In this document: positions 1 to 64,000 of the stretch, piece by piece
Position numbering within the stretch: position 1 is the stretch's first letter
Layout of the letters: the number at the start of each line of letters is the position of its first letter
Source of the DNA: Salinispira sp.
GTDB taxonomy: Bacteria > Spirochaetota > Spirochaetia > DSM-27196 > Salinispiraceae
DNA length: 64,000 bases
Reading direction: 5' to 3'
Assembly (NCBI GenBank): GCA_965226555.1
Contig: CBDDDG010000002.1
Coordinates: 64,001-128,000, forward strand
Made by a program: the position numbers and the translations under genes
Notes under the pieces: generated by a model
What the model was told of the DNA's origin: nothing
The model's input: the letters and a program-made list of their open reading frames with translations, nothing else
Database searches by the model: none

Positions 1-9
1 TATGTAATG

Positions 10-39
10 TTGACATTCGCCCCCCAATGTCGATATTAT
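10..39 (+). promoter_or_regulatory. Putative sigma70 promoter of the first lipoprotein gene
   Basis: TTGACA (10-15), 18-nt spacer, TATTAT (34-39). Confidence 0.45.
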
Positions 40-77
40 GTGCTATACTCTAAATAAGAAACCTTTCTACGCCCTCT

Positions 78-2417
78 GTGCTGTGGGGTTTTCTCATCAT
101 ACTGACATTGCTCGTCGCGGCCTGCCCAATGTCGAAACCAACACCAGTGCCCATGGACATGGATACATCGCCCCTAATAGGCGTGTGGACCGCGGATAAT
201 GGGTTTCATACCATAGAATTCACCGCCACAATGTACATAGACAAGTTTTCGGGTTTGATTTGTGATTACACGGATAACGGGAACTCAATTACGCTCAGTA
301 ATTGTATGGGAGTCGAAGGAGCGGAAAACCTTAATGGGGCAACGGTAGAGTATACCATTGATGGAGATACCTTAACATTTGATGGCACTACCTATACCCG
401 GCAGAATTCAGATGTACCTGAACCAACCGTGCCGGGCACCATGGCTGCCCCAAGCCTTGAAGCGGGGAATGAGCAACTAAGGGTTAACTGGACTGCGCCG
501 GAAGAAACCGGCGATAGTGAAATTACCGCGTATGAACTTCGCCATAGCGATGACGGCGGGAGCAGCTGGTCGGAGGACATTACTACAGCCGACGCGCCAG
601 CCACAGAGACCATCATCACGGGACTGACAAACGGCACCCCCTACGTCGCGCAGGTGCGCGCACGGAACAGCGCGGGCGCAGGCGAATGGTCGGAATCGAG
701 CGCAGAAGCAACACCTATTGGCGTTTCCCTCGCGCCGAATGGGTTCATGCTTGCAGTGAGTATGCAAACAATTACCGCAACATGGACTGCGCCGACCGAT
801 ACTGGCGACAGCCCCATTATTCGCTATGAACTGCAACATCGCGTAGCCGGAGTAAGCGCGTGGGAACCTGTCATTGCCACCGCCGATGCCGACACCCTGA
901 CTCTCCCCATCCCCAACCTGACAAAAGGTGCCGAGTACGAGGTGCAGGTCTACGCTGTCAATGGTCAGGGCAATGGTAACCCAACGGAAATTAAGAAAAT
1001 AACAATTCCGGCTACCAAACCCAGCGCGATGAATGCTCCCACGCTCACAACCGGAGACAACAATCTCACAGCGACATGGACAGCACCCGATGATGACGGA
1101 GGCAGCGCAATTACCGCGTACCATGTGCAGTATAGTTCAGACGGCGAAAGCGCTTGGACGGCGGTCACCGACATTATAAGTGCTACTGCCGCAAGCCACA
1201 CCATTACGGGACTGGTAAGCGGTACCTCCTACAATGTGCAGGTGCGCGCCGTCAATGCGGTGGACAATGGCGACTGGTCTGCATCCGCAACGGAAACGGC
1301 GCGGATTATTGGAACACAGGCTCCCTTTGGTACGGCAGCATCCGTCATTCTTTCGGCTGCTATTAATACCCAAATTGCCGATGAGATCCTCACCGTTACT
1401 TTGGCTACGGCTACTACCCCGGTCGCAGGGGTTACCGTTGCCCTGCCGACAGTTAATGCAAGTACCGGAATTATTACGGTTACCGCAACAACAACGGCAG
1501 GAACATATGTGGTATCCGGCGCAACCGGAGGAGAAAACAAGTTTACCGAAAAGTTTTATGTTACCGTGAGTCCTACTACTAACGCCGAACTGGACACACA
1601 GGTAGCTGCGGGGATATCAACTTGGGGCAATACTGCCGATCTCAACTACATTGTTACCACGGCAGTAACGGATATGTTAGGGGTATTCCTCGGTGCATAC
1701 TTATTCAATCAAGATATCTCCGGTTGGGATGTCAGTTCGGTAACGAATATGAGAAGTATGTTAAGGGGCGCAAATTCATTCAATGGCGATATCTCCGGTT
1801 GGGATGTCAGTAAGGTAACGGATATGTCCAATATATTCTATGAAGCAGCCAAATTCAATAGCGATATCTCTAGCTGGAATGTCAGTAAGGTAACGAATAT
1901 GTTCAGTATGTTTAGGAATGCAGGCGAATTCAATATCGATATCTCCAGTTGGGATGTCAGTAAGGTAACGAATATGTCCAATATGTTCTATGAAGCAACC
2001 AAATTCAATAGCAATATCTCCCAATGGACGACTAACGCTGTAGAGGATATGGCCAGTATGTTCGCCGCAGCACAGGCATTCAATGCCGATATTTCCGAAT
2101 GGGATGTCAGTAAGGTAACGAATATGTCCCTTATGTTCTTTGGGGCGCAAGCATTCAATGCCAATATTTCCAGCTGGAATGTCGATAAGGTAACGAATAT
2201 GAGACGGATGTTCAGTGGCGCAACCGCATTCAGTCAAGATCTTAACAACTGGGCGAAGGATGCGAATGGTAACAACTTGACCACTGGCAGCTGGAACAAT
2301 GGCACATATACCGGAAACAAAACAAGTATGTTTGTGGATTCCGGCTTGGATTCGGGTGATACAACGGATCCGGAGACTGCTGTGACCCAACCGAATTATC
2401 CATCATGGTATTGGTAG
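78..2417 (+). CDS. Surface lipoprotein: FN3 repeats + BspA/DUF285 repeats (copy 1); start uncertain
   Basis: Lipobox LVAAC; three FN3 domains (W..P...G.S.IT.Y...Y.VQVRA.N..G.G.WS); 25-aa FN.DIS.WDVS.VTNM..MF repeats; C-terminal PSWYW; GTG78 lacks an obvious RBS. Confidence 0.85.
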   Translation: MLWGFLIILTLLVAACPMSKPTPVPMDMDTSPLIGVWTADNGFHTIEFTATMYIDKFSGLICDYTDNGNSITLSNCMGVEGAENLNGATVEYTIDGDTLTFDGTTYTRQNSDVPEPTVPGTMAAPSLEAGNEQLRVNWTAPEETGDSEITAYELRHSDDGGSSWSEDITTADAPATETIITGLTNGTPYVAQVRARNSAGAGEWSESSAEATPIGVSLAPNGFMLAVSMQTITATWTAPTDTGDSPIIRYELQHRVAGVSAWEPVIATADADTLTLPIPNLTKGAEYEVQVYAVNGQGNGNPTEIKKITIPATKPSAMNAPTLTTGDNNLTATWTAPDDDGGSAITAYHVQYSSDGESAWTAVTDIISATAASHTITGLVSGTSYNVQVRAVNAVDNGDWSASATETARIIGTQAPFGTAASVILSAAINTQIADEILTVTLATATTPVAGVTVALPTVNASTGIITVTATTTAGTYVVSGATGGENKFTEKFYVTVSPTTNAELDTQVAAGISTWGNTADLNYIVTTAVTDMLGVFLGAYLFNQDISGWDVSSVTNMRSMLRGANSFNGDISGWDVSKVTDMSNIFYEAAKFNSDISSWNVSKVTNMFSMFRNAGEFNIDISSWDVSKVTNMSNMFYEATKFNSNISQWTTNAVEDMASMFAAAQAFNADISEWDVSKVTNMSLMFFGAQAFNANISSWNVDKVTNMRRMFSGATAFSQDLNNWAKDANGNNLTTGSWNNGTYTGNKTSMFVDSGLDSGDTTDPETAVTQPNYPSWYW

Positions 2418-2460
2418 TTTCATAGCCCGCAGGAGCTATTGAAACGCTGCAATTCAACTC

Positions 2461-2497
2461 AGGCAGGCGCGGATTTCCCCCCGTGCCTGCCTTTTTT
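2461..2497 (+). terminator. Rho-independent terminator
   Basis: aggcaggcgcgg-loop-ccgtgcctgcct followed by a T-run, downstream of the lipoprotein stop. Confidence 0.7.
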
Positions 2498-3000
2498 CGA
2501 TAGCTTGCCTATGCGACGGGATCAGGCTAATATCCCAAAATAATAGAAACTTTTTACAAAAATTTCTCATTTTGTCATTCACCATTCATATGTAACCCGT
2601 CTATATGGTATGAGCAAAAAATATATCAACACAGAGCATACCAGCCCCCATTCCCGACTCCCTGAAAAAAATTCACACATTTTGCAAAATTCTTTCAAAA
2701 TACATAGTTAAAAATGACTTTTCTCCCGTTATAGATATAGGAGGAATGTTTATGAAAAAATCATCCCAGAGCACAGGCCATATCCACGACATAGCCTTCA
2801 AGATCGCCTACTACAGAACCCCCCGTATGATTCTCGACCTGCTGCGGCTGTTCTGTGAGGATACAACGCTTTCCAAGATGGACATGGACAAAATCCGCAT
2901 TGAAACCCCCAGCTACATTGCAGGAAAAAAGAACCTTCTCTGCGATCTCGTTGTCAGCGCCCCCTTCCTGTCAGACCCCGAGCGGAAAGCTCTGTTTATT

Positions 3001-3123
3001 ACTGAAAATTTTGCTCCGCAAAATTTTCAAATGAGGATTCTCTCATCTATACTCTTGATTCTCTCACGGTATAGAAAGTTTTGCCTTGGAAAATTGTGCA
3101 AGCACAATTTCCAGTAGCAAAAC
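3001..3123. repeat. Composite palindromic insert 1 (hairpin + spacer + nested hairpin)
   Basis: gaaaattttgc-tcc-gcaaaattttc ... gaaagttttgccttggaaaattgtgc-aa-gcacaatttccagtagcaaaac; near-identical at 6193-6315 and 10513-10635. Confidence 0.85.
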
Positions 3124-3618
3124 TTTTGTATTGAACATAAAAGCTACCAGCACAAACATGCGCTTACTCAAATCGATAACTATCAATATGCCCTCAGAAA
3201 CAGCAATGTGTACAATGAAAATGATGCTATCTATATACTGCTGCTCTACCATGGAAAAAATGAATGGAACCTCCCACTCACATTTTACAGTTCACATGGA
3301 AATGCTGCTTCCGAATCCATGATCGAAGGCACGGTAGATGTCAAGGTGAAAGTGTCGTACATTGTGCGCGATCTGAGGCGAATGACAAAGAAGCAGTTGG
3401 CATGGCGTTCCGATGAAAAACGATATACATCGACTGCATTGTGGTATATAATGCGAGATAATAAAATGGATGCTGAGGGGCTGAAAGAAATTGCGCAGCT
3501 CCTGAACGGTCTGTCTTCACAAGACTTTACTGATCTGGCAGAGAGTGTGCTGGGCTATCTAAAAGATCTGGGACTGTATGAACAGTTTGAGAAAATTAAC
3601 AGGAAACTATATCCTAGA

Positions 3619-3745
3619 CAAAGTTTTGCCACAGGCAAAACTTTCTACAAAATGAGAGAATGCCAAGCGCAACGAGGTCTGCCAAATGTGAAACTTTTGC
3701 TACTGGAAATTGTGCTCTGCACAATTTTCCAATGCAAAAGTTTCA
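3619..3745. repeat. Composite palindromic insert 3 (~127 bp)
   Basis: aaagttttgcc-aca-ggcaaaacttt + ~44-nt spacer + nested hairpin; also at 6926-7052, 11131-11257 and 61048-61174; same architecture as intergenic 52420-52545. Confidence 0.85.
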
Positions 3746-3760
3746 GGAGGAGAAAACAGT

Positions 3761-4084
3761 ATGCGGACATATAATATTACCAACGCCTTCGTCAGGGAAG
3801 GCATTGCGAAGGGCCGGATTGAGGGTCTTGAACAGGGTATGGAGAAAGGTATTCTGAAAGGCCGGGTTGAAGGTCTTGAGCAGGGAATGGAGAAAGGCAT
3901 TCTGAAAGGAATGGAGAGAGGTATTCTGAAAGGCCAACAGGAAGGACTGCGAACAGGTCGTGAAGAAGGCATTCGAGAAACGGCTCGCAGTATGTTTTCC
4001 AAAGGATTTTCAGCCCATGACATTCAGGATGTTACCGGGCTGAGCGATGAGGAAATTCGGACAGTGCGGAACGGATCGCATTAA
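3761..4084 (+). CDS. RpnS-like small C-terminal protein of RpnB1
   Basis: AGGAGG-agaaaacagt-ATG; MRTYNITNAF followed by GxEx repeats, ending VRNGSH. Confidence 0.65.
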   Translation: MRTYNITNAFVREGIAKGRIEGLEQGMEKGILKGRVEGLEQGMEKGILKGMERGILKGQQEGLRTGREEGIRETARSMFSKGFSAHDIQDVTGLSDEEIRTVRNGSH

Positions 4085-4232
4085 TTATCGCCGATCGGCC
4101 TGCTCGCCATGCGTCTGTTGCTGAGACGGGGGCTGGTCGGAGGCTTGCGCATCCTGGGCTGATCGGCGTTGCACGCCTGCTCGCCCAAGCGGCGGGGTTA
4201 GGTCAATATCTCAAAATAATAGAAACTTTTTG
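4085..4232. repeat. GC-rich modular repeat + conserved tail after Rpn genes
   Basis: Modules gcctgctcgccatgcg and gggctggtcggaggc, tail ggtcaatatc.caaaataatagaaacttt; recurs at ~5715-5875, 7392-7600, 10031-10200, 26520-26580 and 54760-54915; GC modules without the tail at 60230-60365. Confidence 0.75.
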
Positions 4233-4613
4233 AAAAACTTTCTCATGTTATCATTCACCGTTCATATGTAACCCGTCTATATGGTATGAGCAAAAAATAT
4301 ATCGGCATGGTACACGCTGGAAATATGTTTTCGGGAATATTCAGATATTCCGGGATTTCATATATTCATACTTCAACAAAGACCTCGCACGGAGCATGGA
4401 GAGCATCAACACAGAGCATACCAGCCCCCATTCCCGACTCCCTGAAAAAAATTCACACATTTTGCAAAATTCTTTCCACATACATAGTCAAGAATGACTT
4501 TTTACCCGTTATAGATGTAGGAGGGGAGAATTCACCATGGCATCACATCGCCATGGGAGCTCCTCCCCTATTCAGAAAAAAACGTTCAGAAAAAAACCTT
4601 CAGGAGAAATTAT

Positions 4614-5714
4614 ATGATCGATTTCAAAGAAAAACCCGCCCCCGTTCCCTACGACCAAGGCTACCGCTCCCTGCTGTTCCAACCCGCAATAATGCTCCAA
4701 TTTCTTCAACGCTTTGTCGGAGGCGCATGGACGAAAAAACTCCGCCGTGAGGATATAACCATCGAAAACGGTACCTTTTTCATCGACCATGCGAAAACAC
4801 GAATGGCCGACATTGTCTGCAAAATCAGGACTCGGGATCACACGGGAGATGTTGCTATCTATGTGCTCCTTGAGCATCAGTCCGGCGTGGACAAAGACAT
4901 GCCCCTCCGCATGTCGGAGTACACAAACCTTCTCTATCGGCACATTCACCGCTCTGGCGCAATTCCCGATGACTGCGAGTTGATATTTCTGCCCATTGTG
5001 TTTTATAATGGTACGAGAAAATGGAAGGTGCCCGGGAATGTCAGAAAGCAACGGAAGCGGAAATTCCCGCAGTATCTTGCTCCTTTTCCCTACGATCTTA
5101 TTAGCGAGAGCGATTATTCTGCGGAGCAGCTGCAGCAGCGGGGAAGAATGTTTGCGGCTGTTATGTACCTTGATCTGTACTCGAAAAATCTGCTGAATAC
5201 GGATTGGGACATTCAGATAGTAGAGAAAGCGATAGCAGAAATGCTGAATGAGGAATCGCTGGAGCTGATAGAGGAATTTATCGGCGTGATAGATTCGATG
5301 TTCGGAATTGTTATAGACTTCGATACGTTAATGAATCAATTAGAAAGAACAAAAGAACCGAGAGGTAAGGAGGTAGCGAAAATGTTCAGAATGAATGCGG
5401 AAACATTCAAAGCGCGCATTGCGGAGATGGGTCGGCAGGAAGGACTACAGACAGGATTGCAAACAGGTCGACAGGAAGGTCGTGAAGAAGGATTGCAGGA
5501 AGGACTTCAGACAGGACTTCAGACAGGTCGGCAGGAAGGACTGCGGACAGGTCGGCAGGAAGGACTACAGACAGGTCGCGCGGAGGGGCATATTGAGGAG
5601 CGGAGAAAAAACGCCCGCAGTATGTTTTTGGAAGGGTTGTCGACCGAGGCTGTTCAGAGAATTACCGGGCTGAGCGATGAGGAAATTCTGACAGTGCGGA
5701 ACGGATCGCATTAA
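4614..5714 (+). CDS. Rpn-family recombination-promoting nuclease/putative transposase subfamily A, copy 1 (366 aa)
   Basis: YDQGYRSLL, MADIVCKI, LLEHQS, MPLRMSEY and PIVFYNG motifs; C-terminal 4-aa GRQE/GLQT repeats; internal AGGAGG + ATG at 5382. Confidence 0.9.
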   Translation: MIDFKEKPAPVPYDQGYRSLLFQPAIMLQFLQRFVGGAWTKKLRREDITIENGTFFIDHAKTRMADIVCKIRTRDHTGDVAIYVLLEHQSGVDKDMPLRMSEYTNLLYRHIHRSGAIPDDCELIFLPIVFYNGTRKWKVPGNVRKQRKRKFPQYLAPFPYDLISESDYSAEQLQQRGRMFAAVMYLDLYSKNLLNTDWDIQIVEKAIAEMLNEESLELIEEFIGVIDSMFGIVIDFDTLMNQLERTKEPRGKEVAKMFRMNAETFKARIAEMGRQEGLQTGLQTGRQEGREEGLQEGLQTGLQTGRQEGLRTGRQEGLQTGRAEGHIEERRKNARSMFLEGLSTEAVQRITGLSDEEILTVRNGSH

Positions 5715-5943
5715 TTATCACCGCTCGGCCTGCTCGCCATGCGTCTGTTGCTGAGACGGGGGCTGGTCGGAGGCTTGCGCATCCTGGGCTGGTCGCGCTT
5801 CAGCGCTACTCGCCCGGGCATCCGGCTCGCCATGCGTCTGGATCAGGTCAATATCCCAAAATAATAGAAACTTTCTGCAAAACTTTCCCATTTTGTCATT
5901 CATATCTCGTTTTTCTCTCGTCACAGATATAGGAGGAATATTT

Positions 5944-7391
5944 ATGAAAAAATCATCCCAGAGCACAGGCCATATCCACGACATAGCCTTCAAGATCGCC
6001 TACTACAGAACCCCCCGTATGATTCCCGACCTGCTACGGCTGTTCTGTGAGGATACAACGCTTTCCAAGATGGACATGGACAAAATCCGCATTGAAACCC
6101 CCAGCTACATTGCAGGAAAAAAGAACCTTCTCTGCGATCTCGTTGTCAGCGCCCCCTTCCTGTCAGACCCCGAGCGGAAAGCTCTGTTTATTACTGAAAA
6201 TTTTGCTCCGCAAAATTTTCAAATGAGGATTCTCTCATCTATACTCTTGATTCTCTTACGGTATAGAAAGTTTTGCCTTGGAAAATTGTGCAAGCACAAT
6301 TTCCAGTAGCAAAACTTTTGTATTGAGCACAAAAGCTACCAGCATAAACATGCTCTCACTCAAATCGATGACTATCAGCATGCCCTCAGAAACAGCAATG
6401 TGTACAATGAAAATGATGCTATCTATATACTTCTGTTCTACCACGGAAAAAAGGAATGGAACCTCCCACTCACATTTTACAGTTCTCATGGAAATGCTGC
6501 TTCCGAATCTATGACTGAAGGCACGGTAGATGTCAGGGCGAGAGTGTCGTACATTGTGCGCGATCTGAGGCGAATGACAAAGGATCAGTTGGCATGGCGC
6601 TCCGATCAGCGCTTCAATGGAAAACGATATACATCAACTGCGTTGTGGTATATTATGAGAGATAATAACAAAGTTTTTCCTAAAGGAAAAACTTTCTATA
6701 CCGTGAGAGAATCAAGAGTATAGATGAGAGAATCCTCATTTGAAAATTGTGCAGAGCACAATTTTCAGTGAAATGAACGCTGAGGGGCTGAAAGAGATTG
6801 CGCGGCTCCTGAACGGTTTGTCATCACAAGACTTTACTGATCTGGCAGAGAGTGTGCTAGGTTACCTGAAGGACTTGGGACTGTATGAACAGTTTGAGAA
6901 AATTGACAGGGAACTGTACCCTAGACAAAGTTTTGCCACAGGCAAAACTTTCTACAAAATGAGAGAATGCCAAGCGCAACGAGGTCTGCCAAATGTGAAA
7001 CTTTTGCTACTGGAAATTGTGCTCTGCACAATTTTCCAATGCAAAAGTTTCAGGAGGAGAAAACAGTATGCGGACATATAACATAACCAACGCCTTCGTC
7101 AGGGAAGGCATTGCGAAGGGCCGGATTGAGGGTCTTGAACAGGGTATGGAGAAAGGTATTCTGAAAGGCCGGGTTGAAGGTCTTGAGCAGGGAATGGAGA
7201 AAGGCATTCTGAAAGGAATGGAGAGAGGTATTCTGAAAGGCCAACAGGAAGGACTGCGAACAGGTCGTGAAGAAGGCATTCGAGAAACGGCTCGCAGTAT
7301 GTTTTCCAAAGGATTTTCAGCCCATGACATTCAGGATGTTACCGGGCTGAGCGATGAGGAAATTCGGACAGTGCGGAACGGATCGCATTAA
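5944..7391 (+). pseudogene. Rpn subfamily B, copy 2, with three palindromic inserts; RpnS-like ORF 7068-7391 intact
   Basis: Paralog of 2752-4084; inserts at 6193-6315, 6669-6771 and 6926-7052. Confidence 0.8.
6669..6771. repeat. Composite palindromic insert 2 (103 bp), an inverted relative of insert 1
   Basis: Present in copies B2 and B4 (60785-60887); empty site gataataaaatg in B1 and B3; its spacer is the reverse complement of the insert-1 spacer. Confidence 0.85.
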
Positions 7392-8536
7392 TTATCGCCG
7401 ATCGGCCTGCTCGCCATGCGTCTGTTGCTGAGACGGGGGCTGGTCGGAGGCTTGCGCATCCTGGGCTGGTCGCGCTTCCGCGCTGCTCGCCATGCAGCCG
7501 GGCTGGTCGGAGGCTTGCACCTCCTGGGCTGATCGGCGTTGCACGCCTGCTCGCCCAAGCGGCGGGGTTAGGTCAATATCTCAAAATAATAGAAACTTTC
7601 TGCAAAACTTTCCCATTTTGTCATTCACCGTTCATATGTAACCCGTCTATATGGTATGAGCAAAAAATATATCGACACAGAGCATACCAGCCCCCCATTC
7701 CCGACTCCCTGAAAAAAATTCACACATTTTGCAAAATTCTTTCCACATACATAGTCAAGAATGACTTTTTACCCGTTATAGATGTAGGAGGGGAGAATTC
7801 ACCATGGCATCACATCGCCATGGGAGCTCACCTATTCAATAAGAAACGTTCAGAAAAAACATTCAGGAGGATTGTATGATCGATTTCAAAGAAAAACCCG
7901 CCCCCGTTCCCTACGACCAAGGATACCGCTCCCTGCTGTTCCAACCCGCAATAATGCTCCAATTTCTTCAACGCTTTGTCGGAGGCGCATGGACGAAAAA
8001 CCTGCGAACCGAGGATATAACCATCGAAAACGGTACCTTTTTCATTGACCATGCGAAAACACGAATGGCCGACATCGTCTGCAAAATCAGAAGTCGGGAT
8101 CATACGGGAGATGTTGCTATCTATGTGCTCCTTGAGCATCAGTCTGGAGTGGACAAAGACATGCCTCTCCGCATGTCGGAGTACACGAATCTGCTCTATC
8201 GGAACATTCACCGCTCCGGCGAAATTCCCGATGACTGCGAGTTGGTATTTCTGCCCATTGTGTTCTATAATGGAACTCGAAAATGGAAGGTGCCAGGGAA
8301 TGTCAGGGAGCAACGGAAGCGGGAATTCCCGCAGTATCTTGCTCCTTTTCCTTATGATCTTATTAACGAGAGCGATTATTCTGCGGAGCAGTTGCAGCAG
8401 CGGGGAAGAATGTTTGCGGCTGTTATGTACCTTGATCTGTACTCGAAAAATCTGCTGAATACGGATTGGGACATTCGGAAGGTAGAGAAAGCGATAGCAG
8501 AAATGCTGAATGAGGAATCGCTGGAGCTGATAAAGG

Positions 8537-9647
8537 GCTGGATTCAACATTTGAAGTGCACCACTTCGGGCCCACTGTGAGATAGTTTAAGCATTCTATC
8601 AAAAGCTTCCTGCGGTGTCAAATAGTTCAGAATTTTTCGCGGTCGATTGTTGAGCGACCGCTGAAACTCCAGTATTTTCCCTGCGTCAATCATATTGAAA
8701 TCGCAGGACTTGGGAAATTGTCGGCGTATGAGACCGTTGGTGTTCTCTACCGTTCCCTTTTCCCAACTGTGATACGGCTGGCAAAAATATACCTGCATAC
8801 CAGTCAGCCGCTCAATGTTCTTATGACGAGCGTTCTCGCTTCCGTTGTCGAGAGTGAGTGTCCTCCGCAGGGCGGGGGGCAATGACCCGAGCAGCGAAAT
8901 GGCATGATGAGCAAAGGTAAATGATGTTCTATCCGCAAGCGGAGCAATGAAGGTCATCCGGGTTGCCCGTTCAACAAATACCGCCACAGCGCTGCGCTGA
9001 CCCTTTCCAATTATACAATCGCCTTCCCAATGTCCTTCCTCGACACGGGCGTCAACCTCTTTTGGGCGCTCGCTAATTCCTTTCTTGCCAACGACATCGG
9101 GGTTCTTCTTACAATAAGCTCTCCGGTCGCAGCGTCTCTTCCGTTTCTTTCTCCGGGTCGGCAGCAGAACGCACCACTGACGATTTTTCGGTCGGTAACA
9201 ATACTGGTAAATGGCTTCATGGCTTATCGATTGACCGGTAATATCAATACCAATGCGCCCTGAGATTTGCTCGGGAGACCAGCTGCATTCCAGCTTTTCA
9301 TGAACATAGTTCAGGACAATATCATTTTTCAGATGCGTATACTGACCTTTGTTTTTCCGACGCTCCCGCGCCTTCCGCTGAGCCTGAATCGCCACATACC
9401 GCCCGTGATCATTCCGGTTACGGTTCAATTCGCGGTAAATGGTCGTATGGCAACACCCAATGGCCCGGGCTATCTCCCTGACGGGATATCCTTTTCGCAG
9501 ATAATAGGCAATATCCTCATCACTTATCCGTATCCAACTGATTATACTGTCTGTGCACCACCTTTTTGTCCTCCTCGTAGTGGTTTTTTCTTATACTCAC
9601 TATATCTCAGAGGGCGGGGAGGTGGTGCACTTATGGTTGAATTCACC
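8537..9647 (-). mobile_element. IS30-family insertion sequence (1111 bp), 3-bp TSD AGG
   Basis: Imperfect terminal IRs gctggattcaac..aagtgcaccac and ggtgaattcaac..aagtgcaccac; AGG at 8534-8536 and 9648-9650. Confidence 0.9.
8544..9558 (-). pseudogene. IS30 transposase, probably frameshifted near the N-terminus
   Basis: WSPEQI, GHWEGD, TLDNGSE and PYHSWEKGTVENTNGLIR motifs. The HTH (EIARAIG..HTTIYREL) is in frame with 9428, but GTG 9558 is 1 nt out of frame and meets TGA TGA. Confidence 0.7.
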
Positions 9648-10263
9648 AGGAATTTGTCGGCGTGGTAGATTCGATGTTCGGAATTGTTATAGACTTTGAC
9701 ACGCTAATGAACCAATTACAAAGAACAAAAGAACCGAGAGGTAAGGAGGTAGCGAAAATGTTCAGAATGAATGCGGAAACATTCAGAGCGCGCATTGCGG
9801 AAATGGGTCGGCAGGAAGGATTGCAGACAGGTCGGCAGGAAGGACTGCAGACAGGACTGCGAACAGGTCGGCAGGAAGGACTACAGGCAGGTCGCGCGGA
9901 GGGGCATATTGAGGAGCGGAGAAAAAACGCCCGCAGTATGTTTTTGGAAGGGTTGTCGACCGAGGCTGTTCAGAGAATTACCGGGCTGAGCGATGAGGAA
10001 ATTCTGACAGTGCGGAACGGATCGCATTAATTATCACCGCTCGGCCTGCTCGCCATGCGTCTGTTGCTGAGACGGGGGCTGGTCGGAGGCGTGCGCCTCC
10101 TGGGCTGGTCGCGCTTCAGCGCTACTCGCCCGGGCATCCGGCTCGCCATGCGGCGGGCTGATCAAACAGTAATATCCCAAAATAATAGAAACTTTTTCAA
10201 AAACTTTCTCATTTTATCATTTATATCTCGTTTTTCTCTCGTCACAGATGTAGGAGGAAGAAT

Positions 10264-11563
10264 ATGAAAAAATCATCCCACAGCACAGGCCACATCCACG
10301 ACATAGCCTTCAAGATCGCCTACTACAGAACCCCCCGTATGATTCCCGATCTGCTGCGGCTGTTCTGTGAGGATACAACACTTGCCAAGCTGGACCTGGG
10401 CAAAATCCGCATTGAAACCCCCAGCTACATTGCAGGAAAAAAGAACCTTCACTGCGATCTCGTTGTCAGCGCCCCCTTCCTGTCAGATCCCGAGCGGAAA
10501 GCTCTATTTATTACTGAAAATTTTGCTCCGCAAAATTTTCAAATGAGGATTCTCTCATCTATACTCTTGATTCTCTCACGGTATAGAAAGTTTTGCCTTG
10601 GAAAATTGTGCAAGCACAATTTCCAGTAGCAAAACTTTTGTATTGAACACAAAAGCTACCTGAATAAACATGCTCTCACACAGATTGATGACTATCAGCA
10701 TGCCCTCAGAAACAGCAATGTGTACAATGAAAATGATGCTATCTATATACTGCTGCTCTACCATGGAAAAAATGAATGGAACCTCCCACTCACATTTTAC
10801 AGTTCACATGGAAATGCTGCTTCCGAATCCCTTACCGAAGGCACAGTGGATGTCAGGGTAAAAGTGTCGTACATTGTGCGCGATCTGGGGCGAATGACAA
10901 AGAATCAATTGGCATGGCGTTTCGATGGAAAACGATATACATCGACTGCGTTGTGGTATATAATGCGAGATAATAAAATGGATGCTGAGGGGCTGAAAGA
11001 AATTGCGCAGCTCCTGAACGGTCTGTCTTCACAAGACTTTACTGATCTGGCAGAGAGTGTGCTGGGCTATCTAAAAGATCTGGGACTGTATGAACAGTTT
11101 GAGAAAATTAACAGGAAACTATATCCTAGACAAAGTTTTGCCACAGGCAAAACTTTCTACAAAATGGGAGAATGCCAAGCGCAACGATGCATGCCAAATT
11201 TGAAACTTTTGCTACTGGAAATTGTGCTCTGCACAATTTTCCAATGCAAAAGTTTCAGGAGGAGAAAACAGTATGCGGACATATAATATTACCAACGCCT
11301 TCGTCAGGGAAGGCATTGCGAAGGGCCGGATTGAGGGTCTTGAACAGGGTATGGAGAAAGGTATTCTGAAAGGAATGGAAAAGGGCATTCTGAAAGGCCG
11401 GGTTGAAGGTCTTGAGCAAGGACAAGCTGAGAACCAGCGTGAGATTGCACTCAGAATGCTCAGGAAGGGTCTGTCGATAGACCTTATTCATGAGTACACC
11501 GAGCTCAGCGGGGATGAAATTCGAGCATTTCAGAAAAACGCCCAAGAAAACGGTAAAAAATAG
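10264..11563 (+). pseudogene. Rpn subfamily B, copy 3, with two inserts; RpnS-like ORF 11273-11563 has a divergent tail
   Basis: Paralog of B1; inserts at 10513-10635 and 11131-11257; tail EIALRMLRKGLSIDLIHEYTELS. Confidence 0.8.
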
Positions 11564-11723
11564 CAGCACAGCCCGAACCTGCCTTGGATCAAACATTAAT
11601 ATCCGCACATTGCACTATCCCACATTCAATACCCGCATTACTGGACAATTACTGAAGCCTTTAGTATATTATATGCTTGTACATCACGTTACGTTCATGG
11701 AAAGTTTCTCATGTACTAATTAC

Positions 11724-11796
11724 GGCGCCGTACCCAAGTGGCTAAGGGAGAGGTCTGCAAAACCTTTATTCGCCGGTTCGATTCCGGCCGGCGCCT
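11724..11796 (+). tRNA. tRNA-Cys (GCA), CCA not encoded
   Basis: ggcgccg...cggcgcc acceptor stem, anticodon loop ctGCAaa, T-loop gttcgattc. Confidence 0.93.
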
Positions 11797-11846
11797 GTTC
11801 ACCTCCACGCCATTCGTCCACGCCCGATCGTGCGCGACAGCGTTGC

Positions 11847-12332
11847 TTAGGGTGCCAGCCCGCCCTGTTCCCGAAAACGATCTGCTGATCTTCTGAATTC
11901 AGGAAAGGGAATTGGAACAGCTCCGTCCAGAATAGTAGTGGTGATCTTTGCCCTGCAGACAATATCATCATTCCGGATAATTTCCTGATAAAATACATTT
12001 CTCAACCTGCCTTCCCATGCAAGCCGCAGTCCCACAAAAAAAATATCCCCGGACCTGAGGGCTTGAACATAGTCTATTTCGGCGCGGGTAACCACCGGAC
12101 GGATTCCCTTCTTGGTCAATTCCGCAAAATCGAACCCTATGGCCTTAAGGTACCCATGCCGACAATGCTCCAGATAATTCTGATATACCGCATTATTTAC
12201 AATACCCTGCATATCAAGCTCATAATCGCGAACCTCACAATTGAGCCTATAATCATATCCGTCTATTCTATCTGCCGCCACGCTGCCATCCGCCGCCATG
12301 CTGCCATTCGCCGCCGTTCCTCCCTCCGCCAT
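11847..12332 (-). CDS. Acyl-CoA thioesterase (YbgC/FadM hotdog family)
   Basis: VRDYELDMQGIVNNAVYQNYLEHCR motif. Confidence 0.85.
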   Translation of the reverse strand: MAEGGTAANGSMAADGSVAADRIDGYDYRLNCEVRDYELDMQGIVNNAVYQNYLEHCRHGYLKAIGFDFAELTKKGIRPVVTRAEIDYVQALRSGDIFFVGLRLAWEGRLRNVFYQEIIRNDDIVCRAKITTTILDGAVPIPFPEFRRSADRFREQGGLAP

Positions 12333-12930
12333 GCCTCTTCATCCACATGTCGAAGAAATACCAACTAATGCCCATAATGCCGTTTACCATAAATTCAGGA
12401 ACCTGCCCCTGAGCGATGAGCGGGATCGGCACAAGCTCAACATCAATGACCTCATTGGCATCGAGGTTGCGCACATTGTCGAAGCGTAGTTCCCGGGCAA
12501 GAAAGACATGAAGCTTATTTCCCATGAACGCAGCGTTGGGGCTCGCTGCCCCAATGTGCTCTATTGTGCCTGCCCGGAACCCCGTTTCCTCATGGAGTTC
12601 CCGCCGGGCAGCAGCCATATGCTCCTCGCCCGCATCAAGATAGCCGCCGGGAACTTCCAGCGAAATCTCATCGCAGCCATGGCGAAACTGCCGTACCAGA
12701 ACCAGACAATCCTCCCCCCTGCTATTCTCATGCACCGCGCATACATTTGCCCAATCGGCACAATCGAGCCGGAGAAAATTACCCTCTCTGCCATCATCTC
12801 TCGCATACCGAGCCGAAGATATATGAAAAAAGCTATTACGAAAAACCTCTTCCTGCTGCTTCCTCTCCCACGACAGGTGCTCCGTATCTCTCGGCACCCC
12901 ATAATCGTGCACATTAAACCCGCTATTCAC
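12268..12930 (-). CDS. NUDIX hydrolase (ADP-ribose pyrophosphatase-like)
   Basis: LVRQFR and Nudix box GYLDAGEEHMAAARRELHEETG; GTG 12930 follows AAGGAG. Confidence 0.85.
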   Translation of the reverse strand: MNSGFNVHDYGVPRDTEHLSWERKQQEEVFRNSFFHISSARYARDDGREGNFLRLDCADWANVCAVHENSRGEDCLVLVRQFRHGCDEISLEVPGGYLDAGEEHMAAARRELHEETGFRAGTIEHIGAASPNAAFMGNKLHVFLARELRFDNVRNLDANEVIDVELVPIPLIAQGQVPEFMVNGIMGISWYFFDMWMKRHGGGRNGGEWQHGGGWQRGGR

Positions 12931-12948
12931 GACTTTCTCCTTCGCTGA

Positions 12949-13002
12949 GAAACTTTTGCTACTGAAATTTTGCAGAGCGCAATTTCCATGAGCAAAACTT
13001 TC
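12949..13002. repeat. Nested palindrome (~54 bp) between the divergent NUDIX and ravA genes
   Basis: gaaacttttgct-actgaaattttgc-aga-gcgcaatttccatg-agcaaaactttc. Confidence 0.75.
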
Positions 13003-13022
13003 TGTTATGGTATATTGGAACC

Positions 13023-14600
13023 GTGTCATTATACCAACGAATCGATGTAATAGTAAGAACACTTCGCGCCGACCTCCATGAACGGGATGAGTCCCTACGC
13101 CTCACCATGCTCGCAGCCCTGTCGGCGCAGAGTATCTTCTTTCTCGGACCTCCGGGGGTAGCAAAATCCATGGTCGGCAGGCGAATTGCCGCTGCTTTCA
13201 GAGATGCGCGCTTTTTCGAATATCTCATGGGACGTTTCTCCACACCCGATGAATTGTTCGGACCGGTTTCCATTTCACGGCTCAGAAAAGATGACAGCTA
13301 CACACGGAATACCGAAGGTTTTCTCCCCACAGCCGATATTGTGTTCCTCGATGAAATATGGAAGGCCAGCCCGCCTATTCAGAATAGCCTGCTTTCCATT
13401 CTGAACGAGCGGATATTCAGAAACGGCGATGAGCTGCTGTCGGTTCCCCTGAAATGTTTTATTGGCGCCAGTAATGCGCTGACCCCCCACGATGATACAC
13501 GGGCATTCTGGGATCGTTTTCTCATTCGGGTGCATATGCGTCCCATTGAAAGCGCTGAACAATTTCAGGCCCTTCTTATTTCAGATGAGAAAGATATTCG
13601 CGTTTCCCATCCCATTGCTCATGATGAATGGTCGAACTGGAGAGAAAAAAGCAGCGCAATTGGTCTGAATAGGACGCTGCTGGAAATAATTGTTGACATT
13701 CGGGATGCCCTGAAAGAGCTTGACCATGAACAGTACTATGTTTCAGACCGCCGCTGGAAACAGATTGCTGAGTTGCTGCGCTGCTCGGCATTTTTTCATT
13801 CCCGGCGGGAAGCGGATATTGCAGACAGTTTCATTATTCCGTACTGCATCTGGAACGATCCAGATCATGATGTCCGTACTATTTTTCATGAAAAACTCAG
13901 AATGCGGGTATTTTCGAAATATATCGACCTCGGCGATCTGGAACTCGACATTGCCGCATTCACAAAGGACCTCACCCGAGCAACCCACATTGACGAAGAC
14001 GTATCTCTCCTTGAACCCCGAAAATACGATGGCGAATATCTGCGCTTCCTCCCCAAGCCCGATCCCGCTGTTGCCCCCGCAGCCGATCCCGCCGCTGCCT
14101 CCGATGGGCAGCCCGAACTCGACACAACGGAATACCGGGTCTGGGCAGAGGACCTTGAAAACCTCGATGCGCGATCCGAACTTGAGGTGTTTATGTACCG
14201 GAACGGCACCTTTGTTGAAATGACACTCTGCGCCATGAACTGGTCGAATAGGGAGAAGTGGGAACTTACTGGTTCTCTGGGAACGGGCCGCATTGAATGC
14301 GGGGAAACTGTTGCCAGAAAATCTGTTCCGGTACGCCTTAAAGAGAAGGAACGAAAACACTATGAGGAGACATTCCGCAGCCTTCTACGCAGAATTGAAC
14401 AGCACATTGTCAACTTCGACAGCCATGTTCAGGAATTGTATACGGCCATCAGAACTCATCTTTTTGTTCCTCAGGAGAACAATTCCGTACTTGAGCAGGC
14501 AGCAAAGCATACACGGGGAATTCTTGAGGAAAAACTTGCCGTTCTTCTTCTTGAAGGTAAAAAGCAGGGACTAAAAGCGCGGACTGAGAGCGGGGCCTGA
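13023..14600 (+). CDS. ravA: RavA-like MoxR AAA+ ATPase
   Basis: GPPGVAKS Walker A, FSTPDELFGP, FLDEIWKA, NSLLSILNER. Confidence 0.8.
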   Translation: MSLYQRIDVIVRTLRADLHERDESLRLTMLAALSAQSIFFLGPPGVAKSMVGRRIAAAFRDARFFEYLMGRFSTPDELFGPVSISRLRKDDSYTRNTEGFLPTADIVFLDEIWKASPPIQNSLLSILNERIFRNGDELLSVPLKCFIGASNALTPHDDTRAFWDRFLIRVHMRPIESAEQFQALLISDEKDIRVSHPIAHDEWSNWREKSSAIGLNRTLLEIIVDIRDALKELDHEQYYVSDRRWKQIAELLRCSAFFHSRREADIADSFIIPYCIWNDPDHDVRTIFHEKLRMRVFSKYIDLGDLELDIAAFTKDLTRATHIDEDVSLLEPRKYDGEYLRFLPKPDPAVAPAADPAAASDGQPELDTTEYRVWAEDLENLDARSELEVFMYRNGTFVEMTLCAMNWSNREKWELTGSLGTGRIECGETVARKSVPVRLKEKERKHYEETFRSLLRRIEQHIVNFDSHVQELYTAIRTHLFVPQENNSVLEQAAKHTRGILEEKLAVLLLEGKKQGLKARTESGA

Positions 14601-14603
14601 GCG

Positions 14604-16283
14604 ATGCATCATAATTGCCCCTTTTTTCACGATGAATCTCTTATGCCCGAAGACCTCAGAACGGCACTGGAGGAAGAACTGGAGCTTTTTTTTCTGGGAA
14701 AACGGGGAAGCGCTGGAGAATTGCAACACAACAGGCTGCCGGAAACATATCGCGGAAACAACGAACCGTATTGCGGCAGCAGCGCAGAACAGACGCCATC
14801 GCTTCCATTATCCCGAAACCGCGCCCTGAAAATGATGATCAGCAACATCAGTACACTGGCAGGCTCCGTGCGCCGCTGCACGGAAGGAAACATGGATGTG
14901 AGCAGGCGCATCGCTCACGATCTGGTTCAGCGTGTCGGTAATCTCTTCAACGATTCCAACGAGATACATGCTCTGCAGGCCTTGGAAGGTCTCCGTAAAA
15001 AAATGAGCAGCCGATCTCCTGTGCAATGCTATCATCTGACAAAGAGCATGGGTATAAGCGATTCCGATGGAGACATTATTTTCAGCATGCTTGAGGATGC
15101 CGCCGCTTCCGTTGATATCGCCGACACCGAGGATGCTGCCGCCCCCGACATCTCCCCAATATCAGCAAGACCTCCAACATCAGCAACATCAGCGCACATC
15201 CAACGGCAGTCCCTAGAGCATGCCATGGAACAAAACATCAGCCGCAATCTCAGCGCCTACGAGGCTGGGCTGTATCGATCCATAATACGGAGCAATCTCC
15301 CGCCAATTATCATTGAACTTCTGGAAAATGCCGCTCTGTTGAGTAAGGTTTCGGAAAACATGGAACATTACTTCGGCATAAACTCAGCAGGGTGGGATTA
15401 CACGCGAGGCGAGTGGCAGGAAATTCCCTGGGAAATTTTCAATGCCGGCAGGCAACTACTGGAAAATGATCCATCCATCATGCGTCTTGCTGAAATCCTC
15501 GGAAGGGGGAGCGGCGCAGGGCGGGCAGATACTGTCGAAATGCCCGATCAGAAAGAAACCGAACACATACATGAACAGGAATATCTCGGTAAGCGGGAAA
15601 TACTGGGAATTAATTTCGGGAACGATATTAACATTACCCTCCCGTCGCAATTCATGTTTTTTTTCGACTCAGATACCGAATACCGTTTCTACAAGGAACT
15701 CTTGGAAGGTCAACTTCTCGTTCTTCATTATCGGAATATGGAAACCCGGGAAAAGATCATATATAGGCCGAAAAAACAGAAAAAAACTCTCGGCCCCGTG
15801 ATCATTTGTCTCGATACAAGCGGCAGCATGAGCGGTTGGCCGGAAAGTGTCGCAAAGGCTCTCTGCCTTGCTCTCGTACATATCTGCAGGCGCATGCGGC
15901 GGGGGCTTTATCTTATTTTGTTTTCCACCGAGGTTCGGGAAATGGATTTGAGTAATATGGAAGAGAGTATTGGTGAATTTTCCCAATTCTTTCGCATGGA
16001 ATTTCGGGGCGGCACCGATCTCAGGCCGGCACTCAGGGCATCGTTACGGGTAATGCGGGAAAAAGATTTTGTTGATAGCGATCTTCTTATTATTTCCGAT
16101 TTTCGTGTTCCCAAGATCATGCTGGGAGATGATATTGTGTTTTCTGGAATTCGGGAACACAACCGCATCCACGCCCTTACCATAGGAAAACAGCCGATGG
16201 AAGATATTTTCAATATTTTTGACAGCTGCTGGCATTATCTCGTCTCGGCACAGGGACAGGCCATCGGCATGGGCGGAATTTAA
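14604..16283 (+). CDS. viaA: ViaA-like VWA domain protein
   Basis: GPVIICLDTSGSM MIDAS motif, GGTD, ISDF; directly downstream of ravA. Confidence 0.75.
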   Translation: MHHNCPFFHDESLMPEDLRTALEEELELFFLGKRGSAGELQHNRLPETYRGNNEPYCGSSAEQTPSLPLSRNRALKMMISNISTLAGSVRRCTEGNMDVSRRIAHDLVQRVGNLFNDSNEIHALQALEGLRKKMSSRSPVQCYHLTKSMGISDSDGDIIFSMLEDAAASVDIADTEDAAAPDISPISARPPTSATSAHIQRQSLEHAMEQNISRNLSAYEAGLYRSIIRSNLPPIIIELLENAALLSKVSENMEHYFGINSAGWDYTRGEWQEIPWEIFNAGRQLLENDPSIMRLAEILGRGSGAGRADTVEMPDQKETEHIHEQEYLGKREILGINFGNDINITLPSQFMFFFDSDTEYRFYKELLEGQLLVLHYRNMETREKIIYRPKKQKKTLGPVIICLDTSGSMSGWPESVAKALCLALVHICRRMRRGLYLILFSTEVREMDLSNMEESIGEFSQFFRMEFRGGTDLRPALRASLRVMREKDFVDSDLLIISDFRVPKIMLGDDIVFSGIREHNRIHALTIGKQPMEDIFNIFDSCWHYLVSAQGQAIGMGGI

Positions 16284-16317
16284 CGTTCCGATATGCGCGC
16301 AGGCCGAGCAGCGCCAA

Positions 16318-17406
16318 TTAGTGCGATCCGTTCCGCACTGTCCGCATTTCCTCATCGCTCAGCCCGGTAACATCCTGAATGTCATGGGCTGAAAATCCTT
16401 TGGAAAACATACTGCGGGCGTTTTTTCTCCGCTCCTCAATATGCCCCTCAGCGCGACCTGCCTGTAGCCCCTTCTGTAGCCCCTTCTGAAGTCCTTCTTC
16501 ACGACCTGTCTGCAATCCTGTCTGAAGTCCTTCTTCACGACCTGTCTGCAATCCTTCCTGCCGACCTGTCTGAAGTCCTTCCTGCCGACCCATTTCCGCA
16601 ATGCGCGCTTTGAATGTTTCCGCATTCATTCTGAACATTTTTGCTACCTCCTTACCTCTCGGTTCTTTTGTTCTTTCTAACTGGTTCATTAGCGTGTCAA
16701 AGTCTATAACAATTCCGAACATCGAATCTATCACGCCGATAAATTCCTCTATCAGCTCCAGCGATTCCTCATTCAGCATTTCTGCTATCGCTTTCTCCAC
16801 CTTCCGAATGTCCCAATCCGTATTCAGCAGATTTTTCGAGTACAGATCAAGGTACATAACAGCCGCAAACATTCTTCCCCGCTGCTGCAGCTGCTCCGCA
16901 GAATAATCGCTCTCGTTAATAAGATCGTAAGGAAAGGGAGCAAGATACTGCGGGAATTCCCGCGTGTTCCGCTCTCTGACATTCCCGGGCACCTTCCATT
17001 TTCTCGTACCATTATAGAACACAATGGGCAGAAATACCAATTCACAGTCATCGGGAATTGCTCCAGAGCGGTGAATGTTCCGATAGAGCAGATTCGTATA
17101 TTCCGACATGCGGAGGGGCATGTCTTTGTCCACTCCAGACTGATGCTCAAGGAGCACATAGATAGCAACATCTCCCGTGTGATCCTTCTGCGTTATTTTG
17201 CAGACAATGTCGGCCATCCGTGTTTTCGCATGGTCAATGAAAAAGGTACCGTTTTCGATGGTTATATCCTCGATTCGGAGTTTTTTCGTCCATGCGCCTC
17301 CGACAAAGCGTTGAAGAAATTGGAGCATTATTGCGGGTTGGAACAGCAGGGAGCGGTATCCTTGGTCGTAGGGAACGGGGGCGGGTTTTTCTTTGAAATC
17401 GATCAT
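16318..17406 (-). CDS. Rpn subfamily A, copy 3 (362 aa), with a subfamily-B type tail
   Basis: Paralog of 4614-5714; ends SMFSKGFSAHDIQDVTGLSDEE. Confidence 0.9.
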   Translation of the reverse strand: MIDFKEKPAPVPYDQGYRSLLFQPAIMLQFLQRFVGGAWTKKLRIEDITIENGTFFIDHAKTRMADIVCKITQKDHTGDVAIYVLLEHQSGVDKDMPLRMSEYTNLLYRNIHRSGAIPDDCELVFLPIVFYNGTRKWKVPGNVRERNTREFPQYLAPFPYDLINESDYSAEQLQQRGRMFAAVMYLDLYSKNLLNTDWDIRKVEKAIAEMLNEESLELIEEFIGVIDSMFGIVIDFDTLMNQLERTKEPRGKEVAKMFRMNAETFKARIAEMGRQEGLQTGRQEGLQTGREEGLQTGLQTGREEGLQKGLQKGLQAGRAEGHIEERRKNARSMFSKGFSAHDIQDVTGLSDEEMRTVRNGSH

Positions 17407-17421
17407 ACAATCCTCCTGAAC

Positions 17422-17475
17422 GAAAGTTTTGCTACTGGAAATTGTGCTTGCACAATTTTCCAATGCAAAAGTTTC
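17422..17475. repeat. Nested palindrome just upstream of the RpnA3 RBS
   Basis: gaaagttttgctactggaaattgtgc-tt-gcacaattttccaatgcaaaagtttc; same element at 26119-26172. Confidence 0.85.
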
Positions 17476-18044
17476 TGAACGTTTTTTTCTGAATAGGGGA
17501 GTTCCCATGGCGACATGGTCCCATGGTGAATTCTCCCTTATATATCTATAACGGGAGAAAAGTCATTTTTAACTATGTTTTTGAAAAGAATTTGAAAAAA
17601 GTTTGCAAAATGTGTGAATTTTTTTCAGGGAGTCGGGAATGGGGGCTGGTATGCTCTGTGTTGATGCTCTCCATGCTCCGCGCGAGGTCTTTGTTGAAGT
17701 ATGAATATATGAAGTTCCAGAATATCTGAGCATTCCTGAAAGCATATTTCCAACTTTTGTCATGTACCATATCGATATAATCTTTCCCCATACTATATAG
17801 ATGGGGTAAATATGAACGGTGAATGATACAATGAGAAATTTTTTCAAAAAGTTTCTATTATTTTGGGATATTGACCTGAGCCCATCGTCTCAGTAACAGG
17901 CGCATAGGCGAGCTATCGAAAAAAGGCAGGCACGGGGCTGCTCGGCGCTCCGCGCCTGCTCGCCCAAGCATCCGGGGAAAAATCCGCGCCTGCCTGAGTT
18001 GAATTGCCGCTTTTCATTAGCCACTGGGGGCTATGAAACTACTC

Positions 18045-20329
18045 CTAATACCATGATGGATAATTTGGTTGATCCCCACTATCGTCATTACTAGCCGGAT
18101 TCGCATCCAAACCGGAATCCAAAAACGTATCTGCTTTGCTTCCGGTGTATTGGCCAGCGGCATTGAGCGTCCCGGCAGCAGTCGACCAATGATCCTTCCA
18201 CTCCTCAAGATTTTGACTGAATGCACTTGCAGAATAGAACATAGAGCCCATATTCGTTACCTTACTGACATTCCATCCGGAAATATCGCCATTGAATGCG
18301 ATTGCTCCATTGAACATCCCCAACGTACTAATTACCGAACTGACAACCCAGCCGGAAATATCGCCATTGAATGCGATTGCTCCATTGAACAGGAAGTCCA
18401 TATTCGTTACCTTACTAACATCCCATCTGGAGAGATCCTGATTGAATACAGTTACTCTATCGAACATATTGCTCATATTCGTTACCGAACTGACAACCCA
18501 TCCGGAAATATCGCCATTGAATACATATGCTTGAGAGAACATCCCCGACATAATCGTTACCGAACTGACATCCCATATCGAGATGTCGCCATTGAAATAG
18601 TATTTTAGCGCGAACACCTCGTCCATATCCGTTACTGCCGTGGTAATAATGTAGTTGAGATCGGCAGTATTGCCCCAGGTTGATATCCCCGTATTTACCT
18701 TCAATTTCAGATCGGCAAGAATTTCTGCGGCATCACTACCAGCATCATCGGCATACTTATTATCTTCATCTTGAGGCCTCACGGTAACATAAAACTTTTT
18801 GGTAACCCGTGTATTCTCATCGGTTCCGTCTATGACAGATACATTGTATGTTCCTGCCGTTGTCGTTGCGGTAACCGTAATAACTCCGGTACTTGAGTCA
18901 ACTGTCGGAGGGGTAACCGATGTCCCTGAAGTAACCCCAGCCACAGTAACGCTTGGATTCTCCGCATTGGCAGCGGCGTCATCAATATCAGCCGAAAGAA
19001 TGACGGATGTTGTTGATGTACCAAAGGGAACCCGTGCCGCAAGCGGCAGCAATGTTCTCGTTGCGGATAATGACCAGTCGCCATCGCCCACCGCGTTGAC
19101 GGCGCGCACCTGCACATCGTAGGTGGTACCGTTTGTCAAGCTCGGGATGGTGTAGCTCGTACCACTGATAGGGTTGCCCGGGGCCGCCGTCCAAGTACTT
19201 CCGCTGTCTGAACTATACTGCACATCATACCCGGTAATGGGGCTGCCGCCGTTGTTGGGCGCTGTCCATGACGCGGTGATCTGGGCGTTTCCGGCTGTGA
19301 GCGTGGGAGCATTCGGCGCGCTGGGAACGGTAGCGGGGGTTGCGGTGCTAGTCGCTGGGTTGCCATTGCCCTCTGTATTGACAGCGTAGACCCGCACCTC
19401 GTACTCGGTGCCGTTTGTCAGGTTGGGGATGGGGTGGGTGTAGGTGTGGTTGGGGTCGGCATTCACAGCAATAGAAACAGGATTTCCCCACTCGCCTGCT
19501 CCAACTTCGTGATGTTGCAGTTCATAGCGAATAATAGCGCTGTTGCCAGTATCGGTCGGCGCTGTCCATGTTGCTGTAATTGTCGTATCGTCCGCTACGA
19601 GCGTAAACGCAGTCGGCGCCAAGGAAACGGTAATAGGGGTTGCTTCTGCGCTCGATTCCGACCATTCGCCTGCGCCCGCGCTGTTCCGTGCGCGCGCCTG
19701 TACGGTGTACGCGGTGCCGTTTGTCAGGCCAGTGATGATGGTCTCTGTGGCTGGCGCGTCGGCTGTAGTAATGTCCTCCGACCAGCTGCTCCCGCCGTCA
19801 TCGCTATGGCGAAGTTCATACGCGGTAATGTCGCTGCCGCCGCTTTTTTCCGGCGGAGTCCAGTTAACCGTTAGTTGAGCATTCCCCGCTTCAAGGCTTG
19901 GGGCGTCCATGGTGCCCGGCACGGTTGGTTCAGGTACATCTGAATTCTGCCGGGTATAGGCAGTGCCATCCAATGTTAAGGTATCTCCATCAATGGTATA
20001 CCCTACCGTTGCCCCATTACGGTTTTCCGCTCCTTCGACTCCCATACAATTACTGAGCGTAATTGAGTTTCCGTTATCCGTGTAATCACAGGTCAAACCC
20101 GAAACACGGTCTATGAACGTTGTCGCGGTGAATTCTATGGTATGAAACTCATTATCCGCGGTCCACACGCCTATTAGGGGAGATGTATCCATGTCCATGG
20201 GCACTGGTTCCGGTTTCGGCATTGGTTCCGGTTCCGGCATTGGACATCCGACAAGCAGCGCAATGAACATTGCACATAGGAGGAAGAGGGTTACCCCCCC
20301 CCCCCACTTTTCAATAACGTAGTTCGCAT
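18045..20329 (-). CDS. FN3 + BspA/DUF285 lipoprotein copy 2, frameshifted at a G12 tract in the signal peptide
   Basis: GAGGT RBS + ATG 20329 reads MRTTLLKSGGGG-stop; one extra G gives ...VTLFLLCAMFIALLVGC, continuous with ORF 20270-18045. Confidence 0.85.
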
Positions 20330-20601
20330 AATTTTACCTCATGCTAAAATAAGTATTAAAAACCTTTGAATAACTCCATTATATCTGCCGGCAGTCTTTT
20401 TTCCACGCAGAAAAAATTATTCATCAATTCCTAGTATTCAGCATACATCATTTTTCCACCCTTTGCATACTCAAAACCCTAAAATTCATTCTTTTTTTCA
20501 TCTTTTTTCAGTATTCCCCTCATTTCCGGCAGCAGTACCGCGGGCACAGCTATCCTGTTGTTATGCCGCAACCGCAGACAAAACTCTGTCATATTATGAA
20601 A

Positions 20602-20716
20602 TAACTTTGCATTGGAAAATTGCGCTTGCGCAATTTCCAGTAGCAAAACTTTAGTGTATATTCTTATTAGAAACTTTTGCTGCTGAAAATTGTGCTTTGC
20701 ACAATTTTCCATCAGC
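20602..20716. repeat. Two nested palindromes upstream of lpoB
   Basis: actttgcattggaaaattgcgc-tt-gcgcaatttccagtagcaaaacttt and aaacttttgctgctgaaaattgtgc-ttt-gcacaattttccatcagca. Confidence 0.75.
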
Positions 20717-20736
20717 ATTATACATATGGAGGCTAT

Positions 20737-21342
20737 ATGAAAAAAGTGCTTATGTATTGTTTTGGTATGTTCATTCTCGTTTCTGTTTTTGCTTCATGCA
20801 GCTCGGTGAGAGTAGTTCGTACCGACACAGACACGGTTACCGATCTTTCCGGTCGGTGGAACGATACCGATTCACGGCTGGTTGCGGAGGAAATGATTGC
20901 CGACAGCCTTTCGCGCCCTTGGCTGGAGCAGTTTTACGCAAACGAAGACCGCCCGCCGGTAATAATTGTGGGAACCATCCGCAACCGCTCCAGTGAGCAC
21001 ATCGGCACCCAGGTTTTTACAAAAGATATTGAGCGCGAGTTCGTCAACTCTGGACAAGTCGCGCTTGTTGCCAGCACGGAAGAGCGTGGAGAGATTCGCG
21101 AAGAACGGGCGGATCAGCAAAGCGAATCGAGTTTTGAAACTTTGAAACGTATTGGGCAGGAAACCGGCGCGGACTATATGATGATCGGCACAATATCTTC
21201 CATTATCGATCAGGTAGATAATGTGCAGGCAATATTGTATCAGGTTGATATGGAACTCATACATATTGAAAGCAATGTGAAGGCATGGATTGGAAGTAAG
21301 GAAATCACGAAGGTTATTGAGTGGGGTAATGTGAAATTCTGA
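20737..21342 (+). CDS. lpoB: Penicillin-binding protein activator LpoB-family lipoprotein
   Basis: Lipobox FASC, DLSGRWNDTD, IRNRSSEHI, GADYMMIGTI. Confidence 0.75.
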   Translation: MKKVLMYCFGMFILVSVFASCSSVRVVRTDTDTVTDLSGRWNDTDSRLVAEEMIADSLSRPWLEQFYANEDRPPVIIVGTIRNRSSEHIGTQVFTKDIEREFVNSGQVALVASTEERGEIREERADQQSESSFETLKRIGQETGADYMMIGTISSIIDQVDNVQAILYQVDMELIHIESNVKAWIGSKEITKVIEWGNVKF

Positions 21343-21394
21343 GCGGACATTTTCGGAATTGTGCGAGCATTGCGGGCTGAACGATTGCGCGGAA

Positions 21395-22666
21395 TTATGC
21401 GCTTTCTTTAGTGTCGACATATTGATCAGAAATAATCTGAAGCTGATCATATATTTCAAAGAAAATATCTATAAGATCCGGATCAAACTTTATGCCCGAA
21501 AGTTTTCGAAGTTCTGCAAGTACATCGTCTTCTGACCATGCCTTCTTATACACCCGCTGCGATCGCAGGGCATCGTATACATCGGCAATTGCAACAATTC
21601 TTCCAAACAGCGGTATTTCCTCGCCCTTTTTTCCGAGCGCTTTTCCGTGGCTATCTTTCTTCAGCGCTATGCCGGTTGCCGGATCAATGTGCCCGGGATA
21701 CCCGGTACCATCCCAATTTTCATGATGCGTCAATGCCACATCGCGGGCCGCTAAATCGAAGGCAGATCCCGATTTATCAAAAAGATTTGAACCAATTTGG
21801 GTGTGCGTTTTCATAATATCGTATTCATCTTCACTGAATTTACCGGGTTTTTTGAGAATGAGATCTGAAATTCCCACCTTCCCAACATCATGCAGCATGG
21901 AAGACATACGAAAAATATCCCGCTCCTCATTACGCTTATCTTCGGGAATACCCATTTTAAAGGCCCAGCGGTCATAAATTTCCAGCGAATACCCGGCAAC
22001 ACGGTTTACGTGGGGTCCCGTTTCCTTGGGGTCGCGAAGTTCGGCCATTTGTACCATCCGCTGAATAATTGCTCTGGTCAAATATGCCCGTTCAAGCGCA
22101 ATAGTTGCGCTGTTGGCAAAATGCCCAATAAGCTGCTCATCTTCTTGGTCGAAGGCAACTATTGTTCCATCGGGCTTCTTTTTGTTGATGATCTGGAGTA
22201 TTCCCATACATATGTCTGCGGAACTAATAAGAGGAATTGTGAACATGGACTTTGTATAGTAGTTGGAATCCTTATCGTATTGGGTATTATGAGAATAGGG
22301 CGCATTACTGGGAATTTCGTACGCATTGGGAATGTTCAGCGGTTTTTCTACTACTGCCACATAGCCTGCAATTGTCGACTTATCAATGGGAAGTGTAAAG
22401 AATTTGTAGATCAGCTTCTGACCGGGTACAAGTTCTTTTTCTTTTGTATCGTTCTGCGCGTATTTTATCTTGAGAGAATCGTTATTTTTAATGTAAATTG
22501 ATCCCGCATCGGCGCCTGTTATCTGGCGGGCATAGGAAAGTATCCGCTCAAGAAGAATATCCTGGTCCTGAATCTTGTGTAATTCAGAATCCAAACTCAT
22601 AACTTGCCGCATTCTATCGTTATTATCTTTAGAAAAAATCATATACTCTAGTGTATACCAATCCAC
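21395..22666 (-). CDS. GAF + HD-GYP domain c-di-GMP phosphodiesterase
   Basis: GAF domain (ADAGSIY, IAGYVA, YYTKSMFTIPL), ETGPHVNRV, LHDVGK, HHENWDGTGYP, IADVYDAL. Confidence 0.9.
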   Translation of the reverse strand: MDWYTLEYMIFSKDNNDRMRQVMSLDSELHKIQDQDILLERILSYARQITGADAGSIYIKNNDSLKIKYAQNDTKEKELVPGQKLIYKFFTLPIDKSTIAGYVAVVEKPLNIPNAYEIPSNAPYSHNTQYDKDSNYYTKSMFTIPLISSADICMGILQIINKKKPDGTIVAFDQEDEQLIGHFANSATIALERAYLTRAIIQRMVQMAELRDPKETGPHVNRVAGYSLEIYDRWAFKMGIPEDKRNEERDIFRMSSMLHDVGKVGISDLILKKPGKFSEDEYDIMKTHTQIGSNLFDKSGSAFDLAARDVALTHHENWDGTGYPGHIDPATGIALKKDSHGKALGKKGEEIPLFGRIVAIADVYDALRSQRVYKKAWSEDDVLAELRKLSGIKFDPDLIDIFFEIYDQLQIISDQYVDTKESA

Positions 22667-22837
22667 AGGAAAATATCAAGAAACTTTTGCATAAAGCAAT
22701 GGGAAGGGTAATTTTCCAATTTTTAATCTTACTGAGAATTATACCTGAGCATAGTCTCTTTTGCAAGCAGTAATGAGCATACCCTGCGAAAATCCACTTA
22801 TGCGCTGTACAATTCTCATTATATGGGAGGGGACTAT

Positions 22838-22909
22838 GTGAAAGGTCGGCAGGAAGGACTGCGGACAGGCCGTGAAGAAGGCATTCAAGGAGCTGCCCGC
22901 AGTAATTGA
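22838..22909 (+). other. Orphan Rpn C-terminal repeat fragment / 23-aa mini-ORF
   Basis: GGAGGG, then gtg aaa ggt cgg cag gaa gga ctg cgg aca ggc cgt gaa gaa ggc att...tga = MKGRQEGLRTGREEGIQGAARSN. Confidence 0.6.
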
Positions 22910-23023
22910 CGAAAACCTCCATTACCCACTTTACACTACTGAATATATAGTAATAACATTGCTCACTTGTTGTAGGAGAAAACATTACAAAATGCAAACC
23001 TTTCTCCACAAGGGAGATTTTTT

Positions 23024-24427
23024 ATGTCTGTAAAAGATATTTTGAATATGATAAAATCGGAAAACATTGAATATCTGGATCTTCAGTTTGGCGATATGTT
23101 CGGCATGCTCCAGCATACGACCTTCGTTGCAAAAAATACGAGCGAAGGCCTGCTCACCGAGGGAATTCCCTTCGACGGATCCAGTATTCGCGCGTGGAAG
23201 ACCATCGACAAGTCCGATATGCTGTTTATGCCCGATGTACATTCAGCCTTCATTGATCCGTTCCGAGAACGGAAAACTCTGGTGCTTTTTGGCGATATTT
23301 ACGAACCCCGCACGGGAGAACGCTATGAACGGGCGCCGCGGAACATTGCCAACCGCGCCGCCGAATACATGAAAAGCCTCGGCATCGGCGATGAAATATT
23401 CTTTGGGCCGGAACCGGAATTCTTTATCTTCGATTCTGTGCGGATAGAAAACTCGGCGAACCTGAGTTTTTTTGAAGTCGAAACAGAAGAGGGGCCATGG
23501 ACCTCGGGCGCTGAAGGACTGAACCTCGGGCACAAGATTCGGCATAAAATGGGATACTTTCCGGCAACTCCGCAGGACACTCTCATGGATCTGCGAAACG
23601 ATATTGTCGCCAATATGGAAAAAATGGGCATAACTGTTTACCTGCATCACCATGAGGTTGCCACCGCGCAGGGCGAAATTGGAATAAAATTTGGCGATAT
23701 TATAACTGCCGGCGATATCGTTCATAAATACAAATATGCGGTTAAAAATACTGCCTACCGATACGGAAAAACTGCCACCTTCATGCCCAAGCCCATGTTT
23801 GGCGATAACGGCTCCGGAATGCATGTGCACACATCCATCTGGAAAGATGGAAAAAATACCTTTGCCGGCGACAACTACGCCAACCTTTCCGAGAACGCGC
23901 TCTACGCCATCGGCGGACTCCTCAAACATGGACGGGAAATTCAGGCCTTTACCAACCCAACCGGCAACAGCTATCGGCGGCTGGTTCCGGGCTACGAAGC
24001 GCCCGTTAAACTGGCCTACTCGGCAACTAACCGCTCGGCTGCTGTCCGTGTTCCGTATGTAACCGATGAAAAATCGCGCCGCTTTGAGTTTCGCTGCGGC
24101 GATGCGGCCGGCTCTCCATATTTGAATTTCGCAGCCATGACCATGGCAATGATTGACGGAATAAAAAACAAAATTGATCCGGGTTCTGCGCTCGACAAGA
24201 ACATTTACGATCTCCCGCCTCAGGAAGCCAAGGCAATTCCCTCAACCTGCGCAACTCAGGAAGAAGCAATTCACGAGATGATGTCCAACAAAACATGGCT
24301 TACCGCAGGCGATGTTTTCGATGAGAATTTCATTCAGGCCTATACGGATTACCGCCTTACGGAAGAAGTCGAAATTCAGAAGCTCCAACCCACCCCCGTG
24401 GAATTTGAGCTCTACTACGACGTCTGA
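23024..24427 (+). CDS. glnA: Glutamine synthetase type I
   Basis: FDGSSI, HHHEVA, TFMPKPMFGDNGSGMHVH, RLVPGYEAP, NRSAAVRVP; adenylylation-site motif NIYDLP. Confidence 0.97.
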   Translation: MSVKDILNMIKSENIEYLDLQFGDMFGMLQHTTFVAKNTSEGLLTEGIPFDGSSIRAWKTIDKSDMLFMPDVHSAFIDPFRERKTLVLFGDIYEPRTGERYERAPRNIANRAAEYMKSLGIGDEIFFGPEPEFFIFDSVRIENSANLSFFEVETEEGPWTSGAEGLNLGHKIRHKMGYFPATPQDTLMDLRNDIVANMEKMGITVYLHHHEVATAQGEIGIKFGDIITAGDIVHKYKYAVKNTAYRYGKTATFMPKPMFGDNGSGMHVHTSIWKDGKNTFAGDNYANLSENALYAIGGLLKHGREIQAFTNPTGNSYRRLVPGYEAPVKLAYSATNRSAAVRVPYVTDEKSRRFEFRCGDAAGSPYLNFAAMTMAMIDGIKNKIDPGSALDKNIYDLPPQEAKAIPSTCATQEEAIHEMMSNKTWLTAGDVFDENFIQAYTDYRLTEEVEIQKLQPTPVEFELYYDV

Positions 24428-24810
24428 ATGTAAAGCAGTGCTATCATTATGAAATGAGATATTGATGAAAGTGACTTACAAAGACATACAAGCCGAATAA
24501 AGTGATGTTGGATTTGGGCGCAATTAAACCGAAAAAGCTTTAAGCAAACGAGTAGAAAACACCGGAAATCGGGGGCGCAGAACAAAAACGTATGCAAAAA
24601 TGGGCAGATGGATTGACATACACGAATTTTTGGATGATACTGGATCACAGTGGATCTTAAAAAATGCTATTTCCGCGATGCAGTGGGAAATAGCCGTGTT
24701 TCCAGAGCTTCCCTATTCACATCGGTATTCCGCTGCCTCAAAAGATCCAGCGGAGTCCCTTTGCGGTAGGTGTTGAACCTCCGGTAATTGAAAACTATCT
24801 GATACTCCTC

Positions 24811-24870
24811 TTTCCAAGGCAAAACTTTCTATAAAATAGGAGAATGCTAAGCACAAAAAAAGCATTCCTG
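24811..24870. repeat. Partial composite palindromic element
   Basis: ggcaaaactttctataaaataggagaatgctaagcacaaa..agcattcc matches the reverse complement of 52478-52530. Confidence 0.65.
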
Positions 24871-24905
24871 ACGGACGCATGGGCGCGCAGGCCGAGCAGC
24901 GTCAA

Positions 24906-26102
24906 TTAATGCGATCCGTTCCGCAATGTCCGCATTTCCTCATCGCTCAGCCCGGTAATTCTCTGAACAGCCTCGGTCGACAAGCCTTCCAAAAACATAC
25001 TGCGGGCGTTTTTTCTCCGTTCCTCAATATGCCCCTCCGCGCGGCCTTCCTGTCGACCTGTTCGCAGTCCTGTCTGAAGTCCTTCTTCACGACCTGTTCG
25101 CAGTCCTTCCTGCCGACCTGTCTGCAATCCTTCTTCACGACCTGTTTGCAGTCCTTCCTGTCGACCTGTCTGCAATCCTGTCTGAAGTCCTTCTTCACGA
25201 CCTGTCTGTAATCCTGTCTGAAGTCCTTCCTGCCGACCTGCCTGTAGCCCCTTCTGAAGTCCTTCTTCACGTCCTTCCTGCCGACCCATTTCCGCAATGC
25301 GCGCTTTGAATGTTTCCGCATTCATTCTGAACATTTTTGCTACCTCCTTACCTCTCGGTTCTTTTGTTCTTTCTAACTGGTTCATTAGCGTGTCAAAGTC
25401 TATAACAATTCCGAACATCGAATCTATCACGCCGATAAATTCCTCTATCAGCTCCAGCGATTCCTCATTCAGCATTTCTGCTATCGCTTTCTCTACTATC
25501 TGAATGTCCCAATCCGTATTCAGCAGATTTTTCGAGTACAGATCAAGGTACATAACAGCCGCAAACATTCTTCCCCGCTGCTGCAACTGCTCCGCAGAAT
25601 AATCGTTCTCACTTATCAGATCGTAGGGAAAGGGGGCAAGATACTGCGGGAATTCCCGCGTGTTCCGCTCTCTGACATTCCCCGGCACCTTCCATTTTCG
25701 CGTACCATTATAGAACACAATGGGCAGAAATACCAATTCGCAGTCATCGGGAATTGCACCGGAGCGGTGAATGTTCCGATAGAGAAGGTTTGTGTACTCT
25801 GACATGCGGAGGGGCATGTCTTTGTCCACTCCAGACTGATGCTCAAGGAGCACATAGATAGCAACATCTCCCGTATGATCCCGACTTCTGATTTTGCAGA
25901 CGATGTCGGCCATTCGTGTTTTCGCATGGTCAATGAAAAAGGTACCGTTTTCGATGGTTATATCCTCGATTCGCAATTTTTTCGTCCATGCGCCTCCGAC
26001 AAAGCGTTGAAGAAATTGGAGCATTATTGCGGGTTGGAACAGCAGGGAGCGGTAGCCTTGGTCGTAGGGAACGGGGGCGGGTTTTTCTTTGAAATCGATC
26101 AT
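24906..26102 (-). CDS. Rpn subfamily A, copy 4 (398 aa)
   Basis: Paralog with the longest 4-aa repeat tract. Confidence 0.9.
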   Translation of the reverse strand: MIDFKEKPAPVPYDQGYRSLLFQPAIMLQFLQRFVGGAWTKKLRIEDITIENGTFFIDHAKTRMADIVCKIRSRDHTGDVAIYVLLEHQSGVDKDMPLRMSEYTNLLYRNIHRSGAIPDDCELVFLPIVFYNGTRKWKVPGNVRERNTREFPQYLAPFPYDLISENDYSAEQLQQRGRMFAAVMYLDLYSKNLLNTDWDIQIVEKAIAEMLNEESLELIEEFIGVIDSMFGIVIDFDTLMNQLERTKEPRGKEVAKMFRMNAETFKARIAEMGRQEGREEGLQKGLQAGRQEGLQTGLQTGREEGLQTGLQTGRQEGLQTGREEGLQTGRQEGLRTGREEGLQTGLRTGRQEGRAEGHIEERRKNARSMFLEGLSTEAVQRITGLSDEEMRTLRNGSH

Positions 26103-26584
26103 ATAATTCCTCCTGAACGAAAGTTTTGCTACTGGAAATTGTGCTTGCACAATTTTCCAATGCAAAAATTTCTGAACGTTTCTTTCTGAATAGGGGAGCT
26201 CCCATGGCGACATGGTCCCATGGTGAATTCTCCCCTCTATATATGTGACGGGTAAACTGTCATTTTTGACTATGTATGTGGAAAGAATTTTGCAAAATGT
26301 GTGATTTTTTTTGGGGCTACGGGAGGGGAGGGCGCTGAAATGCGGGTTAGTGGACGGGAAGGGGTGCGCGTCTATGGCGATATCCGACTGACTGGCGTAA
26401 GCGATAGCCCGAAAATTGAGCTGCGTGGGTCAGCGTGGTGCCATACCGATATAATCTTTTTCCATACCATATAGACGGGTAAAATATGACCGGTGAATAT
26501 GAGAAATTTTTTGCAGAAAATTTCTATTATTTTGGGATATTGACCTGAACCCGCCGCATGGGCGCGCAGGCCGAGCAACGTCAA

Positions 26585-27757
26585 TTAATGCGATCCGTTC
26601 CGCAATGCCCGCATTTCCTCATCGCTCAGCCCGGTAATTCTCTGAACAGCCTCGGTCGACAACCCTTCCAAAAACATACTGCGGGCCGTTTCTCGAATGC
26701 CTTCCTGCCGACCTGTCTGCAGTCCTTCCTGCCGACCTGTTCGCAGTCCTTCCTGCCGACCTGTCTGTAGTCCTTCCTGCCGACCTGTTCGCAGTCCTGT
26801 CTGAAGTCCTTCCTGCCGACCTGTCCGCAGTCCTTCCTGCCGACCTGTCTGAAGTCCTGTCTGAAGTCCTTCCTGCAATCCTTCTTCACGACCTTCCTGT
26901 CGACCTGTTTGCAATCCTGTCTGAAGTCCTTCCTGCCGACCCATCTCCGCAATGTGAGCTCTGAATGTTTCCGCATTCATTCTGAACATTTTCGCTACCT
27001 CCTTACCTCTCGGTTCTTTTGTTCTTTGTAATTGGTTCATTAGCGTGTCAAAGTCTATAACAATTCCGAACATCGAATCTACCACGCCGATAAATTCCTT
27101 TATCAGCTCCAGCGATTCCTCATTCAGCATTTCTGCTATCGCTTTCTCTACTATCCGAATGTCCCAATCCGTATTCAGCAGATTTTTCGAGTACAGATCA
27201 AGGTACATAACAGCCGCAAACATTCTTCCCCGCTGCTGCAACTGCTCCGCAGAATAATCGCTCTCGTTAATAAGATCGTAAGGAAAGGGAGCAAGATACT
27301 GCGGGAATTCCCGCTTCCGTTGCTCTCTGACGTTCCCGGGCACCTTCCATTTTCGCGTTCCATTATAGAACACAATGGGCAGAAATATCAATTCGCAGTC
27401 ATCGGGAATTGCGCCGGAGCGGTGAATGTTCCGATAGAGCAGATTCGTATATTCTGACATGCGGAGGGGCATGTCTTTGTCCACTCCAGACTGATGCTCA
27501 AGGAGCACATAGATAGCAACATCTCCCGTATGATCCCGACTTCTGATTTTGCAGACGATGTCGGCCATTCGTGTTTTCGCATGGTCAATGAAAAAGGTAC
27601 CGTTTTTGATGGTTATATCCTCGATTCGCAATTTTTTCGTCCATGCGCCTCCGACAAAGCGTTGCAGAAATTGGAGCATTATTGCGGGTTGGAACAGCAG
27701 AGAGCGGTAGCCTTGGTCGTAGGGAACGGGGGCGGGTTTTTCTTTGAAATCGATCAT
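26585..27757 (-). CDS. Rpn subfamily A, copy 5 (390 aa)
   Basis: Paralog; chimeric junction GIRETARSMFLEG. Confidence 0.9.
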   Translation of the reverse strand: MIDFKEKPAPVPYDQGYRSLLFQPAIMLQFLQRFVGGAWTKKLRIEDITIKNGTFFIDHAKTRMADIVCKIRSRDHTGDVAIYVLLEHQSGVDKDMPLRMSEYTNLLYRNIHRSGAIPDDCELIFLPIVFYNGTRKWKVPGNVREQRKREFPQYLAPFPYDLINESDYSAEQLQQRGRMFAAVMYLDLYSKNLLNTDWDIRIVEKAIAEMLNEESLELIKEFIGVVDSMFGIVIDFDTLMNQLQRTKEPRGKEVAKMFRMNAETFRAHIAEMGRQEGLQTGLQTGRQEGREEGLQEGLQTGLQTGRQEGLRTGRQEGLQTGLRTGRQEGLQTGRQEGLRTGRQEGLQTGRQEGIRETARSMFLEGLSTEAVQRITGLSDEEMRALRNGSH

Positions 27758-27907
27758 ACAATCCTCCTGAAGGTTTTTTTGAACGTTTCTTTCTGAATAG
27801 GGGAGCTCCCATGGCGACATGGTCCCATGGTGAATTCTCTCCTCTATAATCTGTGACGGGTAAACGGTCATTTTTGACTATGTTTTTTGAGAAAATTTGA
27901 AAAAAGT

Positions 27908-27936
27908 TTGCATTTTGTAAAACTTTGTGGTATTAT
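27908..27936 (+). promoter_or_regulatory. Putative sigma70 promoter within a short palindrome (lipoprotein copy 3)
   Basis: TTGCAT-17 nt-TATTAT with extended TG; -35 and spacer lie in aaagtttgcattttgtaaaacttt. Confidence 0.6.
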
Positions 27937-28009
27937 TCAGTAACCGCAGAAATAATGGCGGACGCCGTCAGATTTTTTCTGAGGAAAAATTACCTTGGAG
28001 GTAACATAT

Positions 28010-29566
28010 ATGAAAATTATGTCATACAGAGGAATAACTCTTTTCACTTTCTGTGCAATGGTTATTGTGTTGATGGCGGGGTGTCCGATGCTAACCGCGC
28101 CGCCTGCCATGTATTCTCCAACTCTCACAGCGGGAAGCGAACAGCTTACCGCATTGTGGGTTGATCCGACTACATGGAATTGGGGGGAAAACAACGCAGG
28201 AAACGCCATTACCGCGTACAACCTGCGCTATGGTGAAGTCGGTAGCGAGGGCTGGACGGAGATTATCTCCGGTATTACCGGCGCAAGCCACACCATTACC
28301 GACCTGACAAACGGCGTCAATTATGCTGTGCAGGTACGCGCCGTCAACGCGCAGGGCACCGGCGGCTGGTCGGCATCTGCCACGGCAACACCTATTGCGC
28401 CAACTGCGCCCCCTGCCCCGCCGGGTACCATGGCTGCCCCAACCCTTTATGCGGGAACTGGGCGGCTCGTTGCGACATGGACTGCGCCAATCGATAACGG
28501 CAGCAGCCCCATTACCGGGTATGAATTGCAATATCGCACAGGCGGCGGAGCATGGACACAAATTACCGAAGGCATCACCGGTACAGACCACAGCATTACG
28601 GGACTGACAAACGGCTCCCCCTACCAAGTACAGGTGAGCGCCGTCAATGCGGTTGGCGATGGCCCATGGTCTCCATTTACAATAGGAAGGCCGCAAAGGA
28701 CACAGACTCCTGTGGGTACGGCAAGGGTTGTAAGCCTTTCAGATGCCGTTAATGTTATTATTGCCAGTGAGAACCTCAGCATTTATTTGACCACGGTAGA
28801 GTCTGGCACGTACGCGGTCGATGAATCGGGAAACATTACGGTAACCCCCGCAACGACGCCCGATGGGGTCACCATTCCGACAGTTAATGCGAATACTGGA
28901 ATTGTTACGGTTACCGCAGGTACAACGGCAGGAACATATCTGGTATATGGTGAAACAGAAAGCGGCGACAAACTCTTTGCCGAATATTTCTATGTTACCG
29001 TGCGTCCTCACGATGGCGATGGTACTGGTGTTACTGATAATGATGGTGATGGCGGTAACGATGAACTGGACGCCGCGGTAGCTACGGGGATAACCACTTG
29101 GGGACAAACTGCCGACCTCAACTACATTGTTACCGCGGCAGTAACGGATATGTCCTTGATGTTCAATAACAACAGCGTATTCAATGGCGATATCTCCGGT
29201 TGGGATGTCAGCTCGGTAACGAATATCTCCGCAATCTTCAGTTTCACAGACGCATTCAATGGCGATATCTCTGCTTGGGATGTCAGTTCGGTAATGAATA
29301 TGTCCCAGGCTTTCCAGCAAGCAAGAGCATTTAATCGTGATATCTCAGCTTGGGAGCCTGCCGCGGTAACGAATATGAACAGGATGTTCAAGGACACAGG
29401 CACATTCAATCAAGATCTTGAGGAATGGAAGGATCATTTGACACTTGATGCCAATGGCAAATTTACCGGAAACAAAACAAATATGTTTAGGGATTCCGGT
29501 TTAGATTCGAATCCGAATACTAATGATGATAGTGGGCCTCAACCGAATTATCCGTCATGGTATTAG
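28010..29566 (+). CDS. FN3 + BspA/DUF285 lipoprotein copy 3 (intact)
   Basis: GGAGG RBS, MKIMSYRG...LMAGC lipobox, two FN3 domains, DUF285 repeats, PSWY end. Confidence 0.9.
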   Translation: MKIMSYRGITLFTFCAMVIVLMAGCPMLTAPPAMYSPTLTAGSEQLTALWVDPTTWNWGENNAGNAITAYNLRYGEVGSEGWTEIISGITGASHTITDLTNGVNYAVQVRAVNAQGTGGWSASATATPIAPTAPPAPPGTMAAPTLYAGTGRLVATWTAPIDNGSSPITGYELQYRTGGGAWTQITEGITGTDHSITGLTNGSPYQVQVSAVNAVGDGPWSPFTIGRPQRTQTPVGTARVVSLSDAVNVIIASENLSIYLTTVESGTYAVDESGNITVTPATTPDGVTIPTVNANTGIVTVTAGTTAGTYLVYGETESGDKLFAEYFYVTVRPHDGDGTGVTDNDGDGGNDELDAAVATGITTWGQTADLNYIVTAAVTDMSLMFNNNSVFNGDISGWDVSSVTNISAIFSFTDAFNGDISAWDVSSVMNMSQAFQQARAFNRDISAWEPAAVTNMNRMFKDTGTFNQDLEEWKDHLTLDANGKFTGNKTNMFRDSGLDSNPNTNDDSGPQPNYPSWY

Positions 29567-29593
29567 TTTCATTCCCGCAGCGTCAGGACGATC

Positions 29594-32500
29594 TCAGGTA
29601 TCGGTAGCAAAAAGTCCCCGGTACATGCCGTTAACTTCTTTGAGGACACTTCGCAGATAGCGGATAAACTTTCCGGCGCTCCACTGGGGCTGAACACATC
29701 GGATAAGCTTGAGAAATGCCTGCTCGGTTTCGGGCAGGCAGTGGAGTTGTCTGTTATCGGCAAGCTGAAGATAATGCTCAATTCTGCGTAAAAAGCGGTA
29801 GTATTCGGAGAGTTTTTCCGATGTTTCATACGATATTATGCTCTTCGAAGCGAGAAGATAGAGTCCGCGCAGCGTGTTGCCAACGAAAATATCGGGAAAG
29901 CCGATGCTATGTATCATCTGCTGTGCCTGAAGGAAGAACTCAATATCCCGAATTCCGCCATGATCATTCTTAATGTCGAAATTATTGAGCCCCGTAATAT
30001 CCAATGCACCGCGCGCCCCGGCGCTCGGCTTCAGTCCCGGAGCTGACCCCATCGGCGCGCCCGCCGGAGCCGACCCCGCTCCAGTAACATGATGATCAAT
30101 GCTTCTTTGGCGCATGTCGGCAATTTCCTTCAGGGGATCATGGCGCGTCCATGTCTGTTCGAAAAGCCCCCGCAATTCTCCAAGAAATTCCTCGCCCAGT
30201 ATGAGATTCCCTGCAACCGGCTTTAGTTTAATAAGCGCCTGAAATTCCCAGGGAGAAGCAGTATTCCTGTAGTAATCGATAATTGACGGCAGCGATGAAA
30301 CCAATTCACCCGATGATCCATAGGGACGCAGGCGCATGTCCACTCTATATGCCTGTCCCTCCTTGGTAAATTCACTTAAATCCTGCACAAGATTCCGGAA
30401 CATTCTGGTGTAGGAGCGAAGTTCATTATCTTTACCGAGGCTCGGATCAGGACGGTAAATGCAGAGTAAATCGATATCGGAGCTGTAATTCAGCTCCCAT
30501 CCCCCCAGCTTCCCGAAGGCCAGCACGGAAACATTCTCCCTGCCGCCTCCCGCAGCCCCATCATCTTCCTGAGAAATAACCCAGCGGAGAGCAACCTCAA
30601 TACAGCTTCGGGCAAGGAAGGAAATTTCTCCCATAATTTCTTCAATTTTGACACCGAGCGCAATATCGCGCAGCCCAATGCGGAGCATCTCCTTTTTGCG
30701 GATACGGCGCAGCCGGTTGCGCCAATCTTCCCGACTGGCAGCGACACCCGCGGCAGTGAGGGCTTCTTCCATATCAATTTGTGTGCGGGGGCGCCGCACA
30801 ACAACGGGATCGGTTGCCCAGAGAAAAAAGCCGGGGTTTTGAATAAGAATGTCGGCAAGGAATTGTGAGCGGGCAAAAAGCTTAAACAGAATATCCATTC
30901 GTGCCGGCTTGCTCAGCAGCTGCCTAAAATGTTCGGCAGGATCATCGAGAGCAGTAACAAACTGTTCCCAATTATTCAGCGCCATGTCGGGATCGGCGCT
31001 CTGCGTTACCCGTTCCCAGGCAAGAATGAGGAGCGGGGTGAATTGTTCACGGGCATATTCGGTAATTTGCCGTATATTCGTATATGCCCGCCGAGGATTA
31101 TGAAATCCACAGGCGGTAAAAAATCCCATAACAGCCTCGGATTCCCGCGCAGCATCACCATCGCTGACACCGGCGCCATCACCATCACCATCGCTGACAC
31201 CGGCGCCATCACCATCACCATCGCTGACACCGGCGCCATCACCATCACCATCGCCGACACCGGCGCCATCACCATCACCCTGAACATCAACAAAATCTGC
31301 AAGAATAATATCTGCTATGCTGACATTCCGCGTGCCCGGAATGGCGCTGTGCCCCAAATGCCGTTCCACAAAGCGACGCACTCGGGCGCTGTGGGTTTCA
31401 AAATCGATACGGAGCTGCTCGCCCTCATTGAGGTTGCCCTGCTTTTTGTATCCCACACGGCGAGCCAGATGAAGGAATTCCCGGGTATTCCTGTCGGGGA
31501 GGAAGAGGTCCTCGGCATTCCCGCGCAGCATGCGCAGGCCATTGATAATGTTCCGATAAAAACGGTAGACATTGATCATTGCGGTGGTTTCTTCCCCGTC
31601 TATGGTGCCAAGTTCACTGAGCCCCCGCAGAGCATCATGAATGCCCGGTCCCCGGAGGCTTTTATGATTCCGGCCGTGAATGACCTGAAGAATCTGAACG
31701 TTGTACTCAAGGTCAACGAGTCCGCCCGGGCTGAATTTCACATTGATGGCCTGGTCTCGGTTTTTTTCCTGAATTTGCACATGCCGCATTTTTCTCAGCT
31801 CTGCAATGTCGATGCTGTCGCTCTCGTAGACAATATGATCCCTGAGCGCGACACACTGCGCGCCGAGTTCGGTGTTTCCCGCAATGTGCCGCATGCGTAC
31901 TAAGGCGAGCCGTTCCGCGCTGTGCGCCGCGCCGCCTGCCCGAAAATAGTTATTGAAGGCGCTTAATTTAACCGCCAGCGGTCCGTCGTTTCCATGAGGA
32001 CGAAGGCGGAGATCGAGCTGGAAAATTCCTTTTTTCTTCGCATTGATAAATCCTGCGGCTCTCTTGAAAAAATGGTTGAAAAAACTTCTATTGGAGATAG
32101 AATGCCTGCCGTCTGTCTCACCGTTGTCGGAAAATATGAACAGCAGTTCAAGGTCTGAGGCGTACCCCAGAGCGTTGCCGCCAAGTTTTCCTAGGCCAAA
32201 TACAGCCCATGCGGCAGGCAGGTCGCCGGCGGTACGGGGTTTGCCGTACTCGCTCACAACATCCGTCCATGCAATAGCGCAGGCATGGCGGAGCACAGCA
32301 TCAGCAAGAGCGCCAAGGCGCCGCGACAGAAAGAAAAAATCCTGATCCCGCATCATAATATGATCCATATCGATAAGAAAGCTCTCTCTATTCTTAAACT
32401 CGTTAAGGGCGCGCACCTTGTATTCAATTTCGGCTGCGCCGCTGCTGGTCGTTTTGCCGGTCGCTTTGCCGGTCGCTTTGCCGGTCGCTTTGCCGGTCGC

Positions 32501-34462
32501 TTTGCCGGTCGCTTTGCCGGTCGCTTTGCCGGTCGCTTTGCCAATGGCTTTTTTGAGCGCCGATTCCACCTCATCCGGATTATGACTGAGAAGCCGCGTT
32601 TCCGTCTTGAGCATGGGGATAATGCTTTCCTGTTGGATGCGGATAAAATCTTCCCAGAGAAAATCGCTGGCTCCCAAAAGTCTGCCCAACTCACCATGGA
32701 AATGGGATGAGGCAAGTATCTCCAGAAAATTTTTCGATGTCGTCATCTGATGCTCAATGAGATCGGTAAAACGAAGCAGGGCCTTGGCAGGATCGGGCGC
32801 CCTATTCAGAAAGAAGGTAAACTGCTTGGTAATGAGAATGGAAAATTTTATATGATCCAGAAGATTTTCATCGTGAACAGGCTTTCCATGATCATCGGTA
32901 AACTCTATGCGGTCAACAATTCTCCCCTGCTGCGTTTCAATTGACACATGTTCAATTCTCAGAGGATGAAGATTCAGTACTATTCCAAGACTAAAAAGAA
33001 AGAAGGGCGTGTCTGACGATTCGATGGTAATGGATGTGGCTGACGCAGTTTGAGCAATGCTGATATTAATTGGGTCGAGCCTGTCCTCAGAAGAAGAACG
33101 TGACAGAATAACAAGTTCAACAAGCTTCTTCTGAATTTTCTCCTTCGGCGCCCCGCCCTCCAGCAGGGTATAGAACTCTGTGAGATGCGCGCGTACCAGC
33201 CCTTCCCAGTGTTCGGGAGCAATATCTTCCGGGACTGTGCCGGTAAAATGATCAACAACCAGCCGGCGTCCATTAATGGCTTCAGTAGTTCGCAAGGATC
33301 CTTCGTGTATCTCCAGAGATGATGCTGCCAGAATACCGCTGAGAATACTGAATAGCTGCGGATGATCGTATGCCACTATGAGAATAGATACACTCCTCCC
33401 CTGTATTTCCGCCCGCAGACTACATGGATTATCAGCTGAAATACCTCCAATGAGGAGCTCGGCAGCCCCGGGGGCGGCAGCAGCCTTGGGGAGCTCGGCG
33501 CCCTCGGGGGCGGCAGCAGCCTTGGGGAGCTCGGCGCCCTCGGGGGCGGCAGCAGCCTTGGGGAGCTCGGCAGCCCCGGGGGAGTCGGCGCCCTCACTTC
33601 GGACAACCCGATACTTCCGAACAAAGCCGCTGGGGCGATAGGTCATTTTTGCCTGACGGAGCCCCGTATTCCCGAGGTCCTGCTCCCTGTTGATATACCG
33701 GTATGTACGGGAAATTACTTTGGCATACGATTGGTTAAGAAACTGATATATCCCCCGATATTGCTCAAGGGCCTTTTCCACATGAATGATAAATGTATCG
33801 CCCGCTATTCCTTCCCCCATGGCATAGGCAACCGGTTTCTTGTCAACGTACACGATATGCCCATCGAGAGCGAGAAAATCCTTGAGTTCCAGCGCTTCCC
33901 TACTCGCGCCATAATCGGCGTCGTCTTCCCGGTTTTTCCGCCACAATTCAAGAATAGTAAGGGCATCATCAATTTTGTCATTGTCCAGCACAGCCGTCTC
34001 ATACTGGTAGGTATTTACAAAGCCGTTTACGAGGTTTCGCTTTTTATGATATTTCCGCCCCCTGAGTTCTGCCAGATCACTGCTCATATAGAGGTAATCG
34101 AAATTATCACGATCCTCACAAACAGTGTATCCCATGCCCGCAAGCTCCGGCGCCAGCGCCTCGGCATAATTCTCCGCAAGATTCCTCACATAATCGACAG
34201 ACCTCAGAAGTTCTTCCTTGAGCAATGAATCATCGGGAAAGCCAAGCGGCAGGCTGTAAAAGCGCTTCCCCTCCTTCGCGCCGCGTATGAGTAATTTCTG
34301 CTGCGGAAGCCAGCTCAATTCATACCCATAGACCTTCCTGAATAAGTACAGCCCGGCAAAGGTAAATTCAGAAATCCCCTCCCCTTCTCTGTTTAACAGG
34401 GGATAAAGCTCATCTCTCCATTGACTGCCTATGGGCACAAAGTCCGGATATTGCGGTATCAT
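29594..34462 (-). CDS. glnE: Fusion: DUF2156 (GNAT/lysyltransferase-like) N-domain + ACT-like region + GlnE adenylyltransferase
   Basis: N-terminal DRDNFDYLY..L.G.KYHKKRN, HVEKA and INREQDLG..GLRQAK..Y.P; two NT domains (GLGKLGG...YASDLEL/DLRLRPHG and GKLGGWELNYSSDID/VDMRLRPYG). Confidence 0.85.
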   Translation of the reverse strand: MIPQYPDFVPIGSQWRDELYPLLNREGEGISEFTFAGLYLFRKVYGYELSWLPQQKLLIRGAKEGKRFYSLPLGFPDDSLLKEELLRSVDYVRNLAENYAEALAPELAGMGYTVCEDRDNFDYLYMSSDLAELRGRKYHKKRNLVNGFVNTYQYETAVLDNDKIDDALTILELWRKNREDDADYGASREALELKDFLALDGHIVYVDKKPVAYAMGEGIAGDTFIIHVEKALEQYRGIYQFLNQSYAKVISRTYRYINREQDLGNTGLRQAKMTYRPSGFVRKYRVVRSEGADSPGAAELPKAAAAPEGAELPKAAAAPEGAELPKAAAAPGAAELLIGGISADNPCSLRAEIQGRSVSILIVAYDHPQLFSILSGILAASSLEIHEGSLRTTEAINGRRLVVDHFTGTVPEDIAPEHWEGLVRAHLTEFYTLLEGGAPKEKIQKKLVELVILSRSSSEDRLDPINISIAQTASATSITIESSDTPFFLFSLGIVLNLHPLRIEHVSIETQQGRIVDRIEFTDDHGKPVHDENLLDHIKFSILITKQFTFFLNRAPDPAKALLRFTDLIEHQMTTSKNFLEILASSHFHGELGRLLGASDFLWEDFIRIQQESIIPMLKTETRLLSHNPDEVESALKKAIGKATGKATGKATGKATGKATGKATGKATGKTTSSGAAEIEYKVRALNEFKNRESFLIDMDHIMMRDQDFFFLSRRLGALADAVLRHACAIAWTDVVSEYGKPRTAGDLPAAWAVFGLGKLGGNALGYASDLELLFIFSDNGETDGRHSISNRSFFNHFFKRAAGFINAKKKGIFQLDLRLRPHGNDGPLAVKLSAFNNYFRAGGAAHSAERLALVRMRHIAGNTELGAQCVALRDHIVYESDSIDIAELRKMRHVQIQEKNRDQAINVKFSPGGLVDLEYNVQILQVIHGRNHKSLRGPGIHDALRGLSELGTIDGEETTAMINVYRFYRNIINGLRMLRGNAEDLFLPDRNTREFLHLARRVGYKKQGNLNEGEQLRIDFETHSARVRRFVERHLGHSAIPGTRNVSIADIILADFVDVQGDGDGAGVGDGDGDGAGVSDGDGDGAGVSDGDGDGAGVSDGDAARESEAVMGFFTACGFHNPRRAYTNIRQITEYAREQFTPLLILAWERVTQSADPDMALNNWEQFVTALDDPAEHFRQLLSKPARMDILFKLFARSQFLADILIQNPGFFLWATDPVVVRRPRTQIDMEEALTAAGVAASREDWRNRLRRIRKKEMLRIGLRDIALGVKIEEIMGEISFLARSCIEVALRWVISQEDDGAAGGGRENVSVLAFGKLGGWELNYSSDIDLLCIYRPDPSLGKDNELRSYTRMFRNLVQDLSEFTKEGQAYRVDMRLRPYGSSGELVSSLPSIIDYYRNTASPWEFQALIKLKPVAGNLILGEEFLGELRGLFEQTWTRHDPLKEIADMRQRSIDHHVTGAGSAPAGAPMGSAPGLKPSAGARGALDITGLNNFDIKNDHGGIRDIEFFLQAQQMIHSIGFPDIFVGNTLRGLYLLASKSIISYETSEKLSEYYRFLRRIEHYLQLADNRQLHCLPETEQAFLKLIRCVQPQWSAGKFIRYLRSVLKEVNGMYRGLFATDT
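31155..31280. repeat. 30-bp in-frame tandem repeat x4 in glnE (DGDGAGVSDG)
   Basis: accatcgctgacaccggcgccatcaccatc units. Confidence 0.9.
32452..32542. repeat. 12-bp in-frame tandem repeat x7 in glnE (GKAT)
   Basis: tttgccggtcgc units. Confidence 0.9.
33455..33590. repeat. 36-bp in-frame tandem repeat (3-4 copies) at the DUF2156/GlnE junction
   Basis: AELPKAAAAPEG units. Confidence 0.9.
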
Positions 34463-34498
34463 ATTCTGAATATATAAAAAAACAGGCAAAACGTCAGT

Positions 34499-35560
34499 AT
34501 GCCAGAATTAATAGATTTCACTCCTGCCCGCCCAAGCGTCCGGGGTTTTCCGTCCACACGGTATCAGGGCAGCAAGTACAAAATTGTCGATTGGATTGAC
34601 CGCAGCACCCGGCATCTGCGGGGCAGCTCCGTGTTGGACGCGTTCAGCGGCACGGGCTGCGTTGGCTACATGTACAAACGGAACGGCAGGCGGGTCATCT
34701 GCAACGATGCCCTGAAGTTCAACTACTACATCGGGCTCGCGCTCATCGAAAATAAGAATGTGCGTCTGAATGCCGATGATCTGGATTTCCTGCTCAACAA
34801 ACACAGCGGCATGAGCTATCCGACCTTCATCGCCGACACCTTTCAGAACATCTATTTTTCTGATGATGAAAACATCTGGCTCGACATCGTCATCACCAAT
34901 ATCAGATGCCTTGAGAACAGATACAAGCAGGCACTCGCCTTTTACGCCCTGTTTCAATCCTGCATCATTAAGCGCCCCTACAATCTTTTTCACCGGAAAA
35001 ACCTCTACCTGCGCCAAGCCAAAGTCGCGCGCAGTTTCGGCAACAAAACAACATGGGATCGCCCCTTCGAAGAGCACTTCAGAAAATTCGCCGCCGAGGC
35101 AAACGCCGCCGTCTTCGACAACGGCAGAGACAACCGCGCCCAATGCTCACATATCTTCAATGTGAATGTGAATGCCGATATTATCTACATTGATACTCCC
35201 TACATTTCCGCCCGCGGCGCCGGGGTCAATTATCTCGATTTTTACCATTTCCTCGAAGGCATTGTCCGCTACGAGCAATGGCCGACCCTCATAGACAATA
35301 CATCGAAGCACCGAAAACTCCAAAACAGCAGAAACGAATGGTGCAGCAGAGAACAGATACACGGCGCCTTCGAAGGCCTCTTCGCAAAATTCCGCAATTC
35401 CGCCCTCGCCGTCTCATACCGCGCAGACGGCACCCCAACCATTCCCGAATTGGTCGCCATGCTGAAACAGCAGGGCAAAACCGTAGAAGTCAACACACTC
35501 GACTACAAATACGCCCTGAGCAAAACCGCCTCCCGCGAAGTGCTGATAACCGCGGTGTGA
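34499..35560 (+). CDS. DNA adenine methyltransferase (D12/Dam-like class), no adjacent REase
   Basis: RYQGSK, LDAFSGTGCV (motif I), IYIDTPY (variant motif IV). Confidence 0.8.
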   Translation: MPELIDFTPARPSVRGFPSTRYQGSKYKIVDWIDRSTRHLRGSSVLDAFSGTGCVGYMYKRNGRRVICNDALKFNYYIGLALIENKNVRLNADDLDFLLNKHSGMSYPTFIADTFQNIYFSDDENIWLDIVITNIRCLENRYKQALAFYALFQSCIIKRPYNLFHRKNLYLRQAKVARSFGNKTTWDRPFEEHFRKFAAEANAAVFDNGRDNRAQCSHIFNVNVNADIIYIDTPYISARGAGVNYLDFYHFLEGIVRYEQWPTLIDNTSKHRKLQNSRNEWCSREQIHGAFEGLFAKFRNSALAVSYRADGTPTIPELVAMLKQQGKTVEVNTLDYKYALSKTASREVLITAV

Positions 35561-35693
35561 AAGCGCGAAAGCCCAAACTACTATGGCAGGAAGCCCTGTT
35601 ATGTGCTATATTCTCTGCGAGATGAGGGGCTTTAATGGAGCGGAGCTCGGCGCAGCGTAAGCATCTATGATCTCCGCAAACAGGGGGCGCGCA

Positions 35694-36497
35694 ATGACCG
35701 AATATCAATTGAAAAACCTGCCGCCCAGCCCCCATGTGGAGACGCCGGACGTTCTCAGGGCGCTGGCGGGAGCGCACAGGAACCTTGGGGAATTATTCAC
35801 GGGCGCTCCGAACCGGATTCTCCGCGATCCGCGAGCGCGGCGTTTTAAGCAATAATCTCATTCTGGAAATTCAGAAAGGTATTGAGCAGAATGAGGCGGG
35901 CTTCAGAAAGCTCCCCGGCACCGAACTTCGCAACGATCTGACAAACGAAATAGTGTACATGCCGCCGCAATCGGGCGATGAAGTGCTCCGGCTCATGCGC
36001 AACCTTGAAGAGTACATCAACAACGATTCCATTCATAATACGGACGCGCTCATCAAAATGGCTATTACACCCTGCTCCGGAGTGTTCATAACGAAGGAAA
36101 TTGGGAAGCATGGATTCTCTACATGCTCAATGGAATTCGTGAGACCGCCCGACAGACAATTGATCTGATATTGGAAATTCGAAAGCTGATGCAGGACTAC
36201 AAGCAACGGATTCGGGCGAATTACCCGTTTTACAGCCAGGAACTGCTGAACAATCTCTTTGTCCACCCCTATACGAAGATCGATTTTCTTGCCGCTGCCC
36301 TGTCCGTCCATCGTCAGACGGCTTCCCGCTATCTCGATCAGTTGGCTGGCGGCGGTCTGCTGAAATTGGCAAAGATCGGCCGCACCCACTACTACATTAA
36401 CGAACCCCTGTTTGCCCTGTTCAGCGCAGAGATCCCCGGGGGCAGGGAGGTGGTGCGCTTATGGTTGAATTGGCCGAAAAGCTGGATGGACTATTGA
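35694..36497 (+). pseudogene. Fic-family protein remnant
   Basis: Three frames: LPP..VET..VLRAL..A.R.LGEL, GFRKLPGT.L.N...IVYMPP, and ELLNNLF.HPYTKI + HTH; catalytic HPFxDGNGR segment absent. Confidence 0.75.
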
Positions 36498-36582
36498 TCC
36501 ATAGTAAAAATTTGATACATTGGGGAAATGAGGAAACCTTTCACCAACGCATGTGGAATGCGCAGAGATAACACGGGGGAAT

Positions 36583-37011
36583 ATGGACAATAAGGCACGG
36601 TGGCAATATCGGTTCGATAATTACCGAAGGGCATACTTTTTGTTGCGCGAAATTTGCGGGCGATATCAACAGGAAACACTGGAACAGATTGCCAGAGAGG
36701 GCATGATACGGCGCTTTGCCGCGTGTATGGAATTGGCATGGAAGACCATGAAAGATTATATGGAACACAACGGTATAATGTTCGCGGAGGTTTTCCCCAC
36801 GAGTGTTATAAAAGAAGCGGGAGCAACAAAGCTTATCAACAATCCTGAACTATGGCTCAAAGCTCTGGATGACCGCAACAAAATGAGCCATACCTACGAT
36901 TTCGAAAAATTTGAGCGGGTAATTGGTAACATCAGCAATTTCTATATTGAAGACTGCTTTGGAGCGTTATACGAAAAGTTATCGGTAACATTGCTGGATA
37001 TGCTGGTATGA
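36583..37011 (+). CDS. HEPN / nucleotidyltransferase substrate-binding protein (HI0074-like toxin)
   Basis: RW.YRFDNY, ELAWKTMKDY, RNKMSHTY (Rx4H). Confidence 0.85.
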   Translation: MDNKARWQYRFDNYRRAYFLLREICGRYQQETLEQIAREGMIRRFAACMELAWKTMKDYMEHNGIMFAEVFPTSVIKEAGATKLINNPELWLKALDDRNKMSHTYDFEKFERVIGNISNFYIEDCFGALYEKLSVTLLDMLV

Positions 37012-37331
37012 ACCACGGCATACAACAGCAACATTTGAACACCATTCGGGACATATTACAAAATACCTGCGCGCATATTGATCGGGTAGACCTGTTTGGT
37101 TCCCGAGCTACCGGGAAATTCAGGGAAACATCGGACATCGATTTAGCGATCCATGGAGATATTAGCGAAGAGGAAGGCGACCGCCTGTACACCCGATTTT
37201 TTGAGAGTATGATCCCGCACAAGATCGATGTAACAGTGTATGGGCATGTTAGTTATCCTCCTTTTAAGAGACACATTGATGCAGTAGCGAAAACCCTGTT
37301 CACCAATGAGCAGATTTATCATACTACGTAA
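37008..37331 (+). CDS. Minimal nucleotidyltransferase (MNT) antitoxin
   Basis: LFGSRATG....SDIDLAI; ATGA overlap with the HEPN gene. Confidence 0.88.
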   Translation: MNHGIQQQHLNTIRDILQNTCAHIDRVDLFGSRATGKFRETSDIDLAIHGDISEEEGDRLYTRFFESMIPHKIDVTVYGHVSYPPFKRHIDAVAKTLFTNEQIYHTT

Positions 37332-37614
37332 CGGGCTATGTCTATAGTGATGGGATGATGCGGGAAAAACTGGGTGATAATACCATCTGAGCACCTGCGA
37401 AGGATCGCATTTCGCGCATTTTCGTCCACCTCATACCGGTATCTACTCGGCCCACAAACTTCTCCGGTTCCCGATCTAAGGATTTATTATCCGATTGAGC
37501 GCATTCACCGATTCAGCGGATGTTGGGATTGACAGGTTTTCTGAGCACAATTATACTGTCCCATACTTACGAGACTGTTGCCGTGCAACAATCTCAGATA
37601 ATAGGAGAAATTAT

Positions 37615-38040
37615 ATGGGAATACCAGAAGATAAAAAGACCGCCTGTCATGGGATTATCCACACAGCCGCGGTTGCGTGTGGAGGAGTAGGGGCTGGACT
37701 TGCCCAATTGCCTGGAACAGATAATGCTATAATTGTACCGATTCAAGCTGGTATGATTGTTGGCTTAGCTCTAGTTTTTGGTAAAGTGGTCGGTAAAGAA
37801 ACTGCAATCGTAGCCATGGGTACTCAAGCAACGACAGTAATTGGACGGGGGCTATCTCAAGTTCTTGTTGGGTGGATACCCGTTTTGGGAAATGCCATTA
37901 ATGCGAGTACTGCAACTGCCGTGACAGAAGCTCTCGGATGGGCCGTTGCTAATCTTTTTTCAAAGATGGAAAGTAACAAAGAAAATTTGACTAAGGATGA
38001 TATCGAAGATCTTCTTAAGGAAGCATCAAAAAAAACATAG
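37615..38040 (+). CDS. DUF697-like small membrane-associated protein
   Basis: IIHTAA...GAGLAQLPG.D...IVPIQ..MI, IPVLGNAINA.TA...TEALGW; AGGAG RBS. Confidence 0.65.
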   Translation: MGIPEDKKTACHGIIHTAAVACGGVGAGLAQLPGTDNAIIVPIQAGMIVGLALVFGKVVGKETAIVAMGTQATTVIGRGLSQVLVGWIPVLGNAINASTATAVTEALGWAVANLFSKMESNKENLTKDDIEDLLKEASKKT

Positions 38041-38137
38041 TAGGGAAGCTCTGGAAACTCACTGTTCGGTAGCGATGTGTGGAGCCAAAAGAAGTGCGAA
38101 TGCGGGCATGAGTGACGAAAATACGGGTAAGATTCCC
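38040..38137 (+). other. Possible degenerate 23S rRNA fragment
   Basis: gaagtgcgaatgcgggcatgagtgacgaaaatacgggtaagattccc resembles, from memory, a conserved segment at the 23S domain II/III boundary. Confidence 0.45.
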
Positions 38138-38194
38138 ATTCCTGACGATAACTACATATCCAGCATTATTTCCCGCATGGAGGAGTAGACAGTT

Positions 38195-39331
38195 ATGGCA
38201 GTTGAGAATGGGTTGATTGGCGATATTAGGGGAATTATCTCGCAAGCTCGCTCGTTGACTCGCCGGAGTATTGATTCTCTGCAGGTTGTTTCCAACTATT
38301 TAATTGGTCGGAGGATTGTTGAAGAAGAACAAGACGGGAAAGAGCGGGCGGAATATGGTAAAGAAACGCTGAAATTTTTGTCTGCGAAACTGACGTGGGA
38401 GTTTGGTAAAGGATATTCTCTTAGCAACCTCAAATATATGCGAAAGTTTTACCTGACATATATGCCGGGCATTGAAGAAAAAATTTCTCCAATGCCTCTC
38501 ATTTCTGCTGATAAACAAAAAAGGCAAACATTGTCTGCCCTTTTTGTGGACGGAATTGCGCGCGCAGAATCTGATACACTAAATCTGCTTGAAATTGGCC
38601 AAACACTGTCTGGCTTTTTGCCCTTGAGTTGGTCGCATTATCTTTTTCTCATGAGCATTTCACATAATGATGAGCGCCGTTTTTACGAAATTGAATCGGA
38701 AAACGAGCATTGGTCTCTTCGCGAGCTGAAAAGGCAATTCAATACCAGTCTGTATGAGCGATTAGCGATCAGCGCGGACAAGGCGGGGGTGAAAAAGCTC
38801 TCCGAGCGCGGGCAAGTAATTGAGTCTCATTCCGATGTCATTAAAGATCCGCTGGTGCTGGAGTTTCTTGGTCTGGAGGAAGATCACCGGTATTCTGAAA
38901 CAGATTTGGAAACCGCAATTATCAATAAATTAGAGCATTTTATTTTAGAGCTGGGCAAGGGGTTTTTATTTGAAGCGCGGCAAAAACGCATTTCCTTCGA
39001 TGAAGATCATTTTTTTGTTGACCTCGTTTTTTATAACCGCCTGCTGCGCTGTTATGTCATTATCGATCTGAAAATAGGTGAGCTCAAGCATCAGGATCTC
39101 GGACAAATGCAGATGTATGTCAACTATTTTGATCGCTATGTGAAATTAGAAGATGAGCAGCCGACAATCGGCATTATACTCTGCAAAAAGAAAAAAGATT
39201 CGCTGGTAGAAATTACCCTCCCCAAAAACGCCAACATTCATGCCGCCAAATACCAGACCTACCTGCCCGACAAAGAATTGCTGAAAAAGCAATTGGACGA
39301 GGCTCAGGTAGAGTGGGAAGCGCGGCAATGA
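38195..39331 (+). CDS. YhcG/DUF1016 PD-(D/E)XK nuclease-domain protein
   Basis: IGRRIVEEEQ.G..RAEYG, LSWSHY, IKDPLVLEFL, FFVDLVFYNRLLRCYVIIDLK, GQMQMYVNY. Confidence 0.9.
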   Translation: MAVENGLIGDIRGIISQARSLTRRSIDSLQVVSNYLIGRRIVEEEQDGKERAEYGKETLKFLSAKLTWEFGKGYSLSNLKYMRKFYLTYMPGIEEKISPMPLISADKQKRQTLSALFVDGIARAESDTLNLLEIGQTLSGFLPLSWSHYLFLMSISHNDERRFYEIESENEHWSLRELKRQFNTSLYERLAISADKAGVKKLSERGQVIESHSDVIKDPLVLEFLGLEEDHRYSETDLETAIINKLEHFILELGKGFLFEARQKRISFDEDHFFVDLVFYNRLLRCYVIIDLKIGELKHQDLGQMQMYVNYFDRYVKLEDEQPTIGIILCKKKKDSLVEITLPKNANIHAAKYQTYLPDKELLKKQLDEAQVEWEARQ

Positions 39332-39377
39332 ACGATCAGAATGGCGCAAAGACATGTAGGTTTTGGTTGGCCCGCCT

Positions 39378-41468
39378 TCACCCGCGCATATTCAGCATTT
39401 CGAGGAGGCGGTCGCTGGTGAGTCCGAGTTCTGCGGCAACCATGGCGCCGGGGGCGCTCATGCCGAAGCGGTCGATGGAGAGAATGTGATCTCGGGAGCT
39501 TGCCAGCCCTTCCCAGCCCATGGCGATGCCGGCCTCAACGACAAAGACCGCCGAGCCGCGCGGAATGAGCCGCTCGCGGAAGGCGGTGTTTTGCGCATCG
39601 AAGAGCTTTCGGCAGGTCATTGAGATAACCCGGACAACGGTATTGGCCTGCGAATCGGCGTAGGCCTGCCCCGCTGTGATCGCGAGCTGCACTTCGGAGC
39701 CCGTGGCGATAATTGCTATGGTATTTGCGGATGCTGGAGCGCTGGCGCTGTCGGATGCTGGCGCGTTGGCGCGGGCAGCAGAGACGGCTGCTCCAGTGGG
39801 CGGGGGAGCGTCGGCGCGGGCAGCAGAGCTTTCGAAGGCAATATATGCGCCGCGGTGGAAATCTTCTTTCCAGTGGGGAGGTTTAGCATAGACCTCAAGT
39901 TTCTGGCGGGTGAGTATGAGGGCAACGGGGCCCTTGCGGCGGAGCAGGGCATGTTTCCATGCCTCCTGCGTTTCTTCGGCATCGGCGGGGCGCAGCACAT
40001 GGAGGTTGGGAATGGCGCGGAGCGCGCATATCTGCTCTACTGGTTGGTGAGTTGGACCGTCTTCTCCAATGAAAACGGAGTCGTGGGTAAAAACATATAC
40101 AACCGGAAGATTCATGAGCGCCGCGAGGCGGATGGCGGGGCGCATATAATCGCTGAACACCAGAAAGGTTGCCGCGTAGGGGCGAAGACCGCCGTAGAGT
40201 ATCATGCCGTTCACAATGGCGCCCATCCCATGTTCCCGAACGCCGAAACGGAGGTTGCGCCCGCCGTAGTTGTCGGCGGAAAAGTCAGTTTCAGCCTTTA
40301 TGAGGGTGTTATTCGATGGCGCCAAGTCGGCGGAGCCGCCGATGAGGTTGCCGAGGGCTGCCGACAGTTTCTGAAGAGTTGCGCCGCTCGAAACGCGGGT
40401 TGCCTCTGAATCTCCGCAGGCATATTCAGGCAGGGTCGGCAGGTCGGCGCTTGTAATATCAGCATGCCACTTCTGCCACTTCGCATGAAGCTCGGGGTTG
40501 TCCGCTGCCCATGCGTCAAAAAGGGTGTTCCAGTCCTGTTCCCGCGCCGTCCATTCCCGGCGCTTTTCTGCGAAGAACTCATCGACTCCGGGGAGCTTGT
40601 GGAAGGGTTCGTTTGGGATGTTCATGTTTTTTCGGAACGCGCGCATTTCTTCATCGCCGAGGGGGGAACCGTGCACGCCGGCGCTGCCTTCCTTGTTTGG
40701 GGCGCCCTTTCCGATGGTTGAATTAAGAATGATGAGGCTCGGTCTGCCGCCGGTCTTCAGCGCTTCTGCCTGAGCGGCGTTGAGGGCGCTATCCATAGCA
40801 GAAAAAGAGTAGGCATCGGCATGCTGAACATGCCAGCCCATGGCATCAAACTTCCGTCCGACATCTTCTGAAAATGCCAGCTTCGTGCTTCCTTCAATAC
40901 TGATTTTGTTGCTGTCGTAGAAGACAATGAGCTTGCTCAGTTTTACATGTCCGGCGAGGCTTGCCGCCTCAGTTGATATGCCCTCCATGACGCAGCCGTC
41001 GCCCATGAGCGCATACACAAAGTGATTAATGATGCTGTGCCGCTCCGTGTTGAAGACGGCTGCGCAATGGGCCGCCGCCATGGCCATGCCGACCGCGTTG
41101 GCGAGCCCCTGCCCGAGGGGGCCGGTGGTCGTTTCAATTCCATCGGTGTGTCCGTACTCAGGATGCCCCGGGGTCAGAGAATGAAGTTGGCGAAAGTTCT
41201 TCAGTTCCTTGAGCGGAAGCTGATATCCGCACAGGTGGAGAAGTGAATACATGAGCATTGACCCGTGACCCGCCGAGAGAACAAAGCGATCCCTATTTGC
41301 CCAGCCCGAATTTTCAGGATTATGCACGAGACGCTCGGCAAATAGCCATGCCCCGAACTCCGCCATTCCGAGCGGCAGCCCGGGATGCCCACTGTTTGCC
41401 GCTTCAACGCCATCCGCTGAAAGAGAGCGTATGGTCTTTGCAACCGATTCCAAACCATGTATATTCAT
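39378..41468 (-). CDS. tkt: Transketolase
   Basis: SGHPG, RDRFVLSAGHGS, TTGPLGQG, GDGCVMEG, THDS...GEDGPTHQP. Confidence 0.97.
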   Translation of the reverse strand: MNIHGLESVAKTIRSLSADGVEAANSGHPGLPLGMAEFGAWLFAERLVHNPENSGWANRDRFVLSAGHGSMLMYSLLHLCGYQLPLKELKNFRQLHSLTPGHPEYGHTDGIETTTGPLGQGLANAVGMAMAAAHCAAVFNTERHSIINHFVYALMGDGCVMEGISTEAASLAGHVKLSKLIVFYDSNKISIEGSTKLAFSEDVGRKFDAMGWHVQHADAYSFSAMDSALNAAQAEALKTGGRPSLIILNSTIGKGAPNKEGSAGVHGSPLGDEEMRAFRKNMNIPNEPFHKLPGVDEFFAEKRREWTAREQDWNTLFDAWAADNPELHAKWQKWHADITSADLPTLPEYACGDSEATRVSSGATLQKLSAALGNLIGGSADLAPSNNTLIKAETDFSADNYGGRNLRFGVREHGMGAIVNGMILYGGLRPYAATFLVFSDYMRPAIRLAALMNLPVVYVFTHDSVFIGEDGPTHQPVEQICALRAIPNLHVLRPADAEETQEAWKHALLRRKGPVALILTRQKLEVYAKPPHWKEDFHRGAYIAFESSAARADAPPPTGAAVSAARANAPASDSASAPASANTIAIIATGSEVQLAITAGQAYADSQANTVVRVISMTCRKLFDAQNTAFRERLIPRGSAVFVVEAGIAMGWEGLASSRDHILSIDRFGMSAPGAMVAAELGLTSDRLLEMLNMRG

Positions 41469-41526
41469 TATAATTACCTCTTAAGCTGTTAAGCTGTTAT
41501 TTATATAATAGTATATCAGAAATTAA

Positions 41527-42699
<1,173 letters not shown>

Positions 42700-43089
42700 G
42701 GCAATACAGTTGCAGGGATACTGAACCGCCGTTCCAGAGAAATGGGATATAAACCTTTGAACTGACCCCCACTTTGACCTATTATGCGATCATTTCTTCA
42801 TCATGCCAAACCCTCCATCACTCGCTGGTAGATCGTGTGATCCGTTGCTCCATTATGATCGACCTGATCTGGAGAATATCCCTATCCACATCGGTATTCC
42901 GCTACCGGAAATAATGAAAAAATATGAAAAAGAATGAATTTTAGGGTTTACAGTATATTCAAAGTGATGGAGAATGGAGTATTCTTAGTATTAAGAACCG
43001 ATGAATAATTTTTTCTGCGTGGAAAAAAGACTACCGGCAGATATAATGGAGTTATTCAAAGGTTTCTATTTTTTTATTTGGAGGAAAGT

Positions 43090-44124
43090 ATGAAAAAAAA
43101 TTTTGTACTTATAAGTATAGTATCTATTGTAGTAGTAGTAATACTACTTGCAGTAATACTTACTGGTAATCAGGAAGCAGCTCAGGATACGGCTGTGGAA
43201 GACGATTATACACTGGTGCTCAAGTTGAGCCATGTGTTTAGTCCCGATGAACAACTTACCAAGTCCATGGATTTGGTTGCAGGGAGAATTCTGGAGAGAA
43301 CTGGCGGCGCCATTGAAATTCAGACCTTCCCGCAGGCGCAGCTTCCAACCTATAAGGAGGGAGTGGAGCAGGTTGTTCGGGGGGCAGATTTTATTTCTGT
43401 GGAAGATCCTTCGTTCATTGGCGATTATGTTGCGGATTTCAAAGCGCTCTACGCGCCGATGCTCTACCGTAGTTTCGATGAATATGTGAATCTTACCCAA
43501 ATGCCGATTGTGCAGGATATGATTGATCAGGCTGCCGAGCAGGGAATTAAAATTCTTGCCCTCGACTACATCTATGGATTCCGTAATCTCATAACACGCG
43601 AGGTCATACGGACTCCGGCAGATTTGGACGGCCTGAAAATTCGGACACCCGGCTCCAAGTCCTATATTGACACGCTTACTGCAATGGGAGCAATTGCCAC
43701 ACCGCTTCCCTTCGGGGAAACTTTGGCGGCAGTGCAGCAGGGGGTAGTGGACGGACTGGAAGGTTCTGAATTTACCAACATTGGTACCAAAGTGTATGAG
43801 GGGCCGGCGAAGAATGTTGCCACCACTCGCCACATACTGGGTACTGCGGGGGTGTATATATCGACAGATGTCTGGAATCGCATTCCGGCAGAGTATCAGC
43901 AAATAATTCAGGAAGAATTCACTAAGGGAGCTGCTGAAATGATATCGATCCTGAAATCGCAGCACGCTGGTGTTGTGCAAGAGCTTGAATCTTACGGGGT
44001 AGTGTTTAACGATGTTGATGGAGACGCCTTCCGTGAGGCAATGCAGCCGCTCTACACAGAACAGCCCGGTATGACTGCGGGCGTTTTTGATTCCATTTTT
44101 GCTGCGCTTGACGGCATGCGGTAA
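43090..44124 (+). CDS. dctP: TRAP transporter substrate-binding protein
   Basis: DLDGLKIRTP, QQGVVDGLE, YGFRNL. Confidence 0.9.
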   Translation: MKKNFVLISIVSIVVVVILLAVILTGNQEAAQDTAVEDDYTLVLKLSHVFSPDEQLTKSMDLVAGRILERTGGAIEIQTFPQAQLPTYKEGVEQVVRGADFISVEDPSFIGDYVADFKALYAPMLYRSFDEYVNLTQMPIVQDMIDQAAEQGIKILALDYIYGFRNLITREVIRTPADLDGLKIRTPGSKSYIDTLTAMGAIATPLPFGETLAAVQQGVVDGLEGSEFTNIGTKVYEGPAKNVATTRHILGTAGVYISTDVWNRIPAEYQQIIQEEFTKGAAEMISILKSQHAGVVQELESYGVVFNDVDGDAFREAMQPLYTEQPGMTAGVFDSIFAALDGMR

Positions 44125-44232
44125 AGCGCTGAGTCGCACGTAGATCACAAAAGCGGAAGTTTTACGCGCCCGGCAGAGACAATGTCGGGCGCTTAATCGT
44201 AAGAGTAAGCGGCAATGTCGGGTGTTTAGTGT

Positions 44233-44775
44233 ATGAGCACAACAAAAAGACAGATTGGACAACTCCTGCTGGGGAATTTTGAAGTAATTCTGAGTTCGGT
44301 ATTTCTCTCTGTTACCATACTTGTTGTCATTCTGAATGTCATTCTGCGCTATGTGTTTAATGGGGGGCTGTTCTGGGTGGAGGAGGTAGCAAGCACCTGT
44401 TTTATCTGGAGTGTGTTTATTGGGGCAGCATCGGCATATCGAAAAAAGCTGCACATTGGCATCGATATCATCGTCAACAAACTGCCTGAAAACATGCAGG
44501 CTGGCATAGCCGTCATTATCAATGCACTCATGGTAATAATTAACGGCTACGTATGTTATTTGAGCATTATTTTTACGAGTTTGAACAGCCAGAAGCGGAC
44601 GCCGGTGCTCGACATTCCTTCTGCCTTTGTCAATGTGTCAATTACCCTTGGCTTTGGTATTATAACGCTCTACGCAGTGTATTTCCTCATTACATCGATA
44701 GCCGCGCTTTCTCCCATGAAATCGACCATGGAATCCAGCGGGGAATCGACCATGAAATCGGAGGACAAGGCATGA
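44233..44775 (+). CDS. dctQ: TRAP small permease
   Basis: NVILRYVF, WVEEVA...FIW..FIGA, HIGID. Confidence 0.9.
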   Translation: MSTTKRQIGQLLLGNFEVILSSVFLSVTILVVILNVILRYVFNGGLFWVEEVASTCFIWSVFIGAASAYRKKLHIGIDIIVNKLPENMQAGIAVIINALMVIINGYVCYLSIIFTSLNSQKRTPVLDIPSAFVNVSITLGFGIITLYAVYFLITSIAALSPMKSTMESSGESTMKSEDKA

Positions 44776-46052
44776 GTCTGTTTCCCATTGTCATTGTCAT
44801 GATTCTCTATTTCTCCAGAATTCCCATTGCCTTTGCGCTTATAGCGGCAGCCCTCGCCTATTTTACCTTCGGGAGTACCGGATCGCCGCCCGATCTTATT
44901 CTCCAGAAATTCATAACCTCCGCATCGTCCTTTCCGCTGCTCGCGGTGCCTTTTTTTATTATGGCGGGTGAAATAATGAATTTCTCGGGAATAAGCGCGA
45001 GCCTTATGAAAATGGCCGATGTTCTGACCGGGCACATGCGGGGCGGGCTGGCTCAGGTGAACGTGGTGCTGAGTACCCTCATGGGGGGAATTTCAGGATC
45101 GGCCAATGCCGATGCGGCCATGCAGTCCAGAATTCTGGTGCCGGAAATGGAAAAGCGGGGCTACGACAAGGCCTTTTCTACGGCCATTACTGCTGCGTCA
45201 TCGGCCATTGCGCCGGTAATTCCTCCGGGGATCAACCTCATTATTTATGCCCTGATCGCCCGGGTATCGGTTGCGGATATGTTTATTGGCGGATATGTGC
45301 CGGGCATTCTTATGTGCGTTTCTCTCATGCTTGCTGTGAGTGTAATCGCCCGGAAGAGGGGCTACATGCCGACGCGTGAGAAAATGAGTTCGCCAATTTC
45401 AATTCTCAGGCAGTTGCGGGAATCGGTGTGGGCACTGCTGCTGCCATTCGGCATTATTCTCGGAATTCGCTTTGGGGTTTTCACGCCGACCGAGGCGGGG
45501 GCAATAGCCGTGCTCTTCTGCACCGTGGTTGGGGTGTTTTTTTACCGGAAACTGAAGTGGAAACATTGGCCCATCATTTTCAAAAACACCGTTCATTCAA
45601 CGAGCACAGTTGTGCTCATTATTGTTGCGGCTGCCGTGTTCGGCCAGTATATGAGCTGGGAGCGCATTCCGCATAATCTGACGCAGTTACTTCTGGGTTT
45701 TGCCGATAGCCCCTGGCTCATGCTCCTGCTCATTAATGTGTTTCTGCTGTTTCTGGGCATGCTGCTTGAGGGCGGGGCGGTGCTGATAATTGTGGCTCCG
45801 CTGCTGGTGCCGGTCATTAAAACCATGGGCATAGATCCTGTTCATTTTGGGCTCATGTTCATTGTGAATATTATGATTGGGGGAATTACGCCGCCCTTCG
45901 GCTCCATGATGTTTACGACATGCAGTATTACGAATGCGCGAATACCGGACTTTGTGCGGGAGGTTCTTCCCTTCATTGCGGCGCTCTTGATCGTGCTGCT
46001 CCTTATTACGTATTTTCCGGGTTTGGCGCTGTTTCTGCCGAACCTGCTGTAG
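44772..46052 (+). CDS. dctM: TRAP large permease
   Basis: LLAVPFFIMAG, GGISGSANAD, FTPTEAG, GITPPFG. Confidence 0.93.
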   Translation: MSLFPIVIVMILYFSRIPIAFALIAAALAYFTFGSTGSPPDLILQKFITSASSFPLLAVPFFIMAGEIMNFSGISASLMKMADVLTGHMRGGLAQVNVVLSTLMGGISGSANADAAMQSRILVPEMEKRGYDKAFSTAITAASSAIAPVIPPGINLIIYALIARVSVADMFIGGYVPGILMCVSLMLAVSVIARKRGYMPTREKMSSPISILRQLRESVWALLLPFGIILGIRFGVFTPTEAGAIAVLFCTVVGVFFYRKLKWKHWPIIFKNTVHSTSTVVLIIVAAAVFGQYMSWERIPHNLTQLLLGFADSPWLMLLLINVFLLFLGMLLEGGAVLIIVAPLLVPVIKTMGIDPVHFGLMFIVNIMIGGITPPFGSMMFTTCSITNARIPDFVREVLPFIAALLIVLLLITYFPGLALFLPNLL

Positions 46053-46062
46053 GAAATTTGTC

Positions 46063-46980
46063 ATGCTGATAATCGGACACAGGGGCTGTTATGACGAGGG
46101 GTATAATCAGAATACCATTCGGGCCATGCGCCATGTAATTGATCGGGGGGCGAGGGCGATTGAATTTGATGTTCAACGGACATCGGATAATGCGCTTGTT
46201 ATTGTGCACGATCTCAATCTTGCCAAAGTATCCACCGGCAGCGGGCTGGTGGCAGAAAGGCCCTTGTCTGAAATTCGGGGGCTTCTGGCGGGCGACCCGA
46301 AGCGGGGGCAGGATCGCATTCCCACGCTGGAGGAGGTTTTCGGGCTGGCGGCTGAATATGCTGCGGAGAATAGGCCGAGGCTGCATGTTGAGCTCAAGGG
46401 ACAGGGAACCGGCGCGCTCGCAGGGAAGTTTATTCGACAGGAGATAGACAGTGCTCGTCTGAGTTCCTTCCTTGTGAGTTCTTTTCTGTGGGATGAGGTA
46501 GATGTATTCCGGATGCATTGCCCCGAGGTGGATATTGCTTTGCTGGCCGGGGCGCTGAATCGTGAACGTCTGCTGGCGGAACAGGAGGGAATTGGGGCAT
46601 GGCTGCCGAAGTTTTTTGCATATCCCGAGGAAAAATTCATGCTGCCGCTAACTGCCAATGCGGAAAAGCTGGAGGCTCTGCTGGCCGGGCATGACTGCCC
46701 TGCTGCCTTTGCTGAGGTCATTAGACGAGAGAACGCCCATGCCTGCAGCGGATCCTCCTATGACCGGCAGCTCGTTGAAGAGGCGGTAAGGCGGGGGGCG
46801 GTGTCTATCAATCTCTGGCATGTGTCGGTGAATAAGGCCATTGTCGATATGGCTCATGCGGCCGGTCTGAAGGTTCTCGCCTATACGGTCAATACTTTTT
46901 CGGATGCCCGGAGGCTTGAGGCGATAGCTGTCGATGGCATTTTCAGCGATCATTACCCGGCAATGCGAGAATTTCTATGA
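46063..46980 (+). CDS. Glycerophosphodiester phosphodiesterase
   Basis: IIGHRG, IEFDVQ.T.D....VHD, IPTLEEV, YTVN, VDGIFSD. Confidence 0.9.
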   Translation: MLIIGHRGCYDEGYNQNTIRAMRHVIDRGARAIEFDVQRTSDNALVIVHDLNLAKVSTGSGLVAERPLSEIRGLLAGDPKRGQDRIPTLEEVFGLAAEYAAENRPRLHVELKGQGTGALAGKFIRQEIDSARLSSFLVSSFLWDEVDVFRMHCPEVDIALLAGALNRERLLAEQEGIGAWLPKFFAYPEEKFMLPLTANAEKLEALLAGHDCPAAFAEVIRRENAHACSGSSYDRQLVEEAVRRGAVSINLWHVSVNKAIVDMAHAAGLKVLAYTVNTFSDARRLEAIAVDGIFSDHYPAMREFL

Positions 46981-49213
46981 GTGTTTCAAAATTACCCCGA
47001 CATTTCTCTCGCGCATTTTCTAATTCTCCAAACGAAACCCCCAGTTTAAACCTGCGTTGGTTCCCATGTCCGCGGTACTTGGGTTTTTCAAAAATTTTTT
47101 GTTTCAGAAGAATAGGTTCTAAAACGTCTTTCTCAAAATTTGGCCATTCATTGCCGAGCTTTGTTTTCAAAATATATTCATTTAGCCCTGTTGACCTCTG
47201 GAAAGCCCGTATAATTTTAAAGAGCTGAGTAATTTTGGGGTCTTCAGTAGGTTTTTCTTTTGTAGGAACGTTCCCAGTTTTTTCATTCATTGGAAACCCT
47301 GTCGTAACTCCATGATCTATAAGAATTGATATAATGGAGCTTCGGTCGTACATTATCTCATCCTGATCATTTCCAATAATTAATTTCTGCGGAATGCTGA
47401 AGTCGTCATTAATGGTCAGTTTCAAATTGCTTCTCTCTTGAGGACTTATAACCGCTTCGCATAACTCACTCGAAGAAAAAGACACATTTTCCAGATATTC
47501 ATTGAATTCCACTCTTTCAATAAAACAGTTTTTAAACTCAATATTGGAGATAGGTACATGCGATAGAGTTTCACCAGAGCAGTACAGCCCATCGATAGTG
47601 AATTTGTTATTATTATTGCGAAGTAAGCGAATAAGCATTGAACAAATATTCTGACTAATGCATGAATGCGTCTCAACAGATTCAGATAGCCTCTGAAGTG
47701 CCGCAATGGCATCCACTTTCTGAGGTTCATATTCTACGTTTATTACATGGCAACATTCATCAATGGTAAAAAGAGGAAGAACTTTTCTGTTTAAAATTTT
47801 TCTGATATTCAGCTCGGAACCTGTCGCAATTGTTTTCGCAATGAATCTACCGAGAAAGTGAAAATAAAATTCATCATGGCAAAATCCATACCTGCCATCT
47901 GCGCCTAAGGTAATGAGAACATGACTCCCTATGAGATTGACACATTGGGTAATTATAGTTGGAGAAAATTTAAGCGATTCACAGTAAAGCTTTGTCAACG
48001 CAATTAAAATATCTTGTTTAATGTTCGTGGAATTTATTATCCATAATTCTTCAGCGAGTGATGTCAACAGTTCTTGGTGTTGTTCAAAGGTTAAAAGAGA
48101 TTCTGACATACTTTCTTTTGGCACCCATTTTTGTGTTTCTCGTTGGAGTATCATTGTAACAAATTCTAAAAATACCTCGCGTTTATTTTTAAAACGATCA
48201 ACGACTGACTGGATATTGCTTCCTAAATCTTCAGATATTTCCTCTACTAATTTTCTGGCTAGAACCGCCCTCGTTAAAATCGGATGATCTGAAACAAGGG
48301 AGTCAGAAAGAGCCTCATAGTATTCTTCAGCCTCTTTTGTATTGAATTCAAATTTTTCCAAAAGAAATACGAGTTGGGTTTTCGTCCACTTGCTTAAAAA
48401 TATTTCAGAAAAAGTAACATCCTTCGTCCGACTAAAACTATCGAGGAATTTCGCCCGCAATTTGAGGTTTGCATAATTATAGTACGCTTTTCGTGCGGCA
48501 AACACCATTGTTCCATTAGAATCCAAGGAATCAAGTAAATTACCCAAAGACGACACCGCATCGCCTTCCATACCCTCAATGGTCATTTCTTCAAATCCAT
48601 CCAAACCAAGAACAATTAGACCCTGTTTTACAAGTTCCAGAAAACTTTCAATGTAATAGCTCCTGAACCGATAAAGGTTTGCCAAAGTGCCAATGATAAT
48701 TTCATCAAGCCGAAGAAATGGCCTGCCGGAAAGGGCTATTGGAACAAACAGCCAATCCGATTTATCTGCCTTAAATAAAGATGCTTGTGTTCGCGCCAGC
48801 GCATTCATTACACTTGTTTTTCCCTCTCCCCCTTCCGATGTCAGATAAATTACATTTGTTGAAAAATATTTTGATGACTGTTTTATTTTTTCCTGTAAAA
48901 AACAAACAGCGTCATCATTGCTTTTTTGTTTACCATTCTCTTTTGCGGGAACGGGTATGATGTGCAGATCATTGGGTGTTTTTTCTAATATGGCTGTTGC
49001 TAAAGTGTCCAAGCGTCCAAGTCGTTTTGATATCCATTTTCTGACAGGCATATCATAGCCATTCTCAACACATCGCAGACCTTCATTGGTTTTTTTCAGC
49101 TCTACGCATATATTTGCACCATCAATATCAAATGATACACCGCGATTATCAGCAATAACATATGAATTATCAGCAAATACCGTAACTATGTCAATAAATT
49201 TTTTTTTGTCCAT
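46943..49213 (-). CDS. NACHT/STAND-like P-loop NTPase
   Basis: Walker A YLTSEGGEGKT, Walker B LIVLGLDGFEE, winged-helix-type YGFCHDEFYFHF motif. Confidence 0.7.
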   Translation of the reverse strand: MDKKKFIDIVTVFADNSYVIADNRGVSFDIDGANICVELKKTNEGLRCVENGYDMPVRKWISKRLGRLDTLATAILEKTPNDLHIIPVPAKENGKQKSNDDAVCFLQEKIKQSSKYFSTNVIYLTSEGGEGKTSVMNALARTQASLFKADKSDWLFVPIALSGRPFLRLDEIIIGTLANLYRFRSYYIESFLELVKQGLIVLGLDGFEEMTIEGMEGDAVSSLGNLLDSLDSNGTMVFAARKAYYNYANLKLRAKFLDSFSRTKDVTFSEIFLSKWTKTQLVFLLEKFEFNTKEAEEYYEALSDSLVSDHPILTRAVLARKLVEEISEDLGSNIQSVVDRFKNKREVFLEFVTMILQRETQKWVPKESMSESLLTFEQHQELLTSLAEELWIINSTNIKQDILIALTKLYCESLKFSPTIITQCVNLIGSHVLITLGADGRYGFCHDEFYFHFLGRFIAKTIATGSELNIRKILNRKVLPLFTIDECCHVINVEYEPQKVDAIAALQRLSESVETHSCISQNICSMLIRLLRNNNNKFTIDGLYCSGETLSHVPISNIEFKNCFIERVEFNEYLENVSFSSSELCEAVISPQERSNLKLTINDDFSIPQKLIIGNDQDEIMYDRSSIISILIDHGVTTGFPMNEKTGNVPTKEKPTEDPKITQLFKIIRAFQRSTGLNEYILKTKLGNEWPNFEKDVLEPILLKQKIFEKPKYRGHGNQRRFKLGVSFGELENAREKCRGNFETLIEILALPGNDR

Positions 49214-50121
49214 TCCATCTACCCCTTAAAAAGTCAATTCTGTATATGTTTCCCTCGGAGCAATACCTCGATAATAATTATGCGTTCTGTCATGAGCTTT
49301 TGCATTGATATGAATTATACTCTTTCCCCGAGAAGCTGTCTGAAACATGGCAGGAATAAAATCATCATCGCTGCTTACAATGGCTATTTCCGAATATTGA
49401 TCTGTCATTGCAAAATGGGCAATATCCATGGAAAGCATAACATCAACCAGTTTTTGTTCATCGTACCAAACTAGTTCAGATGATGGTCGTTTATGATCAC
49501 AACGCCTGCAAACTCCTTTTGTCTGTAATTCTTTCAAATATTCTATGGCTCCCTGCGATGCTTCACAGCACGCATTGGTAATTTTGCACATTCTTAAATG
49601 ACTAAGTCTTTTTCGTCTTCGAAAAGTATGAAGTAAATCAAAAGTTGGTCGAGATGCCTGAGCTTTGGCCAATTCGACGAGAATTATGCGTTGTAATTTT
49701 TCGTTTTCACTGGGATACTCCCTATCAATGATTCTGGCAATGTCCTGCGCCTTCTTTGTCAGGATACTTTCTTCATACCAGCCATCATAAAGTCGAAAAT
49801 GAAGTCTGGATCGTTCAGCCCATTCATCTTGATTTTTCTTTTGTAAATGTGAAGTAATTTTTTCAGCAATGTGATCTATTACAGATGTTAGATCATCAGT
49901 ATTAGTGATGTATAAATTGGCATAATCTACCAGCACAATTATGTTCTTCATTATTTCCACAAGCACAATACAGTGTACCAAATTATGATCGCATCAACAA
50001 GCGTTTGATGACTTCGCGGACATTATTCCCCAGATAGAAATTGATGCCTTCATGATATATAATGGCTTCTAATTTCGGTAGGATGTTGATAATTCTGTTC
50101 CGATCATTACCCGGCAATGCG
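46947..50121. mobile_element. AT-rich islet flanked by 21-bp direct repeats
   Basis: cgatcattacccggcaatgcg at 46947-46967 (3' end of GDPD) and 50101-50121; interior visibly AT-richer than the flanks. Confidence 0.75.
49226..49951 (-). CDS. NYN/LabA (PIN-fold) domain protein with a Cys-rich insert
   Basis: VLVDYANL, RLYDGWY, EQKLVDVMLSMD, IVSSDDDFIP; CC...CRRC insert. Confidence 0.75.
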   Translation of the reverse strand: MKNIIVLVDYANLYITNTDDLTSVIDHIAEKITSHLQKKNQDEWAERSRLHFRLYDGWYEESILTKKAQDIARIIDREYPSENEKLQRIILVELAKAQASRPTFDLLHTFRRRKRLSHLRMCKITNACCEASQGAIEYLKELQTKGVCRRCDHKRPSSELVWYDEQKLVDVMLSMDIAHFAMTDQYSEIAIVSSDDDFIPAMFQTASRGKSIIHINAKAHDRTHNYYRGIAPRETYTELTF

Positions 50122-50143
50122 GGATTTCATGCTATAACTATAA

Positions 50144-50197
50144 CAAAGTTTTGCATTGGAAAATTGTGCTTGCACAATTTCCAGTAGCAAAAGTTTC
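50144..50197. repeat. Nested palindrome upstream of mgtC
   Basis: caaagttttgcattggaaaattgtgc-tt-gcacaatttccagtagcaaaagtttc. Confidence 0.85.
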
Positions 50198-50215
50198 TAT
50201 AAGGGGACTTGGTGT

Positions 50216-50899
50216 ATGGAGATTTTGACAATTATATTACGCATGATGCTGGCGGTCGGGCTTGGCGGGCTGGTGGGTATTGAGCGGGAAAATAAGAGTC
50301 GGCCTGCCGGGTTCAGGACACATATACTTGTTTGTGTTGGATCTGCTCTGGTTATGATTACCTCCGAATATCTGTTTGAGCGCTATGGGGCAGTGACAAA
50401 CATCGATCCGGCTCGGCTCGGCGCGCAGGTAATTAGCGGAATTGGATTTCTCGGGGCAGGGACAATTATCCGCTATAATGCCAATGTGGTGGGGCTGACA
50501 ACGGCGGCCAGTCTATGGGCTGTTGCCTGTGTCGGAATTGCCGTTGGAATCGGCTATTATGAAGCTGCCATTGCCGGGGCGCTTACCATTTTCCTGTCGC
50601 TGATTTTCCTACGAAAATTCGGTCGGGTGCTCACGAAGAACAAGGTTTCGAACATGTCCATTACCATTACTATGGAGAACAAAACGGGCAATATCAGCAG
50701 CATAACTTCAATTCTGGAAAAACAATATATTCGGATAAAGGATATTCGCTTCCACGATTCCGATTCATCTGAAGATGCTGAGTATCTGAAAATTAAATTT
50801 AAGCTCAAACTACCGCCGGGCATGGATGCTGATACTGCAATTAAGATAGCCGGGGGTATTAATGGCGTATTTTCGGTGGAAGAAGGAAAGAGTTTCTAA
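50216..50899 (+). CDS. MgtC/SapB family protein
   Basis: GIERE...PAGFRTH, DPARLGAQVISGIGFLGAG, GLTTAASLW. Confidence 0.93.
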   Translation: MEILTIILRMMLAVGLGGLVGIERENKSRPAGFRTHILVCVGSALVMITSEYLFERYGAVTNIDPARLGAQVISGIGFLGAGTIIRYNANVVGLTTAASLWAVACVGIAVGIGYYEAAIAGALTIFLSLIFLRKFGRVLTKNKVSNMSITITMENKTGNISSITSILEKQYIRIKDIRFHDSDSSEDAEYLKIKFKLKLPPGMDADTAIKIAGGINGVFSVEEGKSF

Positions 50900-50943
50900 C
50901 TGAAACTTTTGCATCAATGTAGCTATTCGCCAACCTGCCTGTC

Positions 50944-51558
50944 TTATCGGCGCTCCCAGAGAATCCGCAGAGCCTCGGCAAGGCTCATGTCGCGCGCGCT
51001 GAAAAGTACCATAACGTGATACAGCAGATCTGCCGTTTCGGAGGCGAGCTCCGCGTTCGTCCGCGAGAGAATGAGTTCAACGGCTTCTTCTCCGGTTTTT
51101 TTACGTATGTGGTCTTCACCCGTATTAAATAAATGGGTTGTGTATGATCCTTTGGGGCGCGTTTCCCTGCGTTCTCTGATGATCGTTTCCAGATCGCCGA
51201 GAAGCTTGCCTGCGTTTTCCAGAGTTGCAGGTAGTTCCCCTGAGGGAGTATTTTTCAGTACTGAATCTGGTGAATGCGGAGGATCATTCTTTGCGGTTCT
51301 GGAGTCTGCGGAATTGGGTGTTTCAAAACCATCGGCAATAATTTCGACATGCTCGTCTTTTCGGGCGATGTTTCTGAAGCCCCGTATTCTTGAATCCGGT
51401 AGGAGCTTTCCGCTTGCGCCGTTAATGAGCCATGCCGCGTGTTGTTCAATACTCTTCCGGTAGCCCTTGTCGTTAATGAGTCCGGCTCCGATTAGCCGCT
51501 TGTCTCCTGTAAAAATAAGGGCAGGAACAACAGTGCCGTCTTTAGTCTCAGTCCGCAT
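50944..51558 (-). CDS. hisE: Phosphoribosyl-ATP diphosphatase with a degenerate HisI-like N-region
   Basis: SYTTHLF..G...I.KKTGEEAVE, ETADLLYH; GGAGG RBS before ATG 51558. Confidence 0.8.
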   Translation of the reverse strand: MRTETKDGTVVPALIFTGDKRLIGAGLINDKGYRKSIEQHAAWLINGASGKLLPDSRIRGFRNIARKDEHVEIIADGFETPNSADSRTAKNDPPHSPDSVLKNTPSGELPATLENAGKLLGDLETIIRERRETRPKGSYTTHLFNTGEDHIRKKTGEEAVELILSRTNAELASETADLLYHVMVLFSARDMSLAEALRILWERR

Positions 51559-52360
51559 TTGTTTCCTCCGCCCGTCTTTCAGAATATCTGCCGGATATTG
51601 TATCAAAAAACCTGACAGCTTCTTTCAAATTGATAGTGCCCTCATAGAGAGCCTTACCGATAATAACACCTTCGATGTATGTATGTTCACTGTCCTTTAT
51701 GGCCCGGGCTATTGTGCGGCAGTCGTCCATGGTGCCCATGCCGCCGGATATGATGACCGGTAAGCCTGCTGCGCGTGCGATGCTGAGGGATCCTGCGATG
51801 TCCGGCCCGCTGAGGGTTCCGTCCCTGCTGATGTTGGTGTAGATAATGCCCTGCAGTCCGAGGGAGGCAACACGCGCGGCGAGCTCTTCGGCGCGGATGC
51901 CTGCTGTCTGTTCCCAGCCGGCAATGTTCACGATGGAATTGCGGGCGTCGATGCCGGCGATGAACTGCGTTTTCCACCGCTGAGTCCACTGCGCGACTTC
52001 TTCGGCATGGGTAACCAGCGCGCTCCCGATAATGAGCCGTCCAACGCCCAGCTCGCTGAGTTCCCGTACATCGTCTTCACTGCGGATGCCTCCGCCGACT
52101 TCAAGAGTCATGCCGCTGCGCTCGCATATGCGCCCAATTATGCGCCGGTTTCTGCGTGTTTCGGAAAAGTTGCCGCCGCGGGCAGCATCAAGATCGACCA
52201 CATGAAGATATCGGGCTCCGCTTTCTTCAAAATCCTCAGCAATTTTGAGAGGATCCTGTGAATATGATGTTACATTGTTATAGGAGCCCTGATACAGGCG
52301 CACCGCTTCACCGCCGAGCAGGTCGATGGCAGGAATCACATTCATCGGTTTTGTATGCAT
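51548..52360 (-). CDS. hisA: ProFAR isomerase
   Basis: IPAIDL.GG.AVRL.QG, LHVVDLDAA, EVGGGIR, I.RDGTL.GPD, GKALYEG. Confidence 0.93.
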   Translation of the reverse strand: MHTKPMNVIPAIDLLGGEAVRLYQGSYNNVTSYSQDPLKIAEDFEESGARYLHVVDLDAARGGNFSETRRNRRIIGRICERSGMTLEVGGGIRSEDDVRELSELGVGRLIIGSALVTHAEEVAQWTQRWKTQFIAGIDARNSIVNIAGWEQTAGIRAEELAARVASLGLQGIIYTNISRDGTLSGPDIAGSLSIARAAGLPVIISGGMGTMDDCRTIARAIKDSEHTYIEGVIIGKALYEGTINLKEAVRFFDTISGRYSERRAEETNAD

Positions 52361-52419
52361 ATACTTTCCTTCAGTGTTAAGTTATATTTTTTATTACACA
52401 AACTCCATATAATATAGTA

Positions 52420-52545
52420 GAAACTTTTGCATTGGAAAATTGCGCTTGCGCAATTTCCAGTAGCAAAAGTTTCCGATCTGGAATGCTTTCTTTGTGCTTA
52501 GCATTCTCCTATTTTATAGAAAGTTTTGCATTTTGCAAAACTTTC
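52420..52545. repeat. Full intergenic composite palindromic element (~126 bp)
   Basis: Nested hairpin + spacer + short hairpin; same architecture as Rpn insert 3, in reverse orientation. Confidence 0.85.
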
Positions 52546-52554
52546 TAGTATATT
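52526..52554 (+). promoter_or_regulatory. Putative sigma70 promoter for yccA, formed by the element end
   Basis: TTGCAT-17 nt-TATATT. Confidence 0.6.
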
Positions 52555-52634
52555 AATAGAGGTTGCTCTCAAAAAATCAATAAGAAACTATTTTGAGAGG
52601 AGTAGCCGTATACCTTCGAATCAGGAGTATTTTT

Positions 52635-53339
52635 ATGAGTAACAATCTCAGTCAGTCATATAGTCAAAGCCAGGTTCTTACCCGGAGCCTTATGCGGAAT
52701 GTATATTTATGGATGACAATCGGGCTTTCAATAACCGGCATTGTCGCATGGGGAACATCGCAGAGCCCGACATTGTTGGCATCTCTGAGCGGGAGCGGCG
52801 CCTTCATTGTGCTGTTCATAGCGCAAATTGGGCTGGTCTTTTTTCTCAGCGCACGGATAATGAAAATGTCGCCAATGACGGCTACGCTGTGTTTTGCCGC
52901 CTACGCAATTCTCAACGGATTGACCATGTCATACATTTTTCTTGCCTACACGAGTCAGTCCATTGCATCAACATTCTTCATTACCGCCGGTATGTTCGGA
53001 ATAATGAGTGTGTTTGCCTTTACGACCAAAACCGATCTTTCGAGCTGGCGGAATTATCTGTTCATGGGGCTCATCGGCATTGTTATTGCATCGCTGGTCA
53101 ACATGTTTCTCCGCAGCGATGGTCTCAGTTACATTATCAGCTATGCGGGGGTCGTTCTGTTTCTGGGACTTACTGCCTACGATACCCAGAAAATAAAGCA
53201 GATGAGCGATGAAATGAGCGGCACGGCGAGCGAACCCGATTATGTGCGCCTGAGTATTATCGGCGCGCTCAAGCTGTACCTCGACTTCATCAATTTGTTT
53301 CTCTTTCTTTTGAGGATATTAGGCGGACGGCGCTCGTAG
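52635..53339 (+). CDS. Bax inhibitor-1/YccA family membrane protein
   Basis: MRNVYLWM..GL, TKTDLS, LTAYDTQKIK, GALKLYLDFINLFL. Confidence 0.93.
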   Translation: MSNNLSQSYSQSQVLTRSLMRNVYLWMTIGLSITGIVAWGTSQSPTLLASLSGSGAFIVLFIAQIGLVFFLSARIMKMSPMTATLCFAAYAILNGLTMSYIFLAYTSQSIASTFFITAGMFGIMSVFAFTTKTDLSSWRNYLFMGLIGIVIASLVNMFLRSDGLSYIISYAGVVLFLGLTAYDTQKIKQMSDEMSGTASEPDYVRLSIIGALKLYLDFINLFLFLLRILGGRRS

Positions 53340-53398
53340 GCAGCGGTACCCAATACGGCGGCACGCCGCCCGCATACATACAGGAGCTACAGCGCCAA

Positions 53399-54523
53399 TT
53401 AATGCGATCCGTTCCGCACTGTCCGCATTTCCTCATCGCTCAGCCCGGTAATTCTCTGAACAGCCTCGGTCGACAACCCTTCCAAAAACATACTGCGGGC
53501 GTTTTTTCTCCGCTCCTCAATATGCCCCTCCGCGCGACCTGTCTGTAGTCCTTCCTGCCGACCTGTTTGCAATCCTGTCTGTAGGCCTTCCTGCCGACCT
53601 TCTTCACGGCCTTCCTGCCGACCTGTTTGCAATCCTTCCTGCCGACCTGTCTGAAGTCCTGTCTGCAATCCTTCTTCACGACCTGTCCGCAGTCCTTCCT
53701 GCCGACCCATTTCCGCAATGTGCGCTCTGAATGTTTCCGCATTCATTCTGAACATTTTCGCTACCTCCTTACCTCTCGGTTCTTTTGTTCTTTCTAACTG
53801 GTTCATTAACGTGTCAAAGTCTATAACAATTCCGAACATTGAATCTACCACGCCGACAAATTCCTCTATCAGCTCCAGCGATTCTTCATTCAGCATTTCT
53901 GCTATCGCGTTCTCCACCTTCCGAATGTCCCAATCCGTATTCAGCAGATTTTTCGAGTACAGATCAAGGTACATAACAGCCGCAAACATTCTTCCCCGCT
54001 GCTGCAACTGCTCCGCAGAATAATCGTTCTCACTTATCAGATCGTAGGGAAAGGGGGCAAGATACTGCGGGAATTCCCGCTTCCGTTGCTCTCTGACATT
54101 CCCGGGCACCTTCCATTTTCTCGTACCATTATAGAATACAATGGGCAGAAATACCAACTCGCAGTCATCGGGAATTGCGCCGGAGCGGTGAATGTTCCGA
54201 TAGAGCAGATTCGTATATTCCGACATGCGGAGGGGCATGTCTTTGTCCACTCCGGACTGATGCTCAAGGAGCACATAGATAGCAACATCTCCCGTGTGAT
54301 CCCGACTCCTGATTTTGCAGACAATGTCGGCCATCCGTGTTTTTGCATGGTCAATGAAAAAGGTACCGTTTTCAATGGTTATGTCCTCGGTTCGCAATTT
54401 TTTCGTCCATGCGCCTCCGACAAAGCGTTGAAGAAATTGGAGCATTATTGCGGGTTGGAACAGCAGGGAGCGGTAGCCTTGGTCGTAGGGAACGGGGGCG
54501 GGTTTTTCTTTGAAATCGATCAT
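53399..54523 (-). CDS. Rpn subfamily A, copy 6 (374 aa)
   Basis: Paralog; leader lacks the palindrome. Confidence 0.9.
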   Translation of the reverse strand: MIDFKEKPAPVPYDQGYRSLLFQPAIMLQFLQRFVGGAWTKKLRTEDITIENGTFFIDHAKTRMADIVCKIRSRDHTGDVAIYVLLEHQSGVDKDMPLRMSEYTNLLYRNIHRSGAIPDDCELVFLPIVFYNGTRKWKVPGNVREQRKREFPQYLAPFPYDLISENDYSAEQLQQRGRMFAAVMYLDLYSKNLLNTDWDIRKVENAIAEMLNEESLELIEEFVGVVDSMFGIVIDFDTLMNQLERTKEPRGKEVAKMFRMNAETFRAHIAEMGRQEGLRTGREEGLQTGLQTGRQEGLQTGRQEGREEGRQEGLQTGLQTGRQEGLQTGRAEGHIEERRKNARSMFLEGLSTEAVQRITGLSDEEMRTVRNGSH

Positions 54524-54976
54524 ATAATCCTCCTGAACGTTTCTTTCTGAATAGGGGAGCTCCCATGGCGACATGGTCCCATGGTGAATTCTCCCCTCTA
54601 TATATGTGACGGGTAAAAAGTCATTTTTGATTGTGTTTTTTGAAAGAATTTTGCAAAATTTGTGAATTTTTTTCAGGGAGTCGGGAATGGGGGGCTGGTA
54701 TGCTCTGTATCGATACGATCTATGCTCCCGGGAACAATGCTCAGCGCGAGGTTTTTGTAAAAAGTTTCTATTATTTTGAGATATTGACCTAACCCCGCCG
54801 CTTGGGCGAGCCGGATGCTTGGGCGAGCAGGCGTGCAACGCCGATCAACCCAGGAGGTGCAAGCCTCCGACCAGCCCGGCTGCATGGCGAGCAGCGCGGA
54901 AGCGCGACCAGCCCCCGCGCCTGCCTGAGTTGAATTGCCGCTTCTCAATAGTTACTGCGGGCTATGGGTTATGAAA

Positions 54977-56517
54977 CTAATACCATGACGGAAAATTTGG
55001 TTGCACCCCATCAGTCATGGTATCCGTATCCACAGCAGCCAGGCCGGAACCCGTAAACATACCGTTTTTGGTTCCAGTGTATTTGCCATTGTCATTGAGC
55101 TTGTTGCCAGTTTCGGGCGTCCAATGTGCTTTCCACTCCTCAAGATCACCGGTAAATGCGCGTGCAAAATAGAACATAGAGCCCATAGTCGTTACCGAAC
55201 TGACATCCCAACCGGAAATGTTGCCATTGAATGCGTTTGCGTTAGAGAACATAAAGCGCATATCCGTTACCGCGCTGACATTCCAACCCGAGATATTGCC
55301 ATTGAATGCGCTTGCGCTATTGAACATATTGGACATATTCGTTACCGTGCTGACATCCCAACTGGAAATGTCGCCATTGAATGCAGTTTTATCCTTGAAC
55401 ATCTCGGACATGTCCGTTACTGCCGTGGTAACAATGTAGTTGAGATTGGCAGTATTGCCCCAAGTATCTATCCCTTCAGTTACCGCTGTTTTCAGTTCAT
55501 CATTATCTTGAGGACTCAGGGTAACAGAGAACTTTTCGGTGGCAAACAGTTCGATTCCTCCGTCTGCGCCCGATACCTCATATGTTCCGGGGCTTGTATG
55601 TGCGGTAACCATAATAATTCCGGTAGTTTCATCAACTGTCGGGAGGGCGACATCTGCGGGTGTCGTTGGGGTGGTGACCGCAGCCAAAGTAACGGTTGGA
55701 TTATTCGCATTGATAATTGCGTCATCAATATCATCCGAAAGAATGACGGATACTGCCGTACCCGCGGGAACCTCTGTCGCAACAGTCGGCAGTATTGCTG
55801 TTGCGGGTTCAGACCATGAACCACCGTAAATGCCGTTGACCGCACGCACCTGCACATCGTAGCTGGCGCCGTTTGTCAGCCCCATAATGGTATCGGTGGT
55901 GGTATCGGCATCAGTTGTCCGCTGAGTAACAGCGGGAGCATCCGTCCAGAGATCAGAGGTCAGCTTATACTCCAGTTCATATCCGGTAATGTCGCTGCCT
56001 TCATTGTATGGAGCTGTCCATTTCACCGTCAGACGACCATTACCGAGTATAACCAGTATTGCAGGAGCGGCAGCAGTTATGACCAGTTCACCTGTTGCGG
56101 ATTCAGACCAGGGGCCATTGCCAATGTCATTGACAGCACGTACCTGTACGCGGTAACTGATTTTTTTGTGTGTTAGTGGGGTTATGGTGTAGCTGGTGTG
56201 TGTTCCGATGTCGGAGATAATTTCCGTCCATGTGGTTCCGCCGTCTGAGCTATGGCGCAGATGATAGGCGGTAATTTCGCCATCGCCGCTTTTTTCCGGC
56301 GGAATCCAGCTAACCGTTAGTTGATCATTCCCCGCTACAAGGGTTGGAGCAGCCATGGTGCCCGGCGTCATTGGTTCCGGTTCCGTCATTGGATCGGGTT
56401 TTGGCGTTGGATCGGGGTCCATGTCCATCACTGGACATCCGGCAAGCAGCGCAATGAACATTGCGCATAATAGGAAGAGGGTTACCCCCCCTTTTTTTTC
56501 AATAACGTAGTTCGCAT
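54977..56517 (-). CDS. FN3 + BspA/DUF285 lipoprotein copy 4, frameshifted at an A8G7 tract in the signal peptide
   Basis: GAGGT + ATG 56517 reads MRTTLLKKKGG-stop; +1 nt (or a -1 ribosomal shift) joins ...VTLFLLCAMFIALLAGC. Confidence 0.85.
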
Positions 56518-56704
56518 AATTTTATACCTCTTTTTTATGCTATAATAGAAAGTTTTGCATTTTGCAAAATTTTTTAATAGTTTTCATCGGCATTTCCGAC
56601 TGTTCCTGCGCCTATCGGTACAATATATCAGTTCGAAAAGCCGTATTATAAGTTATATCACATTGGGAAAGCACAATCAAGAAAAAAAGCAGTCCACGGA
56701 TTTT

Positions 56705-56819
56705 CCCGGACGCATGGCGAGCAGGCGTGCAACGCCGACCAGCCCGGACGCATGGCGAGCAGGCGTGCAACGCCGACCAGCCCGGACGCATGGGCGAGCA
56801 GGCGCGCAGCGCCGACCAG
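56705..56819. repeat. 38-bp GC-rich tandem repeat x3
   Basis: cccggacgcatggcgagcaggcgtgcaacgccgaccag at 56705, 56743 and 56781. Confidence 0.9.
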
Positions 56820-56884
56820 CCCCCCGCGCCTGCCTGAGTTGAATTGCCGCTTCTCAATAGTTACTGCGGGCTATAAAACTGCTC

Positions 56885-57115
56885 CTAATATGCTAATGAC
56901 CATGACGGCTTATTATTGTACACGCCGGAATTCCAAAACGTAAGGAGTTGGGCTCCGGTGTATTTGCCATCATCGAGCGTCAAATGATACTTCCATTCCT
57001 CAAGGTCTCTATTGAATGCTCTTGCGTTAAAGAACATATAGTTCATATTCGTTACCACGCTGACATCCCAACCGGAAATATCGCCATTGAATACGATTGC
57101 TCCATAGAACATATA
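56885..57115 (-). pseudogene. 3'-only remnant of a BspA/DUF285 gene
   Basis: FNGDISGWDVSVVTNMNYMF...FNRDLEEWK...PSW; followed by the same 3' flank as full copies. Confidence 0.8.
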
Positions 57116-57338
57116 GAATATATATTGCATAATACCGCAGAAGGCAGGATGCGGCGCACGTATGGTTGAATTCGCCTACACACTTTATTTAAAATTGACA
57201 TTTCCCCCTAAATGCGTTATCCTGTATTACAGGGACTTTCTGAAACTGTTATACTACCCGTTGTTACACGATGGGTGGGAGCAGTCGGGAATTAAATTAC
57301 CTGAGAAAAAATACTATTTAAGCATAAGGAGTTAAATT

Positions 57339-60173
57339 ATGCATATTACATTACCTAAAGGGAACACCTTTTTCGTATTCTGCGCAATTTTTATTATATT
57401 GATTGCTGGATGTCCAACACCGGTAGATATTGCAACCCCGCCGGGTACCATGGTTGCTCCAACCCTCACAGCAGGGAACGGGCAATTAACGGTTGCATGG
57501 ACTGAGCCAACTGATGGCGGCAGCGCCATTACCGCGTATCACCTTCGCCATAGCGCGGACGGCGGTACCAACTGGTCGGACATTATTAATGTCGCCGCTT
57601 CAGCCACAAGCAGCATCATCCCTGAACTGAGCAACGGTACCCCGTACAGTGTACAGGTTCGTGCCGTAAACGCGCGGGGAGAAGGCAAATGGTCGGAATC
57701 GAGCGCAGAAGCAGTTCCTGTTGCTGTTCCCATGGCGCCGACTGGTCTCGCTCTCACAGTGGGAAATGGAAAACTTACCGCAACATGGGCGGAATTAGAG
57801 CCGACCGACACTGGCGGCAGCCCTATCCTTCATTATGCAGTGGAACACCGCGAACCAGAAGCCGAGTGGCCGCAAACTCCCAGTGCATCCACCGCCGATG
57901 CCGGCACCCTGACCCTCGACATCCCCAACCTGAAAAACGGCACCGAGTACGAAGTACGGGTATACGCTGTCAATGATCAGGGAGATGGAAACCGATCAGA
58001 AATTGCAGCGGCAACCCCTGCCACCGTTCCTGATAAGCCGAACGCTCCAACCCTCACAGCGAGAAATGAGCAACTTACCGCAACATGGACTGCGCCGGAC
58101 AATGGCGGAAACGCTATTATTCGGTATGAAGTGCAGTATCGCACCTCCAGCCCGCAAGGACAGTGGACGACTTCTTCGTCTGCCGATTCTGATGTTACTG
58201 ATACAAGCCACACCGTCACAGGACTAACAAACGGTACCACGTACGAAGTACAGGTGCGCGCCGTGAATTCGGTGGCTGAGGATGCGGGAAATGGCCCGGG
58301 AGTTGGCGCATGGTCAACATCATCTGCCTCCGCAACCCCTGTTGACGTTCCCAAGGCGCCGACTGGTCTCGCTCTCACAGTGGGAAATGGGAAGCTTACT
58401 GCATCATGGACTGCGCCGACCGACACTGGCGGCAGCGACATTACCGGGTATGCAGTGCAATATCGCACAGGCGGCGGAGCATGGTCTGCGCCAATTAGCG
58501 CTGGTACAAGCACAAACCACGAAATCCCCAACCTGAAAAACGGCACCGAGTACGAAGTACGGGTATACGCTGTCAATGATCAGGGAGATGGAAACCGATC
58601 AGAAATTGCCGCGGCAACCCCTGCCACCGTTCCTGCTAAGCCGAACGCTCCAACCCTCACAGTAGGAGATAGGCAACTTACCGCAACATGGACTGCGCCG
58701 GACAATGGCGGAAACGCTATTATTCGGTATGAAGTGCAGTATCGCACCTCCAGCCCGCAAGGACAGTGGACGACTTCTTCGTCTGCCGATTCTGATGTTA
58801 CTGATACAAGCCACACCGTCACAGGACTAACAAACGGTACCACGTACGAAGTACAGGTGCGCGCCGTGAATTCAGTGGCTGAGGATGCGGGAGTTGGCGC
58901 ATGGTCAACATCTGCGACAGAAACCCCCGATGTTGCTCCCACTGCGCCGACCGCTCTCACGCTTGACGTAGGGAATAAGCGGCTTGTCGTTAACTGGGCT
59001 GCGCCGAGCGACAACGGAGGTACGCCCATTATCAGGTATGAACTGGAATATAAGCTGATCTCTGGCAGCTGGGATACTTCTAACGATGTTACTCAGCCTG
59101 TAATTGTCGCTGGTACCACCACACATACCATTGATATGCTGACGAACGGCAACACCTACAATGTACGGGTTCGTGCCGTCAACGGAGTCAATAATGTGAT
59201 CAACGAGGGCGTCTGGTTAACGTCAACAGCAATGCTGCCGGCTTCGGTTGTTGATGCGAAAGCGGGAAGTTCTCGGGATGAGGCAGACGTTTCCCAGGGT
59301 ACGGCAGCGTCCGTTATCCTTTCGGCTAATATTGATGTCCTTATTGCCGATGCTGTGAATCCAACCATTACCTTAACTCCGGTAACCACCCCAATCCCAT
59401 ATGTGCCACCTACGCCCGGCGTGCCCAACTCGGGCTCGACGAATAATGTAACGCAAGATGCCACCCTGCCGACGGTTAATGCGCGTACCGGACTTATTAC
59501 GGTTACCGCAAGTACAACGGCAGGAACCTATACAGTATCTGGTGAAGACGGAAGCGGAGCCGAGGTGTTTCCCACCAAGTATTTCTATGTTATCGTGAGT
59601 CCCTCAACTAAAGCTGCCCTTGACACAGCGGTACGTACGGGAATAGAAATCTGGGGCAATGCTGCCGATCTCAACTACATTATTACCACGGGAGTAACGG
59701 ATATTCATTCGATTTTCAATCGCGGAACCAAAACAACGGGGGGTGGAGTTGCCACAACGGCATTCAATGGCGATATCTCCAAATGGGATACTACATCGGT
59801 TACGAATATGTCCTATTTGTTCAAGGCCGCAATCGCATTCAATGGCGATATCTCGGGCTGGGATGTCAGTTCGGTAGAGAATATGGACAGTATGTTCAAT
59901 GGTGCAAACGCATTCAATGGCGATATCTCTGGGTGGGATGTCAGTTCGGTTGCGAATATGAGCAATATGTTCAATTCTGCACTCTCATTTAAGGGTAATC
60001 TTAACGACTGGGCCTATAATAACTCGGTTGACCCTGCAGTTACATGGAAGACTACTGATGGTGGTGGTAAATGGGATAATGGCACATATACCGGAACCAA
60101 AACAGGTATGTTTACGTTTACTGGTACTAGTACCGCCGTACCGGGAACCTTTACGATTCCGACATGGTATTAG
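57339..60173 (+). CDS. FN3 (six) + BspA/DUF285 lipoprotein copy 5 (intact)
   Basis: AAGGAG RBS, LIAGC lipobox, FN3 array with internal duplication, DUF285 repeats. Confidence 0.9.
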   Translation: MHITLPKGNTFFVFCAIFIILIAGCPTPVDIATPPGTMVAPTLTAGNGQLTVAWTEPTDGGSAITAYHLRHSADGGTNWSDIINVAASATSSIIPELSNGTPYSVQVRAVNARGEGKWSESSAEAVPVAVPMAPTGLALTVGNGKLTATWAELEPTDTGGSPILHYAVEHREPEAEWPQTPSASTADAGTLTLDIPNLKNGTEYEVRVYAVNDQGDGNRSEIAAATPATVPDKPNAPTLTARNEQLTATWTAPDNGGNAIIRYEVQYRTSSPQGQWTTSSSADSDVTDTSHTVTGLTNGTTYEVQVRAVNSVAEDAGNGPGVGAWSTSSASATPVDVPKAPTGLALTVGNGKLTASWTAPTDTGGSDITGYAVQYRTGGGAWSAPISAGTSTNHEIPNLKNGTEYEVRVYAVNDQGDGNRSEIAAATPATVPAKPNAPTLTVGDRQLTATWTAPDNGGNAIIRYEVQYRTSSPQGQWTTSSSADSDVTDTSHTVTGLTNGTTYEVQVRAVNSVAEDAGVGAWSTSATETPDVAPTAPTALTLDVGNKRLVVNWAAPSDNGGTPIIRYELEYKLISGSWDTSNDVTQPVIVAGTTTHTIDMLTNGNTYNVRVRAVNGVNNVINEGVWLTSTAMLPASVVDAKAGSSRDEADVSQGTAASVILSANIDVLIADAVNPTITLTPVTTPIPYVPPTPGVPNSGSTNNVTQDATLPTVNARTGLITVTASTTAGTYTVSGEDGSGAEVFPTKYFYVIVSPSTKAALDTAVRTGIEIWGNAADLNYIITTGVTDIHSIFNRGTKTTGGGVATTAFNGDISKWDTTSVTNMSYLFKAAIAFNGDISGWDVSSVENMDSMFNGANAFNGDISGWDVSSVANMSNMFNSALSFKGNLNDWAYNNSVDPAVTWKTTDGGGKWDNGTYTGTKTGMFTFTGTSTAVPGTFTIPTWY

Positions 60174-60569
60174 TAGTTTCATAACCTAACCCGCAGGGCC
60201 ATCAAAGCCCTGCGATTTTTAGCTCCGGCGGGCGGGCTGGTCGGAGGCTTGTGCCTCCTGGGCTGGTCGGCGTTGCACGCCTGCTCGCCCGGGCATCCGG
60301 TTCGCCCATGCGTCTGTTGCTGAGACGGTGAGCTGATACGGTGTTGCTCGCCCATGCGTCTGGAACAGATTAAATTAAACAGGAGTTGCAGCGCGACCCG
60401 CGTTGTAGCTCCTGTCTGCATAAACTCTCGCGCCAGATCCTGAACTGCCTGTTCATCATGCTCGGATGTTTCCGGGAACATACCCTTCTAAAAAAATAAT
60501 TACAAAATTTCTCATTGTATCATTCACCATTCATATTTGACCTGTCTATATGGTATGGGGAAAAATTAT

Positions 60570-61441
60570 ATGAAAAAATCATCCCACAGCAAAGGCCATA
60601 TCCACGACATAGCCTTCAAGATCGCCTACTACAGAACCCCCCGTATGATTCTCGACCTGCTACGGCTGTTCTGTGAGGATACAACGCTTGCCAAGCTGGA
60701 TCTGGACAAAAAGCAGTTGATATGGCGTTCCGATGAAAAACGATATACATCAACTGCGTTGTGGTATATAATGCGAGACAATAACAAAGTTTTTCCTAAA
60801 GGAAAAACTTTCTATACCGTGAGAGAATCAAGAGTATAGATGAGAGAATCCTCATTTGAAAATTGTGCAGAGCACAATTTTCAGTGAAATGGATGCTGAG
60901 GGGCTGAAAGAGATTGCGCAGCTCCTGAACGGTTTGTCTTCACAAGACTTTACTGATCTAGCAGAGAGTGTGCTAGGATATATCAAAGATATAGATCCAA
61001 AACTGTATGAACAGTTTGAGAAAATTGACAGGGAACTGTTCCCTAGACAAAGTTTTGCCACAGGCAAAACTTTCTACAAAATGAGAGAATGCCAAGCGCA
61101 ACGAGGCATGCCAAATGTGAAACTTTTGCTACTGGAAATTGTGCTCTGCACAATTTTCCAATGCAAAAGTTTCAGTAGGAGAAAACAGTATGCGGACATA
61201 TAATATTACCAACGCCTTCGTCAGGGAAGGGATTGCGAAGGGCCGGATTGAGGGTCTTGAGCAGGGAATGGAGAAAGGAATGGAGAAAGGAATGGAGAAA
61301 GGAATGGAGAAAGGAATGGAGAGAGGCATTCGAGAAACGGCTCGCAGTATGTTTTCCAAAGGATTTTCAGCCCATGACATTCAGGATGTTACCGGGCTGA
61401 GCGATGAGGAAATGCGGACAGTGCGGAACGGATCGCATTAA
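60570..61441 (+). pseudogene. Rpn subfamily B, copy 4: internal deletion + inserts 2 and 3; RpnS-like ORF 61190-61441 intact
   Basis: LDLDK joined directly to KQLIWRSD (catalytic core deleted); GMEK repeats. Confidence 0.8.
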
Positions 61442-61582
61442 TTGGCGCCGAACGGCCTATTCGCCAACTGTGGCAGGTAATTGATGTTCTCAGGTATGCG
61501 CCGTACACGCCACGGTCAGCATAAGGATATTGAAGCACGGTTAAAATCTGGAGTATAGTAGCGGAATACTATTACCAAAGTT

Positions 61583-61611
61583 TTGCAAAATGCAAAAGTT
61601 TCTATTACTAT
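61583..61611 (+). promoter_or_regulatory. Putative sigma70 promoter for leuS within a short palindrome
   Basis: TTGCAA-17 nt-TACTAT; palindrome aaagttttgcaaaatgcaaaagttt. Confidence 0.6.
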
Positions 61612-61646
61612 AGTCGATTATCCTTTTATCATTTGAAGAAGGCGCC

Positions 61647-64000
61647 GTGAAAAAATATCCGTTCAGAGACATTGAAGCAAAATGGCAGAAATACTGGGAA
61701 GAACACGAGACATTCCGCGTTACTGAAGACAGTTCCTTCCCGCCGGAAAAAAGGAAATATATACTCGATATGTTTCCCTATCCATCCGGTTCCGGTCTGC
61801 ATGTCGGACACCCTGAAGGATACACCGCAACCGATATTTACTCCCGATATCTCCGCATGAACGGAAACAATGTGCTCCACCCCATGGGCTTCGACAGTTT
61901 CGGTCTTCCCGCAGAAACCTACGCCATTGAGACCGGCACCCATCCCCGAAAAACCACCGAGGTCAACATTGCCACCTTCCGGCGCCAGCTGAAACAGCTT
62001 GGCTTCAGTTACGACTGGAGCCGTGAAATTTCGACCCATGAGTCGGAATATTACCGATGGACACAGTGGATATTCCTCACACTCTGGGAGAAGGATTTGG
62101 CATATATCGCAGAAGTACCCGTCTGGTATTGTGAAAAACTGGGGACGGTGCTTGCCAATGAAGAGGTTATTACAACACCTGAGGGTCCGCGTTCAGAAAG
62201 AGGGCTTCATCCTGTTGAGCGAAAGCCTCTTCGGCAATGGATGCTGCGGATAACGCACTATGCTGAGCGTCTTCTCACGGATCTTGATAATCTTGATTGG
62301 CCTGAATCGCTGAAAACCATGCAGCGTAACTGGATTGGCAGATCTGAGGGGGCAAATGTCCGCTTCGATATTGACGGACTTTCTGAATCGATTGAAACAT
62401 TCACCACCCGGCCGGATACCCTCTTCGGGGCAACCTACATGGTACTCGCTCCCGAGCATCAGTTTGTGCACAGCATCACCACCAATGAACAACGCAAAGC
62501 CGTTGAAGAATATATTCAGAAAACCGCGCTGAAAAGCGACCTTGAACGTACCGATCTTGCCAGAGAAAAATCCGGCGTCTTCACCGGCGCGTATGCCATT
62601 AATCCGGTGAACAGGGAACGCATTCCCATTTGGATATCGGACTACATTCTCATCAGCTACGGAACAGGGGCTATTATGGCCGTACCGGGGCATGATGAAC
62701 GCGACTGGGAATTTGCGAAGCGTTTTCACCTGCCTGTTGCGCGGGTTGTGGTTCCCGAATCCGAATTGCCTGCCGACTCTGCCGACCCTCACATGGACAG
62801 GGTATTTACCGGTAAGGGAATTTCCGTAAATTCCGGAATCATTACCGGACTGCCGACAGATGAGGCAAAAGAGCGCATTATTGAATGGCTGGAAAAGCGG
62901 GGACGGGGCACCCGCACTATCAACTACAAACTTCGCGACTGGATTTTCAGCCGCCAACGCTACTGGGGAGAACCTATTCCCTTAGTCAGGGGGGAAGACG
63001 GTAAGTATACTGCCATGCCGGCCGATGAACTCCCCCTTACCCTGCCTGAAGTAGATTCCTATAAACCAGCCGGCACCGGTGAAAGCCCCTTGGCAAACCT
63101 GCGCAACTGGGTTGAAAGCGAAATCCCCGGACAGCCCGGCACCCGCGGCCGCCGGGAAACCAGTACTATGCCGCAGTGGGCAGGCAGCTGCTGGTACTAT
63201 CTCCGCTATATCGATCCGCATAACAGGCATGAACTCGCCGCTCAGGACAAAATTGCGTACTGGATGCCTGTCGACCTCTATGTCGGCGGAACCGAACACG
63301 CCGTGCTCCACCTTCTCTATGCCCGGTTCTGGCATAAGGTACTCTACGATGCAGGGGTCGTGAACACCATTGAACCCTTCCAGCGGCTTGTGAACCAGGG
63401 CATGATCACTTCGCATGCCTATCAGCGCCCCGACTCCACGCTTGTTCCCAGTGATGAGGTAGAAGAATATGAGCAGGGTAAATTTCGGGAAAAGAGCAAT
63501 GCCGCAGAATTGAAGCAGGTTGTCGCAAAAATGTCCAAAAGTCTCAAAAATGTTATTAACCCCGATGACATCATTACGGACTACGGCGCCGATTCCATGC
63601 GGCTCTATGAGATGTTTATGGGACCTCTTGAGCAGTCGAAGCCCTGGTCAACTCAGGGACTCATTGGCGTTCACCGCTTTCTCGACAGGGTCTGGCACAC
63701 GGCGCACAAGCCCATGACCGCCGCCCCGACGGACGCCGCTGTCCCGCCAGACGCCGCGCCATCCCCGCCTGCCGCATCTCCGCTCCTCAAGACACTGCAC
63801 AAAACCATCAAAAAAATCAGTAAAGATACTGCCGAACTTCATTTCAACACCGCCATCAGCCAGATGATGATATTCATTAACGAGGCACACCGATTGGAAA
63901 CCCTCGATACTGAAATATGGAAAACATTCCTCCTCCTTCTTGCTCCTTATGCTCCCCACCTTGCCGAAGAACTCTGGGAAATGGCAGGCGGGCATGAGAG
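61647..64000 (+). CDS. leuS: Leucine--tRNA ligase (runs off the window end)
   Basis: GTG 61647: [16 protein letters not shown]...[31 protein letters not shown]. Confidence 0.96.

Follow-up and report, generated by a model that had tools for sequence, protein, structure and literature searches.

What does it mean when copies of a gene interrupted by the same palindromic inserts differ from one another mostly at silent positions? The window that we analysed, 64,000 nucleotides of a Salinispira sp. contig, contains four interrupted copies of a gene that we call rpnB (B1 to B4, Table 1). A first-pass annotation had proposed either that the inserts are removed or bypassed, so that a nuclease is made conditionally, or that they spread between diverged paralogs and disarmed it. 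Much of its description of the locus stands: B1 to B3 share an insert one codon 5′ of EHKS that is in frame, holds one TAG and differs by 0-1 nt between copies, and B1 to B4 share a frameshifting insert just before an internal ribosomal binding site (RBS), which in B1 it abuts on the upstream side, although their net sizes are 129 and 130 bp and not the 123 and 127 bp first given. Both inserts are indeed palindromic and fold much better than shuffled sequence (z -4.3 to -6.7). The differences among B1 to B3 are biased toward silent changes, as had been reported, with a pN/pS of 0.231 (0.405 before insert 1, 0.194 after it); the ratio near 1 that had been named as the mark of simple pseudogenes is not seen, as is also expected under conversion. 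Removing the inserts gives a normal Rpn, except that the 'FC' and 'R' of the joined sequence were insert letters, the intact paralogs reading ALFIIEHKSY and LYPEGENSMRTY across the junctions. Overlooked were a third insert of 103 bp in B2 and B4, the deletion in B4, and the membership of the inserts in a large repeat family.

Table 1. Features of the window that bear on the interrupted rpnB copies.
Feature	Position	Strand	Remarks
rpnB copy B1	2752..4084	+	nuclease frame interrupted by two MITEs; PF04754 match on middle piece
MITE + duplicated target in B1	3000..3128	.	129 bp net, site 248, in-frame, one TAG
MITE + duplicated target in B1	3616..3745	.	130 bp net, site 735, frameshift
Predicted RpnS antitoxin ORF of B1	3761..4084	+	107 aa, 4-aa repeats, intact, own RBS
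rpnA copy, intact	4614..5714	+	predicted internal start at 5382
rpnB copy B2	5944..7391	+	three MITEs and a 12-bp in-frame addition (6605-6616)
MITE in B2	6192..6320	.	site 248, 129 bp net
MITE in B2	6666..6768	.	site 581, 103 bp net, frameshift
MITE in B2	6923..7052	.	site 735, 130 bp net
RpnS ORF of B2	7068-7391		intact
rpnA copy split by IS30 element	7876..10030	+	IS30 at 8537-9647, AGG duplicated
rpnB copy B3	10264..11563	+	two MITEs
MITE in B3	10512..10640	.	site 248
MITE in B3	11128..11257	.	site 735
RpnS ORF of B3	11273-11563		intact
Short copy of same MITE	12934..13015	.	NUDIX ORF 5′ end, read as intergenic
rpnB copy B4	60570..61441	+	369-bp deletion
MITEs in B4	60782-60884 and 61045-61174
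RpnS ORF of B4	61190-61441		intact

An intact rpnB paralog matches the YhgA-like nuclease domain PF04754 at 42.6 bits (cut-off 21), while the TIGR01784 score of 36.3 lies under its cut-off of 52.1. Across eight aligned sequences D13, D65, E85 and H86 are invariant and K87 is present in seven; the catalytic role of these D/E/K residues is one that we take from the PD-(D/E)xK motif. Judged from sequence only, an RBS and ATG serve an internal small C-terminal protein with 4-aa repeats, which suggests that rpnB is an Rpn toxin-antitoxin gene with predicted toxin and antitoxin functions; a search by sequence found no solved relative. The family resembles the Rpn genes-within-genes described in PMC10400941 in its PF04754 domain, D/E-x-K residues, internal RBS and ATG, variable 4-aa repeats, tandem arrays and stand-alone small ORFs, and the putative antitoxin role of the RpnS ORF is modelled on that account, whereas single-SNP-scale shuffling and circulating null alleles are features here that the sections of that paper covered do not describe. 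The genome has 140 PF04754 matches, against 0-4 in seven family relatives, and PMC10400941 offers 26 rpn copies as a high example.

The inserts belong to a palindromic MITE family of 553 loci covering 48,854 bp, built of single units (about 29, 42 or 56 bp) and of composites (about 100 or 128 bp). Imperfect 13-bp terminal inverted repeats (TIRs) stand at both sides in 429 of the 553 loci, and among the 337 unique-flank elements drawn from these 429, which have both ends callable, 95 show a 3-bp flank duplication, against 10.1 expected and a maximum of 18 across 200 shuffles; at some sites this target-site duplication (TSD) is imperfect or 2 bp long. The target consensus is CT-NNN-AG (C 0.52, T 0.72, NNN, A, G). 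The elements have the traits of a MITE, being short, non-coding and multicopy, with empty sites (candidates in 62 groups, some of them less than clean). The candidate mobiliser is a resident IS5-family element (NF033581, 228 bits, cut-off 140), whose ends, AGAAACCTTTGCA and AGAAAC(C/T)TTTGAA, resemble the commonest MITE end, AGAAACTTTTGCA, with 12 of 13 end letters matching, and perfect 3-bp TSDs flank seven of the eight IS5 copies having both ends. From this we infer that the MITE may be mobilised in trans by the IS5-family transposase. IS481, IS3-like, IS1182, IS30 and a fifth IS family were rejected as parents, since their ends are unlike those of the MITE. PATEs and REP/RAYT elements, which are mobilised by HUH Y1 transposases, are likewise hairpin-rich, non-coding and abundant but have no TSD; such an identity is contradicted by the 3-bp TSD and by the lack of any PF01797 match, the Y1 transposase, in this 93.5% complete genome. 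A search of 98 further genomes of the order did not find the MITE, and it shows a weak tendency to lie near an RBS (57 of 337, against 47 and 32 at shifted positions).

Known MITEs such as MITEAba12/ISAba12 (PMC6382973) and Nezha and others (PMC3184786) are also short elements with stable stem-loops and no transposase, share TIRs and TSD length with a co-resident IS, have empty and filled sites and disrupt genes. Different here are the modular hairpin units and composites, the 3-bp TSD in CT-NNN-AG, the 553 loci, and the probable origin of most intragenic copies in spread between paralogs and not in separate transpositions. The palindromic elements of Rickettsia are likewise selfish palindromic repeats within ORFs, but they are in frame, open and tolerated in conserved single-copy genes, whereas the MITEs here bring stops or frameshifts and avoid single-copy genes: in a genome that is about 85% coding, none of the 553 loci lies in the body of one, as judged with our own gene caller and by eye for 11 own-ORF and 16 loose candidates.

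Insert-free rpnB copies, whose existence elsewhere in the genome the first-pass annotation had raised as a question, are common. Among 62 near-full copies 33 are free of inserts, 29 of these intact, and the other 29 carry inserts in 14 combinations of five fixed sites, each site with its own element variant; a further 22 of the 84 copies are partial and served only as extra allele donors for private changes. Insert-free copies are in excess (33 of 60 against 24.6 expected, permutation p 1e-4, matched-SNP control 0.005; 20.7 against 15.4 with one copy per cluster), two copies with large deletions being omitted from this test and from the local discordance test below. Since the inserts are absent from single-copy gene bodies and insert-free copies are in excess, the inserts act like null alleles. 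A point on the other side is that further lesions are no more frequent in copies with inserts (4/29) than in those without (4/33). The RpnS ORF remains open (67-117 aa) in 28 of the 29 copies with inserts and in 60 of 62 overall.

These observations bear on post-transcriptional bypass, in which splicing, stop read-through or ribosome hopping would restore the frame. In 14 of 14 full copies insert 1 preserves the frame and holds a single TAG, and the inserts form strong hairpins, as bypass would have it, but three other sites are frameshifts, the fifth insert is 102 or 103 bp, and read-through would add 43 residues a single codon ahead of the catalytic Glu, while avoidance of single-copy genes and clustering on already broken copies also speak against removal or bypass. 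Translational bypass elements (gene 60, byps) have matching take-off and landing codons and a stop right after take-off, and no such combination is present at the three junctions examined. An Rfam search of the window matches only a tRNA, with no intron or structured RNA and no ribozyme core of a self-splicing intron or IStron. RNA-level or ribosomal bypass is unsupported, and we find it scarcely credible.

The silent bias has a simpler source in the intact paralogs. At 50 of the 55 variable sites among B1 to B3, all alleles also occur in intact copies, so the suggestion that the inserts spread by gene conversion gains support while the inference of a conditionally made nuclease is not supported. 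SNP-SNP r2 falls from 0.35 at 1-3 bp to a background of 0.05 at 13-25 bp, insert-SNP r2 is about 0.01-0.05 whatever the distance, and all four presence/absence classes are seen for all 10 pairs of insert sites. In IS families of the same genome, which are younger, r2 is 0.40-0.63 at 51-100 bp, against 0.04-0.05 in rpn. Missing mismatch repair as the cause of this shuffling is ruled out by the presence of MutS and MutL. That some 140 Rpn matches undergo such extreme fine-scale shuffling is unusual in itself. Intact and insert-bearing rpnB have the same pN/pS (0.296 and 0.297), and an irreversible 160-bp rpnA deletion, which loses D and EHQ residues and is present in 8 of 47 rpnA copies, bears the same signature (pN/pS 0.139 against 0.146 in 31 unbroken copies; r2 with flanking SNPs 0.004-0.027). 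Broken copies would thus diverge silently because their flanking codons are overwritten by alleles selected in intact copies. Private changes count against reading the insert-bearing copies simply as dead genes. In insert-bearing rpnB 15 are silent and 13 replacement, a silent share that exceeds the neutral 25% (p 0.001), with 15:17 in intact copies, 3:12 in the four otherwise broken insert-free copies and 2:6 in rpnA deletion copies; this silent-rich ratio needs fast insert turnover or donors outside the assembly. Inside the inserts there are at most 13 private changes in 6,825 bp, too few for a neutral clock. Because 30 relatives yielded no rpnB DNA and the 15 loci from a metagenome scan are all only distant Rpn genes, there is no orthologous outgroup to polarise gain against loss.

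The inserts could instead have spread by recurrent site-specific insertion or homing with drive, filled copies being copied into empty paralog sites by a transposase or by nuclease-induced repair. The absence of linkage between inserts and SNPs at a distance of 4-6 bp (r2 0.014, n=10; 0.16 for SNP pairs) and the occurrence of all five filled sites in 5 or more copies would suit such drive; we nevertheless hold it to be very improbable, since free transposition would not maintain site-specific element variants, SNP alleles and the plain deletion attain similar frequencies, and the insert has no homing endonuclease.

A further rival is precise loss. If hairpins were excised often enough, by slippage between the 3-bp duplications or by a transposase, filled rpnB copies would form a switchable nuclease reserve. 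Two versions of one locus (C13 and C16) differ by five MITEs and are identical over rpnB nt 1-528 except for two inserts, a pattern that precise excision would also produce, and tandem neighbours at C10:500715 and 502489, which are 98.8% identical, are set apart by two inserts. Insert discordance shows no drop with gene similarity, private changes in insert-bearing copies are silent-rich, and the 93.5% complete genome has no SbcD match. On the other hand, inserts are only slightly less linked than SNPs (2/21 against 38/721 discordant with identical 80-bp flanks), the three copies with one site-248 insert variant agree in their left-flank alleles, as is expected of conversion tracts, each window copy would require 2-3 separate excisions, 29 intact copies are already present, and the unremovable rpnA deletion behaves alike. 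Precise gain or loss of inserts at the DNA level does occur; its programming is without support, and we consider a reversible switch rather improbable. DNA contigs of four sequencing runs contain both joined forms (skip 129, skip 130), but empty paralogs predict the same forms, so shared junction sequences, whether in reads or peptides, are uninformative. Single-copy MITE sites comparable between the two-strain duplicates of the assembly are few.

Those duplicates, by which a few rpn copies are alleles, raise the concern that the mosaic pattern is a mixed-strain assembly artefact, the more so as contamination is 6.67% and none of the run contigs examined spans a whole rpnB copy. However, runs from three studies yield contigs with these alternative letters and with each of the two joined forms, a 6,974-bp contig outside this assembly encodes a protein that has the site-735 read-through tail with the gene otherwise open, and tandem clusters have private haplotypes in common; an artefact is therefore most improbable.

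We conclude that MITEs probably disrupted some rpnB copies and then spread among paralogs by sequence exchange, with no need for splicing or bypass. An IS5-family transposase would move the non-autonomous hairpin MITE in trans into CT-NNN-AG, duplicating 3 bp. The MITE would have entered the RpnB family a single time per site, since each of the five sites has its own element variant. Insertions would be purged from single-copy genes and tolerated in one of some 60 redundant rpnB copies. The rpn paralogs probably swap very short tracts continually, as the decay of linkage and a presumed gene conversion suggest, so that each insert would spread or be lost like any allele while flanking codons are overwritten from intact-copy alleles. 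Insert-bearing copies would be null for the long nuclease and, on the E. coli Rpn model, would retain the antitoxin ORF with its internal start. Antigenic variation, in which segmental gene conversion draws on silent copies, is similar in that broken copies here share the allele pool of expressed copies and look selected, but the rpn genes have no single expression site, about half are intact, the predicted product is a cytoplasmic nuclease and pN/pS is below 1. In the literature, as far as it was covered, we found no account of MITEs inserted into rpn genes, nor of rpn paralogs converting one another.

The silent-biased divergence of broken paralogs is thus not evidence of recoding when intact donors exist, for which this genome provides an internal control, and a new spirochaete MITE family gains a likely mobiliser and a target rule. 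This genome also offers a natural setting in which to ask whether Rpn 'recombination-promoting nucleases' make their own genes recombine, and how toxin-to-antitoxin dosage is tuned by a cell with more than a hundred copies. More speculatively, and we think it unlikely, the approximately 110 RpnA/RpnB genes may be a dedicated diversification pool, shuffled at single-codon scale possibly via the Rpn nucleases themselves, with the MITEs as reversible off-alleles that can be precisely stripped to switch a new toxin variant on; an insert would then turn an rpn copy into an orphan antitoxin and sequence donor.

The 2.98-Mb, 26-contig assembly places four rpnB copies (B1-B4), members of an Rpn (PF04754) nuclease subfamily, in the window. 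The first-pass annotation had described an in-frame, single-TAG insert shared by B1-B3 just before the catalytic EHKS and a frameshifting insert common to all four copies; both are present, at slightly larger sizes than the approximately 123 and 127 bp it gave. Among B1-B3 the first insert is 0-1 nt apart and keeps the frame apart from its one TAG, while the remaining inserts shift it. Differences between B1-B3 are, as also claimed, mostly silent (pN/pS 0.231).

Features of the rpnB copies and their surroundings in the window
Feature	Copy	Window position	Basis
Insert 1, 129 bp net, one codon before E-H-K	B1	3000-3128	comparison with intact paralog
Insert 1	B2	6192-6320	comparison with intact paralog
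Insert 1	B3	10512-10640	comparison with intact paralog
130-bp insert, directly 5' of internal RBS	B1-B4		comparison with intact paralog
Third insert, 103 bp	B2, B4		comparison with intact paralog
369-bp deletion	B4		comparison with intact paralog
IS30 element with AGG duplication, interrupting an rpnA copy whose small C-terminal ORF is intact		8537-9647	
tRNA gene adjoining rpn array		11724-11796	
MoxR AAA and vWA gene pair, downstream		13023-16283	
Lipoprotein-like gene		78-2417	FN3 and DUF285 by Pfam
Lipoprotein-like genes		18045-20270, 27995-29566, 54977-56461, 57339-60173	resemblance

The lipoprotein-like genes form large paralog families whose members lie interspersed among the rpn genes.

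The inserts belong to a hairpin repeat family with 553 loci genome-wide (488 with a narrower query) and have the anatomy of a MITE, a short palindromic non-autonomous element, whose general features we take from PMC3184786. With element ends set by a 13-bp motif, a perfect 3-bp target duplication flanks 95 of 337 unique-flank elements, against 10.1 expected from shuffling; 2-bp and 4-bp duplications are at chance level. Targets follow the consensus CT-NNN-AG. The ends of the genome's own IS5-family element (NF033581), which has 3-bp duplications in 7/8 copies, are one letter off the commonest MITE end; no match to MITE-like ends was found in five other resident IS families, nor any Y1 transposase in the genome, and the MITE was not found in the 98 other genomes of the order searched. 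Mobilisation in trans by the IS5-family transposase is therefore probable, by the argument that PMC6382973 applies to MITEAba12 and a co-resident IS. MITEs have also inserted into the transposase genes of two further IS5-like families (contig positions C10:480602, C10:540010, C26:9485 and C21:310733), deletions or rearrangements in rpn genes end within MITE copies at C21:386791, C8:4723 and C26:17059, and one MITE is nested inside another in three copies at site 735. What sets insert copies apart from one another at sites 248, 303, 581 and 735, named by rpnB nucleotide, is flipping of hairpin loops or arms and not point changes, a pattern that suggests template switching or MITE-to-MITE exchange.

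The genome holds 140 PF04754 matches against 0-4 in seven family relatives, these being matches rather than copy numbers. With 22 partial copies set aside, 62 near-full rpnB copies remain, 33 insert-free (29 of them intact) and 29 insert-bearing; the inserts occupy five fixed sites and make up 14 different combinations. The element variant is particular to its site, so that every site goes back to one insertion that spread later, and all four presence/absence classes occur for every pair of sites. The paralogs average 93% identity and are near linkage equilibrium, SNP-SNP r2 being 0.35 for pairs 1-3 bp apart and no more than 0.05 for those 13-25 bp apart, with inserts unlinked to SNPs even 4-6 bp away. 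Linkage decays likewise in rpnA (47 near-full copies, two insertion sites); the genome's IS families differ. At 50 of the 55 sites variable in B1-B3, every allele exists among intact copies. Intact donors and mosaic spread support one alternative of the first-pass annotation, that inserts spread between diverged paralogs and disarm the nuclease, with gene conversion the probable mechanism of exchange. Intact copies elsewhere and a dN/dS near 1 had been named as marks of simple pseudogenes; the former exist, whereas pN/pS is 0.297 in insert-bearing rpnB (0.296 in intact copies).

Some copies are alleles of co-assembled strains, and the mosaic might be an artefact of assembly. Collinear blocks at 97-98% identity that include housekeeping genes (C13:250-14013 vs C16:35879-46465; C1 vs C12; C1 vs C16; C4 vs C10) do represent two strains co-assembled, and their MITE content is unlike at some unique sites. 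However, the same alleles recur in independent sequencing runs and the site-735 insert sits on a different background in another assembly, so that an artefact is unlikely.

The first-pass annotation had also proposed that inserts are removed or bypassed so that the nuclease is conditionally made, a proposal for which support is lacking. In an rpnA control, a 160-bp frameshifting deletion between 5-bp direct repeats takes out the conserved D and EHQ in 8 of 47 rpnA copies, dispersed (e.g. C10:178311, C14:255992, C15:17676) and unlinked to flanks, and can be neither excised nor bypassed; pN/pS is 0.139 in these copies against 0.146 in unbroken ones. Null alleles here therefore spread and look silent-biased without recoding. 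Restoration of the frame at the RNA or ribosome level seems close to negligible in probability, since Rfam found no intron and the anatomy of ribosome hopping is absent at the three junctions examined. A working switch by precise DNA excision is improbable. Several results nevertheless speak against the reading of inserts as spreading null alleles. Of the private changes in insert-bearing rpnB, 15 are silent and 13 are replacements (p 0.001 vs 25%), similar to intact copies (15:17) and dissimilar to four otherwise broken ones (3:12), and other lesions are not enriched in insert-bearing copies (4/29 vs 4/33 insert-free). Two versions of one locus, on C13 and at C16:35879-46465, are identical over rpnB nt 1-528 and yet differ there by two inserts, of five MITE differences in all; SNPs amount to about 2% in the housekeeping genes of the two versions. 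Inserts have thus been gained or lost precisely and fast, which would be expected both of hairpin-stimulated excision and of conversion across flanks that match perfectly. The insert-less junctions sought in DNA reads do occur in contigs from several runs, but empty paralogs account for them.

We found no sign that the inserts are harmless. The MITE avoids single-copy genes: none of the 553 loci lies in the body of one, in a genome that is about 85% coding. Genes with an intact paralog hold 124 loci, 112 of them in the Rpn cluster, a figure that is too high since ORF calls take in leaders; another 11 fall where ORF calls reach too far 5', and 16 loose candidates were judged by eye to lie between genes or in multicopy ones. 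There are more insert-free rpnB copies than expected (33/60 vs 24.6, p 1e-4; 0.005 in the matched-SNP control), as would follow if a further insertion into a dead copy costs nothing and intact copies are kept. SbcD (TIGR00619) has no match in this 93.5% complete genome and matches in 13 of 14 control genomes; its absence may permit the hairpin load.

PMC10400941 shows that the product of an rpn gene is a toxic nuclease and that an internal start yields an antitoxin with variable 4-aa repeats; a small ORF in rpnB appears from its sequence to match that antitoxin. It is open in 28/29 insert-bearing and 32/33 insert-free copies, and insert-bearing copies would have lost the nuclease while retaining the antitoxin. 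A MITE lies just 5' of the predicted antitoxin RBS in three Rpn subfamilies (window 3616-3745, C9:19823 and C2:49992). The reason may be the AG in the CT-NNN-AG target; selection for uncoupled antitoxin might be another. No description of an Rpn expansion on this scale, or of shuffling this fine, was found in the partial literature covered, and how large the family has grown and how finely it is shuffled are what is still unusual.

Follow-up and report, generated by a model that had tools for sequence, protein, structure and literature searches.

Several described repeat families share features with the palindromic family reported here. The PATEs of Haloquadratum walsbyi, such as HqIRS46, have two terminal palindromes in direct repeat, lose their core by repeat-mediated deletion to give a 52-bp terminal-only form, and have an IS605-type TnpA as partner (PMC3119063). 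In the REPINs of Pseudomonas fluorescens SBW25, a palindrome doublet around a spacer is the mobile unit, which occurs in hundreds of copies and leaves singlets as remnants (PMC3116915, PMC3337134), and these elements go with RAYT genes (PMC3116915). Rickettsia palindromic elements are palindromic repeats of about 100-150 bp inside genes (PMC10969869). By definition, a MITE has a resident IS whose ends are identical or very similar to its own (PMC2575886). MITE464/MITEPgRS of Porphyromonas gingivalis carries the ends of the resident ISPg1 around a variable, repeat-built interior; it is several hundred base pairs long with tandem inner repeats and occurs in about 20 copies, and the accessible part of its description mentions neither doubled-end hairpins nor a collapse to 27 bp (PMC2575886).

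The stretch of DNA analyzed here (64,000 nucleotides, hereafter the window) belongs to genome G000 (2.98 Mb in 26 contigs, 93.5% complete, with three FlaA proteins, as fits a spirochaete). Its repeat family has the REPIN layout of two palindromes around a spacer, mostly outside genes, without a RAYT gene flanked by the repeat, and the terminal palindromes and repeat-mediated core deletion of PATEs. Like MITE464, it has a variable interior and ends matching those of a resident IS, here nearly so, and like the Rickettsia elements it reaches 100-150 bp and occurs inside genes. The copies are 25-168 bp long, numerous and without a transposase, as in MITEs. The features that can be checked for an IS5-type MITE, of which MITE464 with ISPg1 is an example, are all present: terminal inverted repeats, a fixed 5-bp target duplication that is eroded in older copies, and a resident IS with similar ends. 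Overall, the element is mobile DNA of an ordinary kind that is built in an unusual way. We consider it quite probable that the family is a MITE with a 5-bp duplication and doubled hairpin ends, the 98-168-bp forms of which are likely moved by the DDE transposase of a resident IS5 element, while the 27-, 40- and 54-bp forms are likely products of collapse in place. The established parts of this reading are the 5-bp duplication, the match of ends and targets to IS5, the hairpin-spacer-hairpin unit, and the length and loop variants at one site. The mostly non-subscription literature searched (e.g., PMC10969869, PMC11602168), the supplements of which may contain comparable elements, showed no MITE in which the terminal repeats at both ends are doubled into hairpins, and the end motifs matched only primers in literature text.

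The basic unit of 98-99 bp consists of a hairpin P, a 45-nt spacer and a second hairpin P. In each P, an inverted copy of the terminal repeat follows the repeat itself, which gives a doubled, hairpin-forming end; the arms of the terminal inverted repeats measure 11-12 bp in the consensus from both ends of 373 sites. A second hairpin, Q, in one P loop (P[Q]) extends the element to 126 bp, and Q in both loops extends it to 153 bp. The left hairpin carries a G-type and the right hairpin a C-type arm pair, so that the outer arms are unlike in 19/19 of the 126-bp copies with good duplications. Two spacer subfamilies, A (young) and B (older), were distinguished. That they are unrelated captures was rejected on their ungapped global identity (23/45, p 0.0005), though local alignment was not significant; judged by their sequences, A and B are likely diverged kin. 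A 168-bp subfamily consists of A plus one 42-bp unit of a second, GC-rich repeat, which occurs in tandem units of about 40-42 bp at 56690-56830 in the window and also downstream of Rpn genes, e.g., at 4090-4200. Q is the right-hand hairpin of spacer-B elements, and several whole B elements sit within a P loop. Q may have begun as the right-hand hairpin of an older spacer-B element lodged in a P loop, and a deletion between two CATTG copies would turn such an arrangement into P[Q]. Three hairpins form in the predicted fold of the copy at 52420-52545 (z = -8.7).

Of the 18 units in the window, ten measure 98-126 bp, five 53-54 bp and two 27 bp, and one has 40 bp. A preliminary description of the window had put their number at about 20, which is here lowered to 18; the units P and Q, their nesting and both orientations were verified, as were all of its coordinates. 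The units, a neighboring IS5 remnant and the Rpn/YhgA-like loci are as follows.

3004-3127, minus strand: 124-bp element of the older spacer-B subfamily with a Q-type outer end, interrupting an Rpn gene (site 1)
3619-3744, plus strand: 126-bp element with the build P-spacer-P[Q] at site 3 of an Rpn gene; an internal AGGAGG and ATG follow directly
6196-6319, minus strand: 124-bp element, site 1 of the second Rpn paralogue
6669-6766, plus strand: 98-bp element P-spacer B-Q, site 2
6926-7051, plus strand: 126-bp element, site 3
10516-10639, minus strand: 124-bp element, site 1 of the third Rpn paralogue
11131-11256, plus strand: 126-bp element, site 3
12949-13002, no strand: 54-bp P[Q] form, duplication 2/5
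17422-17475, no strand: 54-bp P[Q] flanked by a perfect 5-bp duplication and situated just 5' of an Rpn ribosome-binding site; its paralogous sites either lack an insert or carry 126- and 153-bp forms
20360-20578, minus strand: 3' remnant (81% identity) of an isoform of the proposed IS5 mobilizer, with its right terminal repeat
20601-20653, no strand: 53-bp degenerate P[Q] form adjoining the IS5 remnant
20670-20709, no strand: 40-bp truncated form, left arm plus Q
26119-26172, no strand: 54-bp P[Q] with a perfect 5-bp duplication, at a paralogous site shared with 17422
50144-50197, no strand: 54-bp form with a perfect 5-bp duplication and both outer-type arms
52420-52545, minus strand: 126-bp copy from the subfamily with spacer A, the youngest; perfect 5-bp duplication
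56548-56574, no strand: 27-bp solo hairpin, perfect 5-bp duplication overlapping a TATAAT; one paralogue is empty
60785-60882, plus strand: 98-bp element, site 2 of the fourth Rpn paralogue
61048-61173, plus strand: 126-bp element, site 3
61576-61602, no strand: 27-bp solo hairpin, duplication 1/5
2746-4084, 4614-5714, 5893-7391, 7876-10030, 16318-17508, 24906-27871, 53399-54838 and 60537-61441: Rpn/YhgA-like loci

A pattern search of the whole genome found 495 element clusters covering 35,379 bases, or 1.2% of the DNA, a count that includes some loose clusters as well as degenerate remnants of 18-20 bp; de-duplication left 373 to 395 distinct sites, depending on the rule applied. The cluster pattern matched 15 times in the window and not at all in each of 10 block shuffles, and contig C10 contained 108 clusters compared with none in one shuffle. 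The family is real, abundant and recently active. The genome-wide count suggested in the preliminary description shows that copies are not confined to the window, and its proposal of a recently active, non-autonomous family with a mobilizer gene outside the window is supported; filled and empty sites among paralogues exist, as it had reported. The Q pattern was found in 0/30 related genomes outside G000. The P hairpin, present 185 times in G000, had one or two matches each in 5/400 other genomes of the phylum, compared with 3/400 for the reversed control. No metagenome contig matched the element-plus-spacer pattern, the plasmid search returned no homologue of the element, and an Rfam search of the window at the gathering score matched only tRNA (the window has a tRNA gene at 11724-11796). 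Among the contigs of runs X3-X6, which come from related strains, one of run X5 spans 52340-52533 with 210 letters compared with 194 here and is neither identical nor an empty site. In genus g27 (4/9 genomes, L138-L142), an exact 25-bp P hairpin forms part of a conserved multi-hairpin block upstream of two genes, at a frequency near the control level; at the first gene, which from its sequence we take to be HtpG-like, the block stands directly before a TATAAT.

Filled and empty paralogous sites differed by the hairpin span plus 6-7 bases, which corresponds to one more element base per end and a 5-bp duplication. At the 373 de-duplicated sites, this duplication was perfect in 66 and matched at 4/5 in 49, compared with 0 and 5 at a control offset. 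The best overlap at 30 distinct filled/empty sites was 5 bp in 23, 4 in 4, 3 in 2 and 6 in 1. Among 73 distinct full-length sites, perfect duplications flanked 22/29 of the youngest copies, defined by a spacer within 3 changes of the commonest one, and 8/44 of the others (Fisher p 2e-6), and all 5 displayed sites of the 168-bp subfamily had perfect duplications. In the window, 5/18 units (17422, 26119, 50144, 52420 and 56548) had a perfect duplication, while the Rpn inserts as read showed 3/5 or 0/5, their net insert still being the element plus 4-5 bp. The earlier observation of no evident duplication consequently applies to these particular Rpn inserts, which lack a clean one, but not to the family.

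The duplication was perfect in 0/19 Q-ended and in 30/54 P-ended copies, and a G was present at the second base outside the arm in all 19 Q-ended copies. At the 23 filled/empty sites of 5-bp geometry, the two element-adjacent bases differed from the target in 26-52% and the outer positions in 0-13%. In older copies, among them the Rpn inserts, the central base is all that is retained of the duplication, which runs against a simple IS5-MITE account. The AG cases would be accounted for by an in-register deletion that extends beyond the Q arm, and donor bases may have been carried over. The 43 imperfect copies gave no support to the idea that the altered bases in one flank complement those of the other (p 0.55-0.79 at three registers).

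The preliminary description had regarded the family as REPIN- or PATE-like and as a substrate of HUH transposases (IS200/IS605 TnpA, RAYT); on this reading, a Y1 enzyme that recognizes the hairpins would move it in single-stranded form. The two hairpins around a spacer, their strong folding and the duplication of at most 1 bp in older copies are consistent with such a mode, as is the position of the element mostly outside genes: 100/114 sites with good duplications lie outside and 14/114 inside ORF calls (ORFs of at least 150 aa, covering 86% of the genome). However, neither Y1 TnpA (PF01797) nor RAYT (NF047646) had a match in the 93.5% complete genome, while controls matched in 6/14 genomes, and a search for a RAYT or TnpA(Y1) gene flanked by P/Q hairpins, as had been proposed, found none in G000. 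The HUH reading also conflicts with the true terminal inverted repeats and with the duplications of 5 bp that are perfect, since PATEs cause no target duplication (PMC3119063). In addition, the sites favor divergent over convergent gaps (30 to 10, compared with 257 to 212), and the ends match those of a resident IS5 DDE element. We therefore regard movement by an HUH enzyme as extremely unlikely; for the young subfamily it is largely refuted. Hairpin-ended repeats without an obvious duplication thus need not be HUH substrates and are read here as decay products of an IS5 MITE. PF04986 had no match in G000, nor did its control, and IS110 (PF02371) was likewise without a match in G000.

The proposed mobilizer is a resident 1340-bp IS5-family element with a 338-aa transposase (NF033581 at 228.7 bits, cut-off 140), which has an intact frame in 7/10 copies and a perfect 5-bp duplication in 7/10. 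Its left end, GAAACCTTTGCA, equals the P end of the repeat family, GAAACTTTTGCA, in 11/12 bases. T...A targets were found at 20/30 perfect sites of the repeat family, 6/7 of the 1340-bp IS5 and 0/5 of a second IS5, compared with 6.4% of the genome (p 0.65 and 0.009). Only two IS5-family elements duplicate 5 bp among the multi-copy IS of G000; the others, with duplications of about 4, 4, 6-7, 9 and 15 bp (read by eye), do not fit as partners in duplication length and ends. The second IS5 was rejected because the T...A target bias is absent. A 126-bp copy lies inside this second IS5, which occurs with the insert at three sites (C26:9486-9612, C10:540011-540137 and C10:480605-480728). Two other multi-copy elements were noted: L087 (G000:C1:42430-43892; 1.46-1.63 kb) has CAG...CTG ends, 9-bp duplications and a 428-aa frame without an NCBIfam match, and L089 (G000:C18:16969-18220) is IS481-like, below the NCBIfam cut-off, with about 17 full copies and about 15-bp duplications.

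The nearest named relative of the resident IS5 is ISAba23 (locus L106), with 46% protein identity, the same left end GAAACCTTTGCA and a 5-bp duplication. The repeat family resembles this NF033581-type IS5 in its left end and duplication length. In contrast to ISAba23 and the resident IS5, it carries no transposase, each of its ends is doubled into a hairpin, and its interior is not similar to either IS, the spacer having no significant match in the IS5 interiors. The IS5 protein was found in 0/98 relatives at E 1e-30. Against IS5 as partner it can be said that the end match spans only 11-12 bp, that many copies start with C, not G, at one end and yet have perfect duplications, and that another mobilizer could be missing from a 93.5% complete genome. 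The end and target matches nevertheless suggest that the IS5 transposase would act in trans on the outer arms and likely moves the 98-168-bp forms.

Perfect sites overlapped a TATAAT-like hexamer in 25/66 cases, compared with 5.7% of non-coding positions, and within T...A sites the overlap was 21/40 compared with 17.7%; part of this enrichment is the target bias itself. The family, whose roughly 400 sites are enriched on such hexamers and in the gaps between divergent genes, could affect expression. A promoter scan of 49900-52800 was discarded as evidence (8 sites compared with 4.6 +/- 2.3 in shuffles, two of them being a 9-of-12 match inside the element).

Arms were matched in 370/415 Q hairpins of 12 listed classes. 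The arm co-variation reported earlier is therefore real. The conclusion drawn from it, that the hairpin is conserved, does not follow, because at fixed sites loops also occur inverted to the reverse complement, an outcome predicted by template switching and not required by selection for a stem. Among 30 multi-copy sites, the length varied by at least 20 bp in 6 and reverse-complement loops occurred in 4; 18 copies with an identical spacer had the loops AA, TT, TCT, AC and also AAAAT or ATTTT. One paralogous site holds 54-, 126- and 153-bp versions as well as 15 empty copies. These length versions and flipped loops suggest that the short forms and the arm co-variation likely stem from in-place deletion and template switching rather than from selection for an HUH substrate. 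Deletion between directly repeated arms would make the short forms and leave the duplication intact, and polymerase template switching would match the arms and flip the loops; arm matching by template switching (PMC5941160) and arm matching with spacer inversion (PMC8604942) have been described. The two outer arm types are joined in 24/39 typeable 27- and 54-bp forms with a duplication of 4-5 of 5, and such unlike outer arms would not be expected of a separately moved module. If so, one genome shows a transposon turning into REP-like solo palindromes, and arm co-variation through template switching can mimic selection on structure.

Against pure collapse, the arms are matched in 15/39 typeable short forms, as a separately moved module would have them (16 more were untypeable), and one exact deletion from a present full-length copy yields only 3/28 of the 54-bp forms, in a test that is weak partly through misparsed parents. 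Furthermore, one 54-bp sequence is identical at two unrelated sites, both with perfect duplications. The same IS5 partner might be able to use every head-to-head arm pair, in which case 54-bp and perhaps 27-bp modules would transpose themselves, and older Q-ended copies would have been cut at inner arms carrying two donor bases. Perfect duplications at 35/172 sites of the 23-26 and 47-57 core-length classes, the identical 54-bp copies at unrelated sites and the G at the second outer base of all Q-ended copies are consistent with this, and the mobility of the 52-bp terminal-only PATE has been raised (PMC3119063). We nevertheless consider self-moving modules quite unlikely, since the two outer arms are combined in the majority of typeable short forms, fixed sites show collapse, and internal deletion is also expected to keep the duplication. 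In addition, a 27-bp duplex is too short for bringing both ends together in DDE synapsis.

The genome shows an extreme Rpn/YhgA-like expansion, with 140 PF04754 matches in 2.98 Mb and a 233-ORF cluster; a high Rpn count is exemplified by 26 copies elsewhere (PMC10400941). Hairpin arms were present in 18 of 46 Rpn loci of the window type, and the three inserts occur as a mosaic in all seven combinations, which points to recombination among Rpn paralogues rather than repeated insertion. The inserts would thus have spread among these paralogues by recombination. They add 103, 129 and 130 bp and cause a frame shift or stop (ORF 2746-3117 ends inside site 1), and from the broken frames they are predicted to disrupt many Rpn defence genes. 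Rickettsia palindromic elements, in contrast, lie in frame in working genes (PMC10969869). The end of site 3 before an internal AGGAGG and ATG corresponds to the layout reported for Rpn small antitoxins (PMC10400941). An IS30-family element (NF033563) at 8537-9648 splits an Rpn gene of the window into 7876-8580 and 9662-10030. The window also encodes five fibronectin-III and DUF285 repeat proteins from a 99-ORF cluster (78-2417, 18045-20270, 27995-29566, 54977-56461 and 57339-60173).

The extent of this expansion and the many copies in or before Rpn genes would fit a role of the Rpn/YhgA-like PD-(D/E)XK proteins themselves as mobilizers, to which we give almost no credence. Those copies represent a small number of sites that were amplified together with the genes around them (129 copies at 30 sites), Rpn proteins are described as highly unlikely transposases (PMC10400941), and ends and targets match IS5. 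Moreover, none of 419 pairs of neighboring hairpins bounded a long duplicated host segment. Movement of host DNA or Rpn cassettes as composites between neighboring hairpins was rejected as well, since outer 5-mers were shared in 5/419 pairs compared with 2.6 expected (p 0.12), four of them belonging to the 168-bp subfamily.

The back-to-back-end pattern was found at 25 metagenome loci. Six of these (five distinct sites, as L118 = L136) hold an unrelated 132-bp MITE with both ends doubled and ends like those of ISAba23. Its duplications match in 5, 2, 5, 3, 5 and 4 of 5 positions, and its interior has no similarity to spacers A or B. L121 is the site of L116 shrunk to a 29-bp solo hairpin, and no longer element was established around the end pattern at the remaining 18 of the 25 loci. 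The 132-bp MITE is an independent replicate of the doubled-end build and its collapse, and the build thus recurs in another lineage. One might suppose that doubling of IS5 ends is a recurring MITE design giving each module two outward ends, that 54- and even 27-bp units are true DDE substrates, and that inner-arm cuts carry two donor bases and leave the central target base duplicated. We regard this as unlikely; if true, the 54- and 27-bp units would be among the shortest known DDE transposase substrates. The 132-bp doubled-end MITE is uncatalogued, and its loci are L113, L116, L118, L121, L127, L135 and L136.

Follow-up and report, generated by a model that had tools for sequence, protein, structure and literature searches.

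The window analysed here, a stretch of 64,000 nucleotides from a Salinispira sp. genome, carries on its plus strand a GDPD gene (46063..46980, 305 aa; PF03009, E 8e-31) and an mgtC-family gene (50216..50899; PF02308, E 1.5e-41), and the GDPD gene has been the target of an insertion. The inserted DNA holds two open reading frames, both on the minus strand, one for a 241-aa NYN nuclease (49951-49226) and one for a 756-aa NACHT-type NTPase (49213-46943), with a gap of 12 bp between them (49214-49225). Its GC content is 37.1%, against 47.2% for the genome, and no integrase gene is present, so that the AT-rich two-gene unit without integrase described in the initial annotation stands. A perfect 21-bp direct repeat (46947-46967 and 50101-50121; 93% over 27 nt) duplicates the 3' end of the GDPD gene, also as described. 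A seeded scan of the 2.98-Mb genome, allowing up to three mismatches, found no other exact copy and one further site with two mismatches on another contig. The right copy leads into what was probably the original end of the GDPD gene (50101..50137, plus strand; DHYPAMRDFML*). The stop codon of the NTPase gene (46943-46945) lies just beyond the left copy and inside the GDPD gene, where it had been placed before. Read on the minus strand, the left copy encodes NTPase residues A750-R756, which begin directly after the last conserved helix (ending at L749), and a codon map shows that GDPD now takes its last three residues and stop (EFL*) from the strand opposite the NTPase coding sequence. Other cargo of this genome is likewise flanked by short repeats.

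The assembly is sound, because one near-identical public contig (possibly the same DNA) covers positions 46000-50140 unbroken and the GDPD-NTPase junction is bridged in a strain, 98% identical, that was sequenced in a different study. The search for an empty site proposed earlier yielded none for this locus in 30 relatives, none of them close. There was no close GDPD match in seven genomes of the family at E ≤ 1e-30, and no joint skipping the insert in the contigs of seven runs, contigs being able to show presence but not absence. In one run (X3) the right repeat carries a loose end of 24 nt that resembled a second insertion; it proved to come from the interior of a multicopy element, with six bases shared at the join. 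The repeat core was not found in viral contigs, and a promoter scan gave nothing above chance.

The upstream gene of the pair (49226..49951, minus strand) encodes a NYN nuclease of the PIN fold, predicted to be a metal-dependent RNase from its PF01936 match (E 1.3e-9; 39.2 bits against a cut-off of 24.2), its fold and its aspartates. Fold comparison (VIA) matched it to the NYN domain of Marf1 (Z 12.8, rmsd 3.0, 139 residues aligned) and to VPA0982 (Z 11.6). Residues D9, D170, D195 and D197 are kept in all 65 family members and in 74-75 of the 75 members of another set; which of these aspartates are catalytic we take from the NYN family. The CC..CRRC insert remarked on in the initial annotation is present (C128-C129 and C148-R-R-C151) and belongs to a cysteine-rich region of about residues 110-165 (49457..49624, minus strand), a predicted zinc site comprising C122, C128, C129, C148 and C151. 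Four to six cysteines occur in this insert in 65/65 family members.

The downstream gene (46943..49213, minus strand) encodes a STAND NTPase of the NACHT type, in which an N-terminal domain is followed by an NBD-HD1-WHD-HD2 module, a pentapeptide beta-helix and a predicted winged helix. Foldseek searches with its AlphaFold2 model (pLDDT 90) matched NOD2, NLRC4 and NLRP proteins at E values of about 1e-10 (7e-11 given for the NBD-HD2 fold). The alignment to NLRP3 (VIA: Z 14.3, rmsd 4.1, 380 residues), NOD2 (VIA: Z 14.2, rmsd 4.1, 407 residues) and NLRC4 extends from the NBD to HD2; these NLR matches are better than that to TnsC (Z 11.7, 223 residues) and twice as long, and AVAST5 gave Z 11.1 over 183 residues. 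A viral structure library returned generic NLR/AAA matches only. The Walker A (SEGGEGKT, residues 126-133) and Walker B (DGFEE, residues 205-209) motifs (48587..48838, minus strand) are intact, with G129, G131, K132, D205, G206, E208 and E209 invariant in 100/100 sequences. Walker B reads DG[FY]EE in 100/100 and 65/65 members of the two sets and DGFDE in a divergent sister copy. PF05729 does not match the window protein and reaches E ≤ 0.01 in 5/65 members; nSTAND_NTPase5 is found in 17/65. Profile, motif and fold thus bear out both the NYN/PIN and the NACHT assignments that had been made from the sequence.

The N-terminal alpha/beta domain (residues ~1-85; 48959..49213, minus strand) is specific to this family. 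Its profile retrieved 228 clusters, and among the 150 listed nearly all were this NTPase family or its fragments. Pfam, PDB and Atlas searches assigned it to nothing, in agreement with the first description of it as short and unassigned, and no recognised effector was found within these ~85 residues; it is here that the NYN protein might dock. The C-terminal part had likewise been called long and unassigned. It can now be divided into a pentapeptide-repeat beta-helix and a predicted winged helix. The former (residues ~535-620; 47354..47611, minus strand) is a candidate sensor recognised from the family profile, which matches McbG, Qnr and MfpA (E 2e-9 to 2e-5), and from the model; Pentapeptide_4 is detected in 52/65 members at E ≤ 0.01, the window protein itself being without a match. 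The latter (residues ~655-750; 46964..47251, minus strand) is an alpha/beta domain with a GxG wing, in which R669, R673 and R721 are kept in 61, 62 and 59 of 65 members, and which may be a nucleic-acid-binding sensor. The winged-helix call comes from the secondary structure of the model; Pfam winged-helix matches were weak and limited to single members, and PDB profile, Pfam and Atlas searches with the domain gave nothing usable.

The NYN and NTPase genes are a fixed pair inherited across many bacterial groups. Starting from the NTPase, a NYN gene lies directly upstream in 77/80 genome loci; of the three exceptions, one is at a contig edge, one has a broken copy and one is an NTPase that stands alone. 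Starting from the NYN protein, 80 metagenome loci in 67 clusters were examined, and in 77 the NTPase gene follows immediately downstream (76 by script and L160 by eye; of the rest, two lack room and one has 210 bp). Conservation of the pair, on which the initial annotation had made its proposal depend, is therefore evident from both sides. The two proteins also co-diverge (pairwise distances, r=0.80; 0/2000 permutations). The paired alignments (A3/A4) leave out 13 loci in which a gene is partial or split, as well as three without NYN. No NYN-NTPase fusion appeared in a search of longer proteins, itself a weak test, or among 133 new proteins found with the N-domain profile; one apparent fused form (P0179) was a repeat-protein artefact.

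The pair has spread horizontally and is patchy and foreign to its hosts. The NTPase family is small, 185,579 species genomes having yielded 158 matches when scanned, and includes cultured carriers such as Pseudomonas sp. GM41, Mucilaginibacter, Dyadobacter and Polaromonas. There is one copy of the pair in this genome and none in 400 sampled genomes of the host's own phylum, and a query from one locus (L065) had no match in 5,426 E. coli genomes, 72,556 plasmids or cultured phages. The GC content of the pair is below that of its flanks in 78/79 loci, one of the 80 being left out for a short flank.

Part of this context points to conflict with viruses. An hsdS gene of type I RM systems lies within 6 kb in 10/80 loci; from the genomes concerned, 0.4-1.0 such loci would be expected. 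In one locus (L071) the pair sits between hsdS and hsdR. Five prophage contigs carry the NTPase gene, with the NYN gene present in the four that have room for it and tail-fibre genes adjoining in two. A general enrichment of defence genes among the nearest neighbours was not seen: 37/191 had PADLOC matches, against 23/147 random genes of this genome (Fisher p=0.39), a control that is unusually defence-rich and not matched to the other hosts, which is why hsdS linkage was in addition tested against the genomes of the hosts themselves. Counting the nearest two genes per side, a clear RM or named-system neighbour occurs in 18/80 loci, a figure that mixes Pfam and PADLOC calls, and a candidate in eight more; most loci, including that of the window, are lone insertions amid housekeeping genes. 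The defence context expected from the initial annotation is thus supported by the linkage to type I RM genes and by the prophage copies, but not by the general neighbour test.

Neither protein matched a system above cut-off in PADLOC 2.0, NCBIfam 20 or PHROG, and the pair is accordingly not an exact match to a named one. A literature search, whose coverage largely excluded subscription papers and bioRxiv supplements, found no description of a NYN-NACHT pair. The PADLOC candidate HEC-09 weakly matches the NYN core (E 6e-6; 16/75 members) over ~70 residues of a 203-position model, and the NTPase is matched by no PADLOC model. The Avs/AVAST proteins are also STAND NTPase phage sensors, but they have fused effectors and TPR sensors and belong to another STAND branch; the window proteins had no PADLOC match to them. 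In PARIS (AriA/AriB) and PrrC, a tRNA-type nuclease stays under the control of an NTPase until there is a phage cue, and PrrC is located inside a type I RM operon. The mode of action that we propose below is alike, as is the RM-operon location in some loci; however, those systems combine an ABC ATPase with a TOPRIM or a HEPN nuclease and are not homologous to the NACHT and NYN proteins described here.

The nearest points of comparison in the literature are the bNACHT proteins and the DefensePredictor systems. The main text of Kibby et al. (bioRxiv 10.1101/2022.07.19.500537) describes bNACHTs as single proteins of three parts, the N-terminal one being a fused effector, rarely found in operons, which are poorly conserved, and reports that NACHT proteins with an intact Walker A protect against phage. 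The window NTPase resembles them in its Walker A lysine, in the small residue and two acidic residues that follow the Walker B aspartate, in its pentapeptide repeats, which are among the bNACHT C-terminal domains listed there, and in its patchy spread. It differs in that the effector comes from a NYN gene of its own, strictly linked to that of the NTPase, rather than from an N-terminal fusion, in its family-specific N-domain, in the additional predicted winged helix after the repeats, and in a Walker B of DGFEE rather than D[GAS]hDE, whose wording it meets with E for the first D. NYN and PIN have no mention in that main text; the supplementary tables may list this clade. DS-8 of DefensePredictor shares the NACHT domain (a weak NCBIfam match, 25 bits against a cut-off of 790) but is one protein with a metallophosphatase, whereas DS-3 and DS-5 have PIN RNases, and DS-5 also two genes, but no NTPase (PMC13092281, where NYN is not mentioned). 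Both domains being known defence parts already, the pair is not categorically new.

The folds, the intact motifs, the strict pairing, the patchy spread and the type I RM and prophage linkage together make the NYN-NACHT pair a likely, so far unnamed, candidate for anti-virus defence, which supports the reading of the initial annotation. We give even chances to a more specific reading, namely abortive defence against phage, with a NACHT protein that restrains, then releases, the predicted RNase. The NTPase would bind and hold the NYN protein, probably via the family-specific N-domain; a phage cue, perhaps sensed by the pentapeptide and winged-helix end, would flip its nucleotide switch; and the freed enzyme would cut cellular or phage RNA, which may stop the infected cell. 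According to the DefensePredictor report, DS-3 and DS-5 require their PIN RNases, but deletion of the DS-5 partner did not free PIN toxicity, which counts against restraint (PMC13092281).

Lesions in the pair hint that the NTPase restrains the NYN protein. NYN is broken or missing next to an intact NTPase in 6/78 loci, whereas a broken NTPase next to NYN was seen in 0/52, with 6-12 expected by gene length. The one case of a broken NTPase in the other set (L072) retains the N-domain and the nucleotide-binding part. These counts leave out loci with short flanks (3, 28 and 1), and the asymmetry compares two different collections; without length scaling it is not significant (p=0.08, and p=0.27 with the three unambiguous lesions).

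In its fullest form, which we consider unlikely as it stands, the proposal is that of a split bacterial NLR acting as both sensor and antitoxin, which would hold a zinc-finger NYN RNase on its dedicated N-domain, sense phage nucleic acid directly through its pentapeptide and winged-helix end, and release the RNase. If true, it would add to the NLRs a class whose effector acts in trans and whose trigger is nucleic acid. In the bacterial NLR-like proteins described so far the effector is a fused domain, and animal NLRs control caspases as separate enzymes; a compact, invariant two-gene version with an in-trans RNase would offer a simple model for the control of a separate enzyme by an NLR switch. 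Screens centred on E. coli would miss the family, since it is small and, with the single L065 query, unmatched in E. coli, plasmids and cultured phages. Cultured carriers exist, and the pair is therefore directly testable.

Doubtful but quite possible is the opposite arrangement, an inflammasome-like anti-phage system in which NYN is inactive alone and is activated only once the NACHT protein has been triggered, has oligomerised and has gathered it on the N-domains. The alignment with NLRP3, NOD2 and NLRC4 from NBD to HD2 suits this view, as do the statements in the DefensePredictor report that NACHT domains typically oligomerise, activating an N-terminal effector, and that DS-5 needs both genes yet is not a toxin-antitoxin system (PMC13092281). 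However, it predicts that an intact NYN gene beside a broken NTPase should be harmless and common, and the 0/52 observed, although a weak result, speaks against it.

It is improbable that the pair is a selfish addiction or anti-plasmid module, kept in place because a cell that lost the NTPase would be exposed to a toxic RNase, and with no response to phage. The lesion asymmetry, the lone insertions amid housekeeping genes and the lack of general defence enrichment would all fit, but a regulated 756-aa NTPase with sensor-type repeats far exceeds what an antitoxin needs, and the hsdS linkage, the prophage carriage and the 72,556 plasmids without a match also argue against it. Very improbable is a housekeeping or stress-related RNA-processing pair with no tie to conflict: NYN domains do include RNA-processing enzymes such as Marf1, itself a fold match, but the pair is patchy and foreign everywhere, often decayed, and found in prophages and RM operons.

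Most improbable of all is an autonomous mobile element, whose TnsC-like NTPase and DNA-cutting nuclease would have inserted the pair and created the 21-bp duplication: the integrase-free two-gene islets, the TnsC match and a divergent second pair whose site is found cleanly empty (L003 versus L013) would suit it, but conserved ends are lacking, the NLR folds match better, the genome holds a single copy, and other cargo here also lies between short repeats. The initial annotation had taken the repeat as the boundary of the element, a role that is at most local, since most other loci have no repeat and the search at this locus gave no empty site. The 21 bp would represent host sequence duplicated as this copy recombined in, rather than an element-borne attachment site, and the repeat, probably the scar of this single insertion, is not part of the gene-pair system. 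Flanking direct repeats were found in just 8/72 loci of the pair (eight of the 80 being left out for short flanks), of 26 to 373 bp and unrelated to each other, and the L003 insertion took place without any duplication.

The pair occupies an insert flanked by a GDPD gene and a gene of the mgtC family, where the NYN gene (49951-49226, minus strand, 241 aa) is followed after 12 bp by the NTPase gene (49213-46943, minus strand, 756 aa). The insert has a GC content of 37.1%, against 47.2% for the genome, and its edges are a perfect 21-bp repeat with no further exact copy in the genome. All of the features read in this islet by the initial annotation, namely two genes, a 12-bp gap, an AT-rich insert and the repeat, are indeed present. 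The assembly is backed by contigs from public runs, and another strain, from a separate study and about 98% identical, has the insert at an identical left junction. The final seven residues of a 95% identical NTPase (source label Salinispira sp.) are also identical to those of the window protein.

The 241-aa protein exceeds the Pfam cut-off for NYN. Its model (pLDDT 92) aligns best with the NYN domain of Marf1 (Z 12.8, rmsd 3.0, 139 residues) and also with VPA0982 (Z 11.6), both clearly ahead of the following matches, which bears out its proposed identity as a NYN(PIN) nuclease. Residues D9, D170, D195 and D197 are kept in 65/65 paired homologues. All 65 also carry four to six cysteines in segment T109-Q166, a predicted zinc site. 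As a member of this family, the protein is presumably an RNase.

The sequence of the NTPase itself has no match in Pfam, PADLOC or PHROG, and 100 of its 101 homologues are near full length. Its model (pLDDT 90) matches NOD2, NLRC4 and NLRPs, with Z 14.3 over 380 residues for NLRP3 versus 11.7 over 223 for TnsC. Both Walker motifs, A and B, are intact across the homologues, and the Walker B motif DGFEE fits, bar one D-to-E change, the NACHT signature in the wording of Kibby et al. (10.1101/2022.07.19.500537). This NLR-type fold and these motifs uphold the NACHT-like assignment. The first 85 residues make up a domain that, in a full profile scan (228 clusters), belongs almost always to this NTPase family or its fragments among the 150 clusters listed; searches of Pfam, PDB and Atlas gave it no assignment. 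Residues 535-620 are a pentapeptide beta-helix. In the model, the secondary structure of residues 655-750 resembles a winged helix, with a putative GxG wing and conserved arginines; sequence searches gave weak hints only.

The pair is real and conserved. The two genes, initially annotated as an operon, occur together in 77/80 loci from either side: NYN lies directly upstream in 77 of the 80 genome loci found with the NTPase, whose record titles cover more than a dozen phyla, and the NTPase directly downstream in 77 of the 80 metagenome loci found with NYN, two others having no room for it. Pairwise distances of the two proteins are correlated (r=0.80), which demonstrates that they are inherited together but not that they bind. 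The AT content of the pair is above that of its flanks in 78/79 loci, and the only recurrent third genes nearby encode type I RM subunits and ABC transporter ATPases. The pair was not found in any of 400 genomes sampled from the host phylum. One locus (L003:14812-17773, minus strand) carries a divergent sister pair, made of a 208-aa NYN protein without the cysteine insert and a 780-aa NTPase (26% identical, Walker B DGFDE), suggesting a second, wider clade in which the zinc insert is dispensable.

By the tests applied, the locus encodes a NACHT protein (the NTPase) and a NYN protein (241 aa), and a check against named systems, PADLOC included, returned no match for the pair. The closest working likeness is with bNACHT proteins; the described bNACHTs have a fused effector, whereas in the window the effector sits in its own gene. 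The likeness to PARIS is one of logic. We found no description of the pair in the literature, although the supplements of the Kibby et al. preprint may bear on it; the available parts of 10.1101/2022.07.19.500537, PMC13092281, PMC10853773, PMC8195603 and 10.64898/2026.10.19.760177 contain no account of it.

We consider the pair probably defensive, a judgement made jointly over two defence mechanisms. Among the two nearest genes per side, a clear RM or named-system gene is present in 18/80 loci and a candidate in 8 more, classes assigned by reading mixed Pfam and PADLOC matches. An hsdS gene lies within 6 kb of the pair in 10/80 loci, against 0.38 (scored matches) or 0.98 (all first-look candidates) expected from the same genomes in a matched test. 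However, the PADLOC rate of pair neighbours (37/191) is not above that of random genes of the host genome (23/147 in regions L091-L110 at E<=1e-15; p=0.39), a control genome itself rich in defence genes. The NTPase is also found on five prophage contigs; it lies amid opposite-strand tail-fibre and baseplate genes in L195 and L192, and adjoins the portal gene in L191. In L195 (5400-11595), a tail-fibre assembly gene lies on either side of the pair, beside a DNA invertase; NYN is frameshifted, and the neighbouring baseplate-wedge ORF, which is short, is joined to a tail-fibre end. In another locus (L042:5924-9082), the pair directly follows a gene for an HmaC-like ATPase (PADLOC E 1e-171) and may lie inside an Hma system.

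In 6/78 loci the NTPase is intact but NYN is damaged or absent (one insertion, one truncation, one absence, and three genes that are partial or frameshifted). By contrast, the NTPase is intact in 52/52 NYN-selected loci with room, where 6 to 12 broken copies would be expected from gene length. The one broken NTPase, L072, comes from the other collection and has a deletion of about residues 440-664 which keeps the N-domain and the nucleotide-binding part. This asymmetry, which sets two collections against each other and without length scaling falls short of significance (p=0.08), leans towards an NTPase restraining a harmful NYN. Restraint and release of NYN by the NTPase is the mechanism we favour, at about even odds.

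The 21-bp repeat encodes NTPase residues 750-756, starting directly after the last conserved helix, and the stop is supplied by GDPD antisense DNA. The present GDPD tail, EFL*, is antisense of that helix, and the right copy runs on DFML*. On our reading, GDPD originally ended as the right copy does, and the 21 bp would be host DNA that was duplicated, perhaps with help from the similar six bases after each copy. A search for an empty site of the window locus found none. The window GDPD (46063-46980) has no match at E<=1e-30 among 7 other genomes of the family and may therefore itself be lineage-specific.

An element with fixed ends is unlikely, since direct repeats occur at only 8/72 loci, the one in the window included (control 4/124, weaker), the divergent pair of L003 is cleanly missing from the near-identical L013 without duplication, and short repeats also bound other AT-rich cargo in the host genome. 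The pair is thus probably cargo moved by several routes. In L067 (compared with L063 and L073), L033 and L036, it is bounded by duplicated host-gene segments of 118-373 bp (70-89% identity), the pattern that arrival through homologous recombination with adjacent DNA would be expected to leave. Further AT-rich islets between direct repeats lie on host contigs C21 (299273-303680), C24 (9455-28575) and C25 (14083-22396), with genes resembling, by eye, GmrSD/DUF262 and type III RM types. To the right of the insert, the window encodes on the minus strand an Rpn/YhgA-like protein that ends in a C-terminal tail of short repeats (53399-54838) and a DUF285 and fibronectin-III protein (54977-56461). A 53-nt palindrome at 50145-50197 and 52421-52473 belongs to a genome-wide repeat with 304 distinct sites at least 30 nt long.
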